From: a virus
Virus record (IMG/VR): IMGVR_UViG_3300025133_000060
Span: 1 to 64,000 of that record
Strand: one strand, 5' to 3'
Length of the DNA: 64,000 nucleotides
Shown here: positions 1-64,000 of the stretch, in pieces
How positions within the stretch are numbered: the stretch's first letter is position 1
Layout: each line of letters starts with the position of its first letter
Notes under the pieces: generated by a model
Told to the model about the DNA's origin: nothing
The model's input: only the letters and a program-made list of their open reading frames with translations
Databases searched by the model: none
Program-made: the position numbers and the translations under genes

Positions 1-522
1 TGCGCCGGTGGCTCCGGTGGCTCCATCCGTTCCATCTGTGCCATCGGCTCCATCTGCTCCCGCCGCACCAGTAGCCCCTGTTGCTCCCGTTGCTCCCGTT
101 GCTCCGGCTTCGCCTTGAATGCCTTGACTACCTGTCGCACCTGTCGCTCCATCTGCACCAGCCGAGCCGGTCGCACCAGTAGCACCTGTCGCTCCCGCAT
201 TCCCTCTTGGAATCGTGAACGACAAAGCGTTGTCCGATATTGACACACTCGCCGATGTTCCCGCCGCACCCGTTGTTGTTGTGCCGACAGACACAGAATT
301 GCTGGAACCTGTCGTTGTTGTTGTCGATGTTATCGAACCAAATATGCGCTCACTCTTGACATCGCTTGGGACTTCACCCAGAACAGAAGGCAACCCGCCA
401 GATAATTCTTGAACGATAGCGGCCAATTGTGGATAGGTCATACTTTGTCGAACTCGACTATTGTATTCATTCGGATAATTGGCCTTGAGCCACGCTCGGA
501 TTTGCACATCTCGGCTTGCCAT
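1..522 (-). CDS. Collagen-like (Gly-X-Y) repeat protein, probable tail/head fibre; runs off the left edge
   Basis: Not in the ORF track. Manual translation from ATG 522: [17 protein letters not shown]...[19 protein letters not shown]...LSFTIPRG, then continuous GAT/GAD/GTD triplets to position 1. Confidence 0.85.
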
Positions 523-594
523 TAGTAATCATCTCCAAGTATTGATATATCGAAACATTGATAGACTCCCCTCTCATCCGTCATGGGCGGCGAG

Positions 595-882
595 TCAGTT
601 CACACCCCAAACCTCCCAGCATTCGCCGGTGGTGTCGTTCTTGAATCGGAGATATGGAATGTCGGGATTGTCGTTAATCGGCATCACCGGACTAATCAAT
701 TTGAATATGAAATCAATCGGGTCAGGGCAACCTGCGCCCTTCATGTTGTATGTGTCGCCGGACTTCGATGTGATAGTCCAGTCATCTCCATTCTCGACCA
801 TTCGAGCAACGACTTTCATTCCCTTCTCATAGCCAATAAGTTCAGTCGAACCATCCCCAAGAGAGTGAACCCATACCATCAT
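595..882 (-). CDS. Hypothetical protein
   Basis: 95 aa ORF; start overlaps the stop of the upstream gene. Confidence 0.6.
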   Translation of the reverse strand: MMVWVHSLGDGSTELIGYEKGMKVVARMVENGDDWTITSKSGDTYNMKGAGCPDPIDFIFKLISPVMPINDNPDIPYLRFKNDTTGECWEVWGVN

Positions 883-1280
883 TCGCCATCACCTTCGAAC
901 GAATCATCAATCTCGCCATCTCCATATTGAGATAGGAATGATTCACCAAAAGCGGCGGTCGGGTCGAACACCAAATCCGAGTTCTCGTCAAAATCCAGAA
1001 CAATCACATCTCTATCGGTCTCGATAGCGCACACATGAGTGAACATCGCTTCAATCATTTGGAGAGGATTGTATTGACAGCCTGCGCCAAGTCGAACTCG
1101 ACCTGACCCTTTTGTGTCGGGGAATCTGAAATCCCAATGAAGTGGGTGAATGGCAACGATGCAATCTGGGGTTGCACCCTTCTGATTCGAGATGGCTTCG
1201 GATTCTTTGAATCCCCACATCTCCATGCCGTTCTTGCCAGCAACGACCCAATGCAATATCGGTGAGTTCAACAAGTCCAT
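879..1280 (-). CDS. Hypothetical protein with acidic C-terminus
   Basis: 133 aa ORF in an operon-like minus-strand run. Confidence 0.65.
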   Translation of the reverse strand: MDLLNSPILHWVVAGKNGMEMWGFKESEAISNQKGATPDCIVAIHPLHWDFRFPDTKGSGRVRLGAGCQYNPLQMIEAMFTHVCAIETDRDVIVLDFDENSDLVFDPTAAFGESFLSQYGDGEIDDSFEGDGE

Positions 1281-1293
1281 ACCCCCATCTGTA

Positions 1294-1542
1294 TCAAGCG
1301 GGGTTCTTCACGGTGTCCCTCAATTTCATCACGGCCTGTCTGCAACGAGCGCAGACCGATGTTGCTCGACTCATGTCGGCTAATGAAAGAATCTCTTCGA
1401 CCCATACGCCATCATGCACGATTGCGTTGTCTGTGCTTCGCCCACACACCGTCTTTGGGTTGATACCCGCCATGATGTGCAATCGCCCTGTGGAGCCGCC
1501 AGTAGCCACACTCACGAGCGTGAGGGGTTGGCGGCTTTCCAT
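1294..1542 (-). CDS. Small putative Zn-binding protein
   Basis: LHI...CGR...CARC motif; likely start MESRQ near the upstream stop. Confidence 0.55.
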   Translation of the reverse strand: MESRQPLTLVSVATGGSTGRLHIMAGINPKTVCGRSTDNAIVHDGVWVEEILSLADMSRATSVCARCRQAVMKLRDTVKNPA

Positions 1543-1715
1543 TTTCCCGATTCTTCGGTTATCACCTGTTGGACATTGATAGCAATCGGGTTGGTCTTGC
1601 GTTGTTTGCATTCATCATAGGCGGCTCGGAGTGCTTCGCCCACATTACCTTCGGTGGTGAGGTCAACGCATCCTTGTGAGCCCATATCGACCCGTATTCG
1701 GAACTTCTTCGGCAT
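1512..1715 (-). CDS. Hypothetical protein
   Basis: ATG 30 nt after class II promoter TTGATAAGGGTGGGG (1731-1745). Confidence 0.65.
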   Translation of the reverse strand: MPKKFRIRVDMGSQGCVDLTTEGNVGEALRAAYDECKQRKTNPIAINVQQVITEESGKWKAANPSRS

Positions 1716-1772
1716 GAATCACCATCGACACCCCACCCTTATCAAAGGGCAGGATTAGGCTAATGGTGGGCT

Positions 1773-2105
1773 TCAAAAAGTTCGTGGGTCCACGCCAACC
1801 ATAACGACTTCTTGGTTGACAACATCATAGACCATCATCTCGATTGTTCGATAGCCCCACCATGTTGTGGTGTTGCCGTTCATGAAAGCGAGTGTGTCTT
1901 GGATGGTCTTGGATGATAGTGAAGCGATTGCTTGCGAGCAGACGATTTGCTCGCCATCCTCTTTGCCAGCGGAGTTCGCATGGTCGAACTTCTCTTGGTC
2001 AGCGATGACCATGACACGAGCGACTCGGTATTGCTTCGGCGACTTGGATTTGTTGGCTTGCTTAATCATCAGGTTTCGGTTGATATTCACCATTTGAATC
2101 ACCAC
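1773..2105 (-). CDS. Hypothetical protein
   Basis: 110 aa ORF coupled to the upstream cassette gene. Confidence 0.6.
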   Translation of the reverse strand: MVIQMVNINRNLMIKQANKSKSPKQYRVARVMVIADQEKFDHANSAGKEDGEQIVCSQAIASLSSKTIQDTLAFMNGNTTTWWGYRTIEMMVYDVVNQEVVMVGVDPRTF

Positions 2106-2443
2106 CTCACATAGCGAACTGTGGTCTTGACTTTGGTGTGTCGCTCAAATTGTGAGATGACATTAGAGAAGTGGCGGTCATGAAGTGTTGCGTGGCGGTC
2201 GTGTATTTTGCATCCAGTCTTAGTCAAGGATAGTGTGCAACGACCATCATCACCGGCTTGTATGTTGGCGGCTTTGTATGCGACCAGTATATTTGCATCG
2301 TGGGCGGGGATTGAATCGGGTCCACTCCCAATCGTGGCTCCGAATGAACCCGCATAATTACCCATGCGATTGTGGATAATTTGTGCGACCATGTGTTTTC
2401 GTTCTGCTGTGCGTTGTGCTCCGGTGGTTCGTTGTGCGACCAT
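2099..2443 (-). CDS. Hypothetical protein (class I promoter cassette)
   Basis: Start MVAQR lies 29 nt after the TTCATA of the CATTGATATTCCGAA..TTCATA motif. Confidence 0.65.
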   Translation of the reverse strand: MVAQRTTGAQRTAERKHMVAQIIHNRMGNYAGSFGATIGSGPDSIPAHDANILVAYKAANIQAGDDGRCTLSLTKTGCKIHDRHATLHDRHFSNVISQFERHTKVKTTVRYVRW

Positions 2444-2687
2444 GAACATCGGTGGAGGTTCACCCTTATGAAGTGTTCGGAATATCAATGTGATAAAATA
2501 TCAATGGAAAAGTCTGTCAAGGTTGACACCAATTCCGAACTGCGAACGGTGAGACGGTTTGGGATATTGAGTTCGATATGCAACACCAGAAGATTGGAAC
2601 TCGGATTTGAACCAGATGCAGATTCCAGATTTGTTCAATAACCAAACCATCGCCACCGTGAAAACCCGCCTTGAGGAATCCGATGTC

Positions 2688-2906
2688 ATGGCTGAAATGT
2701 GTGTATCAACCGACTTGGTTGATGAAGGCTTGATGTGCGCCGGTGGCGAGGTCTTGTTGGCGGCTATCGCCATCGAATGTCTGTTCTATGTATTCTTATT
2801 CATGGGCGGATGGACTCTTCTCCAACGATTCTTTAGACGAAAAGCCCGACTTGAAAGAATGAAAGCAAAAGCAAAGTCGGAGAAGTGGATTCCACACAAG
2901 AAGTGA
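2688..2906 (+). CDS. Small single-pass membrane protein with basic C-tail
   Basis: Hydrophobic stretch VLLAAIAIECLFYVFLFMGGW followed by RRKARLERMKAKAK; class III-like promoter GTGAAAACCC 29 nt upstream. Confidence 0.6.
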   Translation: MAEMCVSTDLVDEGLMCAGGEVLLAAIAIECLFYVFLFMGGWTLLQRFFRRKARLERMKAKAKSEKWIPHKK

Positions 2907-2907
2907 A

Positions 2908-3192
2908 TCATTCAATCCAAGCATCTGGCGTATCTCGAACTGGAATCTCTTCGACCCATGTGCGAGTCTTGACAACCACTTCTTCATACTCTTCGTGGCG
3001 AATCACATCATTCCAACCGACTCGGACCCACGACCCTTTGAAGAATCTGACCAATGGCACATCGCATGATATACAATAATGTTCATCAAGTCCTGTTGCT
3101 TTGTCGACTCGTGAGCCGATGTTGTTGAAAGTCTTGTAGTCCGAACACGATTCATTCCTGCAAGTCCAGCACACAGAACTCACTTCACTCAT
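2908..3192 (-). CDS. Zn-finger-like protein
   Basis: CWTC...CISC; ATG overlaps the upstream stop. Confidence 0.6.
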   Translation of the reverse strand: MSEVSSVCWTCRNESCSDYKTFNNIGSRVDKATGLDEHYCISCDVPLVRFFKGSWVRVGWNDVIRHEEYEEVVVKTRTWVEEIPVRDTPDAWIE

Positions 3193-3670
3193 CCGTTGTT
3201 GGCAATCCATTGGCTTCGATGTCGGCACGAATCAATGATTCAACGGCTCGACCTGCGGCCACGCCTTTGGCTTTCCAAGCCTTGATGTAGTCAACACAAT
3301 CCTCTGGCAGATTGACGGTGATTTGTTTGAGATTCTTTTTGGGTTTGCTCACGACACCGGCGGCGGCTTCGGCTTCGGCCAATGTCATCTCGGTCGTGAA
3401 TCCAATTCGGAATCTGGCGTTGCCATGATGTGAAGTTCCATTCCTGCTCAAGACAACGGCATCGACACCATCAACCACTCTTGCCACTTGCTTCAAGACA
3501 AATGCCAATTGGCGTGGGGTCTTTCGATGATTCTCTGGGAGTGTTGGGTCGGCGTTGACTCGTTCGGCCAATTGTGCCGATGTCATCGGACCCATCGACT
3601 TTGTGTCAACAAGTGTGGTCAATATACTTCGCATCAAGGGTTTGGGGATTCTTTTAGTCATAGTGTTCAT
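3185..3670 (-). CDS. Putative transcription regulator (wHTH-like N-terminus, ribbon-helix-helix C-terminus)
   Basis: PMTSAQLAERV helix; C-terminal KQITVNLPEDCVDYI...AVESLIRADI fits the RHH pattern. Confidence 0.55.
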   Translation of the reverse strand: MNTMTKRIPKPLMRSILTTLVDTKSMGPMTSAQLAERVNADPTLPENHRKTPRQLAFVLKQVARVVDGVDAVVLSRNGTSHHGNARFRIGFTTEMTLAEAEAAAGVVSKPKKNLKQITVNLPEDCVDYIKAWKAKGVAAGRAVESLIRADIEANGLPTTDE

Positions 3671-3671
3671 C

Positions 3672-5063
3672 TCATTCGGGGTCTCCCACCCTCTTAACGG
3701 CTTCGGCTGGAGCCTGTATCAAGTGGTGGAATGTGATTGCTTTGGCGGCTTTACAATGAGGACAAGTAGCCTCTGATATTTTGTTATCGGCTTTCATTTT
3801 GATAAGAACTCGACCGTTGCACGAACGGCATCGAATCTCATCGTGATAGTGGGCTGGGAATGGTGAGGCTCGGTCAATCACCAACACCCCTCGCTTGTCT
3901 TTCCAAGCAGGGATGAACTGGTCGGCGGTTGATTCACTCACATCTCCGATTGCAGCGGCTTGAGTGTTGCTCATCATAATCGAGAGTGCGGTGTAGTGGT
4001 TCAACGCATCGGCTTTTGTTGGATGGATGAATGAACGAATTGAATTGACTTCATGGTGTCCATACATTCGCTCCACACATACAAAACCAACATCACCGAA
4101 TCTCCACACATCATCAGTTCGGATATTCCACAATTCACTATCAGCGGTGATGACCAGCGGTTCAATTGGGGAATGACTTGAGGTCATTACTGCATCCAAA
4201 ACGAAGCCAGAGCCATTCCATCGCTCGATAGGAACAACGAGAATATCACCCCGTTGACAACCGGCTACATTAGCATGGGTGTATGCGAGAAGAATGTTTG
4301 AACTCAACGCATCCATACAACGGTTCGGGTCAGTATCGCTCGCACCTGACGGTTGGAACAATCGACAATAGGCGGTCTGGTCGGGGAATGATGTCTCTTG
4401 GTGTGTGCCGATAACTTGGAGAACTGTGAATGGAACATTGTCAATTGAGTCCACTTCTTCGGCATCCTTGAGGTGATTATCCCACTCCACTCCAATGCGC
4501 TCCCAGATGAGTGGCATTGTGTTCTGGACTTGTAATGGAGAACCATTGGTGCCTGCTGTGCTCCCTTTGGGGAGTTCATGTGGAATCTGTCGCAAATCAT
4601 CTCGGTATTGGCCACGCCAGTTCCCCATCAATCCAAACAAATGGTCGTGGGGTTGACGGGCATCGGCGATTGGCTTTCGCACCATGTTCGACTTGAGTTC
4701 AACGACCGACTTGAATCCGGTGTTCAGATTGTCAATGGAGATGGCAGAAGCCCAATCGTTGGGCATGACTTCAAGCCAATAAGGACTGTCAATAACTGAT
4801 GTCATTGTATCTGGACAATGGATGCGAGCATCGGTGGTGCGAGGATTGTCGAAGGTTGTATATGGATAATCTATGCGCCGACTATCTCGCCAGTCTTTGG
4901 GTTGTCCACGAGGCATGATGCTTCGACCTGTGTGTTGAGTCAGCATATGTGGTTCCGCATCATCGAGTTCCCCCCACACAAGACCCAAGTTCAAGCCACT
5001 TGAACCCCATAGCGAATAACTCGCATTGGTGGAATCATAGGCATCATGGACTTTGACTTTCAT
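3672..5063 (-). CDS. Hypothetical protein with C-terminal Zn ribbon
   Basis: 463 aa; CRSC...CPHC near the C-terminus. Confidence 0.75.
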   Translation of the reverse strand: MKVKVHDAYDSTNASYSLWGSSGLNLGLVWGELDDAEPHMLTQHTGRSIMPRGQPKDWRDSRRIDYPYTTFDNPRTTDARIHCPDTMTSVIDSPYWLEVMPNDWASAISIDNLNTGFKSVVELKSNMVRKPIADARQPHDHLFGLMGNWRGQYRDDLRQIPHELPKGSTAGTNGSPLQVQNTMPLIWERIGVEWDNHLKDAEEVDSIDNVPFTVLQVIGTHQETSFPDQTAYCRLFQPSGASDTDPNRCMDALSSNILLAYTHANVAGCQRGDILVVPIERWNGSGFVLDAVMTSSHSPIEPLVITADSELWNIRTDDVWRFGDVGFVCVERMYGHHEVNSIRSFIHPTKADALNHYTALSIMMSNTQAAAIGDVSESTADQFIPAWKDKRGVLVIDRASPFPAHYHDEIRCRSCNGRVLIKMKADNKISEATCPHCKAAKAITFHHLIQAPAEAVKRVGDPE

Positions 5064-5072
5064 TGTAATCCC

Positions 5073-7346
5073 TCAATTGCTCTTGACGGTGCGAACCATC
5101 TTGCGGATGATTGGCATGGACTCACGAACCAAGTCGTTGGAGTCGTTGACACAAACGGCATTGTCATAGTATGTGCTGGTGTCCATTCCATCAATTCCAA
5201 CGGAGAACAATCCAATGTCTTTGTTGGCGTTTGCGACAACCGCACGAAGGTGTTGGTCGGTGTTCATCGTTGGTGGGCTTGGACCCGCTGGTTGGCCATC
5301 AGAGATGACGAATAGCATACGGTTGCCCTTCATTGGTTGAAGGCGGTGCAAGCACCACTCAACCGCATATCCATCGGCATTGTTGCCACCGGCGGTTGGA
5401 GTGCGGATAGCGGCTTTTGTGATTTGATTCAATGGTGCGGTCATTCCCTTGCGGATTCTCATGGCGGTTTTGTTGCCATGAGAAGCGAAGTCGACAATCT
5501 CGCAACCAAAGTTCAAGCGGTCGAATACTTCTGCAAAGACGCAAGCGGTTTGTGCCGCCTTCTCGCAACGAGTTCCGCCCATTGACCCAGATGAGTCGAT
5601 GAGGATGATGATGTTTGCTTCGGCCTTCTTTGGTTCGGTCTTTTTCATGAATAGTCTCTCGTTGGTTCTGTGGAAAGCCAAGCGGCGTGAGTCAAGCGCA
5701 CCACGCTTTAGTCCTCGCTCGTGCTTGCTATTGTCGCCCTTGAGAGTGCGCTTGAGTTCGTTGACCATTGTTATGATTTGCGCCTTGTTCTCGCCGACAA
5801 CATCGTTGTATGCTTCGGCGGTCGACTGAATATCGACAGCCCCTCTCTCAATGAATGAATCGGTTGTGTGGGAGATGATGCACTCGTGGCCACCATCATC
5901 GAACTGTGTTGGGAATACTTCATCGGGTGAATCCATTGGAGTCTTTGAGTCTTTGATGTCATTCTCAAAGTCGTGCTTGATGTCTCGTGCATCCTGTTCT
6001 TCGGCATCCATTACCGCTTGAACTTCAGCCCACATCTCATCAAAGTCGATGTCATTGGTTGCCATGCCTCTATCGCCACCTGCACCCATGTCATCGGATT
6101 CGCCTTCGTGGTTCTCATCCTCGCCATCGCCATCGTTGAACTCCCAGACGGTCTCGCCATCTGCGCCTTCACAGGAATCGCCATCGGAGTCGCCTTCGCC
6201 TTCTCCTTCGCCCATACCGGACTCATCGGAATCGGAATCGCCAGCACCAGATTCGCCACCGTCTTGGTCGCCATCCTCGCCTTCTCCATCGGACCCTTCG
6301 CCGTTGCCGGAGTCGCCTTCATCGGAATCATCCGATTCTTGGCCAGTTCCAGCCTCGTCAGAGCCATCGTTTGCTCCAGAGGATGAATCATCCCCCTCAT
6401 CACATTCTTCGCCGTCAGATGACTCCTTTTGCTCACGAACCTTCTTGGCCTTTTCAGCGAGTTCATCCAGTTTTTTCTTCAAGTCTTGGAATCTTTGGCG
6501 GTTGACTTCTTCGGGTTTTGCATCCTTCTCGGTTTGCTTCTGTGCCATCTTTTCAATCTCTTCTGGGCTCATGTCATCGGTCATTACACCTTCTGCATCA
6601 TCGCCTTGTGGCATACCGAATGTGTCGGAATCCTCGTTCGCATCCTCTGGAAAGTGAGTGCGGAATACTTTGAGCATTCTCTTTGCTTGCCTGATGACTG
6701 ACTTGGTGTTTGGTTGACCAATCGCAGTAGCGCAGATTGGGCGAACCTCATCCATGTAGTCGCATACTGCTGGAACATGGTTGAAGAAGTGAGGCTTTTG
6801 TGCAATTGCTTCGGTCATCATGGCAATCATAGCGGCTTGGCGAGGATTGACTTCATCGGCGGGTTTGCCGTTCCAGTTATCCTCATGACGCTTCATGAAA
6901 ATTGCTTGGGTTGCATCCAGTCTTTTACCCGACCCAGCGAAGTCCTGTGAGAGCAAGTGGTTGACTCTTGCATCCTCAAGAATGTTCACGAAGTCATGGA
7001 GTAGTCTATCCTCATGCCCTCTCTTGATTTCATCGCCAATAACTTTCCATGCTTTGAAATCGGTGTATCGGAGATGACCGGCGGCTTCGTGAGCGAGGAT
7101 TGCTTCTTGAGCGATGTGGTTCACCTTATCATCCTCGTGAACTCTCATTGGAATCCAGACGGTCTCTCCATCTGTGCAAGCACGACCCTGTGGGCAGATA
7201 ACGACTCGCTTGACGGGTGTTCCGACATTCTCAAGTTCACCAGATAAGACGGTGGCTATCTTGTTAAGTGTGCGATTGCGAGCCTGTGCGATATAACTTC
7301 GCTCGACTCGACTGACCTGTATTCCGGTGTTGGGGCTGTCTGCCAT
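5073..7346 (-). CDS. CobT-like VWA domain protein (partner of the MoxR AAA+ ATPase)
   Basis: N-terminal HEAAGH and NILEDARV motifs, long acidic D/E/G/S linker, C-terminal MIDAS DSSGSMG...ISDGQP. Confidence 0.9.
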   Translation of the reverse strand: MADSPNTGIQVSRVERSYIAQARNRTLNKIATVLSGELENVGTPVKRVVICPQGRACTDGETVWIPMRVHEDDKVNHIAQEAILAHEAAGHLRYTDFKAWKVIGDEIKRGHEDRLLHDFVNILEDARVNHLLSQDFAGSGKRLDATQAIFMKRHEDNWNGKPADEVNPRQAAMIAMMTEAIAQKPHFFNHVPAVCDYMDEVRPICATAIGQPNTKSVIRQAKRMLKVFRTHFPEDANEDSDTFGMPQGDDAEGVMTDDMSPEEIEKMAQKQTEKDAKPEEVNRQRFQDLKKKLDELAEKAKKVREQKESSDGEECDEGDDSSSGANDGSDEAGTGQESDDSDEGDSGNGEGSDGEGEDGDQDGGESGAGDSDSDESGMGEGEGEGDSDGDSCEGADGETVWEFNDGDGEDENHEGESDDMGAGGDRGMATNDIDFDEMWAEVQAVMDAEEQDARDIKHDFENDIKDSKTPMDSPDEVFPTQFDDGGHECIISHTTDSFIERGAVDIQSTAEAYNDVVGENKAQIITMVNELKRTLKGDNSKHERGLKRGALDSRRLAFHRTNERLFMKKTEPKKAEANIIILIDSSGSMGGTRCEKAAQTACVFAEVFDRLNFGCEIVDFASHGNKTAMRIRKGMTAPLNQITKAAIRTPTAGGNNADGYAVEWCLHRLQPMKGNRMLFVISDGQPAGPSPPTMNTDQHLRAVVANANKDIGLFSVGIDGMDTSTYYDNAVCVNDSNDLVRESMPIIRKMVRTVKSN

Positions 7347-7419
7347 GTCTTATCCCACACCAGCATCACATATAAGCACTTCGACTTATGGTGTTCAAGT
7401 AGTATGATTGTTGAACCAT

Positions 7420-8304
7420 TCATATTCGCCGAACTGACCCTCGAATATCACGCCTTCGGAATGGCGGCTTCAATTGCTCTGTGGCTCTAAGGGTCGTCAG
7501 ATAGGCCATAGACACCGTTGAGAGTCCTTCGACACCCCAAGCAAGGGAATGAAGCCTCATCGCTTCACAGACGCTCTCTGATGACGCACAGTTCCATTCT
7601 GCGGCTTGTATCACACTCAAGGGATGAGAGGACACCCCACACTCGTGAGGATGCTCACCACGAAGGATGGTGGCTATCTCGTGAAATCCCGTTCGGGTGC
7701 GATGGGTTGCTTCGACTTCGTTGTCGACCCAATCGGTCGGAGTGGTCTTGAGCAGGAACATCGCACTTCTCCACGATGATGAGTTTTCAGCAATCCATCG
7801 AATCCGAACTGGGTCGACATCTGGACTTATCGAACTCAATAATGCCACCAAGTCATTTGAACTTGGTTGTGGAATCTCGTGAGTCAATCCAGATTTGCGA
7901 TACGCCCAACCGACTTCGGATTCAGATTGAGCGATGATGATAAGTGGGAATGCTTTGGACTTGATGGCGGAATCGAATGCTCGCCATGCTGACTTGGAGA
8001 TTGCACCAGCATCCTCGACAATGAGGCATCTCGGTTCACCAAAGAATGTCGGCATCCGAGCCTCGCTGAACACTCGATTGAAATGCTTGACATCTCGGTC
8101 GGCATCTGCATGACTCTCGATGATGTCGAATCCAGCCTCGTGAGCATACGCTCTGGCGACTGTTGACTTGCCAACACCGGAATCACCCACTATCACCAAA
8201 GGATAGACTGACGGTGTTCCATAGCCCCAAGAATCAAGCCATGACTTGATGGGTGCGAAGTTCCTGCGGGGTCCAAATAGTTCTGCGGGAGTTAAATCAT
8301 CCAT
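7420..8304 (-). CDS. Clamp loader, RFC large-subunit-like AAA+ protein
   Basis: Walker A GDSGVGKS, A..AGFDIIESHAD, LIVED; start MDDLTP overlaps the stop of 8297-8476. Confidence 0.7.
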   Translation of the reverse strand: MDDLTPAELFGPRRNFAPIKSWLDSWGYGTPSVYPLVIVGDSGVGKSTVARAYAHEAGFDIIESHADADRDVKHFNRVFSEARMPTFFGEPRCLIVEDAGAISKSAWRAFDSAIKSKAFPLIIIAQSESEVGWAYRKSGLTHEIPQPSSNDLVALLSSISPDVDPVRIRWIAENSSSWRSAMFLLKTTPTDWVDNEVEATHRTRTGFHEIATILRGEHPHECGVSSHPLSVIQAAEWNCASSESVCEAMRLHSLAWGVEGLSTVSMAYLTTLRATEQLKPPFRRRDIRGSVRRI

Positions 8305-8476
8305 GTCGCTCGCCCTTGAAATTATCCAATCGGACTTGGGCTGGGTCGAATGAACGAGGTCGGATTGTATCTGCGAAGTTATCCAGTAATCGGCGCAACC
8401 GAACGACTTCGGTTTCAAGGTCATTCACTCGCTTCTCAAGCGCATCTGTGCGTTGGGTATTCTGGTCTGTGGTCAT
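8297..8476 (-). CDS. Small coiled-coil protein (59 aa, below ORF-track cutoff)
   Basis: MTTDQNTQRTDALEKRVNDLETEVVRLRRLLD...; class II promoter 31 nt upstream; stop overlaps the next ATG. Confidence 0.65.
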   Translation of the reverse strand: MTTDQNTQRTDALEKRVNDLETEVVRLRRLLDNFADTIRPRSFDPAQVRLDNFKGERHG

Positions 8477-8587
8477 AGATGTTGGTGGTGAACCCCACCA
8501 TTATGAAGTGCAAGGTGGGATGGGGAGTGAGATATGGGAGATACCTCGTGCATACTCCCCACCCCGTTTGCACGAGGCTTGTGAGTT

Positions 8588-9763
8588 TCAGTAGTCGCTC
8601 AAGCGAGCCCTTGCGGCGGTCTTGATGACATCGACTTCATGGGGTTGGTATCGACCAATCATCACATACTCGACAATCTCGGTCATATTCAAATCCTCTG
8701 ATGCTGACATCATATCCACAAGCATTCTTGTTGATGTGTCGGACTCAAGGTCGTGAGCATTCTTCAAGCGGCGAAGGTCGTTGGCTAATTGCACGAACTG
8801 GCGAGAGAGGGATGGGTTTTGCACACCGCTCTGTTCTTGAATAACTCTCATCTCCGAACCTTCGGGCAAGTAGCCACATTCAAGTGCCATACCGAATCTG
8901 TCGAGGGTTGCTTGGTTGAGGTCTTGGCCACCGGAGTAGCCTTCGATTGGGTTCATGGTTGCGAATGTTCTGAAATCCTCATGAGCGACAATGACTTCAT
9001 TGTTGTTCTGTGGAATCATCAAGCGACCGGAGTCGCCAACGGCGTTCCATGCGGTCATAATCTCTGGGCGAGCATGGCGGAACTCATCGAAGATGAGGAT
9101 GCAACCTTCACGCATAGCGGTTGGGAGGACACCATCAATCCAAACGATTTTACCGTCAACGAGTGTGTTGTAGCCAATGAATGACTCTTCGGTGAATCCT
9201 TCTGAACAGTTAATGCGAATGACTGGAATACCGACTTCTGATGCCCATGCAAGGACTCCCATTGTTTTACCGCATCCTTTGGGTCCGTTCAAGGACACAT
9301 TGAAATTGCGCTTGAATGCGATGGATAGTAATCGCATCTCGTTCTTTTCGCTCTCAACATAGCCAAGTGTTCCGGCTTTGTGAATGTAGGCTTGAGCCGC
9401 ATCGGTGTATTCATCGGATTGTCGGCGGCGGATTCCGTAATAGAATCCATCATCGGTTGTCTGTGGTGTAGTGGTGTTCGGCGACACATTGGTTGTGGCA
9501 TTCATTCCACCAACGGCGTTTCCAGCAAGAAGTGATTCGACCAGAACCTTAGTCCATACATATTTGTCTTTACCAATCGTCATGCGAGTGATTCCCGCTG
9601 ATTCCATTCTTGCGGAATTGAACGCATTGGACTTTAGTGAAGTGATAGATGTTGAACCACCCTCACTCTCAATCAGTTCCAATACTGCGTTCAGATACGC
9701 ATCTTCTGTCATTTGTCCACCGTTGAGTTCAACGGCATCTCTCATATTCTCTATTAGTCCCAT
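8588..9763 (-). CDS. MoxR/CbbQ/CobS-type AAA+ ATPase
   Basis: GPKGCGKT, WIDGVL..AMREG.ILIFDE, FATMNP, LNQATLDRF, STRML. Confidence 0.92.
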   Translation of the reverse strand: MGLIENMRDAVELNGGQMTEDAYLNAVLELIESEGGSTSITSLKSNAFNSARMESAGITRMTIGKDKYVWTKVLVESLLAGNAVGGMNATTNVSPNTTTPQTTDDGFYYGIRRRQSDEYTDAAQAYIHKAGTLGYVESEKNEMRLLSIAFKRNFNVSLNGPKGCGKTMGVLAWASEVGIPVIRINCSEGFTEESFIGYNTLVDGKIVWIDGVLPTAMREGCILIFDEFRHARPEIMTAWNAVGDSGRLMIPQNNNEVIVAHEDFRTFATMNPIEGYSGGQDLNQATLDRFGMALECGYLPEGSEMRVIQEQSGVQNPSLSRQFVQLANDLRRLKNAHDLESDTSTRMLVDMMSASEDLNMTEIVEYVMIGRYQPHEVDVIKTAARARLSDY

Positions 9764-9869
9764 GTTTTCATATCTCCTTTTTTTGGTTATGGCGGGTTAT
9801 CTCGTGCCGCACTAATCTATCCGAAGTCGGAATCTGATATAAGCCTTTCCACTTAGAGAACTAAAGTAT

Positions 9870-10328
9870 TCATACTTCTAAGGGTATGTTATTGATTCGC
9901 AAATAAGTCAACAAGTGTCGGTCAGTCCATGCTTTGAGGCCTGACGATTGTTCTCGTTTGAGAACTTTTTGTGTGGTCTCGTGGATGAGAAGTCGCTCAT
10001 CCTCTCCCCAATCATTCCAGTCTCGAACTAATTCGCATATCTCACGCACGAGTGTATAACAAAGGGGGTCATCATCCTCTCCCCAGATTGCCTTCTCCAG
10101 ATTGCTGATGAACTGGCTCACCTTGTCCGAACGAATCATTAAGGCATATCCTTCGGCCACCTTTGACCATTCGGCTTTGTCTCGCTTCAATTCACTATAC
10201 AACAGGTTGCGATGATACGAGAGGCCACCGAGATGCGTTCCGAATATCGCACGAGCCTCGTGGTGGGTGAGGCCACATGAATCTCGGAGAAGGCGGTATG
10301 CCTTGCGCCAATCACTTAACTGGGTCAA
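9870..10328 (-). CDS. Hypothetical helical protein
   Basis: ORF directly after PolB; probable TTG start overlapping the PolB stop. Confidence 0.55.
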   Translation of the reverse strand: MTQLSDWRKAYRLLRDSCGLTHHEARAIFGTHLGGLSYHRNLLYSELKRDKAEWSKVAEGYALMIRSDKVSQFISNLEKAIWGEDDDPLCYTLVREICELVRDWNDWGEDERLLIHETTQKVLKREQSSGLKAWTDRHLLTYLRINNIPLEV

Positions 10329-13021
10329 ACAAACCAATCTCCCATTGTTGACTGACTCATTCCGGCTCTCGCTTGTTCCCACGATGTTCCGAGCGCACCA
10401 AGAATCTGTTTGAAAGAATTGGAATTGACGAAGAACTTCTCAATCGCTCCCACCCTATCGACCACGATACCATACTCGGCTGGGTCATCTCCCCACTCAA
10501 TTGCCACGAGTCGGTTCGGTGGGATTCCATTCTTGGTCGCAGAGGCCATGAATATCACCGGCTTATCACCGAGCGTGAATGATGTGTTCAGATGTTTGTT
10601 TGACCACATCGCCGACCGATGCGCTTGAGTTCCAGATGTTTTCACTCCCATCGGTTGGCCGTAATCTCCATCGGTTGTCAAGGTTGGGTCGAGCATATCG
10701 GATTCGATAGAGCGAATCAACAGATTGATGTCAGTTCGGGAATCGCCATCCAGTATAGATTTGAACAATCGCTCTTGAGCCGACTTGACAACCTGCGGCG
10801 AACTCGACCGGCGCATCTCCACACCTCTGAATCCATGATGTCCATCAAAGTCAACATAGGCATATCGCTTCTTGACTCCCCATTGAAAGTAGCGAGCATA
10901 GAAGGCATCGGGTTTGACTCTAAAGAACTCATTCTTGGGAACCCCAAGAGTAGTCTGCACGAACTCATCAAATGATGCGTTGAGAATCTCGGTCAAAATG
11001 TTCGCACAGGAATAGATGTCTGATGGTGTGAATGGTCGCACTTTGGATTCGGCTTCATCGTGGTTCTCAATTATCGTCTTGCACGAATCTGTGTCTTGAT
11101 AGAGAGTCTTGAATCGGAGTCGCACCGCATCCGCATCACCTTCGACATGAGATGGGAGTCTATCAATGTTTTGGTCTATCAATGGTTGTGGGTCGGGATA
11201 GACACCATCCTGTGTGAAAATTAGTGTGGCTCGATTGATGATTGATTTATTCCAATCGTTGTGGCGGCGAGCGATGTCGGTTATATCGGAGCCAATCTCA
11301 CCATCGACCAGTCGGAATGGTCGGCCAGATGTTTTGTCGGTTTGACCAGAACCAAGAACTCCATACCACGAGTTCATGTTCTCCTTCATCACCCGTTGGC
11401 GTTGGTTGAGTCGATTGCCAAGTTCGTCATTCCCAGATTTGTATGCTTCGGCCATATCGCCCCTCACTCGCTCTCGCTCGGTTGCGAGCCCACGAAGGAT
11501 GCTTGGCATCAATCCCTCGATGTCTTGGCGATAGATGCGACCCAATGGAGTCCGAGCGACAGGGAATGGGAATCCGTCAGGATAATCCTCTTCACGCACC
11601 TTCGTGCTTGGGTCGGCATTACAAGTGATGATGACCGATGGATATTCCATCGAGTTATCCAGTTCAAACGCATTCTGCCATAGACCTGACGGTGCATCCA
11701 TCACATACCCACCGGATTCAATTCCGCCGGTCGCCAATCTGGAGCGAACTGTATCGAGCGATGGCATCACGGCATCCCTGTCTTGGAGCAAATGACCCAT
11801 CATATCCTCAATGAGCATCATGTTCGAGTGCGCCGAATGGAGTGTGGAATTGTGGAATCCGACTTTCATCTGATAGAATGAGAGCAGGTCGAGTTTATCC
11901 ATGCACCGATGAGCCACGACATTATCCCAGATATTGTAAATCACCAACATCATCGGGTCGTTCGCCATCATCTGCTTGATTGATGTGCGAGGAACTTTGC
12001 CATAGCCGAGTGTTGATTGACCCATCCATGCGAGCGATGCGGCTCCTGTTGTTGCGGCGGCTCCCTGAACCTGCTCGGCATAGACTCGCTTTGTATCGAA
12101 TGACGGCATGAGTCCTTTGTGTCGGGTGAATAATTTTGGATAGGTCGCCCATACTGGAACATTCCCTCGATGTTCTCGCTCCATCGCTCGGCGTTGATTG
12201 ACGCATCGGTTCTTCACATACGGGTTGTCATAGTTCAGAATGTTCTGACCAGCGATAACATCGGGGTCATACTTCTTGATGACTCTCTCGAACCACCAAA
12301 GCAATCCAGCCTCACGCTCGATGTCATCCTCGCCTTCGATGTTGTGAACATGGATGCGCTCGGCCACGAGTGGTGGGATTGGGTTATCATGCTCAACAAC
12401 GGACTCCAGAGCGACCTGTGAGGCCATGAATCGTCTGACTTGTCTTTCACTTGTGTGGCGGATTGTTGCACACTCATGGGTGTCTGTGCGTTCATCATAG
12501 ATGGCTATCGACACAATCGGTTCGGGTGTTCCATTCATGTCGAGGGAGTCGGCGGTCTCTATGTCATAATAGAGAGCATTCAATTTGAAATCTGAAATGT
12601 CGTGATTGGATTTGTGGATTTCAATCGGTCGCAGAACTGTCGACTTCGTGAGAAGTTCAGTATCGACTTCGATAACCGCACCCCAGCCTGCAATCCAGCG
12701 CACCAGATTCGGCCAAGACACATCAGCACAATAATGAGGAAAAAAGAACTCACGGATTTCACGAATGTGGGATGGCTTATCCACTCGGATTTCAAAAAGT
12801 AAATCTCCTTCGACCGATGTGAACTTGGATGGTTTAATGCTCTTGACTTGCTTCGGGAGAATCATTCCCTTCGGATTCTTTTCAGTCCAGAAGCGTGGTT
12901 GAATGTTGCGAACCAACAGGTTGTGGGATTGCCCATCGAGTGCCTTGCATCGAATCTCGGTGAGCAGTTCGGGGTTCTCGTGATAGTCGAGAGCGATAAT
13001 CAAAAGAGGTTCTTTAGCCAT
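10325..13021 (-). CDS. polB: Family B DNA polymerase
   Basis: Exo I YYDIET, Exo II NILNYD, Exo III YNIWD; pol motifs DNSMEYPS, KENMNSWYG, YQDTDS, KKRY. Confidence 0.96.
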   Translation of the reverse strand: MAKEPLLIIALDYHENPELLTEIRCKALDGQSHNLLVRNIQPRFWTEKNPKGMILPKQVKSIKPSKFTSVEGDLLFEIRVDKPSHIREIREFFFPHYCADVSWPNLVRWIAGWGAVIEVDTELLTKSTVLRPIEIHKSNHDISDFKLNALYYDIETADSLDMNGTPEPIVSIAIYDERTDTHECATIRHTSERQVRRFMASQVALESVVEHDNPIPPLVAERIHVHNIEGEDDIEREAGLLWWFERVIKKYDPDVIAGQNILNYDNPYVKNRCVNQRRAMEREHRGNVPVWATYPKLFTRHKGLMPSFDTKRVYAEQVQGAAATTGAASLAWMGQSTLGYGKVPRTSIKQMMANDPMMLVIYNIWDNVVAHRCMDKLDLLSFYQMKVGFHNSTLHSAHSNMMLIEDMMGHLLQDRDAVMPSLDTVRSRLATGGIESGGYVMDAPSGLWQNAFELDNSMEYPSVIITCNADPSTKVREEDYPDGFPFPVARTPLGRIYRQDIEGLMPSILRGLATERERVRGDMAEAYKSGNDELGNRLNQRQRVMKENMNSWYGVLGSGQTDKTSGRPFRLVDGEIGSDITDIARRHNDWNKSIINRATLIFTQDGVYPDPQPLIDQNIDRLPSHVEGDADAVRLRFKTLYQDTDSCKTIIENHDEAESKVRPFTPSDIYSCANILTEILNASFDEFVQTTLGVPKNEFFRVKPDAFYARYFQWGVKKRYAYVDFDGHHGFRGVEMRRSSSPQVVKSAQERLFKSILDGDSRTDINLLIRSIESDMLDPTLTTDGDYGQPMGVKTSGTQAHRSAMWSNKHLNTSFTLGDKPVIFMASATKNGIPPNRLVAIEWGDDPAEYGIVVDRVGAIEKFFVNSNSFKQILGALGTSWEQARAGMSQSTMGDWFV

Positions 13022-13287
13022 GCCAACAATCTCCTTATGACCCCCACCTTTTTGATTGGGTTGCAGGTATGAACAACCGCATCAACGGCTCTAAGACGAA
13101 CCAATGCGGCGGTGAGATAGATGGCTAAGTCGAGAACCTCTTCAAGCCCCATCTCCGCCCATGAATCAGCGGGAGTTCCCCACGACCGAGTATCATCCAT
13201 CACTCGGATTCCATGTCCATATCGGTCTCGGCCAATATCCAATCGAGCCTGAATCAATTCGAGAATCTCGTCATTGTCATCCATCAT
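13000..13287 (-). CDS. All-alpha NTP pyrophosphatase (MazG-like) family protein
   Basis: G..RYG...W...GLEEVLDLAIYL (EExxD) motif; overlaps the polB start. Confidence 0.6.
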   Translation of the reverse strand: MMDDNDEILELIQARLDIGRDRYGHGIRVMDDTRSWGTPADSWAEMGLEEVLDLAIYLTAALVRLRAVDAVVHTCNPIKKVGVIRRLLAWLKNLF

Positions 13288-14306
13288 GTTTTCAATCTCC
13301 TTAACCAAGCCTTGACGGTGAGAATGTCATCCTGTGAGATTGACGCATGATGAAGTGCATCACCAATCGAACTGAAAATTGAACGCTGAATTGACACCGG
13401 CATCGACCTATCTTCTGCTGTCGCTCTGAATATCGAATCCAATATGTCGCTGCCAGAGAATCCCTGTTCTGCCAGATTCTCGATTTGCTTATCCATCCGT
13501 CTGGCCAATTGTCGATATTGCTCTGGGTCGGATTCTTGAGAACACTTGAATGCGGTTTGTAGCAATCGGACTCTCGCCTTCGGGCTCAATTCTGCAACGA
13601 CATCATCGACATCATCAATCGTGGCGGTTGTTGGAACTCTCGTGGTGGCGAATAGAATGTTGAGTGCTTTACGCATGGAGCCACGAGCGACAAGGCCGAT
13701 TCTCTCGATAGCCTGTGGTTCAATATCCAGATTCTCCTTCTCGGCCACATTGGTCAAAGCAAATGTGATGTCGACCTTTGGGATTGGTCGGAATCGAGTA
13801 TCGGAGAACGCACATCTATCCTTTACTGGGTCAATCAATTTGTGAGGATAATTGCACGACAGAATGAACCGAGTCGTTTTGGAATGAATCTCCATGATTC
13901 GGCGGAGAGCAGATTGAGCATCGGGTGTCAGGTTGTCGCATTCGTCAAGGAACACCACATTGAATGGTATCGCACGAGTCTCCCCATTGACCAGATATGA
14001 ACCGATAACACCACGCCGAGCAAAGTCCTTGACCTTCGTGCGGATGATATTGATTGACCGTTCATCGGATGCGTTCAATTCAACAAAGTTTGCATCCCAA
14101 TCATCTCCGAACATCGAACGCATCAATGCCATCGCCGCCGATGTCTTGCCGACTCCAGCGGGTCCGGCAAACATCAGATGAGGGAATCCGGCATCCGCAC
14201 CAGATTGGTGCAAATCCTTGACCATGAACTTCAAGCGGTCGATGATGTGGTCTTGGCCAATAACATCATCAAGAACGAGTGGCCTATACGATTCCGCCCA
14301 TAGCAT
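13284..14306 (-). CDS. rfcS: Replication factor C small subunit
   Basis: WAESYRP..LDDVIGQ, GPAGVGKT, ELNASDER, LDECD, AQSALRRIME, FILSCNY, DRC. Confidence 0.95.
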   Translation of the reverse strand: MLWAESYRPLVLDDVIGQDHIIDRLKFMVKDLHQSGADAGFPHLMFAGPAGVGKTSAAMALMRSMFGDDWDANFVELNASDERSINIIRTKVKDFARRGVIGSYLVNGETRAIPFNVVFLDECDNLTPDAQSALRRIMEIHSKTTRFILSCNYPHKLIDPVKDRCAFSDTRFRPIPKVDITFALTNVAEKENLDIEPQAIERIGLVARGSMRKALNILFATTRVPTTATIDDVDDVVAELSPKARVRLLQTAFKCSQESDPEQYRQLARRMDKQIENLAEQGFSGSDILDSIFRATAEDRSMPVSIQRSIFSSIGDALHHASISQDDILTVKAWLRRLKT

Positions 14307-14321
14307 GATTGAAGGGTGAAC

Positions 14322-14336
14322 CCCCACCCTTATGAA
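14322..14336 (-). promoter_or_regulatory. Class II promoter (type copy TTCATAAGGGTGGGG) of replication genes
   Basis: Copies with TATA starting at 1745, 8507, 19255, 21661, 22591, 24009, 26045, 30709, 52465, 61321, 61785; ATG 30-31 nt downstream except at 52465. Confidence 0.8.
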
Positions 14337-14342
14337 TCAGTT

Positions 14343-14684
14343 TCAATATGTGCGAATATATGAGAGGCGGCGGTGGAATACACTAACCGGATAACACAGT
14401 ATGGTTTCCAGACACTTTTTGCAGAATAGCCCCTTCTCAACCCATTCATCGAACTCATCTGGGGATGGTGTATCTAATCGAATAATATCGCTCACTTCTC
14501 CGACTTTGCCGATTGAGCAACGGTCAGCCCAAGTGTGAACACTACCAAAATTGATGATTCCATAGTGGATTTTACCTCTTGGCGTTGTTCGATAAAAAGC
14601 ATGGCGGTCGGATTGGTGGCTCATAGTAATCATCTCAAAGGTTGTTGGCGGCGAATACTGCACCTTCATAATCGTCAGCCCCAT
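14343..14684 (-). CDS. Hypothetical protein
   Basis: 113 aa; H..C...CKKC. Confidence 0.5.
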   Translation of the reverse strand: MGLTIMKVQYSPPTTFEMITMSHQSDRHAFYRTTPRGKIHYGIINFGSVHTWADRCSIGKVGEVSDIIRLDTPSPDEFDEWVEKGLFCKKCLETILCYPVSVFHRRLSYIRTY

Positions 14685-14790
14685 TTATCCATGCGAAGCA
14701 GATTTCACAATCCGCATCCACGCATTCATCAAGGTGTTTTTTCATAGCAGGGCATTCGTCAAAGGTTTCGTTTTTACAGCAATTGCACAT
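14635..14790 (-). CDS. Small Cys-rich protein
   Basis: MCNCCKNETFDEC...C..DCEIC; purine-rich GGAGATGA upstream. Confidence 0.5.
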   Translation of the reverse strand: MCNCCKNETFDECPAMKKHLDECVDADCEICFAWINGADDYEGAVFAANNL

Positions 14791-14810
14791 ATCATCATCT
14801 CCGGTTTTGT

Positions 14811-15197
14811 TCAGTTTTGGGTGAATGGGTTGAAGGGTTCGTTGCGGCCCTGTGTCTGTCCGTTGTTGTTGCGGAGAACAGTCTTGAGAACTGTGCCGGT
14901 CATGTCGACCAGAACATCGGTGCGGCTGACGGAGAGGTTGAAGGTTTGGGTTGCTCGGCGGAGATAGATTGTGCGAACTTGTCCGTTGCGAACGATGGCG
15001 ACAACACAGTCGCCGTTGGATTCGTTGCCCCATGCTTGGTTGCGTTGTCCGTTAAGGCGGTGAGCGATGATTCCAATCGACTTGTTGCCATACTTTGCAC
15101 AGGCTGAAGCGATTGCGGAATTGACCTTTTGTGCTTCTTCGCCAACGAGTCTTTCGTCTGCTCGCTGAAGTGCGTGGAGGTTCGCCTTTGTCGCCAT
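14811..15197 (-). CDS. Putative BECR/RelE-like ribonuclease (class I cassette)
   Basis: N-terminal HALQRADER helix and VVAIVRNGQVRTIY strands; ATG 29 nt after the class I TATA. Confidence 0.5.
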   Translation of the reverse strand: MATKANLHALQRADERLVGEEAQKVNSAIASACAKYGNKSIGIIAHRLNGQRNQAWGNESNGDCVVAIVRNGQVRTIYLRRATQTFNLSVSRTDVLVDMTGTVLKTVLRNNNGQTQGRNEPFNPFTQN

Positions 15198-15220
15198 GTT
15201 TAGTGCTGGAGGTTTCCCCC

Positions 15221-15244
15221 TATAAAGGCTTCGCAATATCAATG
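15221..15244 (-). promoter_or_regulatory. Class I promoter repeat (type copy CATTGATATTGCGAAGCCTTTATA)
   Basis: Copies at 2467-2490, 19876-19897, 26496-26519, 28887-28906 (partial), 31854-31877, 32379-32402, 39821-39844, 41992-42016, 56150-56172 (-) and 52561-52584, 61354-61377 (+); start codon 29-31 nt after the TATA. Confidence 0.85.
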
Positions 15245-15298
15245 CTATTGTTCCCTCAAATCGGTGTTTTTCGCATCGCCACGAGTCTGTTCTGGTGT

Positions 15299-16129
15299 TC
15301 ACTTTTCGACCAATTTTCGCACCTTTGCGGCGAATGAAAGTGTCCGAGTTCTTGCCAGTCGGAGATAGTCATCGTTCGGGCATATCGAATCCAATATCTT
15401 CTGCTTGTGTTCTGTCGACAGATTCAATTCCAGCGAATCCAAAACGAGAACCGAATCCGGCAATCCTGTCTGGAACTTCTGGGAGAATCCATTGACGGCG
15501 GCGACTTTGGTTCCAGCACAAACACCCCACAATGCACCATGATATGATGACGATAGCACAATCTCCGATGCAACAATCTCACGGATGATGTCGGCAACCG
15601 GACCCTGCATTTTGACTTCATTCCAATCGGGGGGTCGGTTCGGATAACTGAATCTGAATCTATCCTCTCGATGTTGAACGGCCAAGACTTCGTTGAAGGT
15701 TGAACGCTTCACCATTGATGTTGCATCCCTGTCAAATAGTGGGTGCATGATACTCACACATGGAACCCACTTCGGGTCGATTCGACAATCACGGATTCCA
15801 ACCAAGTCGGCTTTGTCAATCAAAGCCTGACCGAATGAAGGGAGTGAATCATCATCGACTCCATGCCGATTCCGACCGATACCCCAAAGCGTGAGCGACT
15901 TCAAATCGGATTGGATGAGATGCTTCATGAACGGGGCGAAGTCATCATAGAGCAAACCGCCACCACCGAGAATCACATCTGCATTCCGTAGGTTCACCCA
16001 TTGAACATCGACAATATCAATCGTCTTGAAATCCTTAAGCCACTTTGGAAAATATAATTTAGGATTCGAGGCCATGTCGCCAGCGTTGTCATTATCTCGC
16101 CGATGGATGATGTATTTGCGACTCAACAA
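15299..16129 (-). CDS. Polysaccharide pyruvyl transferase-like protein
   Basis: NAGD, ILGGGGL, WGIG, IGIRD-like, SSSYHG motifs. Confidence 0.8.
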   Translation of the reverse strand: MLSRKYIIHRRDNDNAGDMASNPKLYFPKWLKDFKTIDIVDVQWVNLRNADVILGGGGLLYDDFAPFMKHLIQSDLKSLTLWGIGRNRHGVDDDSLPSFGQALIDKADLVGIRDCRIDPKWVPCVSIMHPLFDRDATSMVKRSTFNEVLAVQHREDRFRFSYPNRPPDWNEVKMQGPVADIIREIVASEIVLSSSYHGALWGVCAGTKVAAVNGFSQKFQTGLPDSVLVLDSLELNLSTEHKQKILDSICPNDDYLRLARTRTLSFAAKVRKLVEK

Positions 16130-16983
16130 TCTCCCTCATGGAATACATCATAGATGCGTTGGGCGACCTTCTCTCCAATCCCATCGAGAGCCTTGATTTC
16201 ATCGACTGATGCGTTGGCGATGTTGGCCAACGAACCAAAGTGTTCCACCAGTTTGCGGCGAGTCTTGAGGCCAACCTTCGGGAGTGCTTGGATGATTATA
16301 TCTCGATACTCCTTCGGCTTCGGTGCGTTGGGTCGAGGAACATACAATCTGGGAATGTCATCCTCAACCTTCTCAACGATGCGGTGCATGAGATTGGCGG
16401 CATCATAATGGTCAGGCATGAATATCGGTGGATAGCCAACGGCGCATAGACTGGCGATGTAGCCAAGCAAAGTCCGAGTCGACATTCCCTTCTCGGCGGC
16501 ATCCATTTTGATGTCAGACCATGACTTGGTGATAATGACGAACGAGAACTCCGCTTCTTCACGCATCGCACCCAATTGTGTGAGCCTTCGATTGTCGAAT
16601 AGCGATGGGAGAAGGTCATCCTCTTTGCGCTCGATACTGACTCGACTGGATGCAACATCACCTTGACCTGTGTGAAGGTGGCTAATCTCGAATCCGAGTT
16701 CTGCCAGATATGAACGAATGAGCCAATGTTCACGATGGTCGACTTTGCGTTGTCGCTTCAACAATTCTCCTGTGATTGAAGTTCCGATTTGCTCGGCTCC
16801 CGACCGGCTCACCAGATTCTCACCTGTGAGCGTATTGAGCCCAATATCATCCCACTCGATGGCCAGTTCGGCGAGAATCGCTCTCAACAATCCAAGCCGT
16901 TGGCTCAAATTGCCTTCGGCTCGATTGTTGATTTCATCTGCGTCTTTCAAGAAGTCCCTCTTTTTCGTTATTCGTCTGGTCAT
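16123..16983 (-). CDS. XPF/ERCC4 (Hef-like) structure-specific nuclease with HhH2 domain
   Basis: VDHRE, GD, IERK..DL..S..D.RL..Q; C-terminal LPKVG/LDGIGEK helix-hairpin-helix. Confidence 0.9.
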   Translation of the reverse strand: MTRRITKKRDFLKDADEINNRAEGNLSQRLGLLRAILAELAIEWDDIGLNTLTGENLVSRSGAEQIGTSITGELLKRQRKVDHREHWLIRSYLAELGFEISHLHTGQGDVASSRVSIERKEDDLLPSLFDNRRLTQLGAMREEAEFSFVIITKSWSDIKMDAAEKGMSTRTLLGYIASLCAVGYPPIFMPDHYDAANLMHRIVEKVEDDIPRLYVPRPNAPKPKEYRDIIIQALPKVGLKTRRKLVEHFGSLANIANASVDEIKALDGIGEKVAQRIYDVFHEGDC

Positions 16984-18161
16984 TTCACTCGGCTCCATTT
17001 TCGTTTGATAGTGCGCTGGTCTTGGAGTTCTCCAAAGAATGCGCTTGAGTCTTTGAACTTTGGACAGATGTCGCCCACACAACAACCATCTCGCTTGAGA
17101 GTCGAGCAGGATGCTGGCGCAACCATGTTTGGATTGTCGAAGATGGTGGCCATTTGATACGCTCGATATTCTGCATTGTGCAAGTCAACATAACCCACCT
17201 TTTTACCAAGTTCGACCCATATTCGTTCGAATTGATTTTGCTCGATTCCGATGCTCTTGGCGAACATCGCCGAATGGACTCTTGATTTGTGATTGGGATT
17301 CCTGCGCTTCAATTCATTCACGACTCCCATACACTTGATGTCCATCGAAGCGAGGAATCGTGCGCTCTCGGATGCGGCGTTGTCGAACCCGAAGTCATAG
17401 TCAATGATGGGTTTGATTCGGGTCTCCGGCGATTGCAGACTCACGCCAATCAAGTCGATGAATCCCTTGAGGGTTAATCGCTCACCTTCGATTTTGGGAA
17501 TGAAGAACTTTGGAACTGTTGCAGACCTGACGATTTCATCGTGGTTCACGGTCGCAAGCATATCGACTTCGATAGGCAACGCATAACGCCCGCTGCTCTG
17601 TCCATGTCTGTCGACATGGCGAGTGAATGGAAATCTGCAAAGTCGCTTTGGGTCGCCCATTGTCTGTGCATCCAATGTATTCAATTCGAGTGTGGTCTTG
17701 AGATGAGTCTGGACTTGGTGAACAATCTCTCTCAATGACTCTGCCGAGCCGTCTTTGGGGCTGAACTTGAATCGGGTTGGCTCATGGACTATTTGGAGAT
17801 GATAGCCCTTAGAGCCGCTGTATTGCACCCAATGAGCAACACCTTGCTCTCGCAAGAACTGACTCAATCGTTGAGCATCAGCAAAGGCATTCTCGGCCTT
17901 TGTCTCATGGTCGAAGTCAAAGAAGGTGAGGCCATACAGGATAGAACGAGGCACTTGTCGACCACCTTGCTCCCACACCAGATTGTCATATCCTTGCGTG
18001 GAGATGAAGCACGAGTGTTCGCCATTCCATTTACGGAATGCGGCCCAAGCGTTCTCGGTTGTATATGTGAATTGTTGTCGGGGATTGCCGATGGTGCGAG
18101 GCCAATTGCTGAAGCCCAAATGTGTGGATAACTTATCGAAGTCATCATATCTGGGGAACAT
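16980..18161 (-). CDS. Archaeo-eukaryotic primase, PriS fused to a PriL-like Fe-S domain
   Basis: FFDFD, YSGSKGYH, D..RLCRFP; C-terminal C..., H..R, SC..L...CC...C. Confidence 0.88.
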   Translation of the reverse strand: MFPRYDDFDKLSTHLGFSNWPRTIGNPRQQFTYTTENAWAAFRKWNGEHSCFISTQGYDNLVWEQGGRQVPRSILYGLTFFDFDHETKAENAFADAQRLSQFLREQGVAHWVQYSGSKGYHLQIVHEPTRFKFSPKDGSAESLREIVHQVQTHLKTTLELNTLDAQTMGDPKRLCRFPFTRHVDRHGQSSGRYALPIEVDMLATVNHDEIVRSATVPKFFIPKIEGERLTLKGFIDLIGVSLQSPETRIKPIIDYDFGFDNAASESARFLASMDIKCMGVVNELKRRNPNHKSRVHSAMFAKSIGIEQNQFERIWVELGKKVGYVDLHNAEYRAYQMATIFDNPNMVAPASCSTLKRDGCCVGDICPKFKDSSAFFGELQDQRTIKRKWSRVK

Positions 18162-18173
18162 CAGACATCACTC

Positions 18174-18422
18174 TCACGACTCCGACTCGAATCCTTCTCC
18201 AACGAGTGAACTCAACGAAGCGGCGGCATCGGACACATCATTCTTGACTCTCTCGGCATACGCCTTCAACACCTGTTCTTCTGTGATTCCAGCGTGAGCC
18301 AGCAAGAGGTCGATGGCCACCGCCATTCGGATTTTCTGTCGTTGATTCTCATCAATTCCAAGCATGGCTTCGGCGGCTTGAAGGTCAAACCTGCCTTTGT
18401 TTGGGTCATATAATCCACTCAT
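18174..18422 (-). CDS. Hypothetical protein
   Basis: 82 aa ORF between the clamp and primase genes. Confidence 0.6.
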   Translation of the reverse strand: MSGLYDPNKGRFDLQAAEAMLGIDENQRQKIRMAVAIDLLLAHAGITEEQVLKAYAERVKNDVSDAAASLSSLVGEGFESES

Positions 18423-18424
18423 GT

Positions 18425-19225
18425 TCAAGCCTCACGGATTGCTTCTGTGGCGACAATGGTTGTGGTCAATCCTTCGATAACGGCGAAGCCGCCCTTCTCA
18501 TGTTTTTGTAGCGTGATGGAATCACCATCAATCGCTTTGAGAATTGTGGTCAAATTACTGGTGAAGCAAACGGATGCTTCGCCTTTCACATCGGCCTTGA
18601 TTGGTGATGTTGACTGATTGGATTTTGCACCCCATTGTCCAGATGAACATGATGACTCTCCATCCTTGAAATTGAACACCACATACGGTGCTTTGGCCAC
18701 TTGCATATCGACCAGCCCACGCTGGAGTTCAGAGCGATTGAGTCGAACTTGGAGTGTTGACAATTCGCCATCAAACATCGGGAACTTGCAGATGCCAGCA
18801 GGGTTCTTTTTGAGAATCCAATGGTCAGGAACAGTATGGCATTCATCCTCATCGGCGGCGTGATAAACAGCAGATGCACCACTTCTTGACTTGACGGTGA
18901 TTGGCTTGGCGGCTTCGGTTTGAATGCGAACTTGTTCTCCACCGAACTTGGTCGATAGCAATTCCGAGAACGCCTTTGGTTCAATCAGAAGAATGCAATC
19001 CTCTTTGACTTTGAGGCCAGTCAATTCACGCTCGTTGACCAATACTTGGAGTGTCTTGGCATTGTCGTGGGTCCACACACTCAATCCATCGTTGGTGAAC
19101 ATCACCCGCACAGGGGCAGGTGGGTTGTCTGTAATGATGCTTGAGAGTGCATCGGCAAGGTCAGTCGCAGACACCTTGATGTCGGCGGTTCGTTCAAGGT
19201 CGGTCGAGTTCGGAGTGAGGCTCAT
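18425..19225 (-). CDS. Sliding clamp (PCNA-like)
   Basis: 266 aa, two-domain beta/alpha pattern (V.FTNDGLSV.T.D..), replisome context, class II promoter 30 nt upstream. Confidence 0.7.
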   Translation of the reverse strand: MSLTPNSTDLERTADIKVSATDLADALSSIITDNPPAPVRVMFTNDGLSVWTHDNAKTLQVLVNERELTGLKVKEDCILLIEPKAFSELLSTKFGGEQVRIQTEAAKPITVKSRSGASAVYHAADEDECHTVPDHWILKKNPAGICKFPMFDGELSTLQVRLNRSELQRGLVDMQVAKAPYVVFNFKDGESSCSSGQWGAKSNQSTSPIKADVKGEASVCFTSNLTTILKAIDGDSITLQKHEKGGFAVIEGLTTTIVATEAIREA

Positions 19226-19292
19226 AGATACGGAGCCGAGCCCCACCCTTATGAACCCGAAGGGAGCCACTCATCCTCAATCGAGTCGAGTA

Positions 19293-19730
19293 TCAAAACC
19301 ACATTGGAACATTACGGCCAAGTGCCAGTTCTGCCTTTGCTCGGTCTCGCATGAGTTCCGCCGAACGGCGGCGGATGAATCGTGCGGATGCTTCACCATC
19401 ACACGAGATGTTCTCTGGACTCAATTGACAATCAATGCCTTCGATAATATCCAAGAGTTCGGATTCGGTTTTGCCTTCAAATTGATTCGTCTGTGGGCGA
19501 GGGGTGCTGGTCATTGTGGCGTTAATAGTGTTGACACCATCCTCGATAACTTTGCATAGCGAGCGAGGCACAGTCCAGACGGTTCCTTCACGGTGCGACT
19601 TCTGTCGACCACGAGTGCCTATCTGCTTCACCTTGAGTTTCTTCGGGTTCACCTTTACAATTACACCCTGCGTCTTTTCACCGTGAGTTCGACCGAACTC
19701 AACAATCATTCCAATTTTCCAATCTGTCAT
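19293..19730 (-). CDS. KOW/SH3-like domain protein
   Basis: KIGMIVEF...GVIVKVNPKKLKV...WTVP; C-terminal LSPENISCDGE. Confidence 0.65.
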   Translation of the reverse strand: MTDWKIGMIVEFGRTHGEKTQGVIVKVNPKKLKVKQIGTRGRQKSHREGTVWTVPRSLCKVIEDGVNTINATMTSTPRPQTNQFEGKTESELLDIIEGIDCQLSPENISCDGEASARFIRRRSAELMRDRAKAELALGRNVPMWF

Positions 19731-19735
19731 TCTAT

Positions 19736-19852
19736 TCACCTTATCTCTATGACTCCAGCAATCATCAACGGCAACCAGATGAAAGTCAAGGGCATCAATG
19801 GCAAAACCATGACGCACCAAAGCCCAGCCGGTATGCGGATTAGTGGGGTCAT
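19736..19852 (-). CDS. 38-aa membrane peptide (class I cassette)
   Basis: MTPLIRIPAGLWCVMVLPLMPLTFIWLPLMIAGVIEIR; ATG 29 nt after the class I TATA. Confidence 0.55.
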   Translation of the reverse strand: MTPLIRIPAGLWCVMVLPLMPLTFIWLPLMIAGVIEIR

Positions 19853-20025
19853 GTTTATCGCACCACTATCCGCCTTATCAATGCTTCGGTATCTCAACCC
19901 TTTCAACCCCTATACCCATCACAAGTTTCTCTGTTGACAAGATATTGAGTTCGATATGAAGTCCTCGAACGAGTGAGGAACGAGGTTTGTGTAAATTATT
20001 ACGGGTTTTAACTGGATGAAATGAA

Positions 20026-20373
20026 TCATTCGGTCGGCGGGTCAAACGCATCGGGATGAGCCAACCAAGTCGATTGGTCATATGATGTGCGGCCATCAAT
20101 GCCAGCGACTTTCACTCGACCATCCTCGTGGAACAGGTATGGTTTATTCGCCAAGTGGTTGGTCAAGGCATTCATAGAGAATGGTTGATTGGGGAGATTG
20201 AGAACTTCTGTCGATGACAATGGTTTGCCATCAGGGAACACCGCACCGGCTTGAATCATGGCTTTCCATAACCGCTTGATATTGCGACCATCGTGGCGAC
20301 CAAGACGGCCAAACCTGCGAGTCCCATACTTGGATGATGGAACTTCACGGTCAGGCTTCTCTTCGTCTCCCAC
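20026..20373 (-). CDS. Putative winged-helix DNA-binding protein
   Basis: PLSSTEV...SMNALTNHLANK followed by beta-wing; GTG 30 nt after CTTATT. Confidence 0.5.
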   Translation of the reverse strand: MGDEEKPDREVPSSKYGTRRFGRLGRHDGRNIKRLWKAMIQAGAVFPDGKPLSSTEVLNLPNQPFSMNALTNHLANKPYLFHEDGRVKVAGIDGRTSYDQSTWLAHPDAFDPPTE

Positions 20374-20445
20374 AATAGGCGGCAGACCTGCCGCATCAAT
20401 AAGGGTTGGGTTGATTAGTCAGTTAAATGAGTCGGTTGCCCATGT

Positions 20446-21630
20446 TCACTTCTTCTTCACCTTCATGGCATTGTATGGCTTCTTGATAGCAGATTCCTGC
20501 ACTTGCTTCGCCATATCCTCTGGGAGAATGGGCAACACTCGTTCCACCGCCGCCTTCGTCAATCCGACCATCTGGCCGAACACCGCCGGTGGCACGATGC
20601 GTTGAACTTCGGATGGAATGAACTCGGTGCGTTCGCCTTGTTGATATTCAACAGTCCATCCATCGGTCTCGATTTTCAATTCTTTGTTCATTGGGTCGAG
20701 TCGTGAACGCAAGTCCTTCTCGATGTTCTTGCGGCGAGATGTCAGGATTCCCTGTGCCGCCTTGATTTTAGCGAGTGCATCCAATTGCTCATCATCGGTG
20801 TCGAACTCCGATGCAACGAGGTCGAATGAGCCTTTGTGAATGAGAGTCTGAACCTTTGGGCAGATTGATTGATATGCACACCACTTGCACGAATCTCCGA
20901 GCGATGGTTTGCCTTCTTTGAGTGTCTTGATGGATTCATACTTGGCCTTGAGCCATAACTTGAACTCTTCGATTTGCTCATCAGTCCAGACCGTTGACAC
21001 CGGACCCCATCGAATCATATCGAATGTGAATCGAAGTGGCCTGTCGGGGAACATTTGCTTCGCCCATGCCAGATAGATTCCGGCTTGAACATCGTTGTCG
21101 GCTTCGGCTTGCGACTTCGGCATCCTGTTGGTTTTGTAGTCAATGAGTTCTATCGTGCCGTCTTTGTGTTCCAGTATCAAATCAATGAATCCGAATATGG
21201 GAACTTCACCACCATCGACTTGTAATTTGAATGGTGCGTGATGGCCACCACCCATTCGTTGTTCAGTAGCATAGACTCGCACAGGAGTCTTGCCACGCCT
21301 ATCGAACCAACGGCGAAGCATCTGCTTGCCGTCTTGATAGAAGTCGAAGTCGACCGTATATTGTGGGTCAGCCGCCCATCGCTCATAGTGCTTCATCAAC
21401 GCACCGAACTTGGGCTTGGGTGTTGACCCGTCTTTGTTGGGCTTGCGCCAATCCTCAAGCGCACCGTGAACAACATTCCCCAGCCGAGCCGCTTGCATCG
21501 AGGATGGGTGATTCGACATCTCTTTGAGAATGCGCTCTGATTCGGAATCTGGGTCATACTGGAACTGATAAGCGAGGGTGCAATCCTTTGCCATTCGGAG
21601 TCGAGTGGCCGAGATGTATGGAACTTTCAT
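20446..21630 (-). CDS. PD-(D/E)XK nuclease (RecB/AddB/Cas4-like)
   Basis: C..., GNVVH.ALE, GFIDL, IDYKT, Q..IY, C.WC.Y...C. Confidence 0.88.
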   Translation of the reverse strand: MKVPYISATRLRMAKDCTLAYQFQYDPDSESERILKEMSNHPSSMQAARLGNVVHGALEDWRKPNKDGSTPKPKFGALMKHYERWAADPQYTVDFDFYQDGKQMLRRWFDRRGKTPVRVYATEQRMGGGHHAPFKLQVDGGEVPIFGFIDLILEHKDGTIELIDYKTNRMPKSQAEADNDVQAGIYLAWAKQMFPDRPLRFTFDMIRWGPVSTVWTDEQIEEFKLWLKAKYESIKTLKEGKPSLGDSCKWCAYQSICPKVQTLIHKGSFDLVASEFDTDDEQLDALAKIKAAQGILTSRRKNIEKDLRSRLDPMNKELKIETDGWTVEYQQGERTEFIPSEVQRIVPPAVFGQMVGLTKAAVERVLPILPEDMAKQVQESAIKKPYNAMKVKKK

Positions 21631-21679
21631 AGTGTATCACCTACAACCCCACCCATATCAAGGGTGTGGCAGATGCCGA

Positions 21680-22561
21680 TTAAATGGCTGACTTCTCCAC
21701 CGCTTTGTTGAAGCGGGGTTGGGTCGGGTTATCCAAGACGAACGGTGGGCAAGCACGAGACTTCTTGACTTGAGCCAAGTAGCGAACCTGCAAATCTCCC
21801 TTCTTGATTCGTTGTTGTGAAGTGAACTCCACAATCCAGTCGAAGAGAGGGTCGGTGATGTCGGGGCGACCTGCGCTCACGACAATCTCCTTTGCGTCTG
21901 GTGTGCCGAATCCTTCGGTGCGACTCTTCATCAAAGTAGTCGAGATGAAGTGTGCGCCATACAGTTCTGCACCCATTTTGAGTCGCTCAAATGGTTGAAC
22001 GAACAATCGGTTGATGACTTTGTATGAGTGCATCTGGCCTTCGGCGAATGTTGGGAGTGTCTTTTTGCCTTCACGCAGGGCTTGTTGTTGGCGGGATAGA
22101 AGCAAGTCTGCTTCGCTCATACCGTGAACGGATTCTGCGTAGTGGTTGCGGCATCCCAGATAGAATGCGCCTTCGTTCTCCAAGACCATCACTCGAACAC
22201 CGGCTGGATGATTCTCTTTGTGCTGGCGGTGAAGGTCGATGAATGCAAGAGTCATGTCGTTGACTTCATCTGGAGTGGTGCAAACCTTTCGCAGAATGCT
22301 CGGTCGCAAATCCTCACGGATGATTGAATCACGAGCGATGAGGTCAGCCTGACCTTCAAGGTCGCAATCAATGATGGTCAACAAACACTCATCTGGTTTT
22401 TTGCCATCGGCGAGGTCGTTGAACATCGTGAGATAGAAGTTCGTCTTTCCAGAACCGCTGAATCCTTGTAATTTCATGTGTCGGGTGCGGTTCTGAATCA
22501 TGCTATCGCCAGTATCACAACCGGCGATGAGTGCTGAATAGTCAGTCTTTTTTCGTGCCAT
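21680..22561 (-). CDS. RecA-fold ATPase (Sak4/AAA_24/RadA-like), putative recombinase
   Basis: GFSGSGKT, IIDCD; lies between the SSB and the nuclease. Confidence 0.7.
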   Translation of the reverse strand: MARKKTDYSALIAGCDTGDSMIQNRTRHMKLQGFSGSGKTNFYLTMFNDLADGKKPDECLLTIIDCDLEGQADLIARDSIIREDLRPSILRKVCTTPDEVNDMTLAFIDLHRQHKENHPAGVRVMVLENEGAFYLGCRNHYAESVHGMSEADLLLSRQQQALREGKKTLPTFAEGQMHSYKVINRLFVQPFERLKMGAELYGAHFISTTLMKSRTEGFGTPDAKEIVVSAGRPDITDPLFDWIVEFTSQQRIKKGDLQVRYLAQVKKSRACPPFVLDNPTQPRFNKAVEKSAI

Positions 22562-22607
22562 ATCAATCCCTCACATTCACACCTATATCAATCGTGGATT
22601 CCCACCA

Positions 22608-23978
22608 TCAGTCCCAGTCATCCCATTCATCATCATCATCATCGCCGGAGATGAATCCATCATCATCCTTTGACGCATCAACAACAGTCGGTGCGGAATC
22701 GCCGGACAATGCCTCAACGAGTTCCGCCTTCTTCATAGTGGAGTAGCCTTCGATGCCTTCTGCCTTGCACATGGCCTTGAGAGCCTTGACAGGGAGAATG
22801 GTGAGGTCAATATCGTCATCATCATCGTCATCATCATCATCATCCGATTCTTCGACCACAGGGGGTGCTTCTGGGGCTTCTTCGGGTTCAGATGGTGTTG
22901 GAGTAGTATCGACTGATTCGGTGGCTTCTGATGCACCGGAATCGTCATCATCGTCATCATCGTCATCATCAAGGTTGATGGCCTTTGCAGATTGCTTGTT
23001 GAAGTAATCAGCCGCATCATCCTCTTTGGATTCAACGGTGGCAACCTTAGCCACAATCGGTGCGACCAGAATGACAGGGAGAGCGACAACGATGTTGCCG
23101 GACAATCCGTATTCGCCTTGCACCTTAGTGGTGATGAGAGCGAGGATTTTGGAGTATTTGCCAAAGCGAGTAGCGATGTCGGTCGAACACAATGCGTTCA
23201 ACATGAGTGATTCACCAGATTCGATTGCTTCGAGAGTCATAGTGGAATCATCCTTGAGAAGTAATTTGCCGAACTGGTTTCCTGCACGACTGTTTTGAAC
23301 ACCGGCGTATGATACAGTAGCCTCAATCAAACGGTAATCGTTGCGACCACGACTGACATCATCCTCAAGGTCGGCTATATCCACGACTTCATAGGTGTCC
23401 TTGAGCAAATCGACAGCAGATTCATGTGTGTATTCTTCGGAGTGAAATGTGGTCAAGCCGGAGAGTGGGCGTAGGTCAAGAGTAGGCGCATCCAGATTGC
23501 GGCATGACACCGACACTTCATAGATTCCATCTCGTTCGACATCATCGCCGATTGCCGCATCATCATCCCAAAGAGACATTGAGAACATAGCCGCATCCAT
23601 AGCATCATCGCCATCCTCAACAACGGCTTGGCCGAATATGTTGCATACTGGTCGAGGGTTGCCTGATGCCGCACCAACGGTGTTGTGTGATACAGACCAT
23701 ATTTGAACATGGGCGGTGTATCGCTTTTGACGAAGAATACTGGTGAGGTCGGTGAGAACGATGTCGGTCAAGAATGCTTGGGCGACTTCACTTGCTACGC
23801 CGCCGAGTGAATCAACGGTCTCTTTCAATGAAGCGTCTTGTGCTTTGTTATTGAACATCGCAACCACAGGAGTGGCATCCTTGAAGATTCCATTGGCGAT
23901 GCCTCGCTCGATGAACGGAGCGAGTCGCTTTGCGGCGGTCGGTGGCAGGGCTAAATTATCGGCTTTCTTGGCTGACAT
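22608..23978 (-). CDS. RPA-like OB-fold ssDNA-binding protein with HeH/Rho-N domain and acidic tail
   Basis: SLWD.. and GKLLLKDDS OB-like strands; LKAMCKAEGIEGYSTMKKAELVEAL; ends DDDEWDDWD. Confidence 0.65.
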   Translation of the reverse strand: MSAKKADNLALPPTAAKRLAPFIERGIANGIFKDATPVVAMFNNKAQDASLKETVDSLGGVASEVAQAFLTDIVLTDLTSILRQKRYTAHVQIWSVSHNTVGAASGNPRPVCNIFGQAVVEDGDDAMDAAMFSMSLWDDDAAIGDDVERDGIYEVSVSCRNLDAPTLDLRPLSGLTTFHSEEYTHESAVDLLKDTYEVVDIADLEDDVSRGRNDYRLIEATVSYAGVQNSRAGNQFGKLLLKDDSTMTLEAIESGESLMLNALCSTDIATRFGKYSKILALITTKVQGEYGLSGNIVVALPVILVAPIVAKVATVESKEDDAADYFNKQSAKAINLDDDDDDDDDDSGASEATESVDTTPTPSEPEEAPEAPPVVEESDDDDDDDDDDDIDLTILPVKALKAMCKAEGIEGYSTMKKAELVEALSGDSAPTVVDASKDDDGFISGDDDDDEWDDWD

Positions 23979-24002
23979 ATTTCACCCAGAGATTCCCCAC
24001 CC

Positions 24003-26015
24003 TTATGAAGCCGAATAGTCAGTATCGAGAGTGTCGAGGTGTGCATTTGCTATCTGTTCCCAGAAGTCATCATCGCTGGACTCAACGGCAGTTTGCGCCA
24101 GTTTTTGAACCTTCTTTCGCACTTCTCGCTTGGCTTCAAGAGCATCCGTTGAAGCCGATTCTGTCGTTCCATCCATCCATGCACATCGAGAACCAAAGAG
24201 GGTTGGTCGGTGTGGGCTATCACCCACGATGTCATAGAATGCACCACGCACACCGGAATGCAGATACTTCGGCAAAACCAAAGACCGCCAGATGAGGGAT
24301 TCTGATTTTGTTGAGCAACCAATTGACTTGAGAAGGGCGGCATCTGTGCCAGTTAATTTCATACTGGACACCGGCTTTTCACAATCAACAAGAATATCGG
24401 AGAAGTCGGACATCGTTGTCGACAATGAAGAACGACAGGATTCAATGAATAGTGGAGCCAGCGCATAAGTGTCCATCAATCCAGTTCGGGTCTTGACGAT
24501 GTTCCATGTCTTTCGACCACCACCACGACCACCACCACGCTTCTTGACTTCAATCAATCCCGAATCCTCAAGGGTCGGCAGATGCTTCTCCTTGAGTGCA
24601 TTCTTAGAACAAGTGAATGCGTGAATGTGAAGCCATTGGAGAATCCCATCTTCTGTTAATGCTCGACTGGACTCGACCATCTTTTTCATTTCATTGAATA
24701 CAAGCCAAGAATCTTCGGGAACACCAGATAGTGAGGCTCGCAAAACCAAGTCGCAGAGAATCAATCCCAACACATTATCTTCTATCGAACTCAATATGAA
24801 TGTGTTCTCTTCGATTTGGTGTGTCGGTCGTTGTTCCTGATGCAGAAGTGTAATTGTGTCGATGATGGAGAGAACTTTGGTGATGTCTCGTTGGTGTTGT
24901 GCTGACTTTGCTGGAAAGAAGTCGGCCATCATTGGGGCGAATATGTTGCGAACTCGATACTTCTTCGCCTTGAGCATCGCCGCTTGAAGTAAATATAAAT
25001 CGGGATGGATGAACAAATCCTCTGGTCGGGCTTTGGCCATGAGAGTATTCGAGACCACCGCTTCAACCTTATCAGGAGTAGTGTCGGGAGTCATCAATAA
25101 CTGGCGAGTAATTTGTTCCGCTTCGCTTGGGTTGCGAGTGGTGAGAGTGATGAATGATGGTTGGCCACGAATGATGAAATCACGAGTCTCAATCTCACCA
25201 GTCATCTCATTCTTGATTGGAGTTTTCCAGACCAGTTCTTTGTCGTCTCCAGACATCAACGGCTTCATCCGGCGCATGAATGCGTATGACTCATCCTTCT
25301 CCAGAATGACGATGCAACGATTGGCCACATTGACAATGAACTCACCATCATCGCTGACTTCATCATAGTCATACTTGAGTGCTTCTTTGGATGCACCAGC
25401 AAGAACCATGCACATTGACTTCGGGAATCCATTCCGAGCCGTGAGAGTGAGATATGTTTTACCAGATGCCGATGAACCAATCAATTCCAGATTGAGGGGG
25501 TGTTCAGTTTTGCAGGATAAGAATACCAAAAAGGTCAACAGGAGATTTGCATCATCTCCAACAAATGGAGATTCTCGACTGTTGTGGAGAATATCATTGA
25601 TTCTGTCGAGCAGGTCAGGCTGGCTAAGGAACTTGGAGATAGTATCGGCTTCGATATATCCGAACGATGAGTTTCGACCCTCATATTCGCTGACTTCAAT
25701 TTCAATCCGGTCAGGGATTGGCGCTGGAACATAATCACCATCTCGCAGTTTGATTCCAACCGTCAATGCTTCGGCGATGAATTGCTCCTTCTGGTCATCG
25801 GCGACTTTCATCGACTTCGCCAAGCGAGCGAGAGAATGTTGTGAGAGAACATTGAACTTGCCAAGTGGCTTGCCATCATGTTCGGCGGTGAAGTCCATCC
25901 GACCTTTCGCAGATGATAGGAATATGAAGGCGATGTCCTTCTCACAAAGCGTGGTCTCATATCGACTCGCCGACTGTGCGGATTGTTTGACTTCGATAGC
26001 ATCGCCGCTGGACAT
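24003..26015 (-). CDS. MCM-like AAA+ replicative helicase (divergent)
   Basis: GSSASGKT, Walker B-like IVILE, TLTT sensor, QITR arginine finger, C-terminal wHTH. Confidence 0.7.
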   Translation of the reverse strand: MSSGDAIEVKQSAQSASRYETTLCEKDIAFIFLSSAKGRMDFTAEHDGKPLGKFNVLSQHSLARLAKSMKVADDQKEQFIAEALTVGIKLRDGDYVPAPIPDRIEIEVSEYEGRNSSFGYIEADTISKFLSQPDLLDRINDILHNSRESPFVGDDANLLLTFLVFLSCKTEHPLNLELIGSSASGKTYLTLTARNGFPKSMCMVLAGASKEALKYDYDEVSDDGEFIVNVANRCIVILEKDESYAFMRRMKPLMSGDDKELVWKTPIKNEMTGEIETRDFIIRGQPSFITLTTRNPSEAEQITRQLLMTPDTTPDKVEAVVSNTLMAKARPEDLFIHPDLYLLQAAMLKAKKYRVRNIFAPMMADFFPAKSAQHQRDITKVLSIIDTITLLHQEQRPTHQIEENTFILSSIEDNVLGLILCDLVLRASLSGVPEDSWLVFNEMKKMVESSRALTEDGILQWLHIHAFTCSKNALKEKHLPTLEDSGLIEVKKRGGGRGGGRKTWNIVKTRTGLMDTYALAPLFIESCRSSLSTTMSDFSDILVDCEKPVSSMKLTGTDAALLKSIGCSTKSESLIWRSLVLPKYLHSGVRGAFYDIVGDSPHRPTLFGSRCAWMDGTTESASTDALEAKREVRKKVQKLAQTAVESSDDDFWEQIANAHLDTLDTDYSAS

Positions 26016-26060
26016 GACTCAAGGGAATCCCCCCACCGTTATGAAGGTGGACAACCCACT

Positions 26061-26471
26061 TCAACAAATCATTGTGAGATTGTCGGTCGAGGTTGATGAC
26101 CAATAAGTGTCTCTGACTTTATCATGTGGCTTCATCCAAGAGTGTGAACCAACGAAGAGGACACCATCGTCATTGTGAGCGAAGTGAACTCCGGTCTTGT
26201 CGGTGAAGTCTTGAAGAGTCTTGATTGAAGTCTTGGCTTTGCTCGCAACCATCCAAAGGTCGGTGCGGGTCGATGTGATTCCGCCGCCGATGAATGATTG
26301 TCCAGCATTCCAAGACTTGGATATGTTCGCAAGAAGAATGGAATCCCAATCCCACTTGCCACCAAGACGGATGCCATACATTTGACCCTTATGGGATGAG
26401 CATTTGTCGCTCACGATATGCAGACGGGTGTCTGGTGTTGGGATTTCAAGGTCGCCGATTAGGTTGCTCAT
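26061..26471 (-). CDS. Hypothetical protein (class I cassette)
   Basis: ATG 30 nt after the class I TATA. Confidence 0.7.
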   Translation of the reverse strand: MSNLIGDLEIPTPDTRLHIVSDKCSSHKGQMYGIRLGGKWDWDSILLANISKSWNAGQSFIGGGITSTRTDLWMVASKAKTSIKTLQDFTDKTGVHFAHNDDGVLFVGSHSWMKPHDKVRDTYWSSTSTDNLTMIC

Positions 26472-26519
26472 GCCCTTTGAGGGGAGCCACCACTATATTA
26501 ACTCATCGGAATATCAATG

Positions 26520-26819
26520 CTATTGTTCTTTAATTACCCATGAATCCATATCCAACGGGTCGATTGTCGCCGCTCTGAATCCACAGGAATGTTCGCCTCG
26601 ATGAACGAACAGATAGTTTGGATGCTGGGTCAACGGGTATAATTTGAACTCCCATATCTCGGCGTTCATCCTATTGCATTTGCGACATTCCTGTTGATTC
26701 ACTCTCGCCGAGTGAACTTTTCGCCGTTGGTCTTGGCCTTCAAATGAAAACACCATTTCATCTGGAATGAACTCCGATGTGAGTTCTCGACCCGTATCGG
26801 GTTCGATAGTCATATACAT
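26520..26819 (-). CDS. Zn-ribbon-like protein
   Basis: CRKC...H.CG. Confidence 0.55.
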   Translation of the reverse strand: MYMTIEPDTGRELTSEFIPDEMVFSFEGQDQRRKVHSARVNQQECRKCNRMNAEIWEFKLYPLTQHPNYLFVHRGEHSCGFRAATIDPLDMDSWVIKEQ

Positions 26820-27037
26820 TCACTCTCGGTGATTGGGAATCTGATTGATGAAAGGATTTTGGATATACTCGGTCGAGAATCTCCCATCGCAATTAGAGCA
26901 TATCCATTCATATCGCAATAGTCGGAGAGAATTGATAATGACGCACTCCCGCTTGGTAATCTCACCAGTTCGGGATAGCAACCGGCTCGTTGAAAGTCAA
27001 GCACGAAGTATGTCATGTTGTGCAATCTCACACTCAT
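26810..27037 (-). CDS. Hypothetical protein
   Basis: Overlapping starts/stops with both neighbours. Confidence 0.5.
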   Translation of the reverse strand: MSVRLHNMTYFVLDFQRAGCYPELVRLPSGSASLSILSDYCDMNGYALIAMGDSRPSISKILSSIRFPITESECI

Positions 27038-28152
27038 ACATTCACCTTCTTCATGATTTTGTCAACGACTGTTTGTTGACCAGACGATAGCGAACGGCCA
27101 TTGGCCAATCGACCCATGACCGACTTGACGAACTCGGATTCCCAATCGTTGAGTGAGCCTGTCGCCATCGCCTTTCGCAGTTCTGTGGCGACCGGCGGGA
27201 GTGGAATATCCACTCCATTCGCAATCATGTGGCGAGCGATGAGTTCTTCACGGAACCGGAGATAACCCCCACGCAAAGCGGCGACACCAGATTGGCGGAT
27301 TTTCGACTGGACTCGGCCAACCATCTCCTTCTCCCAAGCGTTCAATTCATCGGTCAAGTCTGTGCCGATTTCAAGGAACTCTTCTGCTTCGCTCGCCCAT
27401 TGGTTTCGATTGTTTGCGATTTGTTGAGCGAACTTTGCGGCTCTCTCGTGGTTCTGTTCGGCTCTTGCACGAGCCTCGATTGCTCGTTGCTCTTTGTATG
27501 TGGTATATGCTTTGAACTCCTTCTCCGCATCCATCATGAACTCATCATACTGGCGGCGGGTCTTGGGTCCGAGATAGCCATACTTGACCAATCGGTTCAT
27601 CACCGTCTTGTGGAGTCGCTTGAGAGGCTTTCGTGAGTGCATCATGGCTTCATACTTCTTGAGGTCTTGGAGAGCCGTTGGGTATGTGATGGCGAACTCT
27701 TGGCGGTTGTATAGCATCTTCGCTTCGGTCATGTTCTCCTTGAGGAACTCTCGCTTCTCTTCATCACTCAAGACTCGACCTGTGGTTGGGTCTCTTATCT
27801 CGATGTATCGGTGAACGCAGGTATTCCCAATGAGCAATTGCTGACCATCTCCATCCACCAATACGCAGTTCTCAACGATGGGCGCATGGCCACATAATTG
27901 ACACTTCTTGGTGTGTCCGAATATCGACTTCTCATATGTCCAATCCTTGCTGAACTCTTCATATGGGCGGATGCCGCCTTCGGGTGAAATGATGTTCGAC
28001 ACCTTCGCCAGATTGCGAATCACTCGGCGTTCATACGCCTTCGCTCGGCCAGATGCCAATGCGTCATACAATTCTTCTGGGAGATTCCCTGCGTTGGCTT
28101 GGGCTTTCCAGCGTTGTGCTTGACGCACGAGGATTGCACTCATCTCAAGCAC
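27034..28152 (-). CDS. Zn-finger/coiled-coil protein with duplicated C-terminal module
   Basis: CQLCGH..I...IGNTCV; LNAWEKEMV and LNDWESEFV...LSSGQ repeats. Confidence 0.8.
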   Translation of the reverse strand: MLEMSAILVRQAQRWKAQANAGNLPEELYDALASGRAKAYERRVIRNLAKVSNIISPEGGIRPYEEFSKDWTYEKSIFGHTKKCQLCGHAPIVENCVLVDGDGQQLLIGNTCVHRYIEIRDPTTGRVLSDEEKREFLKENMTEAKMLYNRQEFAITYPTALQDLKKYEAMMHSRKPLKRLHKTVMNRLVKYGYLGPKTRRQYDEFMMDAEKEFKAYTTYKEQRAIEARARAEQNHERAAKFAQQIANNRNQWASEAEEFLEIGTDLTDELNAWEKEMVGRVQSKIRQSGVAALRGGYLRFREELIARHMIANGVDIPLPPVATELRKAMATGSLNDWESEFVKSVMGRLANGRSLSSGQQTVVDKIMKKVNV

Positions 28153-28369
28153 CTTCGTCTTGATGTGTTGCGACCGCTTCGGAGACCATCTCCATCTGCG
28201 GAATCATAGAGAATCGAGCGAACAGGTGAGCGCACTTCAATCGTGGACCCACAATTCGTTGACCATCGGGGAGCCAGCATTCGATAACTGTGTCGAAGTA
28301 TTGGATGCCTTCGATGACTGTCGACACTTCTGTGCCGATGTCATCATCTGTGTATGCGACTTCGCTCAT
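28145..28369 (-). CDS. Hypothetical protein
   Basis: TGATG-coupled small ORF. Confidence 0.5.
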   Translation of the reverse strand: MSEVAYTDDDIGTEVSTVIEGIQYFDTVIECWLPDGQRIVGPRLKCAHLFARFSMIPQMEMVSEAVATHQDEGA

Positions 28370-28518
28370 CAAGAACCACCATTGATGCGAGAGATGCTGA
28401 CTCGATTGTCATCACTTCGCTTGATGTTCGCATTTACATATCCGGTGCATTCTTTGAGCGACTCGCTCTTGAATACTTCTTTGCCATTCAATTTTACTGT
28501 CCATTCCATTTCATTCAT
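28369..28518 (-). CDS. 49-aa hypothetical protein (below ORF-track cutoff)
   Basis: MNEMEWTVKLNGKEVFKSESLKEC...; overlaps both neighbours. Confidence 0.55.
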   Translation of the reverse strand: MNEMEWTVKLNGKEVFKSESLKECTGYVNANIKRSDDNRVSISRINGGS

Positions 28519-28825
28519 CTCCTTCATTCTCACGACCACAACCACAACCGACCTTCACGGTCGATGGTTTTGGTGTTGGGTGGAGTGTGAAAACCGATTG
28601 TGGCCTTCGCCACGAGGAACCTGCTTTGGAGTGATTCATTCGGGTTGGGGTGTTGAATCCCAGATGGGTGATGTGTTCTTTTCCAGATTGGCGAGTGTTG
28701 ATGAGGTTGTTTTGGAGTGATTCTTGAATCCAATCACGCTCGTGATTCTTGAAATTGCGGTGGCTCTTATGACGGCTTGCACCGTCAATTCCGCCGACTT
28801 CGTTGTGTCGAATTGTTCTGCTCAT
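28511..28825 (-). CDS. Basic hypothetical protein
   Basis: TGATG overlap with an upstream 12-codon ORF. Confidence 0.5.
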   Translation of the reverse strand: MSRTIRHNEVGGIDGASRHKSHRNFKNHERDWIQESLQNNLINTRQSGKEHITHLGFNTPTRMNHSKAGSSWRRPQSVFTLHPTPKPSTVKVGCGCGRENEGDE

Positions 28826-28935
28826 CAATATCCCTCCATGTAATAGGTTCGCTTGACGGTCATGGTTATCGGATAACGCTCACCTTTATCAATACTTCGG
28901 TTCTCCACTTATTTCACCAAACCATTCATACTTGT

Positions 28936-30678
28936 TCACAACAAATGCCGCTTGAGCCACGCTGGTGCGGGTTGAATTGCTTCTCTAAACCAAGACGGCA
29001 GGAGGTGTCCGTTCAACCTGTAATATCTATCCCACGACTGGTCGAGGATGAATAGATGACCAACATCGTCAGGTGTTCTGTTGATTCGACCTGCGCCTTG
29101 AACCAGTTTGAGAGTAGTGTTCAGATTGAACCAACCTTGACAGGGTTTGGGGCAAGTGAACGAGCCACACAATCCATTGGTGTATTTGCTCGGCGGCTCA
29201 TATGGACACTTCGGTGTTCCCTCATGTTCTCTTCGCCACTCATGTTCATCCTGCTCCATTCGTTGCTTGACTTGTGGGTCGGGTGTGAATAGATAGGGAA
29301 CTTTTGAAATCACGAGCCACTCGGCCAATCTCCCCTTGAAGTCAAATCCCTCGCCGACATAGGTCGAGATGAGAACGAGGTCATCCCTCTTAGATGTGAA
29401 GAACTTATCGAGAGCGATGCCACGAGCCACGCCGTTGGAATCGTGCGAGATGACTCTATCCCCTAAGCCTTCGGCTTCGAGCCCTTCGACCAATGTCTTG
29501 CGTATCGCATGGGTGTGTGGGAGAACCACGCCTCGTTTGTTCGGCCACTTTCGCATGATGGCGGCGATGGCTTTGACCTGACGAGGGATGGACTTCTCTC
29601 GCCGAGCATATGACATCGAGCCGCATGGTGAATAGTGAACATTGAAGTTCTCCTTCGGGAATGGTGAATCGGTGATTCTCACGAACAGGGTGCGCTGGTC
29701 GGCGAGCCCCAAACCTGACAGGAATGTGTCGATGTCGAGAATTGTTGCTGACATCATGATGCGTTGTCGACTCACGGAATCCAAAATTGCTGGTGCGATT
29801 TTGTTGACTCGAACTGGTTTTGCGATGAGGATTTTGTTCCCTCGCCGGTCGGTATCGAGTTCAATAACCACATCATTGGGTTCTTCGAGAAGTTCGAGAA
29901 GCGTTGTTGTTCTCTGGATGATTGCTCTCATGTCATCAATTTTGTTGGAATCCTCATCATCCTCTGCAACGGCCAATGTCTTATTCGCCCCGTCATAGAG
30001 TCGTTGAATGTCTGCGACCCAATCGGTTGGATGATAGTGCATCGGGAATGTGGTGCGAGCCCCAAAGACTCGGTTGAAATCGGTTTGGGTGATTCGACAT
30101 TCCATCAGCCCCATGAAGAATTGTTCCATCTGGTGCGCCTCATCAATGATGGCGAAGTCTCGTTGCCCGAACGATTGGTCGGGCGACTTCACCACTCGGA
30201 ACAAATATGCTGGATTCGTGAGTGTGATTCGGGCATCAACGGCGGCGAACTTCTGTGCATAGTATGGGCATGGGTCATCGGCCTTTGTGTGTGAGCATCG
30301 CTTCTTGCCAACATAACATGGACCCTTGTCAGCAGTTCCAGTATTAACCCAACAAGCGAAGTTTGACCGGCCTTTGACTTCTTTCACAACATGGCCATAA
30401 TCACGCCTGTATTGCTCTGTGAGACCAAGCGTTGGTGTCAATAGGTATGCGGATTGGAATCGTGCTTGAACAGTCATAGCGACAGCGGATTTGCCTATTC
30501 CTGTTGGGGCCTCAAGAACGATGTTGTCGAAGTTATCATTCTCCATCGCCCAATAGATGACCGACAATGCCTCGCCTTGATATGGTCGGGGGGATGGCAT
30601 TGGAAAGTCTGGGCGAATCTGCTCCCACTCGTCTGGGAGTTCGGCACGAGACGGAATGTCAATTCTCACGACCGGCAT
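28936..30678 (-). CDS. XPD/DinG (Rad3) family SF2 helicase
   Basis: PRPYQ, EAPTGIGKS, KGRSNF.C with Fe-S Cys, IIDEAH, MSAT, EGFDF, QGAGRINR. Confidence 0.93.
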   Translation of the reverse strand: MPVVRIDIPSRAELPDEWEQIRPDFPMPSPRPYQGEALSVIYWAMENDNFDNIVLEAPTGIGKSAVAMTVQARFQSAYLLTPTLGLTEQYRRDYGHVVKEVKGRSNFACWVNTGTADKGPCYVGKKRCSHTKADDPCPYYAQKFAAVDARITLTNPAYLFRVVKSPDQSFGQRDFAIIDEAHQMEQFFMGLMECRITQTDFNRVFGARTTFPMHYHPTDWVADIQRLYDGANKTLAVAEDDEDSNKIDDMRAIIQRTTTLLELLEEPNDVVIELDTDRRGNKILIAKPVRVNKIAPAILDSVSRQRIMMSATILDIDTFLSGLGLADQRTLFVRITDSPFPKENFNVHYSPCGSMSYARREKSIPRQVKAIAAIMRKWPNKRGVVLPHTHAIRKTLVEGLEAEGLGDRVISHDSNGVARGIALDKFFTSKRDDLVLISTYVGEGFDFKGRLAEWLVISKVPYLFTPDPQVKQRMEQDEHEWRREHEGTPKCPYEPPSKYTNGLCGSFTCPKPCQGWFNLNTTLKLVQGAGRINRTPDDVGHLFILDQSWDRYYRLNGHLLPSWFREAIQPAPAWLKRHLL

Positions 30679-30699
30679 GAACACAAGGGGGGTCTCCCA

Positions 30700-30880
30700 C
30701 CTTAATCAATCAAACATACCCCTATATCCACACACACACACAATCTCTCATGTATATGTCTATCAGCACCCCTATGGGTTTGATTCATTGGCCTATCCCC
30801 CCTATGGGGGGATAATGATTCAGACGATTTGAAGCGAGAGCATCAATGGTTGATGACTCTCAAATCACAATCACAATGGT
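30700..30880. other. Candidate replication origin (non-coding; inverted and direct repeats)
   Basis: ~180 bp without an ORF; three CCCCTAT repeats, TATCCCCCC-TAT-GGGGGGATA at 30794-30814, hairpin at 30836-30861, (CA)n tract; at the head of the replication module. Confidence 0.4.
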
Positions 30881-30882
30881 GT

Positions 30883-31356
30883 TCAGTTATACCAACCGAA
30901 TGATTCCCACAATTGTTGAACATCAGCCTTTGCCTCATCGGACAGGTCGGAGTTCTCCAGATTGGATTCTGCTTCAGCAATCATTTCATCAACACCGCTG
31001 ATGAATCTGTGAGGGCGGATTGCATATCCCTTCTCCATTCCATGTTCGGAATGTTGTGGAACTCCCCATACTGTGCCTGTCCACTTGTTGGTTTGTGGGT
31101 CAACGGCTTCACGGAGTTCATTGGTTCGGCAGATGAATGTCTCGCATCCATCAATTTCATCGCCCCATGCTTGCGACCAATCGGAGAATACGGAGAAGCC
31201 ACGATAGTGGAAATTGACTTGTCCAATGTCCTCTTCTGTCGGTCGGTATTCAGTCTCGGTATGCTCTGCATACGGGTCAGGGTTTTCAGGTGTTGCGTTT
31301 ATTCTTCTATCCATTTTACTCACATTCCATTTGGTGTTCAAAGGTCTTGTTCCCAT
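30883..31356 (-). CDS. Hypothetical protein
   Basis: 157 aa ORF coupled to the kinase. Confidence 0.65.
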   Translation of the reverse strand: MGTRPLNTKWNVSKMDRRINATPENPDPYAEHTETEYRPTEEDIGQVNFHYRGFSVFSDWSQAWGDEIDGCETFICRTNELREAVDPQTNKWTGTVWGVPQHSEHGMEKGYAIRPHRFISGVDEMIAEAESNLENSDLSDEAKADVQQLWESFGWYN

Positions 31357-31829
31357 TCATTCTCAACGACTGTTGTGGTCATGGCCTGCTCTCGGCAGAT
31401 GTCGAATGCGACTTCGATGTCTTGAGCCTTCATTCGGATGACTTCTTCGGGAACCACTCGCTCTCGGCGGGAATTGCGGCCAAGAGATGTTTCAAGGTCA
31501 ACGATAACGAACACAAGTCGAGTGGTCATTCCTGCCTCTTCAGCCAGAAGCATATATCTGACCATGCGCTCGGAATTGGTTCCTGTGGAGTCATATACTG
31601 CATCGGTTGGGTTATCGAATAAGTTCATCATGCTCTTGTCGCATTCGTTCTGCGACCATGCGTGGAGTGCTTGTGGGTTCTTTGGGTCATAGTCTGGATG
31701 AGTAGCCTTGATTGAATCACAGTCGATGAACTGGTGGGTGTCAGCGAACATTTGGTTGCCGATGTGGGATTTACCAGCGGCAGGGAGTCCCATCAAGAGG
31801 ACAAGTTCGGGTTGGGTGTTGTTCGCCAT
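31338..31829 (-). CDS. P-loop kinase (zeta toxin/AAA_33/PNK-like) (class I cassette)
   Basis: LLMGLPAAGKS, IDCD, VYDSTG, RN..RER.VP. Confidence 0.82.
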   Translation of the reverse strand: MANNTQPELVLLMGLPAAGKSHIGNQMFADTHQFIDCDSIKATHPDYDPKNPQALHAWSQNECDKSMMNLFDNPTDAVYDSTGTNSERMVRYMLLAEEAGMTTRLVFVIVDLETSLGRNSRRERVVPEEVIRMKAQDIEVAFDICREQAMTTTVVENEWEQDL

Positions 31830-31937
31830 GTTTAATCGTAGCAGTTCCCCCTATATGAAGGCTTCGCAATATCAATGGTTTTAACCCCTCAAAAGGGTGT
31901 TTTTTGACTGGCCGACTCATCAAAAAAGGCTCTGCGA

Positions 31938-32354
31938 TTACCTTTTCCAGAACAAGCCGTGAATGCTTTGAACTGGTCGGCGGTCTCTGACTCGTGGGTC
32001 TGTATCAACAACGACTTCACCAGATTTGTTTAGAAGAAGGACATGGCCTTTTACTGCGACAACAAATCCAACCAAACCTGCTTCAACGGCTCGGTCGGCG
32101 ATTGCATTCTTGAATTGTGAAACGGACTTTGCTTTGAACGCAGACTTGCGAGAGCGAACGGAGAACTCGGTCATCAATGCTCTCTTCAAATCTGGGAGAG
32201 TGTGAAGGAATCGGACATTATCAGCCACACCCATCGCTTCTGCGACTTTCAAAGCGCACCAGTTTTTGTTGGGGTTCTCATCGTTGTTCGAGTTTGCTTT
32301 ATGCCAATCTCTCTCCGCCTTTGCAGAAGTGAACCACTTCGGTTGGTTGCTCAT
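31938..32354 (-). CDS. Hypothetical protein, possible papain-like Cys/His/Asp fold (class I cassette)
   Basis: N.CAL.VA...GHVLL...VDT; class I promoter upstream. Confidence 0.65.
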   Translation of the reverse strand: MSNQPKWFTSAKAERDWHKANSNNDENPNKNWCALKVAEAMGVADNVRFLHTLPDLKRALMTEFSVRSRKSAFKAKSVSQFKNAIADRAVEAGLVGFVVAVKGHVLLLNKSGEVVVDTDPRVRDRRPVQSIHGLFWKR

Positions 32355-32461
32355 ATAACTTCGGTGGGGGTTGACCCTTATAATACCTTCTGAATCTCAA
32401 TGGTTTTGTTCCGACTCTTCTGGTCGACACAGTTATCGAACTCAATATCGGCTCATTCTCC

Positions 32462-32490
32462 AAGTCTAAACCCCTTTGGGGTTTAGACTT
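32462..32490. terminator. Perfect 13-bp hairpin at the end of the tail operon
   Basis: AAGTCTAAACCCC-TTT-GGGGTTTAGACTT directly at the stop of 32490-39446. Confidence 0.7.
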
Positions 32491-35400
32491 CAACCTTCAG
32501 GATAACCGGCCAAACCTTCGCCGCCACCATCAATCGAAGTTCCGAGTTCCATTTGGATTCCGCCAGCAGATGGATAGAATACTTCTGCGCCTTTGGTGTT
32601 GGTTCGATACCACGCCAGTTCGTTGGTGAACCATCTCAAGTCAATCTCGGATGCGTCATATCCCCAGAACCGTTGGAATCTCAATTGTGGGCTGTGATGT
32701 GGAAAGTCCTCTTCACCGGCCATCGTTTGAGCCGAACCGACTGGACTCCAAGTATTGTTGACTTCATCCCATCGAAGAGAAGGAACAGATAACCATCGAA
32801 TGTTCACCGACCTAAGAGTGTTGGCGGTAGTATCGAACTCGATTGATGGAACCCAACAATGCACGAGATGTTGATGTTCACTCCCGACCGAAGAGTCCAT
32901 GTATGGAGTAATTGGCGGAGTGATACTTTTTGTCCAGTTCGGGGATTCGGCGGGTTTGATGAACCCACCAATGTATGGAACTTCGGATGCAGCGGTTTCA
33001 TCCCCTGTTGGTGTTGCCGCCCAAATGAGTGGGGATAGTGCGGATTGGCGAGCCTTCGGAACTGTCGCATCTCGATAGACTTCTCCGAATCTCCCATCAT
33101 CCGAGCCAATCATCGTGAATGACATGACAATGTGGATATTCCCTTTGCCGTCAGTAGTGAGCGAGATGTCTCGATAATTGGGATTGGTTTTGCGGAGTTC
33201 TGACACTCCATCATACACAGGACCCCGCCATAGTGTGATGTGCGCTCCAAGACCATCTGTGCTGGTGTATTGTTCCGCAAGGGTCTTGCGAGTATCAAAC
33301 ACCGAGATGAGCGTCTGGCGTGGCGCATAGGCAACGGGAGAGGACTCCCTATCGTCTTTGATGGACAACACAATTGCCCTATCCCTTTCATCAATGATGG
33401 CATCATAATAGACCACATCTTTCGTCTCCATTGGATTCTTTGAATCTGGTGGGAGTCCGACCACATGAAAGCACTTGGTTGTATCAAATGCGAATCGACC
33501 AGATGGGTCGCTGATTCGATTTGGTGATTGGCCGATGTTGCAGTATATTGCATCATAGTTTCGACTGGCATCGGCGAACGATTGAATTGGCAATCCACGA
33601 TAGAACACCACAGGAATGTTGTCGCCTCTCAACACAACCTTCGGACAATCATTGTATGTTGTATAATGTGGACCCGATGCAGGTTGATTGAGGTCGGTCT
33701 CTGCCGCATCCACAATGAGACCATTCACCACTTGATACCGATTATCGTCAGGTCGCCCCTGCAATTCTGCGTTGTCGATAGGAGTGAATGTTGGGAATGA
33801 ATCTTCGCCAGCGAGTTTTGATGTGTAGTATATTCGATTGTTCTGTGGCAATCCCGTTGAACCAACATGAGACATTGGTTGAACGAACGACAAATGAAGT
33901 CGGTCATTCCCATCTATCACAAGTGATGGGTGTCGCATATCCCACATTGTTCCACCAGCCTCAAGTCCGGTGTATGTCGCCCCGCCTTGAAGCAACACAG
34001 GTGTGTGGATTGACCAGTCCCAATCATAAATGGGGTCGGGGTTTTGAGAGGGTGATGTGCGAACCGCTTTGTGATAATAGAATCTGTGCGCTCGATGGTT
34101 TGCCGTATCGTCTGGATTCGCATGATATTCGAGAATTGCATGAATCGTTCCCGCCGAATCCGATGCAAATGCCGCACCCATCACTCGGCCTTTGTGATAT
34201 TCTGCTGGGGTCGTGAGACCTGCTCCTATCGAGTTCAATAAGGGGCCGACTTCATCCAATCCTCCGAACACAGCGGATTCATTTTGTGGTTTCATCGCCT
34301 TCTTATTCCAAAACAAATCTCCGTGAAGTGGCTTCTTGATGTGAGTCCATTGTGGCAAATTGTCTGAACCTGATTGGCAAGAACGGCGGATGAAGAATTG
34401 ATGGAGTGTGCCGTCTGGTGTTCGCAATTGTCGTTGACCCATTCCGAGATTCTGTGGGCCTGACCCACCGGCCATTACTGCTGGGCCTGACATATCGTTG
34501 CCATCCATATTCGATTGCCGTTGAATCATATACACCCCCTTCGGGTCTTGGAATCCCATCCCGACCGCCGAAGCGATTGAACCAGAATCCCACATCGGCT
34601 TCGCCGTCTGCGACACATGAACATCAACACTCGATTGTAATTGCTCGGACAAAGCCAACACATCGAGTTCATGAATCTCGTTGACTCTCGCCAACATCAA
34701 TGGTGAATATCGACTGGATTCAATCATCGCCAAGTCATAATCGGAATTGGGGAGAATCGGCATGGCCGAAGCGTGAAAGTGGTCAGTCGGATGGTCAGAC
34801 CAAAACGCCTCAAGACCGAATGAGCCACTCACGATGGGTCCGTGAACTCTTGTTCCAATGGTGTCCATTGGTGCAATTTGCGCCCCTGACACACCACCCG
34901 AACCCCAAGTGGGCTTATCCCATAGGTTCGTTCTCAAGAAGTATTGACCGGCCACAGGTCGAGCCGCATCCGGTGGCGATTCTCCACCGAGTTCAAATCC
35001 TGTGTTGAATTGTGATGCTCCCAGCAGATGAATGTTGTCGGTTCGGTGGAATGGAGTCTCCATCTCAAGTTCAATGGCGTTCTTTCCACCGGCTCTCGCT
35101 CGAACACTCACGGCTGGTGGAATTAACAAATGAATTGGAATGTTGTAGCCGACTCCACCGTGAACTTGTTTGAATACTCGGTCGACTCGATATGGGTGCA
35201 TTTTGGTTGAGATTCCATAATGCAGGGGTCCGTGATGCGACCAACCACCAACCCGACCACGCATCAACCGATGACCTTGAACCTCCGCACTCCCCCAAGA
35301 GAACACCCGACCACCGACAGTCAATGATGTCCATTCCATCGCCCCTATTGCTTCGAGTGGCGGTGGGAGATTTGGGTCCCAAGTCCGAACCAGATAGTTT

Positions 35401-38400
35401 GTTGGTTCTTCTCGCAAAGCCCTGCCATCAGATGCTTGATATTGGCTTTCATAGATGGTTGACCAATCGCTCAATAATGGGTCGAGAATCGCCGCCACAA
35501 TGTCGGCCACGCTCGACACACTCACAGGTGCGAAGATGCGTTCGTGGGGTCCAGTTCCCAATTTATACACTATCATCGAATCAAGCGTGGTTGGGAATGA
35601 TACTCCACGCAAGTCGACAAAGCGACCCACATTTGGAGCCCAGAGATTTGCGCCAGCACTATCCGAATCATCTGCGACATCTCCGAATCCTTTGAAAATT
35701 GCTTGCTCGGTAGGAGTAATGACTCCACCAACGAGTGGACTTGCATCAAGTGATTCTGGTGCATCGGAGAAGAATGTTTGGTTATCTCCATAGGATATTG
35801 GGTCGAATAAGCCTCGTGGGAATGACCAGCCTGACCAGCCGAGTTCTTGGAATGGATTCGCACCAGAACCAAAGTCAGCAAATCCAATTGTGGTTGGAAC
35901 GAACCGAGTCAATTTCACATGAGAATTGCGAATCCCCACCCACGCATCCGTGATTCTGGTGTCGTTGTCAACGAGGTCGGGGGTTGCTTTTGACATTGAC
36001 TTGGCTGTGATTATCGGTTGGATGGTTGGGAATCCAGACGAGATGCGAGCCGAGTCGCTTAGAGCAGGTGTTCCATATTCATTGATTAAGAACGGGAGAG
36101 AGCGAGGGAGATTTGCATATGACATTCGACAATCTGGGTATGAACCATAGGTGATTGGGATTGCTCTTTGACCAGACTCTTGATACCAATATGAGATTCG
36201 TGCGCCACTCCACCAAGTATCGCCGTCAGTCCATGTTTGTCGAGCGATATTTTCAATTGTTCCACCAGTTCCGATTGACACCTTCTCCCATGTGATGTCG
36301 AATAATGCTCGACCACGCTTGGCGAACCCCGTATCGGGGTCGGCTTTCGCATCGGAGAACATGAGGATGAGAGAACGGGCTTGAGTATTCGCCATCAATT
36401 TTGACCAAGTGGGATATGCCGAGAAGTTATCGCTCTTGGGTGTTGAGCCGCCAGAGCCATTGACCGGAGTGGGAACAGAACTCGATGGTTTAGCATCTCC
36501 AGATTGTGGGTCGGGTCCGAAGCCAGCCGGATAATCTGCCGACTCACCACCGATGGGAATGCACTTGCCGCCCGATTGATAATATCCGGCAGGACAACCG
36601 CCGGTGTCGAGGTCAGGATTCAAAGGATATTTGATGTCAACCGCCGGATAATCGTTCTCGGTTTTGATGTAGTCGACATGAACCGCCGCCATAACGAAGC
36701 GACCATCATCCATCGCTCTTAGACTGGAACAATGAAGCGTTGGGTGATAGATGGGCGCACTACCACCACTCGCCTTTGGATGCTTCACAGCGTTCTTCTC
36801 TTCACGACCGAGATAACGCATCATCTCAATTTGAGGCATGACCCAATCATGTATCGACCACACCGCACCATATCCCAGCGGAGTATTTGTGAGTTCACCA
36901 ATTTGAGTTCGAGTGATTGAATCACAAGTCGCCGCCGAATATGGAATCGACACACCAGAACTTGGAAACCCAGAGAGTATCGGGTTCGATAAGTATGTGC
37001 TGGAACGAGTATAGAGTGGGTCGAGAGTCGGAGAATATCGCCAAACCAACAATTCACAACCTTGCGGAATTGTAGGTGTGCCGACTCCATCTGGCCAAAC
37101 CTGACCATTCCCCCATATCCCGTAGTGAGGTTGCCCATCAACGGTTGTCGATGTTTGGCACAATTGCGTTGGGTCTATGACATCTGCACCGATGAATATC
37201 TCGCCTTTGTATTCACAAGCATCCCACACATGAGAGATGCCACCCCGCTGGAATGAACCACCGCCTTCAACCGCCGCACATAGGTCGGGGATTTTGGTGT
37301 TGGTATCAGCCAAAGCAAGTGGTCGGAATGGTGTTGCTTGGTGCAATCCCCACCCCATGTGAGCCTCACCCTCTTCAATATCAGCCCATGTGTGGCGAGG
37401 CATCACAGACATCGGGCATTCATTCTCTAATGGGTCAATTCCAAGTGCGGCTCCAGCCGTTGCATCAATGAATATCTGTTCAAGAGATGTTGGGTCGATT
37501 CGGAATATGCCGTGATAGATGGTGCATGGAATATCAGAGAAGTCGCAGTTCACAGATAGGCGAGTGCCATCGGGGTTATTCCGTTGAGTCGGTGTTCCGG
37601 TTGGTGTATTCCCCACGCTTGTGTCTGCTGTTCCATCTGGCACATGAGATTCTCGCACCACCGAGACAATGACATGATAGTCAACAAGAGGCTTGCGGAA
37701 TGTTTGACTCGCCGCCGATGGATGGTTGGCCAATTTTGCGGCTCCTGCCGACACTTCAATGTCAGTATAGCCGGTGATGACGGGAACAATCTGAACTTTG
37801 GTTGGAACTCCATCTGCAATCCATCGACCTGTCGAATATGTGGAGTCGATGAGTTCTGGTGAGTCATCGCCCTTTGTATTGGAGCCGATAATTTTGCCTG
37901 TTGTTCCTGCTCCGCCCTGCTTAATCTGGTTTGAGTTCACCAATTGATGTGGAACTCGACCCAACGGACCCACCATAGTCGGCTGGTCGGGTATGGCCGA
38001 AGTGTGCAAATCTCCAGACGAGAAGTTCCTAAACCAAGTGGCGTTGGCATTGACATCAACACCGAGAGGATGAGTAGCGGCTCGACCTGCGTGGGTTGAG
38101 AGCGCATCGAACATTGGGTCAATTCGCCCCCCATCTGACCCATACAAATATGCTGGTTGTGTTGGTGTTCCTGTTGTATAGCCGTTGCGCCTGACAGGTG
38201 TGCCGGAATTGACTTGAATGTTCAACCCCGCATATCCCTTGCTCGCATCGGCGATAGACACAGGACCCAACACTCCACCAGTATCAGTCGCTTTGGTCGG
38301 TGCGAAGAATGCGGTGGCCGTGATGACTCCTTCATATCCAATTAACCCAACCGAGTCTGCGACAACACTCGCACCCAAGTCGGCTCGACCCAGATTGGTT

Positions 38401-39446
38401 GCCGTCAACGGGGTCGCTCCTGTTCCATCATCGAATACATCATTCGTGAGAATCTGTTGAATTGTCGACCCGCCAGCAAGCGACCATTCTGAAACGGCTT
38501 CTGCCACATCTGTTGCACCCATTGTAATTGCCCCCGTCATACCATCTGGTGAACTGATGTCCTTGCCGGTCAACAGGAATGGTTGTTGTGTTCTCATGTT
38601 CACCGACCAATGCGCCGAGAAGTCAAAAGCATCGGCATCGAACTGGATTCCCGCCGCCGTTGTCATGGTGCTTTCGATTGGGGCCGACACAACAGTCGTG
38701 AGATAATTGGAATTGTGAGCATCGTGATAAATCATTCCGATTCCGTTCGAGGGAATTGCTGGAATCGAATCGTGAACAATCGCCTCAACAATTCCCCCAC
38801 CAATGAAAGTCGGTTCGGTGCAAAGTCCGATGGATGATTTTGCGACCGTAGTTCCATAGATGAAGTCATATTGAGTTCGATATTCTCCTGTGTTGGAATC
38901 CGATTCCTTCATCCACGAATGATTCGCTGGTCGAGGTGAAGCATATCGTTGGTCAGGATGGTCAGTATATTGACCACATTCCGTGATACTCAATCCAGCG
39001 AATTGAGCCGAACCTGTCAATTGAGTCGCATCCCATCTCCCCATAGACACATCTTGGCCAATCTGACCGAACAACAACGACCCACGAGTGTGGCTCATGA
39101 CGGGTGCGCTGGTGTTGATTCTCAAGCCTGTCGCTCGTGCTTCTTGATTCAAACCTGTCGGGTCCACTATCGGCCATTCGTCTTTGGCGAGATTGGTTGC
39201 CGAAGGACACACCGCTTTGGGATTGATTGTCGTTCCAGATGCGGTTGTTGCTTGAGTCGTTCGTGGTGTCCAAATGGCTTCATCAAATAACGCCATGCGA
39301 GTGGCTTGAGCATCGGCGATGTTGTCTTTGATACTATCGTTGAACACCAGCGTCAATGGGAGTCCACGAGAACCGACCGGTGGAATAGCATCAACGGTGT
39401 CCACAGGCATTCCTGTGGCGGGAGTGATTGCTGGCGCTGGCGACAC
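32490..39446 (-). CDS. Giant (2318 aa) tail/adhesin structural protein
   Basis: G/T/S/P-rich and beta-propeller-like (D..G.LH/IH repeats); last gene of the tail module; class III-like promoter. Confidence 0.7.
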   Translation of the reverse strand: MSPAPAITPATGMPVDTVDAIPPVGSRGLPLTLVFNDSIKDNIADAQATRMALFDEAIWTPRTTQATTASGTTINPKAVCPSATNLAKDEWPIVDPTGLNQEARATGLRINTSAPVMSHTRGSLLFGQIGQDVSMGRWDATQLTGSAQFAGLSITECGQYTDHPDQRYASPRPANHSWMKESDSNTGEYRTQYDFIYGTTVAKSSIGLCTEPTFIGGGIVEAIVHDSIPAIPSNGIGMIYHDAHNSNYLTTVVSAPIESTMTTAAGIQFDADAFDFSAHWSVNMRTQQPFLLTGKDISSPDGMTGAITMGATDVAEAVSEWSLAGGSTIQQILTNDVFDDGTGATPLTATNLGRADLGASVVADSVGLIGYEGVITATAFFAPTKATDTGGVLGPVSIADASKGYAGLNIQVNSGTPVRRNGYTTGTPTQPAYLYGSDGGRIDPMFDALSTHAGRAATHPLGVDVNANATWFRNFSSGDLHTSAIPDQPTMVGPLGRVPHQLVNSNQIKQGGAGTTGKIIGSNTKGDDSPELIDSTYSTGRWIADGVPTKVQIVPVITGYTDIEVSAGAAKLANHPSAASQTFRKPLVDYHVIVSVVRESHVPDGTADTSVGNTPTGTPTQRNNPDGTRLSVNCDFSDIPCTIYHGIFRIDPTSLEQIFIDATAGAALGIDPLENECPMSVMPRHTWADIEEGEAHMGWGLHQATPFRPLALADTNTKIPDLCAAVEGGGSFQRGGISHVWDACEYKGEIFIGADVIDPTQLCQTSTTVDGQPHYGIWGNGQVWPDGVGTPTIPQGCELLVWRYSPTLDPLYTRSSTYLSNPILSGFPSSGVSIPYSAATCDSITRTQIGELTNTPLGYGAVWSIHDWVMPQIEMMRYLGREEKNAVKHPKASGGSAPIYHPTLHCSSLRAMDDGRFVMAAVHVDYIKTENDYPAVDIKYPLNPDLDTGGCPAGYYQSGGKCIPIGGESADYPAGFGPDPQSGDAKPSSSVPTPVNGSGGSTPKSDNFSAYPTWSKLMANTQARSLILMFSDAKADPDTGFAKRGRALFDITWEKVSIGTGGTIENIARQTWTDGDTWWSGARISYWYQESGQRAIPITYGSYPDCRMSYANLPRSLPFLINEYGTPALSDSARISSGFPTIQPIITAKSMSKATPDLVDNDTRITDAWVGIRNSHVKLTRFVPTTIGFADFGSGANPFQELGWSGWSFPRGLFDPISYGDNQTFFSDAPESLDASPLVGGVITPTEQAIFKGFGDVADDSDSAGANLWAPNVGRFVDLRGVSFPTTLDSMIVYKLGTGPHERIFAPVSVSSVADIVAAILDPLLSDWSTIYESQYQASDGRALREEPTNYLVRTWDPNLPPPLEAIGAMEWTSLTVGGRVFSWGSAEVQGHRLMRGRVGGWSHHGPLHYGISTKMHPYRVDRVFKQVHGGVGYNIPIHLLIPPAVSVRARAGGKNAIELEMETPFHRTDNIHLLGASQFNTGFELGGESPPDAARPVAGQYFLRTNLWDKPTWGSGGVSGAQIAPMDTIGTRVHGPIVSGSFGLEAFWSDHPTDHFHASAMPILPNSDYDLAMIESSRYSPLMLARVNEIHELDVLALSEQLQSSVDVHVSQTAKPMWDSGSIASAVGMGFQDPKGVYMIQRQSNMDGNDMSGPAVMAGGSGPQNLGMGQRQLRTPDGTLHQFFIRRSCQSGSDNLPQWTHIKKPLHGDLFWNKKAMKPQNESAVFGGLDEVGPLLNSIGAGLTTPAEYHKGRVMGAAFASDSAGTIHAILEYHANPDDTANHRAHRFYYHKAVRTSPSQNPDPIYDWDWSIHTPVLLQGGATYTGLEAGGTMWDMRHPSLVIDGNDRLHLSFVQPMSHVGSTGLPQNNRIYYTSKLAGEDSFPTFTPIDNAELQGRPDDNRYQVVNGLIVDAAETDLNQPASGPHYTTYNDCPKVVLRGDNIPVVFYRGLPIQSFADASRNYDAIYCNIGQSPNRISDPSGRFAFDTTKCFHVVGLPPDSKNPMETKDVVYYDAIIDERDRAIVLSIKDDRESSPVAYAPRQTLISVFDTRKTLAEQYTSTDGLGAHITLWRGPVYDGVSELRKTNPNYRDISLTTDGKGNIHIVMSFTMIGSDDGRFGEVYRDATVPKARQSALSPLIWAATPTGDETAASEVPYIGGFIKPAESPNWTKSITPPITPYMDSSVGSEHQHLVHCWVPSIEFDTTANTLRSVNIRWLSVPSLRWDEVNNTWSPVGSAQTMAGEEDFPHHSPQLRFQRFWGYDASEIDLRWFTNELAWYRTNTKGAEVFYPSAGGIQMELGTSIDGGGEGLAGYPEG

Positions 39447-39491
39447 ATCAAATGGTCATTCGTGCCGCTTTAAGTGGTTATTGATGAAATG

Positions 39492-39795
39492 AAAAAAGAC
39501 TTCAACCCCCGAAGGAGTATGAAGCGAGTCGAGATTTAAGGCAGAACAAAACCTTTGGACAGTTTAACCCCCACTCCGGTTCTCGCTCACAAGCGGTGAT
39601 TTGCTTAGAACTCTGACAGGCCTTCTTGGGGGAATACGCCGCATTCACGCCTTGATATTTCAACCACCGATATTCCGGTGGCTCTTGGTATTTCAACCCG
39701 CAAGGCGATACTCTGTTTGGCGCATCCATGAATCCTCTCGACTCAATGCCCCCATTCAAAGAAGAGGGGCGGCTTCGGTGGGGGTGTTCTCCCAC
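39492..39795 (-). ncRNA. Candidate ~300-nt structured non-coding RNA
   Basis: Class I promoter at 39821-39844; nested helices with G-U pairs on the minus strand; terminal hairpin + U6. Confidence 0.6.
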
Positions 39796-39846
39796 AAACC
39801 TATCGAGTCAGCATCGACTATATGAACTCTTCGGAATATCAATGGT

Positions 39847-41658
39847 TTATTGAGATATTCCAAGCGTGAACTTCAATGTCGACATCAAGTCTTGGCCTTG
39901 CCGACCCACCGTCAATGTCATTGTCGAACCTGATGGACTCATGCCCCATGCGATGTTGAATATCCTATGGCGACCAGATAGACTCGCCTCGTTCGATGCG
40001 AACTCCATCACATCTCCGACTCTCAAATCGAATCGCTCTGGAATGCCGTTGACCACCCACTTGGTTCGTTGAAGTCCTTGAGTATTCAAGAAGTATTCGC
40101 CAACCAATTTTGCTTGAACTTCATCGGTGATTGAATCATCCTCAATTCTCTTCTCCACAGGAATGGATGGGTATCGAGTGGAATCGGTTGCTGGAACTGA
40201 CACATTTATGTCCAGTTCAGGATTCGACACTATCGCAACATTGAATCCTGTGATTTCACCGGATTCTCTCTCAATTCCTGTTGGATAGAAGTCTTGTGGC
40301 AACGCACTTCTCGGCATTCGACCGGCGATGAATGGTTGGACTGTTGCATCATCGACTTCACGCAATTTGCGAAAATTGATGTAGCCATCCGCCGAGCAAT
40401 ATATCTGGTTCAAGGCGGGAGTGCTATTGATGATATTCAATATCGTTTGGATTGCCGACAGGCGAGTCTGACCAACGAAGTTCATTCCGGCTGGGAGAAC
40501 GACATGGGATTGATTTGCCATGCGACCAACAGGCGGAGCATAAGTGGAGTTCGCCACAATGTCTTTGATAACGGTTGCCGCATCGGTTTGAAAATATGTC
40601 ATTGACCCCTTGACCACTTCGAGATTCAAATAGCCGAGCGCACACAAACACTTGAATGAAATGTCGCTCGATGATTCGTGAACTTCTGATACAAATCCGG
40701 TGAACACAAGTGGTGGACTCGCCCATGTTCTCGGACTCGCATACACTTGAACTGTATCGCCTCGCTTAATCCAGCCAGTTCTTCTGCCAGATGGATTATT
40801 GAGTTCGATATTGACTTCGGTGGGGCCATTGAAGTTCTGTGTGAGATTCACAGAAGTGATTCCATGCAAATCATTGAGTCCGTTGATAACAACAGTCGGG
40901 GATTGTGGTGTTGCTTCATCTCGTGCGAGGGGTCCATAGAGATTCCTGAACAACACTCTCCGTGAGCGAGCGAAGAATATCTTGTGCGCCCAGCCGTTTC
41001 TAAGCCCCCCTAAGCGCATCCTTTTGGGTCGGTTAGTCCATTGTAGTCCTTCGGGATTCCAACCGCCGTCAGAGAAGCCCAATCGCCCCAAATTGAATAC
41101 TGGTTGAGGGAGAATGGCGGTGGGATATGCACCTTCGGTGGGGCCGGTTGTCATGGAGAATCCACCACGAGGACCCCCGCCTCTTCTGGTGATTATGTCT
41201 TGTTGGTCGGGGAATCCTGTTGAACCTTGATAATTGTAGCCGAATCCGAGCGCACCCGTTTTGACATCGCCATGCAATTGAGGGTCAAACGGTCTTGGTG
41301 TGGTCAGGCTTGTGTAGCCCAGCGTGGTGTTCCTATCTCGCAACCAAACGCCACTCAAGTCAGATGGGAATGGAATCATATCCAAACCCCAATCCACCGG
41401 ATAATGTGCCGGTCGATACATGAGTTCCTTTTCACTATGACTTGCATCGAGTTCGACTCCTGTGCCTTCGCTCATAGATTCGTGGGAATGTTCCAACCAG
41501 ATTCGTGAAGCCCAACGAGCGATGGCGGTGCGAGGTCGGCGAGGGTCTTGACCCATCCGTTCGATTTCATCCAACAAGCCCTTCGGCGGAGTGATGATTA
41601 GTTCATCATCGCCAGACCTGACCAAGCGGTGGAATCGCTCGATACTGTCTTTGTCCAT
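39847..41658 (-). CDS. Tail hub/baseplate (gp27/GpD/Tal-like) protein
   Basis: VFTGFVSEV, DGYINFR, L.VGD...G.HRI..I.W.....MTLTVG; position after the Dit-like gene. Confidence 0.75.
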   Translation of the reverse strand: MDKDSIERFHRLVRSGDDELIITPPKGLLDEIERMGQDPRRPRTAIARWASRIWLEHSHESMSEGTGVELDASHSEKELMYRPAHYPVDWGLDMIPFPSDLSGVWLRDRNTTLGYTSLTTPRPFDPQLHGDVKTGALGFGYNYQGSTGFPDQQDIITRRGGGPRGGFSMTTGPTEGAYPTAILPQPVFNLGRLGFSDGGWNPEGLQWTNRPKRMRLGGLRNGWAHKIFFARSRRVLFRNLYGPLARDEATPQSPTVVINGLNDLHGITSVNLTQNFNGPTEVNIELNNPSGRRTGWIKRGDTVQVYASPRTWASPPLVFTGFVSEVHESSSDISFKCLCALGYLNLEVVKGSMTYFQTDAATVIKDIVANSTYAPPVGRMANQSHVVLPAGMNFVGQTRLSAIQTILNIINSTPALNQIYCSADGYINFRKLREVDDATVQPFIAGRMPRSALPQDFYPTGIERESGEITGFNVAIVSNPELDINVSVPATDSTRYPSIPVEKRIEDDSITDEVQAKLVGEYFLNTQGLQRTKWVVNGIPERFDLRVGDVMEFASNEASLSGRHRIFNIAWGMSPSGSTMTLTVGRQGQDLMSTLKFTLGISQ

Positions 41659-41694
41659 ACACTATCGTGCGCCCTTGCGGGTTATCACGGTTGT

Positions 41695-41967
41695 TCAAAA
41701 GTTCGTTTTGATGTAGCAAGATGCGAGATGGTCAATGAATCCGTGAATTGCTTCGGGGTTATGCCATTCGATTTCACGAATGGTGTGGCGAATCTGCGCC
41801 TGTTCTGGGTATGATGCGACTTCAATAACCATGCGGATAACTTCATCAGAGTCGATGTAGTGGCACATCGACTGGTCATCAATGTATTGGATGGTTCGAT
41901 TTGGCAGGTTGCGCTCTGCGAAGTATGTGGTCAAGTATTTCTGAACGAGAGTTTCTTGGGTCGCCAT
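41695..41967 (-). CDS. Hypothetical protein (class I cassette inside the tail operon)
   Basis: ATG 30 nt after the class I TATA. Confidence 0.7.
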   Translation of the reverse strand: MATQETLVQKYLTTYFAERNLPNRTIQYIDDQSMCHYIDSDEVIRMVIEVASYPEQAQIRHTIREIEWHNPEAIHGFIDHLASCYIKTNF

Positions 41968-42106
41968 GTTAAAGACGAGGGGTTTCGCCTATATGAACCC
42001 TTTGGTTCTCTCAATGTTTGAGAATCACAATTGAATAGTTCTCGATTATTCATAGTTCATAAAGGGTCGAGCAAACCATTGTGATTGATAAGTATCGAAG
42101 CGAATA

Positions 42107-45100
42107 TCAAACGCCAAGACCCGCCTCTCGAACCAGATTGATTGTGTATGGAGTTTCACCATGTCGACCACCTTCTCGATTGTAGTCGAACGATGTGATT
42201 CGACCCACGAATGTTTTGCCTGTCGGTGTTCCTACATAATTGACGGATTCCCACATGAACTCCACGAGCGAACCACTCATCAGCAATTCTTCAACGAACT
42301 CAATATCGGCATTGGCGGTTTCAGTCAGGAATGAACCGGAGAGAGCGAACTCATCATGTCTTTGACCCATATCCGTCAGTTCTGGATAGACGGCATCGAG
42401 AACAGGAGTTTGCGACCATTCTGCGCTTCGGTTGCGTTGGAATCCCTTTGGCATGATATTGAAAACGAGAGGAACCACGAGCGTTGCTGGCAGAACCTTG
42501 ATAATCGCCGTTGCGGTTTGTGAGGATGCACTATCATTGTCGACAACGACCAATGTGGCTTGGTATTCACCAGCCGCCGCATAGGTGTGTTGGGCGGTTC
42601 CAGATGCGTTGGTTGTTGACCCCGACCCATCTCCGTATGTGAATGTGTATGAAGAGAGGCTCGCACCCGCATTGATGTCGAATGAATCTGTTCCATCGAG
42701 AGTGATGGGTTGCCCTGCTCTGATGAGAGATGGAACGGCTCGGAGAACTGCGACTGGTGCGGAGTTCACCACGACAACACTCATGGTCGCCGCATCCGAT
42801 TCATTCCCCGCATCGTCTTTGGAATACACTTTCGCATCATAAGTTCCGGCGATGAGATATGAGTGTGCCGTATCATAAGTATTGGTTTGAAGCGTCTGGT
42901 CGGTGAATGGCAACCAATCGGTGATGACTCCATCTCCAAAGTCGAACTTGACTTGTGTGATGATTCGGTCGATGTCAGTCGTGATTCCAGTTCCCCTGAA
43001 TGACACAATATGACCGACCTTTGTGTCAATGGGGGGAGTGATGTCGCCATTGAAGGTGTTGCCTATGCAAGCAATACTGGCGGTTGGTTTGATGTCATAC
43101 TCAAGCGACCACGAACGAATGATTGGGGTTGTTGACCAATCCACAGGTTGAAGCGTTGCCATCGAACTTGTTGGAACATAGAATAAGAATCGAATCACGA
43201 ATCCATTGGTTGTTGCATCGGTTGGGAGAGTGGTCAAATCAATCGAGCCGAATCCGCCGATGACATTCAAATCCAGAGCATCAAAGTTCTCGTATGGAGT
43301 TCCACCTTCGCCTTGACGAAGAACCGTCAAATCGGTTGCGATATTGTCATTGACCGGACAGATTGACACCTTGACATTCATGCCCTTTGACACATTGATG
43401 TTGTCGACTTCGACACTCAAGCCTGTGTATTTGCCAACACCCGCAATTTGTTGCTTGCGAGAGTCCACAGGGAATGGAATCATAGCATCGGATGGAATGT
43501 GCCGGATGGTGATTTCATCCATCTGGAACGCCGCATTCGTTTTGTTGTATGTTGGGTTCGCCATCCACATATCGTTGCCGACTCCATCGTGAAGTGGACT
43601 TGCATTTGATTTCAATCCTTGACCACAAGACTTCTGAAACAACAATGAGAATCCCCACACAGGGTCGTTGGAGTTCAGGTCTTTGCCCTTGCTCGCACCA
43701 TCTATGCTCATTGTCATGCCTTCTTCATCGAATGTCGCTCGCATGGTGTGATAACCTTCGGTCATTGTGAATGGTGTGCCGGTTCCAATGTAGTTCCCCA
43801 TAGTTCCCCAGCCCACATTATTTCCTCCCATAGCGGCATACGGCCACGAGTTCTCCAATGCGACATCAACCCAATCACCGCCCAACGATACATCGGCTTG
43901 GTTGTAATTGAACGCTGGCGGTTCACCCCACATGGCCGACCCACCCCAGACAAATATCTGGGAATTGTGCGAAGCCAATTTGGTTTGTGATTCGTTTTGA
44001 ATGTTCATGCTTTTCCAGCCCAAGTCTGTCGCCGAGCCTTCTCCTGTTCCCCAAGACACTTCGTCATTCAAGCCTTCGATGAGTCCGATTCGAGTGAATC
44101 CTTGTGTCCAAGTCAACATCGAACCGTGATTGTTGTGAGCATGACGACCGAACTGGATATTATTCACGCCAGTATCGAAGTCGATAATAGTCAACAAATC
44201 CTTCTGAACTGGCCACCACGCTTTTATCTGCAAATCCAACCAGATTGGAGAACACCCGACTTCGGTGAGTCCAGTATTTGTTGTCTCCATTCCGTATGTT
44301 CGGTCTCCAACAACGGTTGGGTTGGGTTCGAGTAATGTCCATGATGTTTGCCCGAATGACCCATAACCACCCTTCGTGGCGACTCGCTCGTGGACTGGCC
44401 AGATTCGATTGCGACCATACGGCCACTTCTCGACACCCGTTCCGGCTGGACAATAATCCCATGCGTGATAGCCGGTTGCTTGGTCATAGAATGAAGTGAA
44501 TAGAATTGTCATTCCCTTGCTAAACCATCCTGCGGATTGGGAATTGTATGAGAACTTACTCGCATTCTTCGACAGCACATTCGCAGGGTCGGTTTGACTC
44601 ATTTCATAGACGGCGTTGTGGCCAACCGAGAAGTTCGACCATCCCATATCCGCCACCAATTCCATTCCAGAACTCGAAAGACGGTCAACATTTGTGATGC
44701 TGAAATACTGACCAGCATGGCCGAATGAGTTTGGTGCGTTGCACCGTAGCATTCCACCACCATGCCCACCGGCTATCGGGTTCGATATGAACACATCTTG
44801 AGTGGGTGATTGGAGAGATATTCCAGCAGGGGTATTCGCATAATCCCCAAACCATCCACCCATGTCGTTTGACCATAATGCGAGAGGGTCGAGTGTCAAT
44901 CTGGTCGGGCTGGTGAAATTATGGCCACCGTATGCAGGAACATTTTGACCACCAATGTATGCGCCACCAATGAATCCGACACCCATTTCAGCATCATAAA
45001 TGGGGCCTTGTGTGGTGAATATGTTGTATTTGTTGGGGGAATAACTGGCTGACCTATCTCTATCTCGGCCTACTGCCGTTCCCGACCCCGCATAGAATCC

Positions 45101-47335
45101 TGATATTGGGTCGTATGGCCAAGTCCCACCATTCCCAATGTCGGTGTCATTGACGGATGCTGAACCATCCCAATAATTGTAGCCGCCCCATGAGAACTCC
45201 GCCCCACCCATGATGCCCTGACAGACGAATCCTTTGGCACAAGCGTATGTGGTAATGTCTTGGATTGAATTAGATTTGCTCGAAGGTGGGTCGGGCAAAG
45301 ATATGCTATATCCGGTGTTGATGGTGAAGGTCAATTTGTGGCCGGTGAATGTGCCTACTGCACCACTCACAATTGTCGACTTGGCTACGCTTGCGAGCGC
45401 ATCGACAGCCGTGATAATCCACCAACCAGAACGAGATGAATAGCCACCCAATGTGTCAGTCGCTCCACCACCAAGCACCACACTCATCCAAGTGTCAGCA
45501 TCCCATTCCATCCCATATTCTCGACTATTTGGACCCTGTTGCCATTGATACATCAAAGTTCCATCGGCGGCACGAAGGCCATTCAATACACCATCCATCT
45601 CCATGTAAATTGGCATACCTGCTTTCCATTTGTTCGCCTTGCCCACTTCGGTGTTATTATCCTCAACCCACACCGTCAGAGTTCCTGTGGCAGTTCCCGA
45701 AGTGGTATGAGGATTCCCCGACCCATCACCGCTGGCTTGCCCAACCGCATAAATTGGCGCACGAGTCGGGTTGGGTCGCACCAAACACGAACGAGGTTGT
45801 TGTTGAAGGGTTGCGGCAACGGGTGAACTCAAGGTGTTTGGTGAACTCCCACCATCTCCGGTCGCTCCATTGATGTATGCGTCATTTTGTTGACTATTCC
45901 ACTCTATGTATGCAGGAAACCATTTGTATTGCACGACATCATAGTCATAGTTCCATCCTTGACCGGCTGGGCATAAGGGGCCTTGAATGAAATCAAACAA
46001 AGGGAATATCTGTGCGGATTGACTTCGTGAGGTTGTCGGTGTGTCCAGTTCGGCTTGGGTATTGGCGACTCCACCCTTGCCATTCCAAACCGCATAGCAA
46101 GTCGTTCCATCCGAGCCGCCAATGGTTCTCGCTGGGTCATAGATGTAGGGGATAAGTGAGCCACCAGAGAGTGTATATGTGCCGTCTTTCAAGAAGCAAG
46201 CGAGTGCAGTTCGCATTCGATATGAGGGTCCACCATAGGCGGATGATGATGGGTCAATATCCCAATTGACATAATCCCATAGGTTGTCGGGATTCCGAAC
46301 AGTATCGACCTTTTGAAATGAACCAACCTGCCCCTCTTTGAAATCTCCAGATGACTTGAACCATTTGAATCGAGCCCCGCTAACCGTCTCAGTTTGTGGA
46401 TATACTGTGTCGGTTTGAGGTTGTTGATTATGACGGGTCATTCCTTCGTCAAAGAAATTGAAATATGTTCCCGAATCACCAATTCCAGATTCGGCTGGTC
46501 GGGCTTCTGTCCAGACGCCCCTCACAATGTCGTTGCTCACCCCCGCAGTCTCATATGATAATTGATTGTTATCATATAGCAACGGTTGGAACATCGTGGC
46601 GATGTAAAGGCCGATGTTCGGTAATGGATTGTTGTGAGCAAGGTCAATGCGTGGGTCGAGATTGGCCGCTGGCCAAGCGGATGATGAGGCGATTGTTCCA
46701 CCGACACTTGTATCTCCCTTGAGACCCTGTGGGAGCCAAGCCGATTTAGTGGCCTGTTCGACCGCCATTCCGGTTGTTGCCGCCCAATAGGTATCGAAGG
46801 CGAGTTTATCCCACGAATTGGCTAATCCATCCATCCAATCAATGAAGTCTTGAAGTGTTGCATATACCGGATAGGGGCCAGCCGAGTTCTTGTGGGGAGT
46901 CAATGGTGCGATGTTCTGGTTCATCGAACCAGCCGCCGCCGAGTCTTGAGCCCCATATCCATTCGATGTGTTCGTATCTGCGCTCGGCGAAACAAATCTC
47001 CATTCTGTGCTTGTGCCGTCAGGATGCGTCAAAATACAACGAGCATTATGAGTTCCAGAGTCGACAATCTCGATGGTCGGAGTTCCGGTTGGCTCACTCC
47101 CATCTATGTTCAAACACTCGACTCGAACACCTGCCGTATTTGCTTCGTCATTGAATCCTCGACCTTCATCCTCAAGGGTATCTGCACCCAATTGAGTGTG
47201 GAACATCACAGGGTCAACGGATAAGCCGTTCTTGCCATCTCCCTTGATGTATGCTGGCCACCATCGTTGCTTCTCGGCCAAGTCATTGAGAACTCTTGAG
47301 AAGCGATATGAGATGATTCGTTTGAATGATGCCAA
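42107..47335 (-). CDS. Large tail protein with two PKD domains and a C-terminal Dit/gpU-like domain
   Basis: FDFGDG...HSY..AGTY and YGDG...HTYAAAGEY PKD signatures; directly after the tape measure. Confidence 0.78.
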   Translation of the reverse strand: MASFKRIISYRFSRVLNDLAEKQRWWPAYIKGDGKNGLSVDPVMFHTQLGADTLEDEGRGFNDEANTAGVRVECLNIDGSEPTGTPTIEIVDSGTHNARCILTHPDGTSTEWRFVSPSADTNTSNGYGAQDSAAAGSMNQNIAPLTPHKNSAGPYPVYATLQDFIDWMDGLANSWDKLAFDTYWAATTGMAVEQATKSAWLPQGLKGDTSVGGTIASSSAWPAANLDPRIDLAHNNPLPNIGLYIATMFQPLLYDNNQLSYETAGVSNDIVRGVWTEARPAESGIGDSGTYFNFFDEGMTRHNQQPQTDTVYPQTETVSGARFKWFKSSGDFKEGQVGSFQKVDTVRNPDNLWDYVNWDIDPSSSAYGGPSYRMRTALACFLKDGTYTLSGGSLIPYIYDPARTIGGSDGTTCYAVWNGKGGVANTQAELDTPTTSRSQSAQIFPLFDFIQGPLCPAGQGWNYDYDVVQYKWFPAYIEWNSQQNDAYINGATGDGGSSPNTLSSPVAATLQQQPRSCLVRPNPTRAPIYAVGQASGDGSGNPHTTSGTATGTLTVWVEDNNTEVGKANKWKAGMPIYMEMDGVLNGLRAADGTLMYQWQQGPNSREYGMEWDADTWMSVVLGGGATDTLGGYSSRSGWWIITAVDALASVAKSTIVSGAVGTFTGHKLTFTINTGYSISLPDPPSSKSNSIQDITTYACAKGFVCQGIMGGAEFSWGGYNYWDGSASVNDTDIGNGGTWPYDPISGFYAGSGTAVGRDRDRSASYSPNKYNIFTTQGPIYDAEMGVGFIGGAYIGGQNVPAYGGHNFTSPTRLTLDPLALWSNDMGGWFGDYANTPAGISLQSPTQDVFISNPIAGGHGGGMLRCNAPNSFGHAGQYFSITNVDRLSSSGMELVADMGWSNFSVGHNAVYEMSQTDPANVLSKNASKFSYNSQSAGWFSKGMTILFTSFYDQATGYHAWDYCPAGTGVEKWPYGRNRIWPVHERVATKGGYGSFGQTSWTLLEPNPTVVGDRTYGMETTNTGLTEVGCSPIWLDLQIKAWWPVQKDLLTIIDFDTGVNNIQFGRHAHNNHGSMLTWTQGFTRIGLIEGLNDEVSWGTGEGSATDLGWKSMNIQNESQTKLASHNSQIFVWGGSAMWGEPPAFNYNQADVSLGGDWVDVALENSWPYAAMGGNNVGWGTMGNYIGTGTPFTMTEGYHTMRATFDEEGMTMSIDGASKGKDLNSNDPVWGFSLLFQKSCGQGLKSNASPLHDGVGNDMWMANPTYNKTNAAFQMDEITIRHIPSDAMIPFPVDSRKQQIAGVGKYTGLSVEVDNINVSKGMNVKVSICPVNDNIATDLTVLRQGEGGTPYENFDALDLNVIGGFGSIDLTTLPTDATTNGFVIRFLFYVPTSSMATLQPVDWSTTPIIRSWSLEYDIKPTASIACIGNTFNGDITPPIDTKVGHIVSFRGTGITTDIDRIITQVKFDFGDGVITDWLPFTDQTLQTNTYDTAHSYLIAGTYDAKVYSKDDAGNESDAATMSVVVVNSAPVAVLRAVPSLIRAGQPITLDGTDSFDINAGASLSSYTFTYGDGSGSTTNASGTAQHTYAAAGEYQATLVVVDNDSASSQTATAIIKVLPATLVVPLVFNIMPKGFQRNRSAEWSQTPVLDAVYPELTDMGQRHDEFALSGSFLTETANADIEFVEELLMSGSLVEFMWESVNYVGTPTGKTFVGRITSFDYNREGGRHGETPYTINLVREAGLGV

Positions 47336-49630
47336 TCAAATCACCCCTCGCACACTTTTAACTCGGCCACTCAACGCTCGGATAAGTGCCTTATCAAATG
47401 CGTCTTGCACTTCGACCTTATTCACATTATTCCCTGCGCCGATGTGGATGCCACCATTCACAACAATCGTTGGCGTATTGGAGCCGATACTCGTTCCGTT
47501 CTGCGCTTTCATCATCGAAGATGCGATAATTCCGTCAATCTTCTCGATTGGGATGATTGCTTCGGGTCCGGCTTCACCAACGATTCCCATTTGAGGCTCG
47601 TTCACGATTCCACCTTCGGCGAAGAATAATCCACCGACCGCACCGCCGATGAGCGCACCAACGGGTCCACCCATCATGAATCCAATTCCAGCGCCAGCCG
47701 CCGCCGACCCCATACTGAATCCGGTGTCCTCTTCTAAGTCATTTGAGAATCCCTCCATATCAAATCCAAGCATCTGGGCTATCGCCGACAATACTCGCCA
47801 AACCGGATTGATGACTTCAAACCAAGCACCAAAGGCGGCTCCAAGACCGTCAATGACTCCCTCGAAGTCGAGTTCGATAATCGAATTGATGACCTGTGCA
47901 ATCGCACCAATCATTCGATAGACCGGCTCCATGAAAAAGAACATGAATTGAAGCGCATATCCAACCAATTTGAGAACTGGCGCAAGGAGAATGAGAACAT
48001 CGGCGAAGGTTTGGAACATCGGAACCAATGCTTCGAGAAGCGGCGGCAATATCTCTCCGACAGCAACCGCAAGTTCAGCGAATGCTGGAACCATCGGTGC
48101 GAGATTCACAATCATCTCCTTGAGAGCAGGGATGACTTCTTCAACGAGCATGGGTCCGAAGTTCTCGCCGATGTCCAACAAGAACGATTCCCAAGCCGCA
48201 CCCAGACTTTGGAGAGAGAACAGGGTTGAGGTCTCCATCACCTTTGTGATTTCAGCCGTCTTTCCAATCCCCTCTTGAGCCTTCTTATTGGCTTCTGTGA
48301 GTTCATTCATCCCATCGACATTCGCCAACAATGCCATCGCCGCTGTTCCACCACGAACGCCGAATAATTCCAACATTTGATTTGTGGTCGCACCCGAATC
48401 TCGCAATTGTAGGAACACATCGCTTAGGCTGGTGAGTCCGGTTGTCTGTTCCCCAACGGTTTTGTTAAGGTCGGAATATGACTCCTTTTGTGCTTGGATG
48501 GTTTCATTGACCCTCTTCTGTTCTGCGCCAGTAATTTGTTGCTCGATTCTTCGCTCGGCCATCGTGATGTTGAGGTCGGCATTCGCTGATTCGAGTCGAC
48601 TAATTTGTTCCATCTCACGCTTGTTGAGGTCTCGCCCCTCTCGTTCGGCTCTGCGCTTGATTTTCATTATCGCCAGACTGTTTTGTTGTTGGTCGATGCT
48701 CAAGTCGGAGAGTTCGGCGTTCAACGCCTTCATCTGTGCATTGGTCGCCGCCGCCGACACCTTGCTTGCTTCAAGTTCTTGAGCAACGGTTCGGAGTGCG
48801 GTTTTGGCCGCTTGGCCAGCCGGAGTGAGTGTGAAGAAGTCGAGCCCCAAGTCTGCCATCATTTTGCGAGCATCATCGGTCGGCTTGAGCAATTTAGTGA
48901 TGGCCATACGCAAGGCGGTTCCAGCCATCGAGCCTTGAAGTCCTGCATTCCCCAATTGACCAACGGCGGATGCCGCTTCTTCAAGTGAAATCCCCGCCGC
49001 CGAAGCGGTTGGTGCGAGGAACTTCATTGATTGTCCAAGACCTTGAATGTCGGTGAAAGTCGAAGTCATTGTATTGAGCAGAATATCGTTGACATTCCGA
49101 AGTTCAGAAGTCTCCATTTGCATTCCCTTGAGGCTTGAGATTGCGACAGACGCCGCTTCGGGAATTGTGATGCCAGCCGCAATTGCGAGATTGTTGAGGT
49201 TCTCCAGAGCCTTGCCTTCGACCATCTCTTCTGAACCCAATCCCGCCAGAGCAAGAATCTGCGCCGCTTCTGCGACTTCGCTGGCGGTGGATTTGGTCGC
49301 CATTCCCAGATTGCGAACTTCGGTTGTTAATTCGGGAATGTCATCCATTCCCATTTTGCCCATGATTGCCGCCGTCTTAATCATCTTGGCTTCAAAGTCG
49401 ATGAAGGTCTTGGTTGCCTTAACCGCAAATGCCGCCACGATAGCAACACCAGCCGCCGCCGCCGCTACACCCATAGCGATGAATCCGGCTTTGGACATTC
49501 CAACGAACTTGGACATCGAGCCGCCAGATGCCGCAAGTCCGGTTTGAACCGAAGCCATGCCTTGTGAGAACCCTTTGGTGTTCGCACCGACCTTGACATT
49601 GATGTTCATATCATTATTGGGCATACTCAT
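47336..49630 (-). CDS. Tape measure protein (TP901-like)
   Basis: SASEVAEA-like segment, LALAG, GLQGSMAGTALR, FAEGGIV...GEAGPEAIIP. Confidence 0.93.
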   Translation of the reverse strand: MSMPNNDMNINVKVGANTKGFSQGMASVQTGLAASGGSMSKFVGMSKAGFIAMGVAAAAAGVAIVAAFAVKATKTFIDFEAKMIKTAAIMGKMGMDDIPELTTEVRNLGMATKSTASEVAEAAQILALAGLGSEEMVEGKALENLNNLAIAAGITIPEAASVAISSLKGMQMETSELRNVNDILLNTMTSTFTDIQGLGQSMKFLAPTASAAGISLEEAASAVGQLGNAGLQGSMAGTALRMAITKLLKPTDDARKMMADLGLDFFTLTPAGQAAKTALRTVAQELEASKVSAAATNAQMKALNAELSDLSIDQQQNSLAIMKIKRRAEREGRDLNKREMEQISRLESANADLNITMAERRIEQQITGAEQKRVNETIQAQKESYSDLNKTVGEQTTGLTSLSDVFLQLRDSGATTNQMLELFGVRGGTAAMALLANVDGMNELTEANKKAQEGIGKTAEITKVMETSTLFSLQSLGAAWESFLLDIGENFGPMLVEEVIPALKEMIVNLAPMVPAFAELAVAVGEILPPLLEALVPMFQTFADVLILLAPVLKLVGYALQFMFFFMEPVYRMIGAIAQVINSIIELDFEGVIDGLGAAFGAWFEVINPVWRVLSAIAQMLGFDMEGFSNDLEEDTGFSMGSAAAGAGIGFMMGGPVGALIGGAVGGLFFAEGGIVNEPQMGIVGEAGPEAIIPIEKIDGIIASSMMKAQNGTSIGSNTPTIVVNGGIHIGAGNNVNKVEVQDAFDKALIRALSGRVKSVRGVI

Positions 49631-49821
49631 CGTCTCCTATTCTGCTTCGCTCTCTTCGCATACTTCTCTTCTCGCTTCTTGTGTTCAACGAAAGCATTCG
49701 CCAAGAACGCAGTATCACGAGGGTCCATCTCACGCCAGTCTTGTGGAGTGAGTGAAAAGTCTTTCAGTAAATGAAAATAGAATTGACCCTCATGGGTCTC
49801 GGAGAACCTTACGATTCCCCC
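49627..49821 (-). CDS. Frameshift extension of the tail assembly chaperone (gpT-equivalent)
   Basis: -1 frame open from the slippery GGGGGAA to the tape-measure start; LTPQDWREMDPRD motif; no own start. Confidence 0.7.
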   Translation of the reverse strand, partial: GGIVRFSETHEGQFYFHLLKDFSLTPQDWREMDPRDTAFLANAFVEHKKREEKYAKRAKQNRRR

Positions 49822-50174
49822 AGAACACCACCACCGTCTGGTGTTGGTGAACCAACCGCCGATACCACCGCTTGAGCGATTGCACCCAATAGTGTCAATG
49901 GCAGTTTTTGGAACTCTCCCCATTTGAGAGATGAGTCGCACTTCTTGAGCATCTCGAAAGTCATTCGCAATCCGAGATATTCTGTTTTGTCCTCTCCAGA
50001 CAATTTGAGAACTGCTGGGTCCGACTTGAGAACTTGATATTCGGCGGCTGAAATTGGTCGAGCGAGAAGGCTCGACACTTCTTTGCCATCCGCCCCAACG
50101 AGTCCAACCCCCGTCATGTCGACCTCGATGTCGGCGTTGGCTTTGTCCAGCGTGGAATCCAACCATTGAGCCAA
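49809..50174 (-). CDS. Tail assembly chaperone (gpG-equivalent)
   Basis: Between tube and tape measure; ends CTG GGG GAA TCG TAA. Confidence 0.8.
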   Translation of the reverse strand: MAQWLDSTLDKANADIEVDMTGVGLVGADGKEVSSLLARPISAAEYQVLKSDPAVLKLSGEDKTEYLGLRMTFEMLKKCDSSLKWGEFQKLPLTLLGAIAQAVVSAVGSPTPDGGGVLGES

Positions 50175-50187
50175 TTCTAATCACCCC

Positions 50188-50583
50188 TCAAGCGTCTCGG
50201 TTGAAGGTGAGTCCTTCAAACGATGCGTTCACCATCAAAGCACCTTCAGCACCAGCCTCAAGTCCTTCGATAGCAAGGTCGGTCAAAACACAACCAGATA
50301 CGGTGTATGTGTCAGTTCCGGTTTGTTCTGCATCGAACTCGATTGTGTATTCTGCGCTGGTGTTGAACCATGTCCACAATTCTTCATCGGAGATTCCCCA
50401 AGCCTTCTTGAGAGTTCCGCTGACGGTCTTGACACCACGAGTGTGTGCAACATTTGTGTTTGTTCCAAGTGTGATGTATTTGCCCGTTGCTTGAGCGAGC
50501 GAAAAGTCGCCACTCACAAAGCCAATGATGGTAGTGTTGGCGGTGATTTTACCTGTGCATCCGGTGTATGAGTGAACGGCCAT
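50188..50583 (-). CDS. Major tail tube protein
   Basis: 131 aa beta-rich protein (G.KTVSGTL.K.W); canonical position. Confidence 0.8.
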   Translation of the reverse strand: MAVHSYTGCTGKITANTTIIGFVSGDFSLAQATGKYITLGTNTNVAHTRGVKTVSGTLKKAWGISDEELWTWFNTSAEYTIEFDAEQTGTDTYTVSGCVLTDLAIEGLEAGAEGALMVNASFEGLTFNRDA

Positions 50584-50630
50584 GTTAATCCCTTGCTTCA
50601 AACGGTATTCTTTGGGGTTCTTAACGGTGT

Positions 50631-51020
50631 TTATTCTTCTTCGGTGTTGCCAACCCTGAATCCACCCATATCTAAGCGCATTCTCTCGACTTGAAGTTTA
50701 TCCAATCCTTCGACTGGTATTTGCTGGTGTGGGCTATGCTCAAATCGTTCGACCATACACTTCTTGCACCGATGTTCGCTATCTTTGCCATGTGAAGGTG
50801 CGCCCATTTTCAAAAGTTCCTTCTTGAATCGGTGTCGCTCATCCTTAACTGGCCAATCGACTTCGATTGCACATGGATTCCCATGCTTCTCACATCGAGT
50901 GTGAAAACGATGCCCACACTTGATTGGCTTCTTGAGTGGTCGAGGCTTCTTTGCCTTCGATGCCTTCGATGCCTTCTTCGGTCGAGGGATTCGTTTGCGT
51001 TGGGGATGCCGCTTGCTCAT
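50631..51020 (-). CDS. Basic Cys/His-rich protein
   Basis: K/R-rich N-terminus, C..H..C / H.CKKC. Confidence 0.6.
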   Translation of the reverse strand: MSKRHPQRKRIPRPKKASKASKAKKPRPLKKPIKCGHRFHTRCEKHGNPCAIEVDWPVKDERHRFKKELLKMGAPSHGKDSEHRCKKCMVERFEHSPHQQIPVEGLDKLQVERMRLDMGGFRVGNTEEE

Positions 51021-52351
51021 GATTGTTCACCATTCCGTTGCGTCATGAGAGTCATTGGATGGTCAGTTCCAGTTCGAGATTCAATCAAGTCGTGGAATTG
51101 TTTGGTGATGTTGTCCCAATCCAGATTATCGACAGCCCATTTGCGAGCCGCTTTGCCTCGCTTCTTGACTTCATTTGGCTTTGTATGGACTTCGACAAGT
51201 GCATCTGCGAGCAATTCACAATTGACCAATCCCATCTCGACTCCCCAACGGGGTCCGACAATCGACTCTGAACATGGAATCAACCATCCTCGTTCGTTAT
51301 CGGCTCCAATCAGTTCGGGTCCTGTGCTATTGTCAGGGAGAATGATTGGGATTCCACAAGACATCGCTTCGGCAGATGGGATTCCGAATCCCTCGCCGCC
51401 GGTCGCCAGCACATGAGCATCGGTGCATCCATACAAATTAGCCAAGTCCTCTCGACTAATTCCATGAAGTGGGTTGCTTGACCCATCGGAGAACATGACA
51501 TTATTCGACAATCCGTAATCTTTGATGAGGTCGGGTAATTTCCACCCACCCATGTTCATCGAATCAACAGGGTCGCCACAATGAATGACCAATCCCAGAG
51601 CATTTGGGTCATCCAATTTATCGAGCGCAATACGGAGAGCCTTGAGCAATCGAGGAATCTGCTTTCGATTTGTGTTGCGACCAACAGATGAGAACAATGT
51701 CTTGAATCCAAGACCCAATTTGTTCCGCATTATCTCTCGTTCTTGAGCAGGCATTGGCTTGAACACATCAATATCGACACCGTGATAAATCATCGGATTC
51801 TCATCAATCGGCGTATCGGTGTATCTGTCGAGGTCGGGGAACTTCAATTGTGGATGGCCATCGCCAACCGAATTGTGTTTGGCTATGAAATCCAACCACA
51901 CATTCTTGCCGAACTCACTCATCCACAGGTTGGTGTGTGTGTGGCCGAGAATGCGACTCCATTGGTGTGAGATTGGAACACCATCAATTGGAGTGTATGC
52001 GATGTGTGGAATCCCAATACCATTACTGGATAAAACCATGTGGCCGGTGAACCAACAATCAATCAACGAGACGAACACATCAGGCTTAATGGTTTGGAGA
52101 TGATAATCCAAGACTGTGGGGGAATTACCTTCTCCGCCGCTTTGGAGTTTTTCACCACCGAAGCCACCAAGACCTGCGTGAACGAGAGTCCACCCCTCTT
52201 CATGAGTCATACTTTCGCCGTTGTAATCCCACCCCATGACATACACTTCATGGCCATAATCCTTGATGAGTCGCTTGATAATTTCACGACTCACTACTGC
52301 ATAACCTGTTGGTCGAATGGGTTGCTCTGAACCCCATAGAATCTTCGCCAT
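51017..52351 (-). CDS. GT4 (GT-B fold) glycosyltransferase
   Basis: TGYA, HGVD..VF.P, VGRN..RK, EGFGIP..EAMSCG.P. Confidence 0.92.
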   Translation of the reverse strand: MAKILWGSEQPIRPTGYAVVSREIIKRLIKDYGHEVYVMGWDYNGESMTHEEGWTLVHAGLGGFGGEKLQSGGEGNSPTVLDYHLQTIKPDVFVSLIDCWFTGHMVLSSNGIGIPHIAYTPIDGVPISHQWSRILGHTHTNLWMSEFGKNVWLDFIAKHNSVGDGHPQLKFPDLDRYTDTPIDENPMIYHGVDIDVFKPMPAQEREIMRNKLGLGFKTLFSSVGRNTNRKQIPRLLKALRIALDKLDDPNALGLVIHCGDPVDSMNMGGWKLPDLIKDYGLSNNVMFSDGSSNPLHGISREDLANLYGCTDAHVLATGGEGFGIPSAEAMSCGIPIILPDNSTGPELIGADNERGWLIPCSESIVGPRWGVEMGLVNCELLADALVEVHTKPNEVKKRGKAARKWAVDNLDWDNITKQFHDLIESRTGTDHPMTLMTQRNGEQS

Positions 52352-52391
52352 GAGGATGCGAACCTTTTGCCCTGCTTCAAGGCTTCGGTGA

Positions 52392-52434
52392 AAACAAAGT
52401 GTCAACGACCAAAGAGCGAACATTGGCCGATGAC
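52392..52434 (-). ncRNA. Candidate ~43-nt hairpin small RNA
   Basis: Class II promoter (52451-52465) with no start codon at +30; hairpin begins at the predicted TSS and is followed by U-rich sequence. Confidence 0.35.
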
Positions 52435-52607
52435 GATTTGTCGACCACGACCCCACCTATTTGAATACCCCGAATCACAATATGGTGGGGGTTTGTATGT
52501 TTTCAATCGCAATTATTCCATTCGATAACTGTCATATCGAGGAAAATAAGGGAACAAAACCATTGAGATTCCGAAGCCTTTATAGGGGGAAACCCACAGG
52601 CATAGAT

Positions 52608-52961
52608 ATGAGCCGACAAAGCCCGAACCAATACGCCGACACAGACGCAACATGGAACACCAATGTTGTCTTGCCCGAAGAAGTAATTGAAGCCTATATG
52701 GATATGCAAGCACGAGTGTTCGCAAAGCACGAAGGACACCCATCATTCAACCATGCTATGTATTCCCAGACTCCACAAGACTTTCAAGAAGCATATTCCG
52801 CTGGATATGAACAAGCAGACCGTTGCCAAGAAGTATTCGGAACAATGTCAGTCAACAACCGCAACCGCACCGGAATCCGCAACACAACAGGAATCCGCTA
52901 TGCAACCGGCGTTGCCGCAAAAGCATTCCAAGCAGGATTCAATGCTCGCACAATGGAGTGA
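52608..52961 (+). CDS. Hypothetical protein (class I cassette, inverted)
   Basis: ATG 29 nt after the class I TATA; two AY.AGY/AF.AGF helices. Confidence 0.7.
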   Translation: MSRQSPNQYADTDATWNTNVVLPEEVIEAYMDMQARVFAKHEGHPSFNHAMYSQTPQDFQEAYSAGYEQADRCQEVFGTMSVNNRNRTGIRNTTGIRYATGVAAKAFQAGFNARTME

Positions 52962-52966
52962 TTCAA

Positions 52967-53158
52967 ATGACTGAAATGACAATCTCCCAAGCATGGACCC
53001 AAGCATCTGAACAATCAGGACTCTCACAGGTTTCACCGGAGATGGGAGTCGGACTCACCATTCTTCTCGGAATCGCAGAAGTCCTTTGGTGGTTCGGCGT
53101 TGCATGGGTCTCTCGCAAGGGCTACAAATTATTCCGCCAGAAGCCTCAAGTGAACTGA
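52967..53158 (+). CDS. Small single-pass membrane protein
   Basis: GVGLTILLGIAEVLWWFGVAWV followed by a basic tail. Confidence 0.6.
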   Translation: MTEMTISQAWTQASEQSGLSQVSPEMGVGLTILLGIAEVLWWFGVAWVSRKGYKLFRQKPQVN

Positions 53159-53159
53159 A

Positions 53160-54305
53160 TCAAACCTTGCGAGCAAAGGTCGGTCGCAAGACTCTCACTT
53201 CTCGTGCGTCTAAGACCCCTTGAAAGGTGTTCGTGCCGATAGTGGGGTTCGACTCCATGTTCGGTTCTGCAAGCGTTCCAGATGCCGTCAATTGAGGTGT
53301 TTGGAGAGGATAGTCCACCGCACCAACAATACTGCTGGAATCGGTCTTGACTCCCCATCCAGTATAGGGATAGGGCAATAACGCCGGAGAAGCCGCCTCA
53401 AGGCTCACTCCCGACCCAAGTGCGGTTAAACCCCCAACGGTGTCTCCACGACCCCACAGATAGGCCAGTTCGGACAATCTGGTGTATGTGTTGCTTATAC
53501 TGGCGGGTCTTGACGCAGAGTTCAGGATGGGGCAGGTTGACAAATTGCCAGACCATTCGAGAGTGGCATCCGTGAATGCTGGCATATTGCCGGATGATTT
53601 GGCCGGAGCGAGGAACTTTTGTGTTCCTGTGTCTGTTCCATCCCAATAAGCGGTTGTAGCGGCTCTCGCTGGATTGATGGGCGCAACAACATTTTGCGAC
53701 ATCGAGAATGCCGCACCGTTGTTGTATATGGTGGCCGCTTCGGGTGCTGTGGGCATCCAAGTATTGGCGACCCAAATGTCGCTCATCAATCCCTCAAAGA
53801 AGTCGCCATCACATTCCCCCAATCGCCATTCGGTGATGGTCGACAAATCTGGAGCAGAACTCACTTGATAAGTCCAAACGACACCGTTGACCCAGATGTC
53901 GAAGTATTGGTCATATTGCGACCACATGATATGATTCCATGTGTTCGGGGTTATCGTTTGGCCGGAGTAGCCAGTCGATGTGCCATGTTGAACGAAGATT
54001 TGATTTGTTCCTGATTTGATTTTCAATCCGATTGCGTTGTTTGTTCCATCGAAGAATGACATCAATCCATCTGTGGTGTTGACTGTTGGTTTGAACCATC
54101 CACCGATGGTGAACTTGTAGCCTGTCGGTGTCAATGGGAATGTGGATGGGTTGACGGCCACCGCCAGTTTGTAATAATCCGAGCCTGTGATTGCTTTTGT
54201 TTTCCATTCTAACGCCGCCGGATTGAACCACGACCGAACCTGTTGCTCCCAATCTGGTGCGGTTCTCGAAAACCGAGTCAAAGCGGATGCGCCTGAAATG
54301 CTCAT
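53160..54305 (-). CDS. LamG/concanavalin A-like lectin-fold protein (virion adhesin or decoration)
   Basis: FTIGGWFK...WNHI......IWVNG...F.GLMSDI. Confidence 0.82.
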   Translation of the reverse strand: MSISGASALTRFSRTAPDWEQQVRSWFNPAALEWKTKAITGSDYYKLAVAVNPSTFPLTPTGYKFTIGGWFKPTVNTTDGLMSFFDGTNNAIGLKIKSGTNQIFVQHGTSTGYSGQTITPNTWNHIMWSQYDQYFDIWVNGVVWTYQVSSAPDLSTITEWRLGECDGDFFEGLMSDIWVANTWMPTAPEAATIYNNGAAFSMSQNVVAPINPARAATTAYWDGTDTGTQKFLAPAKSSGNMPAFTDATLEWSGNLSTCPILNSASRPASISNTYTRLSELAYLWGRGDTVGGLTALGSGVSLEAASPALLPYPYTGWGVKTDSSSIVGAVDYPLQTPQLTASGTLAEPNMESNPTIGTNTFQGVLDAREVRVLRPTFARKV

Positions 54306-55036
54306 GATTCACCCTTGCCGTTCCGGTTTAACTTTGTATCGAACTCAATATCCGCATCATGGATTTCACCCTCCATCTGCAAATGGTCAGTTCTCGCTCG
54401 CTTCAACAATCTCCGCAATCTCGCCGCCTCCGCCGCATCCAATGTTCCACCGTTCTCCACTTTGTATAGCAAGGAGTCGATGTCATTATCCATCTGTCGA
54501 GGTGGACCCGAACGCTTTGAAGTGTCGCCTTCGAGTTCTTTTTTCGCCGCCCGTTGTCGTTGTTTTCGCCTTTTTCGTCTGCGCTTCTTTTGTCGGGTCA
54601 AGGAGTCGTTGCCAAAAGTCGAACTCGCCGCACCAGCCTCACCAGCCTCAATCCAGATGGACTTCTCACCAGATTCAACGGCTCTGCGATGGTCGGTGTA
54701 ATGGTCTCGCCGGTGGCAATTGGAACAAATGACATCACACTTCTCAATCTCGGTGAGTATTCGCTTCTTGGCTAATCCAGCGGCGACCATTCCAGAGATG
54801 AGGTAATCCTTCTCTTCTGGGTTGCGATGATGGAACTCCAACGCCCATGCGTTATCCTCTCCAGATAGCCCACACACCGCACAAGAGAGAGTCTCTTTGA
54901 GTTTTCGCATCCACTCTCGGATTCCCCTCTTTCGACTCCGAACCTGCTCAATTCGAGAGCCACGATTTTGTTGATACCATTTGCGATGATACTCCCGTTG
55001 ATACGCCGCCCGTTTCTCTCGGTCTTTGTGTGGCAT
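54302..55036 (-). CDS. HNH endonuclease
   Basis: CAVCG...LEFHH...EIEKCDVICSNCHRRDH; Arg-rich N- and C-terminal helices. Confidence 0.85.
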   Translation of the reverse strand: MPHKDREKRAAYQREYHRKWYQQNRGSRIEQVRSRKRGIREWMRKLKETLSCAVCGLSGEDNAWALEFHHRNPEEKDYLISGMVAAGLAKKRILTEIEKCDVICSNCHRRDHYTDHRRAVESGEKSIWIEAGEAGAASSTFGNDSLTRQKKRRRKRRKQRQRAAKKELEGDTSKRSGPPRQMDNDIDSLLYKVENGGTLDAAEAARLRRLLKRARTDHLQMEGEIHDADIEFDTKLNRNGKGES

Positions 55037-55074
55037 GAATCGCCATCATACTGTGAGGGTTAAGAAAGAATGGG

Positions 55075-55153
55075 TGGTGGGAGAATGACGGATTATGGAA
55101 TGCGGCGACTGGCCGTCATCCCCCCGATGTTCGGTGGAGGCTCCAGCCGCATC
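55075..55153 (-). ncRNA. Candidate ~79-nt pseudoknotted RNA ending in ACCA
   Basis: Class III promoter at 55174-55179; 13-bp stem with G-U pairs plus a 7-bp pseudoknot helix. Confidence 0.4.
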
Positions 55154-55229
55154 TCAATGTCAGTCTTTGGGGTTTATCACTATTTCACACACCGATACGC
55201 CTTTTAACCCCAAAGGAGTCAGCACAACC

Positions 55230-55631
55230 ATGACTGAACTCGCTGGTCTATCGAAAAAAGAATTGGTCGCTCTGGCCGAAGAACATGAATTGTCCATCAA
55301 GGGGTCAAAGGCAGATTTGATTGGTCGCATCGAACGACACATCGCTTTGCCGGTCGAAGAAGTGGTCGAAGAAGTCGATGAAATTAGATTCACACCGGAA
55401 CCAAAGAAGGCGAAGAAGCCGAAGAAGTCGAAGAAGGCGTCTGGGCTCCCACCTGTTGATGATGACATGGATGCCGAAGAGTTCGTCAAGGCGGCGTATC
55501 TATCCATCCTCAAGCGTGAAGCCGATGTAGGTGGACTACAACACTATTCAACCGCTATCATGATGAAGTCGATGGATAAGCAATCCGTTCTCGATGACCT
55601 GTCGGCATCTGCCGAAGCCCAATCACTTTGA
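55230..55631 (+). CDS. SAP/HeH domain + DUF4214-like domain protein
   Basis: LSKKELVALAEEHELSIKGSKADLIGRI; FVKAAYLSILKREADVGGLQHY. Confidence 0.7.
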   Translation: MTELAGLSKKELVALAEEHELSIKGSKADLIGRIERHIALPVEEVVEEVDEIRFTPEPKKAKKPKKSKKASGLPPVDDDMDAEEFVKAAYLSILKREADVGGLQHYSTAIMMKSMDKQSVLDDLSASAEAQSL

Positions 55632-55877
55632 TTCAGATTCAGTTTTGGACATCGCAATATCAACCATGATATTGATTCGCCCTGCAACATCAGCGGTATT
55701 CCAAAGTGATATGAACTTGGCCAAGTAATCGCCGGTGGCGTGGTCAAAGAGCCAACGAATCAATCCGTGAGTAGTATAGAGCGAAGCCGATACTCCAACC
55801 TCTTCGATGCAAACCACATCGTCAGGAATCCCGCCCAGAACTTTGTCCAGAGCGGCGACAATCTGTTTGTCGCTCAT
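55623..55877 (-). CDS. Hypothetical protein
   Basis: Second gene of a class I cassette. Confidence 0.5.
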   Translation of the reverse strand: MSDKQIVAALDKVLGGIPDDVVCIEEVGVSASLYTTHGLIRWLFDHATGDYLAKFISLWNTADVAGRINIMVDIAMSKTESESK

Positions 55878-55882
55878 CTCAT

Positions 55883-56125
55883 TCACTCCGCACATCGACT
55901 TCTTAGAGGGTTGTCGAGGCGAGGTAAGTGTGGCAGACTCAACGCTTCTTCTGCGGTCGTTGGGCATCCCAAAGCATACCAACACTTCTGCATTGATATA
56001 TTGTCATTCATCGACCATTGGCCATCATACACATAGGTGAAATGTTTCAGATATTGGTCGAGGGTCATACCCAAAAAGTCGTTTGCTCTTTTGGTCAGGC
56101 GGCGGATTGCGGTTTCGGTTCGCAT
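55883..56125 (-). CDS. Hypothetical protein (class I cassette)
   Basis: ATG 30 nt after the class I TATA. Confidence 0.6.
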   Translation of the reverse strand: MRTETAIRRLTKRANDFLGMTLDQYLKHFTYVYDGQWSMNDNISMQKCWYALGCPTTAEEALSLPHLPRLDNPLRSRCAE

Positions 56126-56175
56126 ATTACAACCGAGTCGGTAGCAATATATCAATGCTTCGGAATATCAATCTC

Positions 56176-56685
56176 TCATTCGCCCCATCTCAATTGAACT
56201 GTGTAGTCGGAGCGATAGCCAACACAATTGTCGCCCTTGCCACCGGCGGGTCCACAATCGGGTTCTTCAAATCGAACTGGCTTGGATTCATCCGAACGAG
56301 TGATTCGACAGTATTGATACGCATTGTTCCCAGATGGCTCCAAACCCGCTGACGGCTCTGTGAGAGTCCCGTTGTTCATCACGAGCAGGAACTTGGCCAT
56401 CATACCCCACAGTAGCGAGCGAGATGGAGCAAATAGTGTGATGCGCCCGAACCAGATTGATGTGCGAGCGACAGTAGTCGAACTTGTGTCGAGATTCGCT
56501 TCTTCGGTTAAACCGATTAAAGGTTGGATGCAAATCTGATATGTCTTTTGTTTTTTGTAAAGCAACCAGTTTGGATTCACGCTCGGAGTCCAAGTTCCAT
56601 CAGGAGAATCCATATTGGCTTCGATAAGGTTCTTGAGAGTAGTGTATGGGTCGATTGAAGGTAATCCTGTGTCGACAATGGCCAT
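56176..56685 (-). CDS. Tail terminator-like protein
   Basis: Position after the adaptor; TGATG coupling; beta-rich C-terminus GYRSDYTVQL. Confidence 0.6.
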   Translation of the reverse strand: MAIVDTGLPSIDPYTTLKNLIEANMDSPDGTWTPSVNPNWLLYKKQKTYQICIQPLIGLTEEANLDTSSTTVARTSIWFGRITLFAPSRSLLWGMMAKFLLVMNNGTLTEPSAGLEPSGNNAYQYCRITRSDESKPVRFEEPDCGPAGGKGDNCVGYRSDYTVQLRWGE

Positions 56686-57341
56686 CAATTCGACCCCCGA
56701 TACCAGAATGATGAAGGCATTTTGTATTGACCCCATGTTGCGACACCGACTTTGGTATGGCTCTTTACCTTCTCAAGCAATTCTTTGTATTCTCGTTCTG
56801 TATCTCGGATGAGTTCTTTCCAGAACTCCTTGACTCGCTCCATGCAATTCTCATCATTCATGGCGGCACGAGCCGCTGACCTGACCACATGGAGAATTGT
56901 AGCCATTTTGACATCGGCTGGCGGCGTTGTCGCCCCCGCATCATAGATGACTTTGAGTCGACAAGCAAATGACTCGGTGAATGCGTAGTGGAATCTGACC
57001 AAGCCGGATTCAGCATCGGCCAGATAGTAATCATCATTATTGGGGATTCGACCTTCGTCGAGAAGAGTTTCAGCACCAGATGGGGAGAGGGAGTGGATTG
57101 ATGTGATACTCACTACCGGTCGTTCGCCACAAGTCAGGCTCGCCAGTCCAAATGCGGTGTCAAAGTATTCGGTATGAGTTTCAACACCGGCGAATTGATG
57201 TCCGGCATAAGCATCCATCAGTCGAGATGCGTTGCTTATCATCGTGCCAATCTGAACATCGGTGGGTCCGATGCCTTCGGAGAAGTCAACCCCAGAGTAT
57301 GCTTCGACTTCGGCGAGTGTGCAGTAGTCGGTTGCGGCCAT
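56685..57341 (-). CDS. Head-tail adaptor (gp6/gp15-like)
   Basis: YCTLAEV, I..AS..MD.Y, PV.SI.SI, KV.YDAG...PADVKMA. Confidence 0.85.
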   Translation of the reverse strand: MAATDYCTLAEVEAYSGVDFSEGIGPTDVQIGTMISNASRLMDAYAGHQFAGVETHTEYFDTAFGLASLTCGERPVVSITSIHSLSPSGAETLLDEGRIPNNDDYYLADAESGLVRFHYAFTESFACRLKVIYDAGATTPPADVKMATILHVVRSAARAAMNDENCMERVKEFWKELIRDTEREYKELLEKVKSHTKVGVATWGQYKMPSSFWYRGSN

Positions 57342-57361
57342 GCTTCATCCTTATCCGATAC

Positions 57362-57371
57362 GGTTTATCAC
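57362..57371 (-). promoter_or_regulatory. Class III promoter (GTGATAA(A)CC / TCTTAACCC) of structural-region genes
   Basis: Copies at 41687, 55065, 55179, 60133, 39475 (-) and 2659, 55202 (+); start 28-30 nt downstream except at 55179. Confidence 0.65.
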
Positions 57372-57372
57372 G

Positions 57373-57427
57373 GAGTCGCCCCTCGAAAGGTTTGGCTCAC
57401 GCTATTCCCTATCAGTCAAGGCGACTC
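57373..57427 (-). terminator. Stem-loop in the 3' UTR of the major capsid gene
   Basis: GAGTCGCC / GGCGACTC inverted repeat just after the MCP stop. Confidence 0.45.
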
Positions 57428-57436
57428 AAGTCAGTC

Positions 57437-58501
57437 TCAAACGGTTGCGATGCCAGTTAGCAGACATACTGCTTCGGCATAGCGCACATTGAAGGCGATG
57501 TCTTGGCGAGGGATGAGAACGAATCTATCCTTTGTTGGCTCGTCAAGGAATCCCATGTTGAAGCGGCGGTCTGCGTCAGTAGGGTTGCCAATGAGTGGAC
57601 TACGGTTGTTCACCAGAAGTGCGACAGTCTTGGTTGTGGTTGTGCCGTCATAGACTCCTGTCCAATCGAGATTGGTTGGGATGACTCCGGTTGCGAATAC
57701 TCTGATTCCATAGATGCGGCCGAGTTCGCCGGAGAGGATTGTTGCCCCTGCGCCATACTTGTCGACTGTCTGGAGTTCGGTGAATCCAAGCAATTGAACT
57801 TCAAGGTTGCGAGGAACAATCAAAGAGAGTTCATCACGGTTGTCTGCATAGACTCCAAGATTGTTGATTGCCGAGCGAAGGTGGCTCAAAGCGAATGTTC
57901 CGCTAACTGATACTGCGGTTGCGCCAGCCAGTTTGCGAAGTCCGTTGAGTTCGAGCAAGTAATCGTTCTGCTCTGACCCTGCGGTGGCATTGATTCCGGT
58001 TGCGTTGGTCGAACTGTTATAGACACCGTTGATGTTGCTCGCAAGAGTGGTTTGAGTGTCGCCGTTAATGAGTAGCGACTCTTCGTTGTATGCAAGACGG
58101 GATGCGATGTCATCTCGAAGAACTGAAAGTAATCCTTCGACACCATATGCTATCAAGTAATTGCCGATTGGAATGTTCGCAATCATTGTGGTGAGTGTTA
58201 GTTCAACCTCTGTGGTTGCCTGTCGGGATTCGTCAGATGCAGTTCCGGCTTCGGTCTGGCCAAGTGTTTGGCGGTGAAAGTTCACAGAGCCGTTCAATTT
58301 TGGAACTTTGACGGTTCGGGTTGACATCGGCATAGATGGGAACAGACTACGCATGAAGTTTCGCTCATACACTATCTGGATAATCTCGTCTGCGGTTTCA
58401 GTCGGGAACATTGTTGCTCCGGTTGTAGTGCCAGCACCAGCCAGCGCTGCTTTCACTCTTTCGACCATATCGGTAAATTGAATCTCGTTTTCATCAGTCA
58501 T
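57437..58501 (-). CDS. Major capsid protein (HK97 fold)
   Basis: P.E.ADEII, VKVPKL, IA.RLA..EE..LINGD, GRIYGIRV; follows the protease. Confidence 0.93.
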   Translation of the reverse strand: MTDENEIQFTDMVERVKAALAGAGTTTGATMFPTETADEIIQIVYERNFMRSLFPSMPMSTRTVKVPKLNGSVNFHRQTLGQTEAGTASDESRQATTEVELTLTTMIANIPIGNYLIAYGVEGLLSVLRDDIASRLAYNEESLLINGDTQTTLASNINGVYNSSTNATGINATAGSEQNDYLLELNGLRKLAGATAVSVSGTFALSHLRSAINNLGVYADNRDELSLIVPRNLEVQLLGFTELQTVDKYGAGATILSGELGRIYGIRVFATGVIPTNLDWTGVYDGTTTTKTVALLVNNRSPLIGNPTDADRRFNMGFLDEPTKDRFVLIPRQDIAFNVRYAEAVCLLTGIATV

Positions 58502-58543
58502 ATTCTTTCACTATCCCTGTTTGTTGTCCTGTGGACTCTGATT

Positions 58544-60103
58544 TCAATTGCTCCCCCTCAAAGCAATCTGTGATTCCAACCATCCTGCAAGGCCATTCAT
58601 GCCTTTGCTGACGGTCGGTGTGGGGTCGTGGCGGTTCGACTTCTTGGTCGATTCCACTACGGTTGAAGCAAGACTCTTCGGGTCTGCTTCGGGTGCTGGA
58701 GAAGGTGCATCACCAATGTGTGCTGCGACTCGCTTTGCGACTTCGGCCTCAATTGCGGCTTCGGATTCTGCGGTCTCCTTCTCGGTCGTGAGTTCTGCGA
58801 TTTGAGCCTTCAATGCTTCAACCTCATCGCTCACTTGAATGTGATTCTCGATGTCAGATAATCTCGACTCGACACCAGCCAGAGCCTTGACCACTTCAAA
58901 CAATACTTCGGTTGTGGTTGGTTCTGGTGTGGATTCTTCTTCGATTGCTTCAACAACCTCTTCAACAACCTCTTCTTCTGGGGCTGATAGTTCAACGACT
59001 TCTTCGACAACCTCTTCGGTTGCCTCTTCTTCGCTGGAATCTTCATCTGCGCTGGAATCTTCATCTGCGCTCTTAATAGTAGTAATGGGTTCGTCAACGA
59101 TAACTTCTTCGTCAACAACATCGAGAACGGTGTCCTCGACTTCTTCTGATTCAATAATGGATTCGTCAGTCATGTCGGTGGTCTCCGGTCTCTGACCCAA
59201 ACGGTTGTCGAGGGGGGTATTAAGCGAATCGGTTTCTTCGGATTCCGACTGTTGCGATTCAGATGGAGGTGAAATTGCTTGCAGTAGTGCTTTCAGGTTG
59301 TCGACTTCTCCACGAAGTTCTTCGATACTGGATGGGTTCTCCGTATCGACTTCGATACTGCCACAAGAACACATCGAACTGGCGACCGAGAGATTTTCGA
59401 CTGGCGATTCCATATCTCCACCTTCGGATGGTTCTTCGCTCGGAGATTCGGATGGCTCTTTTTCAAACAGGATTGCGATTGCATCTCCCATATCCTCATA
59501 CCCGATGATGTGCTTCTCAACATTGAATAGTGCGTTCGGCGATGCCGGAACATCGACCACACTCGTCTCAAGCCAGTCAATCTCGGTGAATGTCAGATAA
59601 CACACATCATCATCCAAACACTCTTTGACAGCCGCACGAGCGATGAACCCAATAGAGAACGCACGAAGCAATCCCTTGCGGATTTTCCTGACGATGGCCG
59701 TCTCTCCACCATCAATCAATGCTCGGCCAATCGGAACTTCACCCTCGATTCCATCCCATTCGCCCATCTCAACATCGAGCATTTTGCCGATGACTCCTGT
59801 GTCTTTACTATGATTATACAGGATGACTGGATTCTTAGAGTAGCCAGCCCACGCATTGAGGATGGCGGTTGGCGCAACGAGTTCGTTGTGGCGGTCAAGC
59901 ATATCGGCGTTGCCAACATATACAGGACCCCGCACGATAACATCATCATCATCGGCGGTTGCTCCCTCTTCTGCTTTCGCTTGGTCGGAGTAATGTTTGG
60001 TATCTATCTCGAACGGAATCTGAAAGTCCAATTTCACTTCGACTTCACGAGATTCACCTTCACGAGAAGAGAACTCATCTGTGTTCAGCAATACTGCTCG
60101 CAT
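58544..60103 (-). CDS. HK97-type prohead protease fused to an acidic scaffold
   Basis: DRHNE, NPVILYNH, IGK, FSIGF, ETSVVDVPASPNA; E-rich coiled-coil C-terminus. Confidence 0.92.
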   Translation of the reverse strand: MRAVLLNTDEFSSREGESREVEVKLDFQIPFEIDTKHYSDQAKAEEGATADDDDVIVRGPVYVGNADMLDRHNELVAPTAILNAWAGYSKNPVILYNHSKDTGVIGKMLDVEMGEWDGIEGEVPIGRALIDGGETAIVRKIRKGLLRAFSIGFIARAAVKECLDDDVCYLTFTEIDWLETSVVDVPASPNALFNVEKHIIGYEDMGDAIAILFEKEPSESPSEEPSEGGDMESPVENLSVASSMCSCGSIEVDTENPSSIEELRGEVDNLKALLQAISPPSESQQSESEETDSLNTPLDNRLGQRPETTDMTDESIIESEEVEDTVLDVVDEEVIVDEPITTIKSADEDSSADEDSSEEEATEEVVEEVVELSAPEEEVVEEVVEAIEEESTPEPTTTEVLFEVVKALAGVESRLSDIENHIQVSDEVEALKAQIAELTTEKETAESEAAIEAEVAKRVAAHIGDAPSPAPEADPKSLASTVVESTKKSNRHDPTPTVSKGMNGLAGWLESQIALRGSN

Positions 60104-60154
60104 AACCAAAGCGTTTATCGAGGCGGGTTAAGAGGGATTCGGTTCGGTATGGAA

Positions 60155-61291
60155 TCAGTTATCATCATCCGTGAATTGACTTAAATCCATACAATCAATC
60201 TCTTCATCATCCAGTAAATCTGTTGGATTCTCGTCAATCATCGGCAAGAACCAAGAGTCGAACTTGGCCGCTTTGATGTGTTCCATATTGGCATGGCTTG
60301 GGGGAATCCATTCGACTTTTTCAGCCTCGTTCAAGTGCTCATATTTTCCTCCACTCTTGGTCTCCGGCAATCTCTCGATTGCCTCACCATCCTCAAAGTC
60401 CTCAAATCCCAACACACCAGTATTGACAAATGTTATGGCATCACACGACCGACATTCCATTCCCATCCTGCCCTTTGGAATATACCCCTGTTTGAACTTC
60501 ACCCGCAGTTCGGCGAGTCCAGTTTCACCCCTATCTCGCAAAGTGAATCCATGACCTGCGATGTTATATGATTCATTATCCCACCACTCGGCCTTCTCAT
60601 AGAGTTCAGGAAAGTGGAGCCAAAGTGAATACCACGAACGGAATGATTGCTTTGGACAATGATAACACCCAAGTCGATTGAATACTGTGTAAAGTTCCAA
60701 AGCGATACCATGATGGTCTAAGAAGGCCATGCAATCGGCTTCTGTCCATTCCCATTCGGCGAGGGGGAATCTGACTTGTGGAACGCCGGATTGTAATCGC
60801 TTTGGTTCATCAATGGCGATGCCCATATATTGGTATGTAATATCCCCTGCATCCATGATTTTATCGAGTGGGTATAATTTGGCTTGTCGGGTCCACCAAC
60901 ATGGGTATAATTTGAGGGGAGCACCTCTTGGTTTTCCTTCAAATTGTCCTCTTGTTGCATTACCATAAAACCACTCATCCCATGTTCCAATCGGTGCGAC
61001 CCTCTCAATGACAAGACCCCGTTCGGGATAATGCTCGTCAAGGTATGCCTGAACTCTATCTAAGTAATCATACAATTGAGGGAACTCAAAACCTGTGTCA
61101 GCAAAAACAATACGAGTTATTGGGTATCTGATTGGGTCATCCAGTTCAAGCATTCTCAACAACATGGCCGTTGAATCCTTGCCTCCAGAGAAGCAAACAA
61201 CACCTGTCGCATCTGGAACTTCAACGAAGTTCTCCATATTCCGTTTGTGTTCTCCAACAACATACGGCGTGGGTTTAATGCGCTTCACCAT
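60155..61291 (-). CDS. PAPS reductase/DndC-like PP-loop protein
   Basis: FSGGKDS, DTGFEFP, CWW..K, FPL.EW, RLGCYHCP; class II promoter 30 nt upstream. Confidence 0.88.
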   Translation of the reverse strand: MVKRIKPTPYVVGEHKRNMENFVEVPDATGVVCFSGGKDSTAMLLRMLELDDPIRYPITRIVFADTGFEFPQLYDYLDRVQAYLDEHYPERGLVIERVAPIGTWDEWFYGNATRGQFEGKPRGAPLKLYPCWWTRQAKLYPLDKIMDAGDITYQYMGIAIDEPKRLQSGVPQVRFPLAEWEWTEADCMAFLDHHGIALELYTVFNRLGCYHCPKQSFRSWYSLWLHFPELYEKAEWWDNESYNIAGHGFTLRDRGETGLAELRVKFKQGYIPKGRMGMECRSCDAITFVNTGVLGFEDFEDGEAIERLPETKSGGKYEHLNEAEKVEWIPPSHANMEHIKAAKFDSWFLPMIDENPTDLLDDEEIDCMDLSQFTDDDN

Positions 61292-61400
61292 ACAATCAAA
61301 CAAATCTCCCACCTTTATCATTGATGGGGTGTGAATAGGATTGTGATTTAGAGCATTGATATACCGAAGCCTTTATAGGGGGAGACCCCCACGAATGTTT

Positions 61401-61691
61401 ATGAGCAACCGTAGCCCAGACAACACCTTCGAGACCGGACAGAGATACACCGCAACATCAATCTGCAATTCAGATTGCACTTGGACATTCACTATCGTCA
61501 AGCGAACTGCAAAGACCGTTTGGTTCACAACCGACTATGGAGTCGGTGCAGAAGCAGAAGTTCAACGCCGAGCAATCAAGACCGATGCAAACATCTGGAC
61601 TATTGCAGACCGAAACATCTCCGAATACTTCATGCCCTTTGGGACTTATTCGATGGCGGCTTCTTGCGGCGCTGACTCACGAGTCGCTTGA
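61401..61691 (+). CDS. Hypothetical protein (class I cassette, inverted)
   Basis: F..G..Y...SIC.SDC.W.FTIVKRTAKTV; ATG 29 nt after the class I TATA. Confidence 0.7.
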   Translation: MSNRSPDNTFETGQRYTATSICNSDCTWTFTIVKRTAKTVWFTTDYGVGAEAEVQRRAIKTDANIWTIADRNISEYFMPFGTYSMAASCGADSRVA

Positions 61692-61755
61692 GAACCCACG
61701 ACTTGGATTCCGAACACCAACGATACTCGGAGTCTCTTGTCATCAAGTTCGACAT
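61630..61755 (-). CDS. 41-aa peptide, antisense overlap with 61401-61691
   Basis: ATG exactly 30 nt after class II promoter ATGATAACGGTGGGG. Confidence 0.35.
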   Translation of the reverse strand: MSNLMTRDSEYRWCSESKSWVLKRLVSQRRKKPPSNKSQRA

Positions 61756-61781
61756 AAACGAGGGGAGACCCCCCACCGTTA

Positions 61782-62171
61782 TCATTTTGTCGAGCCGCTT
61801 CTCGCAATTACTCGCAAGACTCGATTCCCGTCTTGTTGGAATATCCTTTTGACTGATTTGCGTTGAGCAATCACCGCCGGTTCTAAGAATGGTTGGGGTC
61901 GTTGTCGGTGTGTTCCAAGTTCAACGGCTTGGGCATAATCCACTCCTGTTCCACCGCCGCCAAATTGCACGATGCGTTGATGTTGATTAACTCGCAACAC
62001 TCGACCCGATGCTCGAAGCGCACCAGTATCAACAGGGGCTCGCTTCTTCGCTTCTGTGAGGATTCGGTGGGCGACCTTATCGAGCGTCTTTGCGGTCGCT
62101 TTGACATACGCTATTTGACCCTGACCAAAGGCGAGAGATGCTTTGATGAATGGCCATCCACCTTTGCTCAT
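61782..62171 (-). CDS. HK97 gp10-like neck/tail-completion protein
   Basis: AK.RAPVDTGALRAS, YA..VE.GT, PQPFLEPA. Confidence 0.88.
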   Translation of the reverse strand: MSKGGWPFIKASLAFGQGQIAYVKATAKTLDKVAHRILTEAKKRAPVDTGALRASGRVLRVNQHQRIVQFGGGGTGVDYAQAVELGTHRQRPQPFLEPAVIAQRKSVKRIFQQDGNRVLRVIARSGSTK

Positions 62172-64000
62172 CAGTTTCCACCTTCACGCTCTGGGAGAGT
62201 TTCTATCGCCGGAACCAACACATCTTCGGGTGGAACAATCTGGTCGGGGTCGGGAGTGTCCTCAACGGCCACAAATGTGCATCGACAATTTGGATGCGCT
62301 GGAACAACCGACTTCGATTCTTCGATTTTGTATTTGGCTCCTTCATACGGAGCGCACAATGCTCTGTCGGTTTGGGTGTCGACAACGACCAATCTCTCCA
62401 CATATTGGAATCCTGCTCGCCGCATTCCAGAGATGTGTGAGTTCTCAACCACTCGGCGAGTCTCGGTTCGTGCTATGCGTGAGTAGTAGTATGATGGATA
62501 TTTTGCACCGTTGGGGTCAATCAACGAACGCATCTCGGCTGAAGCCCATTTCCATGATTCTCCACCAGACACCATTCGCTCAAAGACACCGATGACATTC
62601 TTGCGATGTGAGCCGAGTGTGTTGCGGAGAGCAGGGAGAACCCATCGCCTTCGCCAGAATGCAATCGCCGCAATATCATCGGCCATCAACGCCGAAGCCA
62701 TTCCGGTTGGTGCAAGTGTGAGAGCGAGTGAATCCGCATAAGCCGAAGTGAGCATGACTTCTGCTTCGACAATTTGCTTTTCGAGTGTTGCGGCGATATT
62801 GGTGTCAATACGGCCAATGGCGACCTCGATGTCGTTGAGCGATATTGTGTCTTTTCGTCTGAACATTTTGATGGGAATGTCAAGGTCGACATTTGGAATC
62901 TCAACCGCTTCATCGCCACCGGCGAACATCTGGTTCAATTCTCTCATCACATCGGATGCGAATTGTTCTTGTTGGTCGGCAAACATTTGTTCCATCAGGA
63001 TTGTATTCTGCCCGATGAGATTGTCATATTCGTCAGCAGATTTGATTCTCCTGTTCTGTATATCGAGCCGAATATCGGCGGATAATCCAGCCGGTTCGAG
63101 TTCATCATTCCAATCTGGAGCCGAACCTGCTCCATCGCCTTCATCAAGTGGCCGACTTTTTTCAGGGAATAAATCGTTGAGAGATGGGGGAGTCGCTGGA
63201 TTCTCACCTTCACCGCCGAGCGCATCCGCACCAGCATTGATGGATAACTTCGGAGAGAGATAGAATGGGTCGTCTGCTTCGGGTTCGCTCAATCGCTCAA
63301 GACCAAGCATCTGGCGAGCCTCGTTGATACTGACCACACCTTCTTGGCGCAGATTGCTGATTGCATTCGACTCGGCCTTGCGAGTCTCGGCCAGTTCTTT
63401 TTCACGGCTCGGTCGGATGGTCGTGAAATTGAATATCCATTCGTCAATCCCAAGCAACGGCAACAGGCGATTGTTGATGACGGCTTCGATTCGGCGATGG
63501 AATGATTCAATCACATCATACCACGCATCCAATTGTTGTTCTGGATTTGACATTTTGCCTGTTTGGACCCAACCCAATTTCATTGGTGGGATTCCGAACA
63601 CAGCGCAAATCTCTTCACGATAGTAATAGAGCAAATCCAATTGCGCCCCTTCACGAGTCGAATCGAGAACCCTGTGCATATTGAATCCTGTTCCACCATT
63701 GACGGCGACCAACCCGAACGGTGATTTACCACCAGTCAATTGTTGCTCAAGTAGTGAGAGCATCGCCTTCATCTCGGCGTTGCTGATGTCGCCGACATTG
63801 AGGATGGTCTTGGGGAGAGTTCCGGTATAGAGTTCGTTCAGATAATTCGACAGGTTCAGGTGTCCGGCGATGACATTCAACAAGGCGATGAGTGGTGAAG
63901 TTCCATACGCTCGGCCATGCTTGAACTTTGAAATGTGAATCACTTTGTCGGCGGAGAATTGTCGAGTCTCGCCATTGACCTTCTGCGTATAGGCCATTTT
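62171..64000 (-). CDS. Portal protein fused to a C-terminal MuF (SPP1 gp7-like) domain; 5' end beyond the window
   Basis: YG.SPL, EICAVFGIPP..LG, SINEAR..LGL (portal); RIARTET...P.HPNCRC (MuF). Confidence 0.9.
   Translation of the reverse strand, partial: KMAYTQKVNGETRQFSADKVIHISKFKHGRAYGTSPLIALLNVIAGHLNLSNYLNELYTGTLPKTILNVGDISNAEMKAMLSLLEQQLTGGKSPFGLVAVNGGTGFNMHRVLDSTREGAQLDLLYYYREEICAVFGIPPMKLGWVQTGKMSNPEQQLDAWYDVIESFHRRIEAVINNRLLPLLGIDEWIFNFTTIRPSREKELAETRKAESNAISNLRQEGVVSINEARQMLGLERLSEPEADDPFYLSPKLSINAGADALGGEGENPATPPSLNDLFPEKSRPLDEGDGAGSAPDWNDELEPAGLSADIRLDIQNRRIKSADEYDNLIGQNTILMEQMFADQQEQFASDVMRELNQMFAGGDEAVEIPNVDLDIPIKMFRRKDTISLNDIEVAIGRIDTNIAATLEKQIVEAEVMLTSAYADSLALTLAPTGMASALMADDIAAIAFWRRRWVLPALRNTLGSHRKNVIGVFERMVSGGESWKWASAEMRSLIDPNGAKYPSYYYSRIARTETRRVVENSHISGMRRAGFQYVERLVVVDTQTDRALCAPYEGAKYKIEESKSVVPAHPNCRCTFVAVEDTPDPDQIVPPEDVLVPAIETLPEREGGN

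Follow-up and report, generated by a model that had tools for sequence, protein, structure and literature searches.

Results

The window, i.e. the whole stretch of DNA analysed here (64,000 nt), belongs to a magrovirus record of 81,530 bp and includes genes for polB, RFC, primase, an XPD-like helicase, a tape-measure protein, prohead protease and portal, as well as one giant gene. The motif TATYGRNNYCRATA matches exactly at 27 places in the window (Table 1), and the whole record has 33 such sites. All 27 had been listed in an earlier note on this DNA and were found at their coordinates; the shuffle mean was 0.04 and the shuffle maximum 1. The same note gave about eight one-mismatch copies, and we counted 10, including those at 331, 10456, 32831, 42093, 51298 and 63061. 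Exact and one-mismatch sites together number 37 compared with 1.47 expected. The version TATTGAGTTCGATA, or its reverse complement, is present at all eight positions for which identical copies had been claimed (2565, 7828, 19943, 24783, 32434, 38869, 40797 and 54337). No earlier report of the 14-mer array was found in the magrovirus papers that were consulted.

Table 1. Motif sites and candidate binding proteins in the window
Feature	Position	Strand	Remarks
Motif site	1013..1026		Coding, frame 2; not conserved in G001 or G002
Motif site	2565..2578		Intergenic; G001 site at corresponding gene end
Motif site	7828..7841		AAA+ gene, frame 1; conserved in G001
Motif site	10696..10709		polB gene, frame 2; conserved in G001 and G002
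Motif site	12661..12674		polB gene, frame 2; conserved in G001, G002 and G005
Motif site	13431..13444		RFC gene, frame 1; not conserved
Motif site	15383..15396		Coding, frame 1
Motif site	16833..16846		Downstream of primase gene; offset shared with G001 (134 nt) and G002 (143 nt)
Motif site	17561..17574		Primase gene, frame 2; conserved in G001 and G002
Motif site	19943..19956		70 nt downstream of winged-helix gene 20026-20373
Motif site	24783..24796		Coding, frame 1; conserved in G001
Motif site	25643..25656		Coding, frame 2; conserved in G001, G002 and G005
Motif site	26795..26808		Coding, frame 2
Motif site	29853..29866		XPD-like helicase gene, frame 2; conserved in G002
Motif site	32434..32447		43 nt downstream of giant gene; site at same junction in G001, G007 and G008
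Motif site	34227..34240		Giant gene, frame 1; conserved in G001
Motif site	36978..36991		Giant gene, frame 1
Motif site	37877..37890		Giant gene, frame 2; one mismatch in G001
Motif site	38869..38882		Giant gene; sole frame-0 site
Motif site	40797..40810		Coding, frame 2; conserved in G005
Motif site	44173..44186		Coding, frame 2; conserved in G001
Motif site	44774..44787		Coding, frame 1
Motif site	47476..47489		Tape-measure gene, frame 2
Motif site	54337..54350		HNH gene, frame 2
Motif site	56613..56626		Coding, frame 2; conserved in G001 and G002
Motif site	59344..59357		Prohead protease gene, frame 2
Motif site	62797..62810		Portal gene, frame 2
Candidate binder 1	3185..3670	-	161 aa; N-terminal winged helix and C-terminal ribbon-helix-helix (RHH)-like tail
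Candidate binder 2	20026..20373	-	115-aa winged-helix protein with basic N-terminal arm
Candidate binder 3 (weaker)	27034..28152	-	372 aa; CxxC...CxH motif and helical region; clade-specific
Candidate binder 4 (weak)	50631..51020	-	129 aa, very basic, Cys/His-rich; structural module
SAP-DUF4214 protein	55095..55631	+	Pfam SAP and DUF4214; also in motif-free G003 and G004

The 14-mer consists of two inverted TATYG(R) half-sites with centres about 9 bp, or roughly one helical turn, apart and a nearly free middle, a geometry typical of a helix-turn-helix or winged-helix dimer. We counted 122 left half-sites; 27 of them are followed by a right half-site after exactly 2 bp, and any other distance was seen at most twice. 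Variation in one half-site is independent of that in the other, and positions 4 and 11 show every one of the four possible combinations. The earlier note described the central hexamer as never perfectly palindromic. This was true of every site in five genomes (0/145), but the implied cause was wrong. All eight palindromic GRNNYC hexamers are nearly missing genome-wide (1 observed vs about 155 expected), and the centre is never palindromic because of this genome-wide purge of short palindromes, not because of the binder. In G002, TCGA occurs nowhere in the genome and the TATCGA half-site is absent (0 vs about 10 expected), yet this genome still holds 35 sites, built from TATTGA and TATCGG.

The coding sites of the whole record (n = 27) are split 19, 7 and 1 over the three reading frames, and frame 0 is disfavoured because TAT-TGA would make a stop codon. 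The peptides given earlier as examples of the frames, LLSSI at 7828, DIEFD at 54337 and YRTQY at 38869, are all correct. Shuffling of synonymous codons left 5.05, 2.61 and 5.00 sites in G000, G001 and G002, respectively, compared with 33, 36 and 35 observed, so codon-preserving shuffles did not reproduce a similar count. Since synonymous-codon shuffling abolishes the sites, selection acts on the DNA. These results show that the 14-mer is selected as a signal at the level of DNA.

The sites are also kept at orthologous positions in related magroviruses. Eleven of 20 mapped coding sites are conserved in G001 and 8 of 20 in G002, so that about half remain in place despite saturated synonymous sites; third-codon identity in the flanks of the mapped sites is just 0.36–0.46. 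Orthologous positions show either no mismatch or at least four, i.e. they carry a perfect site or unrelated sequence. For six sites classed as non-ORF, a status set by crude gene calls, at least one relative has a site within about 130 bp of the corresponding gene end, and in two of these gene-end cases (G001, G002) the relative's site is on the opposite side of the gene end. Downstream of the orthologue of 20026-20373, the motif lies at 71 nt in G001 and 50 nt in G002. The claim that selection is on DNA rather than protein is thus backed both by the synonymous-codon shuffles and by conservation at orthologous positions.

The coefficient of variation (CV) of the spacing was 0.60, 0.54 and 0.55 in the three complete genomes, compared with 0.96 for random placement (P <= 0.0012), and the smallest gaps between sites in these genomes were 601, 462 and 308 bp. 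This even spacing is new evidence for an array that works at the scale of the whole chromosome. Motif density is 0.40–0.70 per kb in G000, G001, G002, G007 and G008, and G011 has 18 sites in 34.8 kb. It is 0.06–0.11 per kb in G005, G009 and G010, and 0–0.01 per kb in the motif-free relatives G003 and G004. The data show that the motif is confined to one clade of uncultured marine archaeal viruses, which keeps about 35 copies.

Enrichment in host DNA was examined in 716 kb of Marine Group II-like DNA, a sample from one genomic neighbourhood of one lineage that may not be that of the true host. The two matches in it represent one orthologous site on two related contigs, and there is no enrichment in this sample. 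A misbinned 1.9-Mb metagenome-assembled genome (MAG) has 13 sites, of which its two magrovirus contigs account for 7 and the remaining contigs for 6; a control pattern gave 3 matches over the whole MAG. As far as sampled, the 14-mer is not a host feature.

Three proteins had been put forward earlier as candidate binders. Two of them, 3185-3670 and 20026-20373, are predicted to fold as winged helices, but the third, the SAP-DUF4214 protein, occurs just as much in relatives that lack the motif, so that it does not track the motif and is a weak candidate. The predicted structure of 3185-3670 (pLDDT 87) has winged-helix matches with Z 8.4–7.2, including Orc1/Cdc6 and MarR types, and a Foldseek winged-helix probability of 0.87–0.99. 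All lineages with the motif retain its recognition-helix pattern, which is altered in motif-free G003 and G004. Its RHH strand, however, is unchanged in G005 despite an about 4-fold lower motif density, and this counts against the candidate. The predicted structure of 20026-20373 (pLDDT 79) also has winged-helix matches (best 2od5, probability 1.0), and its identity of 88% in G001 and 82% in G002 is higher than that of polB. All high-density genomes share the same recognition helix in this protein, and genomes with a low density or no motif have a changed one. Both winged-helix proteins also occur in motif-free relatives in diverged form, and their phylogenetic profile is therefore only suggestive. 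Searches of Pfam and PDB sequences gave no name for the candidate proteins. The protein 27034-28152, to which family and fold searches gave no assignment, is present in G001, G002, G007, G008 and G005 and absent from G003, G004, G009 and G010. The protein 50631-51020, with 34 K/R residues, is present in G001, G007 and G002, partial in G009 and G010, and absent from G003 and G004.

Discussion

The most likely reading of our data is that the 14-mer is recognised by a sequence-specific viral DNA-binding protein with two-fold symmetry, i.e. a dimer. This protein is probably a winged-helix dimer encoded by the virus, with the 14-mers as its dispersed array of sites; the best candidates for it would be 3185-3670, ranked first, and 20026-20373. 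The earlier note had proposed a dimeric binder; our analysis backs the parts of this proposal that concern selection on the viral DNA and a reader with two-fold symmetry, and we infer that the protein binds the sites and is of viral origin. Selection maintains about one site per 2.3 kb, with close pairs and long gaps both avoided, and at this interval the whole viral chromosome would be studded with bound dimers, whatever gene lies beneath. The array would then act at chromosome scale and not as ordinary promoter operators; possible roles are the organisation, condensation or tethering of viral DNA during replication, or its marking as self. The intragenic location of most sites is unusual for regulators and counts against this reading. 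A host-encoded reader, or an enzyme instead of a passive binder, would fit the same data.

The sites might be substrates of a site-specific DNA enzyme such as a methyltransferase, another modification enzyme or a nickase, or they might be a recombination or end-protection signal that acts as a two-way Chi-like site and limits nuclease damage to viral DNA. Even spacing is expected of a signal that is never far from any break or fork, and the extreme palindrome purge shows strong nuclease pressure. The virus encodes a PD-(D/E)XK nuclease, the XPD-like helicase and an HNH nuclease and, outside the window, a C5 methylase, an N6/N4 methylase and a PAPS-reductase-like protein. However, no modification gene is common to all motif-rich genomes: the C5 methylase is found in G000 and G007 only, and the N6/N4 methylase in G000 and G002; its match in G001 is weak and interrupted by a stop. 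A length of 14 bp far exceeds that of a typical methylase or Chi site, and known Chi sites are asymmetric and oriented. We consider this explanation unlikely. It is quite unlikely that the reader is a host protein, for example a transcription factor or chromatin protein of Marine Group II, for which the virus gathers sites to recruit or titrate it. Different hosts could explain why densities differ among related viruses that all have homologues of the viral candidates, and low-density G009 and G010 keep the motif yet are as distant from G000 as motif-free G003 and G004. The sampled Marine Group II DNA is, however, essentially without sites, which is still compatible with a regulator that has few host sites, and no positive evidence points to a host factor.

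HIP1 of cyanobacteria is an over-represented 8-bp perfect palindrome that is embedded in genes, where it is read in several frames, and retained at orthologous positions. It occurs about once per kb or more densely across the host chromosome and is linked to a methylase, and its function is unsettled. The magrovirus motif shares its intragenic location in several frames and its conservation, and all-or-none orthologous positions could arise by conversion, i.e. as a by-product of biased mutation or repair that turns near-sites into sites with no role in binding. This origin is very improbable for a 14-bp, never perfectly palindromic, virus-restricted and evenly spaced motif. Even spacing without close pairs is not expected from blind conversion, sampled host DNA lacks the motif apart from the one orthologous site, no methylase is common to the clade, and any process with a specificity for 12 defined positions would in turn require a sequence-specific protein. 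An RNA element is extremely improbable: because both strands of the motif read alike, any mRNA transcribed across a site contains UAUYG-RNNY-CRAUA, which could form a 5-bp hairpin with a tetraloop or be a site for an RNA-binding protein, and hairpins of at least 4 bp are predicted for 86% of 145 sites, with U4/G11 on the main coding strand at 47 sites vs 21 with non-pairing C4/A11, but the hairpins are marginal (mean -0.93 kcal/mol), the stem has a C-A mismatch in 21/145 sites, the U/G excess is as expected from Asp > Asn at that codon in the dominant frame, positions 4 and 11 lack covariation, and some sites lie in non-coding DNA and past stop codons.

Stoperators, parS, matS, Noc and SlmA sites, HIP1, Chi and restriction sites were each compared with the array, which fails the defining tests of every one. 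The E2 sites of papillomaviruses (ACCN6GGT) and the hr palindromes of baculoviruses, bound by IE1, are multi-copy sites for viral dimers around the genome that serve replication, transcription and tethering. They belong to eukaryotic viruses, are clustered in regulatory or hr regions and have no homology to magrovirus proteins. The sites matS/MatP, NBS/Noc, SBS/SlmA, parS/ParB and the KorB operators on RK2 are 12–16-bp palindromes read by dimers; they are scattered over the replicon, often within genes, and serve organisation or segregation and not the control of single genes. On cellular chromosomes or plasmids, such sites either stay within a chromosome domain or avoid it, whereas the magrovirus sites are uniform over the virus genome and over-dispersed. 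A ParB, MatP or TetR-type reader was not detected in the virus, and no integrase was found among the virus proteins scanned. In cluster A mycobacteriophages, the stoperators of the L5 gp71-type repressor are 13–14-bp sites present in more than 20 copies in a genome of about 50 kb, i.e. about one per 2 kb (PMC9283540). They have lineage-specific variants and are read by one phage-encoded protein that acts genome-wide (PMC9283540). Stoperators are asymmetric, bound by a monomer, oriented with transcription and located in promoters or short intergenic gaps of temperate phages, whereas the magrovirus sites are two-fold symmetric, orientation-free and mostly intragenic.

Abundance and architecture of the site

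All 27 exact matches of TATYGRNNYCRATA that the earlier note reported in the window were recovered where it had placed them, whereas shuffles that preserve dinucleotides contain 0.04 on average, and overall the motif is enriched about 800-fold. One-mismatch sites add 10 more, bringing the total to 37 against 1.47 expected. The whole record, G000, is 81,530 bp long (the window is its first 64 kb) and has 33 sites. YCRATA follows 27 of the window's 122 TATYGR half-sites with exactly 2 bp between them, and every other gap between -6 and 29 bp occurs at most twice. As had been noted, eight copies share one identical 14-mer, and this 14-mer is found in both orientations on a single gene strand, which shows that the site has no orientation. 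Most sites (27 of 33) lie inside ORFs. Coding sites use all three frames in a ratio of 19:7:1, and the rarely used frame is the one in which TAT-TGA would read as a stop codon; the three reading-frame examples cited previously were correct. The sites favoured neither a particular module nor a particular part of genes, no fixed distance from intergenic sites to start codons was found, and the 123-bp terminal repeat of the related record G001 had no link to the sites.

Selection on the DNA and even spacing

Synonymous codons were permuted within each ORF of G000 and of the related magroviruses G001 and G002. This left 5.05, 2.61 and 5.00 sites, respectively, whereas the real sequences have 33, 36 and 35. 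Of the 5.05 sites left in G000, about three are intergenic and beyond the reach of the shuffle, as judged from the 3.27 that still remain when codon order is shuffled. Conservation at orthologous positions, another check proposed for the motif, gave the same answer. When 20 coding sites of G000 were mapped codon by codon, the motif was still present at 11 in G001 and at 8 in G002, and conserved sites in both had changed only at degenerate positions. Third-codon identity was 0.75-0.87 within conserved sites versus 0.36-0.46 in their flanks, where it is close to saturation. Selection therefore acts on the DNA rather than on the protein. Orthologous positions carry either a perfect site or at least four mismatches, with almost no intermediates.

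Six of the sites that fell outside ORFs in crude gene calls have a counterpart near the matching gene end (no more than about 130 bp away) in one or more relatives; in two cases (G001 and G002) the counterpart is on the opposite side of the gene end. The site downstream of the small winged-helix gene at 20026-20373 is 70 nt from it in G000, 71 nt in G001 and 50 nt in G002, and the gene downstream of this site is unique to G000. A site just downstream of the giant gene is present in four genomes. Several non-coding sites are at junctions of conserved genes with strain-specific cassettes.

The even spacing of the sites is a new finding. On circular maps of G000, G001 and G002, the gaps had coefficients of variation of 0.60, 0.54 and 0.55, compared with 0.96 for random placement (P ≤ 0.0012 each). 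The smallest gaps were 601, 462 and 308 bp, respectively, and the largest were 5.5-6.9 kb; the sites span the whole genome and are over-dispersed. G007 was also more even than random (0.71, P 0.038), despite four sites clustered in an 860-bp non-coding hub. This hub has several oligo-A/T tracts and a 35-nt repeat, present three times, that ends in CCAGACGACCAA; its four-site cluster is also present in G011, and the hub might serve regulation, encode a small RNA or act as an origin. The three complete genomes hold a steady density of about 0.40-0.45 per kb, even though turnover has affected about half of the site positions. Even spacing under selection together with this steady density points to a function on the scale of the chromosome rather than gene-by-gene control.

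Distribution among related viruses and in host DNA

By its gene content, G000 is an archaeal tailed virus of the magrovirus type. Its genes encode a family B DNA polymerase (polB), an AEP primase, an RFC-like clamp loader, an AAA_5 and VWA pair, a PD-(D/E)XK nuclease and an XPD-like helicase, as well as a tape-measure protein, portal, capsid, prohead protease and large terminase subunit. Nearly all of its genes are on the minus strand, and the isolates closest to it in polymerase sequence, at about 23% identity, are tailed viruses of haloarchaea. Relatives were gathered by polymerase-based searches and sites were counted over whole records. These records come from different metagenomes, and therefore the motif is not an assembly artefact. 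The exact commonest 14-mer, searched against viral contigs, gave only unrelated single hits among the matches listed, and the magrovirus papers that we checked do not mention the motif.

Motif sites in this virus and in related magrovirus records
Record	Class	Length (kb)	polB identity to G000	Sites	Sites per kb
G000 (this virus)	motif-rich	81.5		33	0.40
G001	motif-rich	81.7	80%	36	0.44
G002	motif-rich	78.3	67%	35	0.45
G007	motif-rich	65	polB not on contig	30	0.46
G008	motif-rich	15.7	polB not on contig	11	0.70
G011	motif-rich	34.8		18	about 0.5
G005	low-density	33.5	63%	3	0.09
G009	low-density	45.3	53%	5	0.11
G010	low-density	35.4	54%	2	0.06
G003	motif-free	82.8	54%	1	0.01
G004	motif-free	80.7	54%	0	0.00

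The motif-free relatives were also searched for gapped palindromes, and no equivalent array emerged. TATAA-N8-TTATA proved to be a promoter repeat, and the GGTCC-N4-GGACC palindromes were spurious because they are produced by collagen-like Gly-X-Y coding repeats. Such repeats, with GGNCCN periodicity, are long in G003 and G004 and are also found in G000.

The motif-free relatives encode a GroEL-type chaperonin whose closest cellular homologues are Marine Group II GroELs (about 52% identity). A viral GroEL from a relative was used to find GroEL of Marine Group II (Thalassarchaeaceae), and 69 metagenome contigs around this gene (GroEL at least 89% identical, 716 kb in total) served as the host sample. 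According to the earlier note, equal enrichment in the host would make the motif a host element. There were 2 matches, representing one orthologous site, versus 0 for the reversed control, so the motif is not enriched in this sample, which covers one neighbourhood of one lineage that is possibly not the true host. The sample is about 300-fold sparser in sites than the virus.

Palindrome avoidance and the centre of the site

The earlier note stated that the centre of the site is never palindromic, and this was confirmed in five genomes (0 of 145 sites versus about 18 expected). The lack of a palindromic RNNY centre is, however, not a property of the reader, because the genome as a whole has lost nearly all short palindromes. 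ACGT, AGCT, CGCG, CTAG, GATC and GTAC are all missing from G000, where about 310 copies of each would be expected. Palindromic hexamers taken together reach 0.18 of the expected number, and for the eight GRNNYC palindromes a single occurrence compares with about 155 expected. The purge extends to the relatives G001-G010, although the forbidden 4-mers vary among them: TCGA and CCGG are missing from G002, and only AGCT and GATC from G003 and G004. No avoidance of short palindromes was seen in the sampled Marine Group II DNA.

TCGA is expected 300 times in G002 and occurs 0 times, and consequently TATCGA half-sites are absent as well (about 10 expected). G002 nevertheless keeps 35 sites, composed of TATTGA and TATCGG, which indicates that the Y and R positions are truly tolerated. 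A full array without any TCGA shows a binding site co-evolving with restriction avoidance. The most over-represented hexamer relative to a Markov model was GGGTCC/GGACCC (43 versus 13.3 on both window strands), which is spread across coding DNA. In the search for other repeats, enriched 8-mers were mostly codon effects.

Candidate readers

The geometry of the site (two inverted half-sites of 5-6 bp, separated by about one turn of the helix, with a free centre), the independent variation of its two halves and its all-or-none conservation favour a dimeric reader of the helix-turn-helix type, which we infer to be the best fit. A reading of the motif as an RNA hairpin is weak, since the mean stability is only -0.93 kcal/mol and there is no covariation.

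Two small conserved proteins without a Pfam match, encoded at 3185-3670 and 20026-20373, are predicted to have a winged-helix fold. In both models a three-helix bundle and a beta-hairpin wing superpose on solved domains, with middling Z values; this predicted likeness is one of fold and does not show function. The C-terminus of the 3185-3670 protein, a segment barely covered by the fold searches, has in the monomer model a strand-like KQITVNLP followed by helices at residues 123-134 and 139-154. A ribbon-helix-helix consists of a beta-strand and then two helices, and forms an intertwined dimer.

The recognition helix of the 20026-20373 protein is identical in every high-density genome, is altered at its end in the low-density G005 group and differs by three substitutions in G003 and G004, which are motif-free. 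That of the 3185-3670 protein follows a single pattern in every lineage that bears the motif, even in the distant, GC-poor G009 and G010, and becomes F-D-L-K-K in G003 and G004. This apparent tracking of the motif is a correlation among related genomes and not proof. The SAP-DUF4214 protein, also suggested earlier as a binder, does not track the motif. Searches of Pfam, of PDB sequences (single sequence and profile) and of the ESM Atlas assigned the candidates to no family. Among about 70 proteins scanned with Pfam, there was no ParB/Noc, MatP or TetR-type SlmA.

Methylases and a PAPS-reductase-domain protein are accessory DNA-modification genes with a patchy distribution among relatives, and a methylase common to all motif-rich genomes was not found.

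Coordinates of features in the window, in neighbouring sequence and in relatives
Position	Strand	Feature	Remarks
3185-3670		predicted winged-helix protein	pLDDT 87; Z 8.4-7.2 to Orc1/Cdc6 and MarR-type winged helices; Foldseek probability 0.87-0.99
20026-20373		predicted winged-helix protein	pLDDT 79; best match 2od5 at probability 1.0; also TFE-alpha winged helix
27034-28152		clade-specific 372-aa Cys/His protein	weaker candidate
50631-51020		very basic Cys/His protein	weaker candidate
19943-19956		motif site	downstream of 20026-20373
19293-19820		gene downstream of site 19943-19956	
60155-61321	-	PAPS-reductase-domain protein	
L170:13053-15290	-	745-aa C5 cytosine methylase	just outside window
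L170:15510-16403	-	297-aa N6/N4 methylase	just outside window
1786, 2318, 14160, 35374		GGGTCC/GGACCC	examples from about 43 window places
G000 81269-81310		Gly-X-Y coding repeat	
G003 about 5.1-9.8 kb		Gly-X-Y coding repeats	
G004 about 0.2-2.3 kb, 78.7-79.9 kb		Gly-X-Y coding repeats	
L254:11411-12274 (G007)		non-coding hub	
L176:1441-3015 (G004)		GroEL-type chaperonin	also in L177

Comparison with known systems

Among the analogues named in the earlier note, parS/ParB, matS/MatP, NBS/Noc and SBS/SlmA are 12-16-bp palindromes read by dimers. They share the palindromic architecture of the motif, but occur only within, or are kept out of, one domain of the replicon. The array described here is genome-wide and over-dispersed, unlike domain-restricted marking sites. 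The stoperators of cluster A mycobacteriophages are asymmetric, oriented and intergenic (PMC9283540). They are 13-bp sites bound by a monomer in promoters or short intergenic gaps, and their orientation follows the direction of transcription, whereas the motif here has two inverted half-sites at a fixed gap, is unoriented and is mostly intragenic; it thus lacks the defining features of a stoperator. Stoperator phages are also temperate, with an integrase and an immunity repressor, and seven Pfam scans of about 70 proteins, a subset of the ORFs, detected no integrase.

HIP1 is a short perfect palindrome, abundant throughout a cellular chromosome and associated with a methyltransferase of matching specificity. 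Our motif is 14 bp long with an imperfect centre and is not abundant in the Marine Group II DNA sampled from one neighbourhood of one lineage, and a HIP1-like palindrome is therefore unlikely. Methylases are present, none of them shared by all motif-rich genomes. Sites of restriction-modification systems (4-8 bp) are avoided in phage genomes; this longer motif is enriched while true short palindromes are purged, so it is not such a site. A Chi-like hotspot does not fit, because Chi is short, asymmetric and orientation-biased with a RecBCD/AddAB-type reader, whereas the motif is symmetric, 14 bp long and unoriented, and neither RecBCD nor AddAB was found, the PD-(D/E)XK nuclease being the only such nuclease that the virus encodes.

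Chromosome-scale functions of this kind are known in bacterial chromosomes and a few phages, and we know of no example in an archaeal virus. It is possible, though we consider it rather unlikely, that this virus lineage practises chromosome-wide self-marking, in which a virus-encoded winged-helix dimer would occupy about 35 evenly spaced 14-bp sites in coding sequence and set the viral chromosome apart from host DNA. A viral chromosome nearly stripped of short palindromes might be told apart by these occupied sites, and the distinction could serve its organisation, its selective handling (tethering to a replication factory or packaging) or its protection while host DNA is attacked. Should this be true, an array that marks a whole genome would be described for the first time in an archaeal virus. 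To our knowledge, almost nothing is known of how magroviruses, an abundant and uncultured group, manage their DNA. The array offers a testable handle: a defined 14-bp site, few candidate readers, and natural controls in relatives of high, low and zero density.

Two magrovirus contigs, PBLX01000067.1 and PBLX01000017.1 (L171 and L172), sit in a public MAG labelled Legionellales and hold 7 of its 13 motif sites; this is probably a case of misbinning.

Follow-up and report, generated by a model that had tools for sequence, protein, structure and literature searches.

The window, a stretch of 64,000 nt from an 81.5-kb IMG/VR virus record, carries on its minus strand two tail genes, one for a 603-aa protein and one for a giant protein of 2318 aa, which are separated by a 400-nt gap (39447-39846) containing the RNA element described here (Table 1). 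The genome encodes a tape-measure protein, a portal and a prohead protease, together with a replication set of a family B polymerase (PolB), an RFC-like clamp loader, an archaeo-eukaryotic primase and an XPD-type helicase. The same gene pattern has been given for the magroviruses, viruses of marine group II archaea (PMC5434244). The nearest PolB relatives among cultured viruses are those of haloarchaeal tailed viruses and, on the strength of this kinship and of the four replication genes, the source is probably an uncultured, marine, magrovirus-like tailed virus with an archaeal host. The magrovirus literature that was searched makes no mention of non-coding RNA, promoters or intergenic regions, and neither the RNA nor its 603-aa neighbour found a match by blastn and tblastn among cultured phage records.

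Table 1. Position of the RNA element, its parts and its neighbours (window coordinates).
Feature	Position	Strand	Remarks
603-aa gene	39847-41658	minus	
Class I cassette promoter, extended BRE/TATA-type motif CATTGATATTCCGAAG..TTCATATAG	39818..39846	minus	repeated motif
Predicted transcription start	39797..39800	minus	placed by the promoter-to-leaderless-start spacing elsewhere in the genome and by HF2 TATA spacing
97-codon GTG ORF	39502..39795	minus	judged not a gene
P1, 5'-terminal hairpin GUGGG/CCCAC	39778..39795	minus	followed by conserved CCGAAG (39778-39773)
P2, closing helix GAAGC/GCUUC	39772..39776 with 39521..39525	minus	3' strand overlaps outer stem of 3' hairpin
P3, hairpin GCCCCU..GGGGGC	39748..39770	minus	in MFE fold
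P4, 9-bp long-range helix GAGUCGAGA/UCUCGACUC	39736..39744 with 39526..39534	minus	in MFE fold
P6, helix GGAUGCGCC/GGCGUAUUC	39719..39727 (5' strand) with 39640-39632	minus	in MFE fold
P7, helix CGCCUUG/CAAGGCG	39701..39707 with 39654-39648	minus	
19-nt block UGCGGGUUGAAAUACCAAG	39684..39702	minus	small T-loop-like hairpin inside; includes first 15-nt repeat copy (39698-39684)
P7b, hairpin AGCCACCG..CGGUGGUU	39662..39683	minus	in MFE fold
Second 15-nt repeat copy (GGUUGAAAUAUCAAG)	39651..39665	minus	
P8, helix CCCCCA/UGGGGG	39627..39632 with 39573-39568	minus	
P9, hairpin GUUC-UAAGC..GCUUG-U-GAGC	39585..39611	minus	
Conserved block GAGUGGGGGUUAAAC	39562..39576	minus	includes 3' strand of P8
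P10, hairpin AAGG..CCUU	39538..39555	minus	in MFE fold; window only
3' hairpin CUUCA..CUCC-UUCG-GGGG..UGAAG and U6	39492..39524	minus	in MFE fold; hairpin 39524-39500, U6 39497-39492
Late-type promoter box (CACTTAAAGC) of giant gene	39467..39476	minus	outside the RNA; right border of the cassette
Giant 2318-aa gene (large tail gene)	32490-39446	minus	GTG start at 39446

Promoter motif, predicted fold and 3' end of the element

What the earlier note had called a class I promoter, ahead of the RNA, proves to be a recurring motif of BRE/TATA type, which is found where that note placed it and is commoner than chance, with 15 matches in the window against 2.5 expected and 12 good copies (CATTGATATTCCGAAG..TTTATAGG) in the 81.5-kb genome. 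It precedes at least 10 leaderless genes at a fixed spacing, the copies outside the RNA locus having an ATG 48-51 nt after the first base of the motif, and it is conserved at the same site in the related contigs L001, L007 and L009. At the RNA locus it is a putative promoter lying at the proper distance. In promoters of the halovirus HF2, the TATA element lies at about -26 from the start (PMC8707807), and a spacing of this type would put the RNA start near 39800 and its length at about 305 nt. A T7-type promoter, suggested by the ending of the motif in TATAGGG, was considered and rejected, since the archaeal replication genes and the TATA-to-start spacing explain the motif; a search for a single-subunit RNA polymerase gave no match in this genome, nor in the control genomes.

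The structural genes use other boxes (GTGATAACC, TCTTAACC, AGTTAAACC), situated about 30 nt before the start codon, and both genes flanking the RNA have a late-type box of their own about 29-30 nt before a leaderless start codon, that of the giant gene preceding its GTG by about 29 nt. The RNA unit had been described as lying inside the tail operon: it does lie between two tail genes but, because each of these is separately promoted, it is not within an operon in the bacterial sense.

Every helix proposed in the earlier note was found on the minus strand at the position given for it, as were the 15-nt repeat, the promoter motif and the 3' hairpin with its U6, almost all the helices also appearing in the MFE fold of 39492-39844(-). 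The MFE of the minus strand is -122.9 kcal/mol, against -106.3 +/- 5.5 for shuffled sequences (z -3.0; 0/100 shuffles as good), and that of the plus strand is -106.7 (z -2.0), a difference which indicates, as had been proposed from the G-U wobbles, that wobble pairs favour the minus strand. Inspection by eye of the surroundings of CCGAAG and of the closing helices gave no fit to kink-turn or bulge-helix-bulge motifs, and no self-complementary or palindromic conserved loop of a kind suggesting homo-oligomers was obvious.

The 3' hairpin and U6 are likely an archaeal-type terminator. Archaeal termination requires a U-run rather than a hairpin, and T-runs are depleted on the sense strand of the genome, where 16 runs of T>=5 stand against 43 on the antisense strand. 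In the whole 81.5 kb, the sense strand has only six runs of T>=6, the U6 among them. The interrupted stem of the 3' hairpin kept it from being picked up by a simple terminator scan. The promoter and terminator that had been assigned to the RNA are thus both present as predicted signals, namely the repeated cassette promoter and the rare U6. In L007, the UUCG hairpin after GCUUC is retained without a U-run, which is absent in the type B relatives (see below) too, and a discrete 3' end is therefore not general.

Covariation and cassette exchange among relatives

The only close homologue of the RNA in the collections searched (IMG/VR, one metagenome scan and one genome scan) is in L007, an 81.6-kb contig from a metagenome. 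Further members were sought in IMG/VR by exact-pattern scans, which gave chance matches or none and so left only two, the window and L007, in what we refer to as type A. The nine helices common to the two sequences comprise 46 pairs, of which 36 are unchanged, one is changed on one side and still paired, nine are compensatory and none is broken, a count which is biased upward as the strands were matched by hand via conserved flanks and only alignable helices were included. Nine of the ten changed pairs in this two-sequence comparison are thus double compensatory. RNAalifold, run on an automatic MAFFT-based alignment in which one strand was misaligned (the 3' strand of P7), independently recovered six compensatory core pairs. 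The whole L007 RNA folds no better than its shuffles (z -0.9).

Three of the compensatory pairs are in P7 (AUCCAU/AUGGAU in L007), two in P4 (GAUACG/CGUAUC, with about 380 nt between the strands compared with 200 in the window), one in P3 (GACCCU..GGGGUC, a C-G to A-U change) and one in P8 (CUCCCA/UGGGAG), while the remaining two are in the inner stem of P9 (UAUC/GAUG), a hairpin that retains GUUC/GAGC and has acquired a UUCG-capped extension. Both strands of P2 are kept in L007, whose MFE fold forms the helix; there is no variation in it, and hence no covariation. Support for P6 is weaker than for the other helices, a pairing of GGAAUACC with GGAGUUCU being possible by eye at the aligned place with one mismatch. 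P7b is replaced at the same place by a shorter hairpin of different sequence, and the site of P10 holds a large insertion; P5 and P10 have no counterpart, and the second 15-nt repeat copy is partly conserved at most. L007 differs from the window by whole hairpins inserted at junctions.

The 19-nt block UGCGGGUUGAAAUACCAAG is 100% identical in L007 although the helices flanking it differ, and 14 of the 15 bases of the block GAGUGGGGGUUAAAC are identical. As judged from the two sequences, the predicted helices are maintained by compensatory change and several unpaired blocks are invariant. Contigs from four other marine DNA runs, one of which (X2) spans the stretch and three of which are partial, have no difference inside the RNA; the sequencing runs found to contain the stretch included no RNA run.

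Apart from the window's own copy, the protein database contains 86 relatives of the 603-aa protein, and all of 80 related loci taken from IMG/VR have a gap of 300-1170 nt after the 603-aa gene. These gaps are mosaic, the slot sharing little sequence across about 50 relatives. L001 and L007 have flanks 98% identical on both sides, one of which begins just upstream of the late-type box of the giant gene, and yet they are unrelated to each other in the 600-700 nt that separate the class I promoter from that of the giant gene. Unrelated RNA bodies within 98%-identical flanks show the predicted RNA body to be an exchangeable cassette, cleanly replaced between near-identical viruses.

The type B relatives (L001, L009, L086 and L095) have at this site a different, larger non-coding element of 700-900 nt, which contains no conserved ORF and for which 105 pairs are predicted, 18 of them compensatory among three distinct sequences; a scan of IMG/VR with the type B core pattern added one contig. 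The UAAAC(U) of block GAGUGGGGGUUAAAC recurs in the type B RNAs, and a similar GGUGAAAUACC is present in the RNA cassettes of L035, L038 and L068, four of the five distinct matches lying in gaps, which make up 12% of the sequence.

A functionless recombination scar or decaying cassette, folding by chance in a hypervariable slot, is one way to read the locus, and it would suit the mosaic gaps, the two-member type A and the lack of differences inside the RNA among the contigs of the four other runs, three of them partial. It is improbable in the face of nine compensatory changes with none disruptive, of an invariant 19-nt block amid diverged helices, and of the intact promoter and rare U6 that are retained in a genome which, like viral genomes of its kind, is otherwise tightly packed.

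A 5' module, consisting of a hairpin that starts on the predicted first base or beside it and then CCGAAG, is common to the cassettes of about 14 relatives, in either orientation; within the genome of the window, the RNA described here (RNA A) holds the only copy. A covariance model of the module (R1) covers 13 sequences from distinct relatives. In the R1 hairpin, 81.7% of cells pair, compared with 73.4% in shuffles (0/500 as high) and 36-65% in slid registers, and nine cells are changed on both sides (0/500 shuffles). End-closing helices of 7-9 bp were seen in the cassettes of L001, L009, L057, L070 and L072, though over 500 nt chance alone would yield 7 bp.

In the window and in L001, L007 and L009, the element always immediately precedes the large tail gene. 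It could accordingly act in cis on this giant 2318-aa gene, as a leader or attenuator in which the closing helix would compete with the outer stem of the 3' hairpin (GCUUCA/UGAAGU) for the GCUUC common to both, switching between a stop at the U6 and read-through; from L007 and the type B cassettes, lacking the U-run, transcripts may extend into the giant gene. However, the giant gene has its own conserved late-type box ahead of its leaderless GTG, the border of the cassette is upstream of this box, and four relatives (L032, L036, L038 and L068) have the 5' module and promoter on the opposite strand, which argues against a leader role for the downstream gene. Since archaeal termination depends on the U-run and not on the hairpin, competition between hairpins would also make no switch, and we regard a cis role as improbable, to much the same degree as the scar.

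Reading frame, RNA families and proposed role

The 97-codon ORF makes for a serious coding caveat, because its GTG (39795) follows the beginning of the promoter motif by 49 nt, a spacing at which leaderless start codons are expected, the ATG of other cassettes falling within the range given above. The locus would on this account be a small protein gene in a moron-like cassette, with a leaderless mRNA starting at that GTG and a 97-aa product. Other genes of the virus also appear to begin leaderless at GTG or TTG, and in some relatives the same slot contains small ORFs with gene-like codon scores (0.15-0.27 in L030, 0.30 in L070). Against these points, the frame is broken in L007 by a 2-nt deletion after the fifth codon followed by indels of 8, 12, 12 and 4 nt, with stops in all three frames of the region. 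The codon score of the ORF is 0.014 bits per codon, far under the approximately 0.13-0.33 of the genome's genes (shadow ORFs, -0.08 +/- 0.10), no PHROG family matched the 97-aa product, and the differences separating L007 from the window are of the kind that compensates RNA pairs, not of the synonymous kind. The earlier note had considered that homologues might keep the ORF and have no compensatory changes; the opposite was found, the ORF being broken in L007 and nine pairs compensatory against none broken. By this comparison the predicted RNA is without a conserved reading frame, and a protein gene is very unlikely.

No Rfam family was matched at the gathering score in the window, in the rest of the genome or in 21 related loci, and cmscan of 39300-40000 (701 nt) at E<=10 with lax filters returned only a chance snoRNA match on the other strand. 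These negative results cover RNase P, T-box, tRNA-like, GOLLD, ROOL, manA and marine IMES RNAs. As far as these models reach, the predicted RNA matches no known RNA family, in keeping with its earlier description as undescribed. A tRNA-binding RNA built on interdigitated T-loops like those of the RNase P S-domain, the double T-loop module of the earlier note, is scarcely credible: the loop UUGAAAU of the invariant hairpin GGGUUGAAAUACC, which occurs twice in the window, presumably fits the T-loop pattern U-U-N-R-A loosely, but in L007 an inserted hairpin stands in place of the proposed strand UGAAUGC and a second one splits AAACAGAGUAU, conservation does not extend to the second repeat copy, no RNase P, T-box or tRNA-like model matched at E<=10 or, in the genome and its relatives, at the gathering score, and ARAGORN found no tRNAs. 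By these criteria the RNA has no kinship with RNase P. The description as a discrete structured non-coding RNA thus stands, in so far as the element is folded, non-coding and equipped with a predicted promoter and terminator of its own; the RNase P-like, tRNA-binding reading does not. The template of a diversity-generating retroelement and a retron RNA were also considered and rejected, there being no RVT_1 match in the genome (controls matched) and no long repeat linking the RNA to neighbouring genes. No antisense targets of the invariant blocks were found in the viral genome.

The best explanation, which we consider probable, is that 39800-39492 (minus) is an autonomous gene for a predicted non-coding, multi-helix RNA of about 305 nt, located in an exchangeable cassette, which may be a stable accessory RNA acting in trans. 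The cassette promoter would drive a separate transcript starting near 39800, which would end at the UUCG hairpin and U6. The closing helix GAAGC/GCUUC, stacked on the 9-bp long-range helix, would join the 5' and 3' parts around a branched core, and the end-closing helices and terminal hairpins would shield the RNA from exonucleases. The invariant loops (UGCGGGUUGAAAUACCAAG, CAGAGUUCUA and GUUAAAC) would serve as surfaces on which a protein binds or tertiary or quaternary RNA contacts form. Action in trans is here a best guess. Rapidly exchanged, separately promoted units in the structural regions of viral genomes are usually accessory, serving host takeover or counter-defence, and on this analogy we tentatively suggest a role as a protein-binding decoy or scaffold in virus-host conflict, a possibility to which we give somewhat less than even weight. 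The remainder of the probability that this is an RNA gene may belong to other trans functions, which are not distinguishable here.

A broader and rather unlikely proposal is that magrovirus-like viruses carry a modular repertoire of exchangeable RNAs, in which a common handle (the hairpin and CCGAAG) would recruit one conserved viral or host factor and variable bodies, from 305 to about 850 nt, would engage different host targets. If true, such a handle-plus-body repertoire would constitute an RNA-based toolkit for counter-defence or host takeover, with recombination at the common promoter and handle reshuffling it. The exchange of cassettes between 98%-identical viruses, together with the common 5' module, suggests an accessory RNA class in rapid turnover, a pattern usually found for anti-defence proteins. 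Magroviruses rank among the most abundant surface-ocean viruses, and their Poseidoniales hosts are uncultured; a compact, covariation-supported RNA gene with a defined promoter and a probable terminator makes synthesis and probing feasible without the host.

Comparison with known systems

The RNase P specificity domain and T-box stem I are alike to the RNA in at most one small loop (UUGAA...), and loosely so; RNase P is set apart by the lack of a model match, the lack of conservation of the proposed strands and the absence of catalytic regions. Another parallel is offered by the morons of lambdoid phages, units of promoter, gene and terminator inserted between conserved structural genes. Like these, the cassette is an independent unit between two conserved tail genes, which close relatives variously carry, lack or have replaced; its borders are sharp, one at the promoter and the other shortly ahead of the following gene. 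Unlike morons, its cargo is RNA and not protein, and its virus is archaeal.

GOLLD and ROOL, the nearest known counterparts of the RNA, are large ornate RNAs, often found in phages and prophages (PMC5737381; 10.1101/2024.12.08.627333). The RNA resembles them in being virus-borne, multi-helix and, by prediction, separately transcribed, in its conserved unpaired blocks surrounded by peripheral helices that vary, and in a size that changes with inserted hairpins, from about 305 nt in the window to about 450 nt or more in L007 and about 600-850 nt in type B. It differs from them in matching neither model, in its archaeal host and BRE/TATA-type promoter, and in the smaller size of the RNA here. To our knowledge, a shared 5' module combined with cassette exchange has not been described for GOLLD or ROOL.

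The intergenic repeats of HF2 are long repeated promoter motifs, experimentally tested in an archaeal tailed virus (PMC8707807). The HF2 repeats drive protein-coding transcripts and their activity has been shown, whereas one copy of the class I motif precedes a non-coding RNA and its activity is inferred. In both cases a long, conserved, promoter-bearing repeat is scattered through the genome of an archaeal tailed virus, and HF2 thus provides the closest precedent for the class I motif.

RNA cassettes in related loci

In two related viral loci, L001 and L007, the RNA bodies of the cassettes are unrelated (type B in L001:4869-5570, type A, that of the window RNA, in L007:2678-3276), whereas the flanks are 98% identical, and in both loci the swapped bodies lie between one and the same pair of promoters, that of the cassette and that of the giant gene. 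By sequence comparison, the difference between the two loci is a clean exchange of the cassette. The type B element, which is 600-850 nt long and thus exceeds the window RNA in size, contains a highly conserved core of ~180 nt around GCCUAAGUGGUUAAGGGCGUGAAGUCGG...GUUCGCCCCAGAUG. RNAalifold predicted 105 pairs for this element, 18 of them compensatory, and no match to type B was found in Rfam.

Some relatives carry the 5' module of the cassettes (promoter, 5' hairpin and CCGAAG) on the opposite strand, and L057 contains two copies of it, one on each side of the 600-aa gene, the counterpart of the window's 603-aa gene. These arrangements argue that RNA cassettes insert in both orientations and at more than one site. 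In five more distant relatives (L046, L048, L050, L051 and L053), a perfect G/C-rich hairpin, e.g. UUCCCCCCCUUUAGGGGGGAA, directly follows the 600-aa gene, and motifs rich in ACACACA or UGUAUGU are also present in the first 60 nt past this gene. The conserved non-coding signals that occupy the same slot in these loci form a separate set.

Coordinates of features in the window and in related loci (L numbers)
Feature	Position	Strand	Remark
2318-aa protein gene	window 32490-39446	minus	
1742-aa protein gene	window 42107-47335	minus	
Late-type boxes	window 39467-39476, 41680-41690, 57365-57375, 55055-55065, 54325-54340	minus	
TATTGAGTTCGATA(TT) palindrome copies	window 38869-38884, 40797-40812, 32434-32448		
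Promoter + 5' hairpin + CCGAAG module	L032:5137-5171, L036:2263-2297, L038:2995-3029, L068:1920-1954	(-)	
Promoter + 5' hairpin + CCGAAG module	L057:1912-1945	(+)	
Type B element	L001:4885-5420, L009:5374-6190, L086:4890-5580, L095:1-420		non-coding

Neighbouring genes and their predicted promoters

The region is flanked by genes for two very large proteins of 2318 and 1742 aa, with the 603-aa gene in between. The latter has 86 relatives from marine metagenomes (37-81% identity), and no Pfam or PHROG family was found for the window's copy. Exact copies of a palindromic 14-16-mer, TATTGAGTTCGATA(TT), lie within the coding sequence of the adjacent tail genes. Structural genes, the giant 2318-aa gene among them, have a late-type box (GTGATAACC, TCTTAACC, AGTTAAACC or CACTTAAAGC) ~30 nt upstream of the start codon, and the start codons behind these boxes lack a Shine-Dalgarno sequence, so that the 'tail operon' looks like a series of leaderless genes, each with its own promoter. 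Some of these seemingly leaderless genes start with GTG or TTG.

Replication module and possible transcript ends

The replication module of this archaeal-type virus encodes a 456-aa protein (window 22608-23978, minus strand) with a Rho_N domain (Rho termination factor N-terminal, SAP-like domain) close to its C-terminus. Throughout the 81.5-kb viral genome, the sense (minus) strand is strongly depleted in runs of at least five T, with 16 as against 43 on the opposite strand, and the scarce runs of at least six T sit at gene ends, as at 31927, right behind a gene ending at 31938. Both the depletion and this placement fit an archaeal polymerase that terminates at oligo-T.
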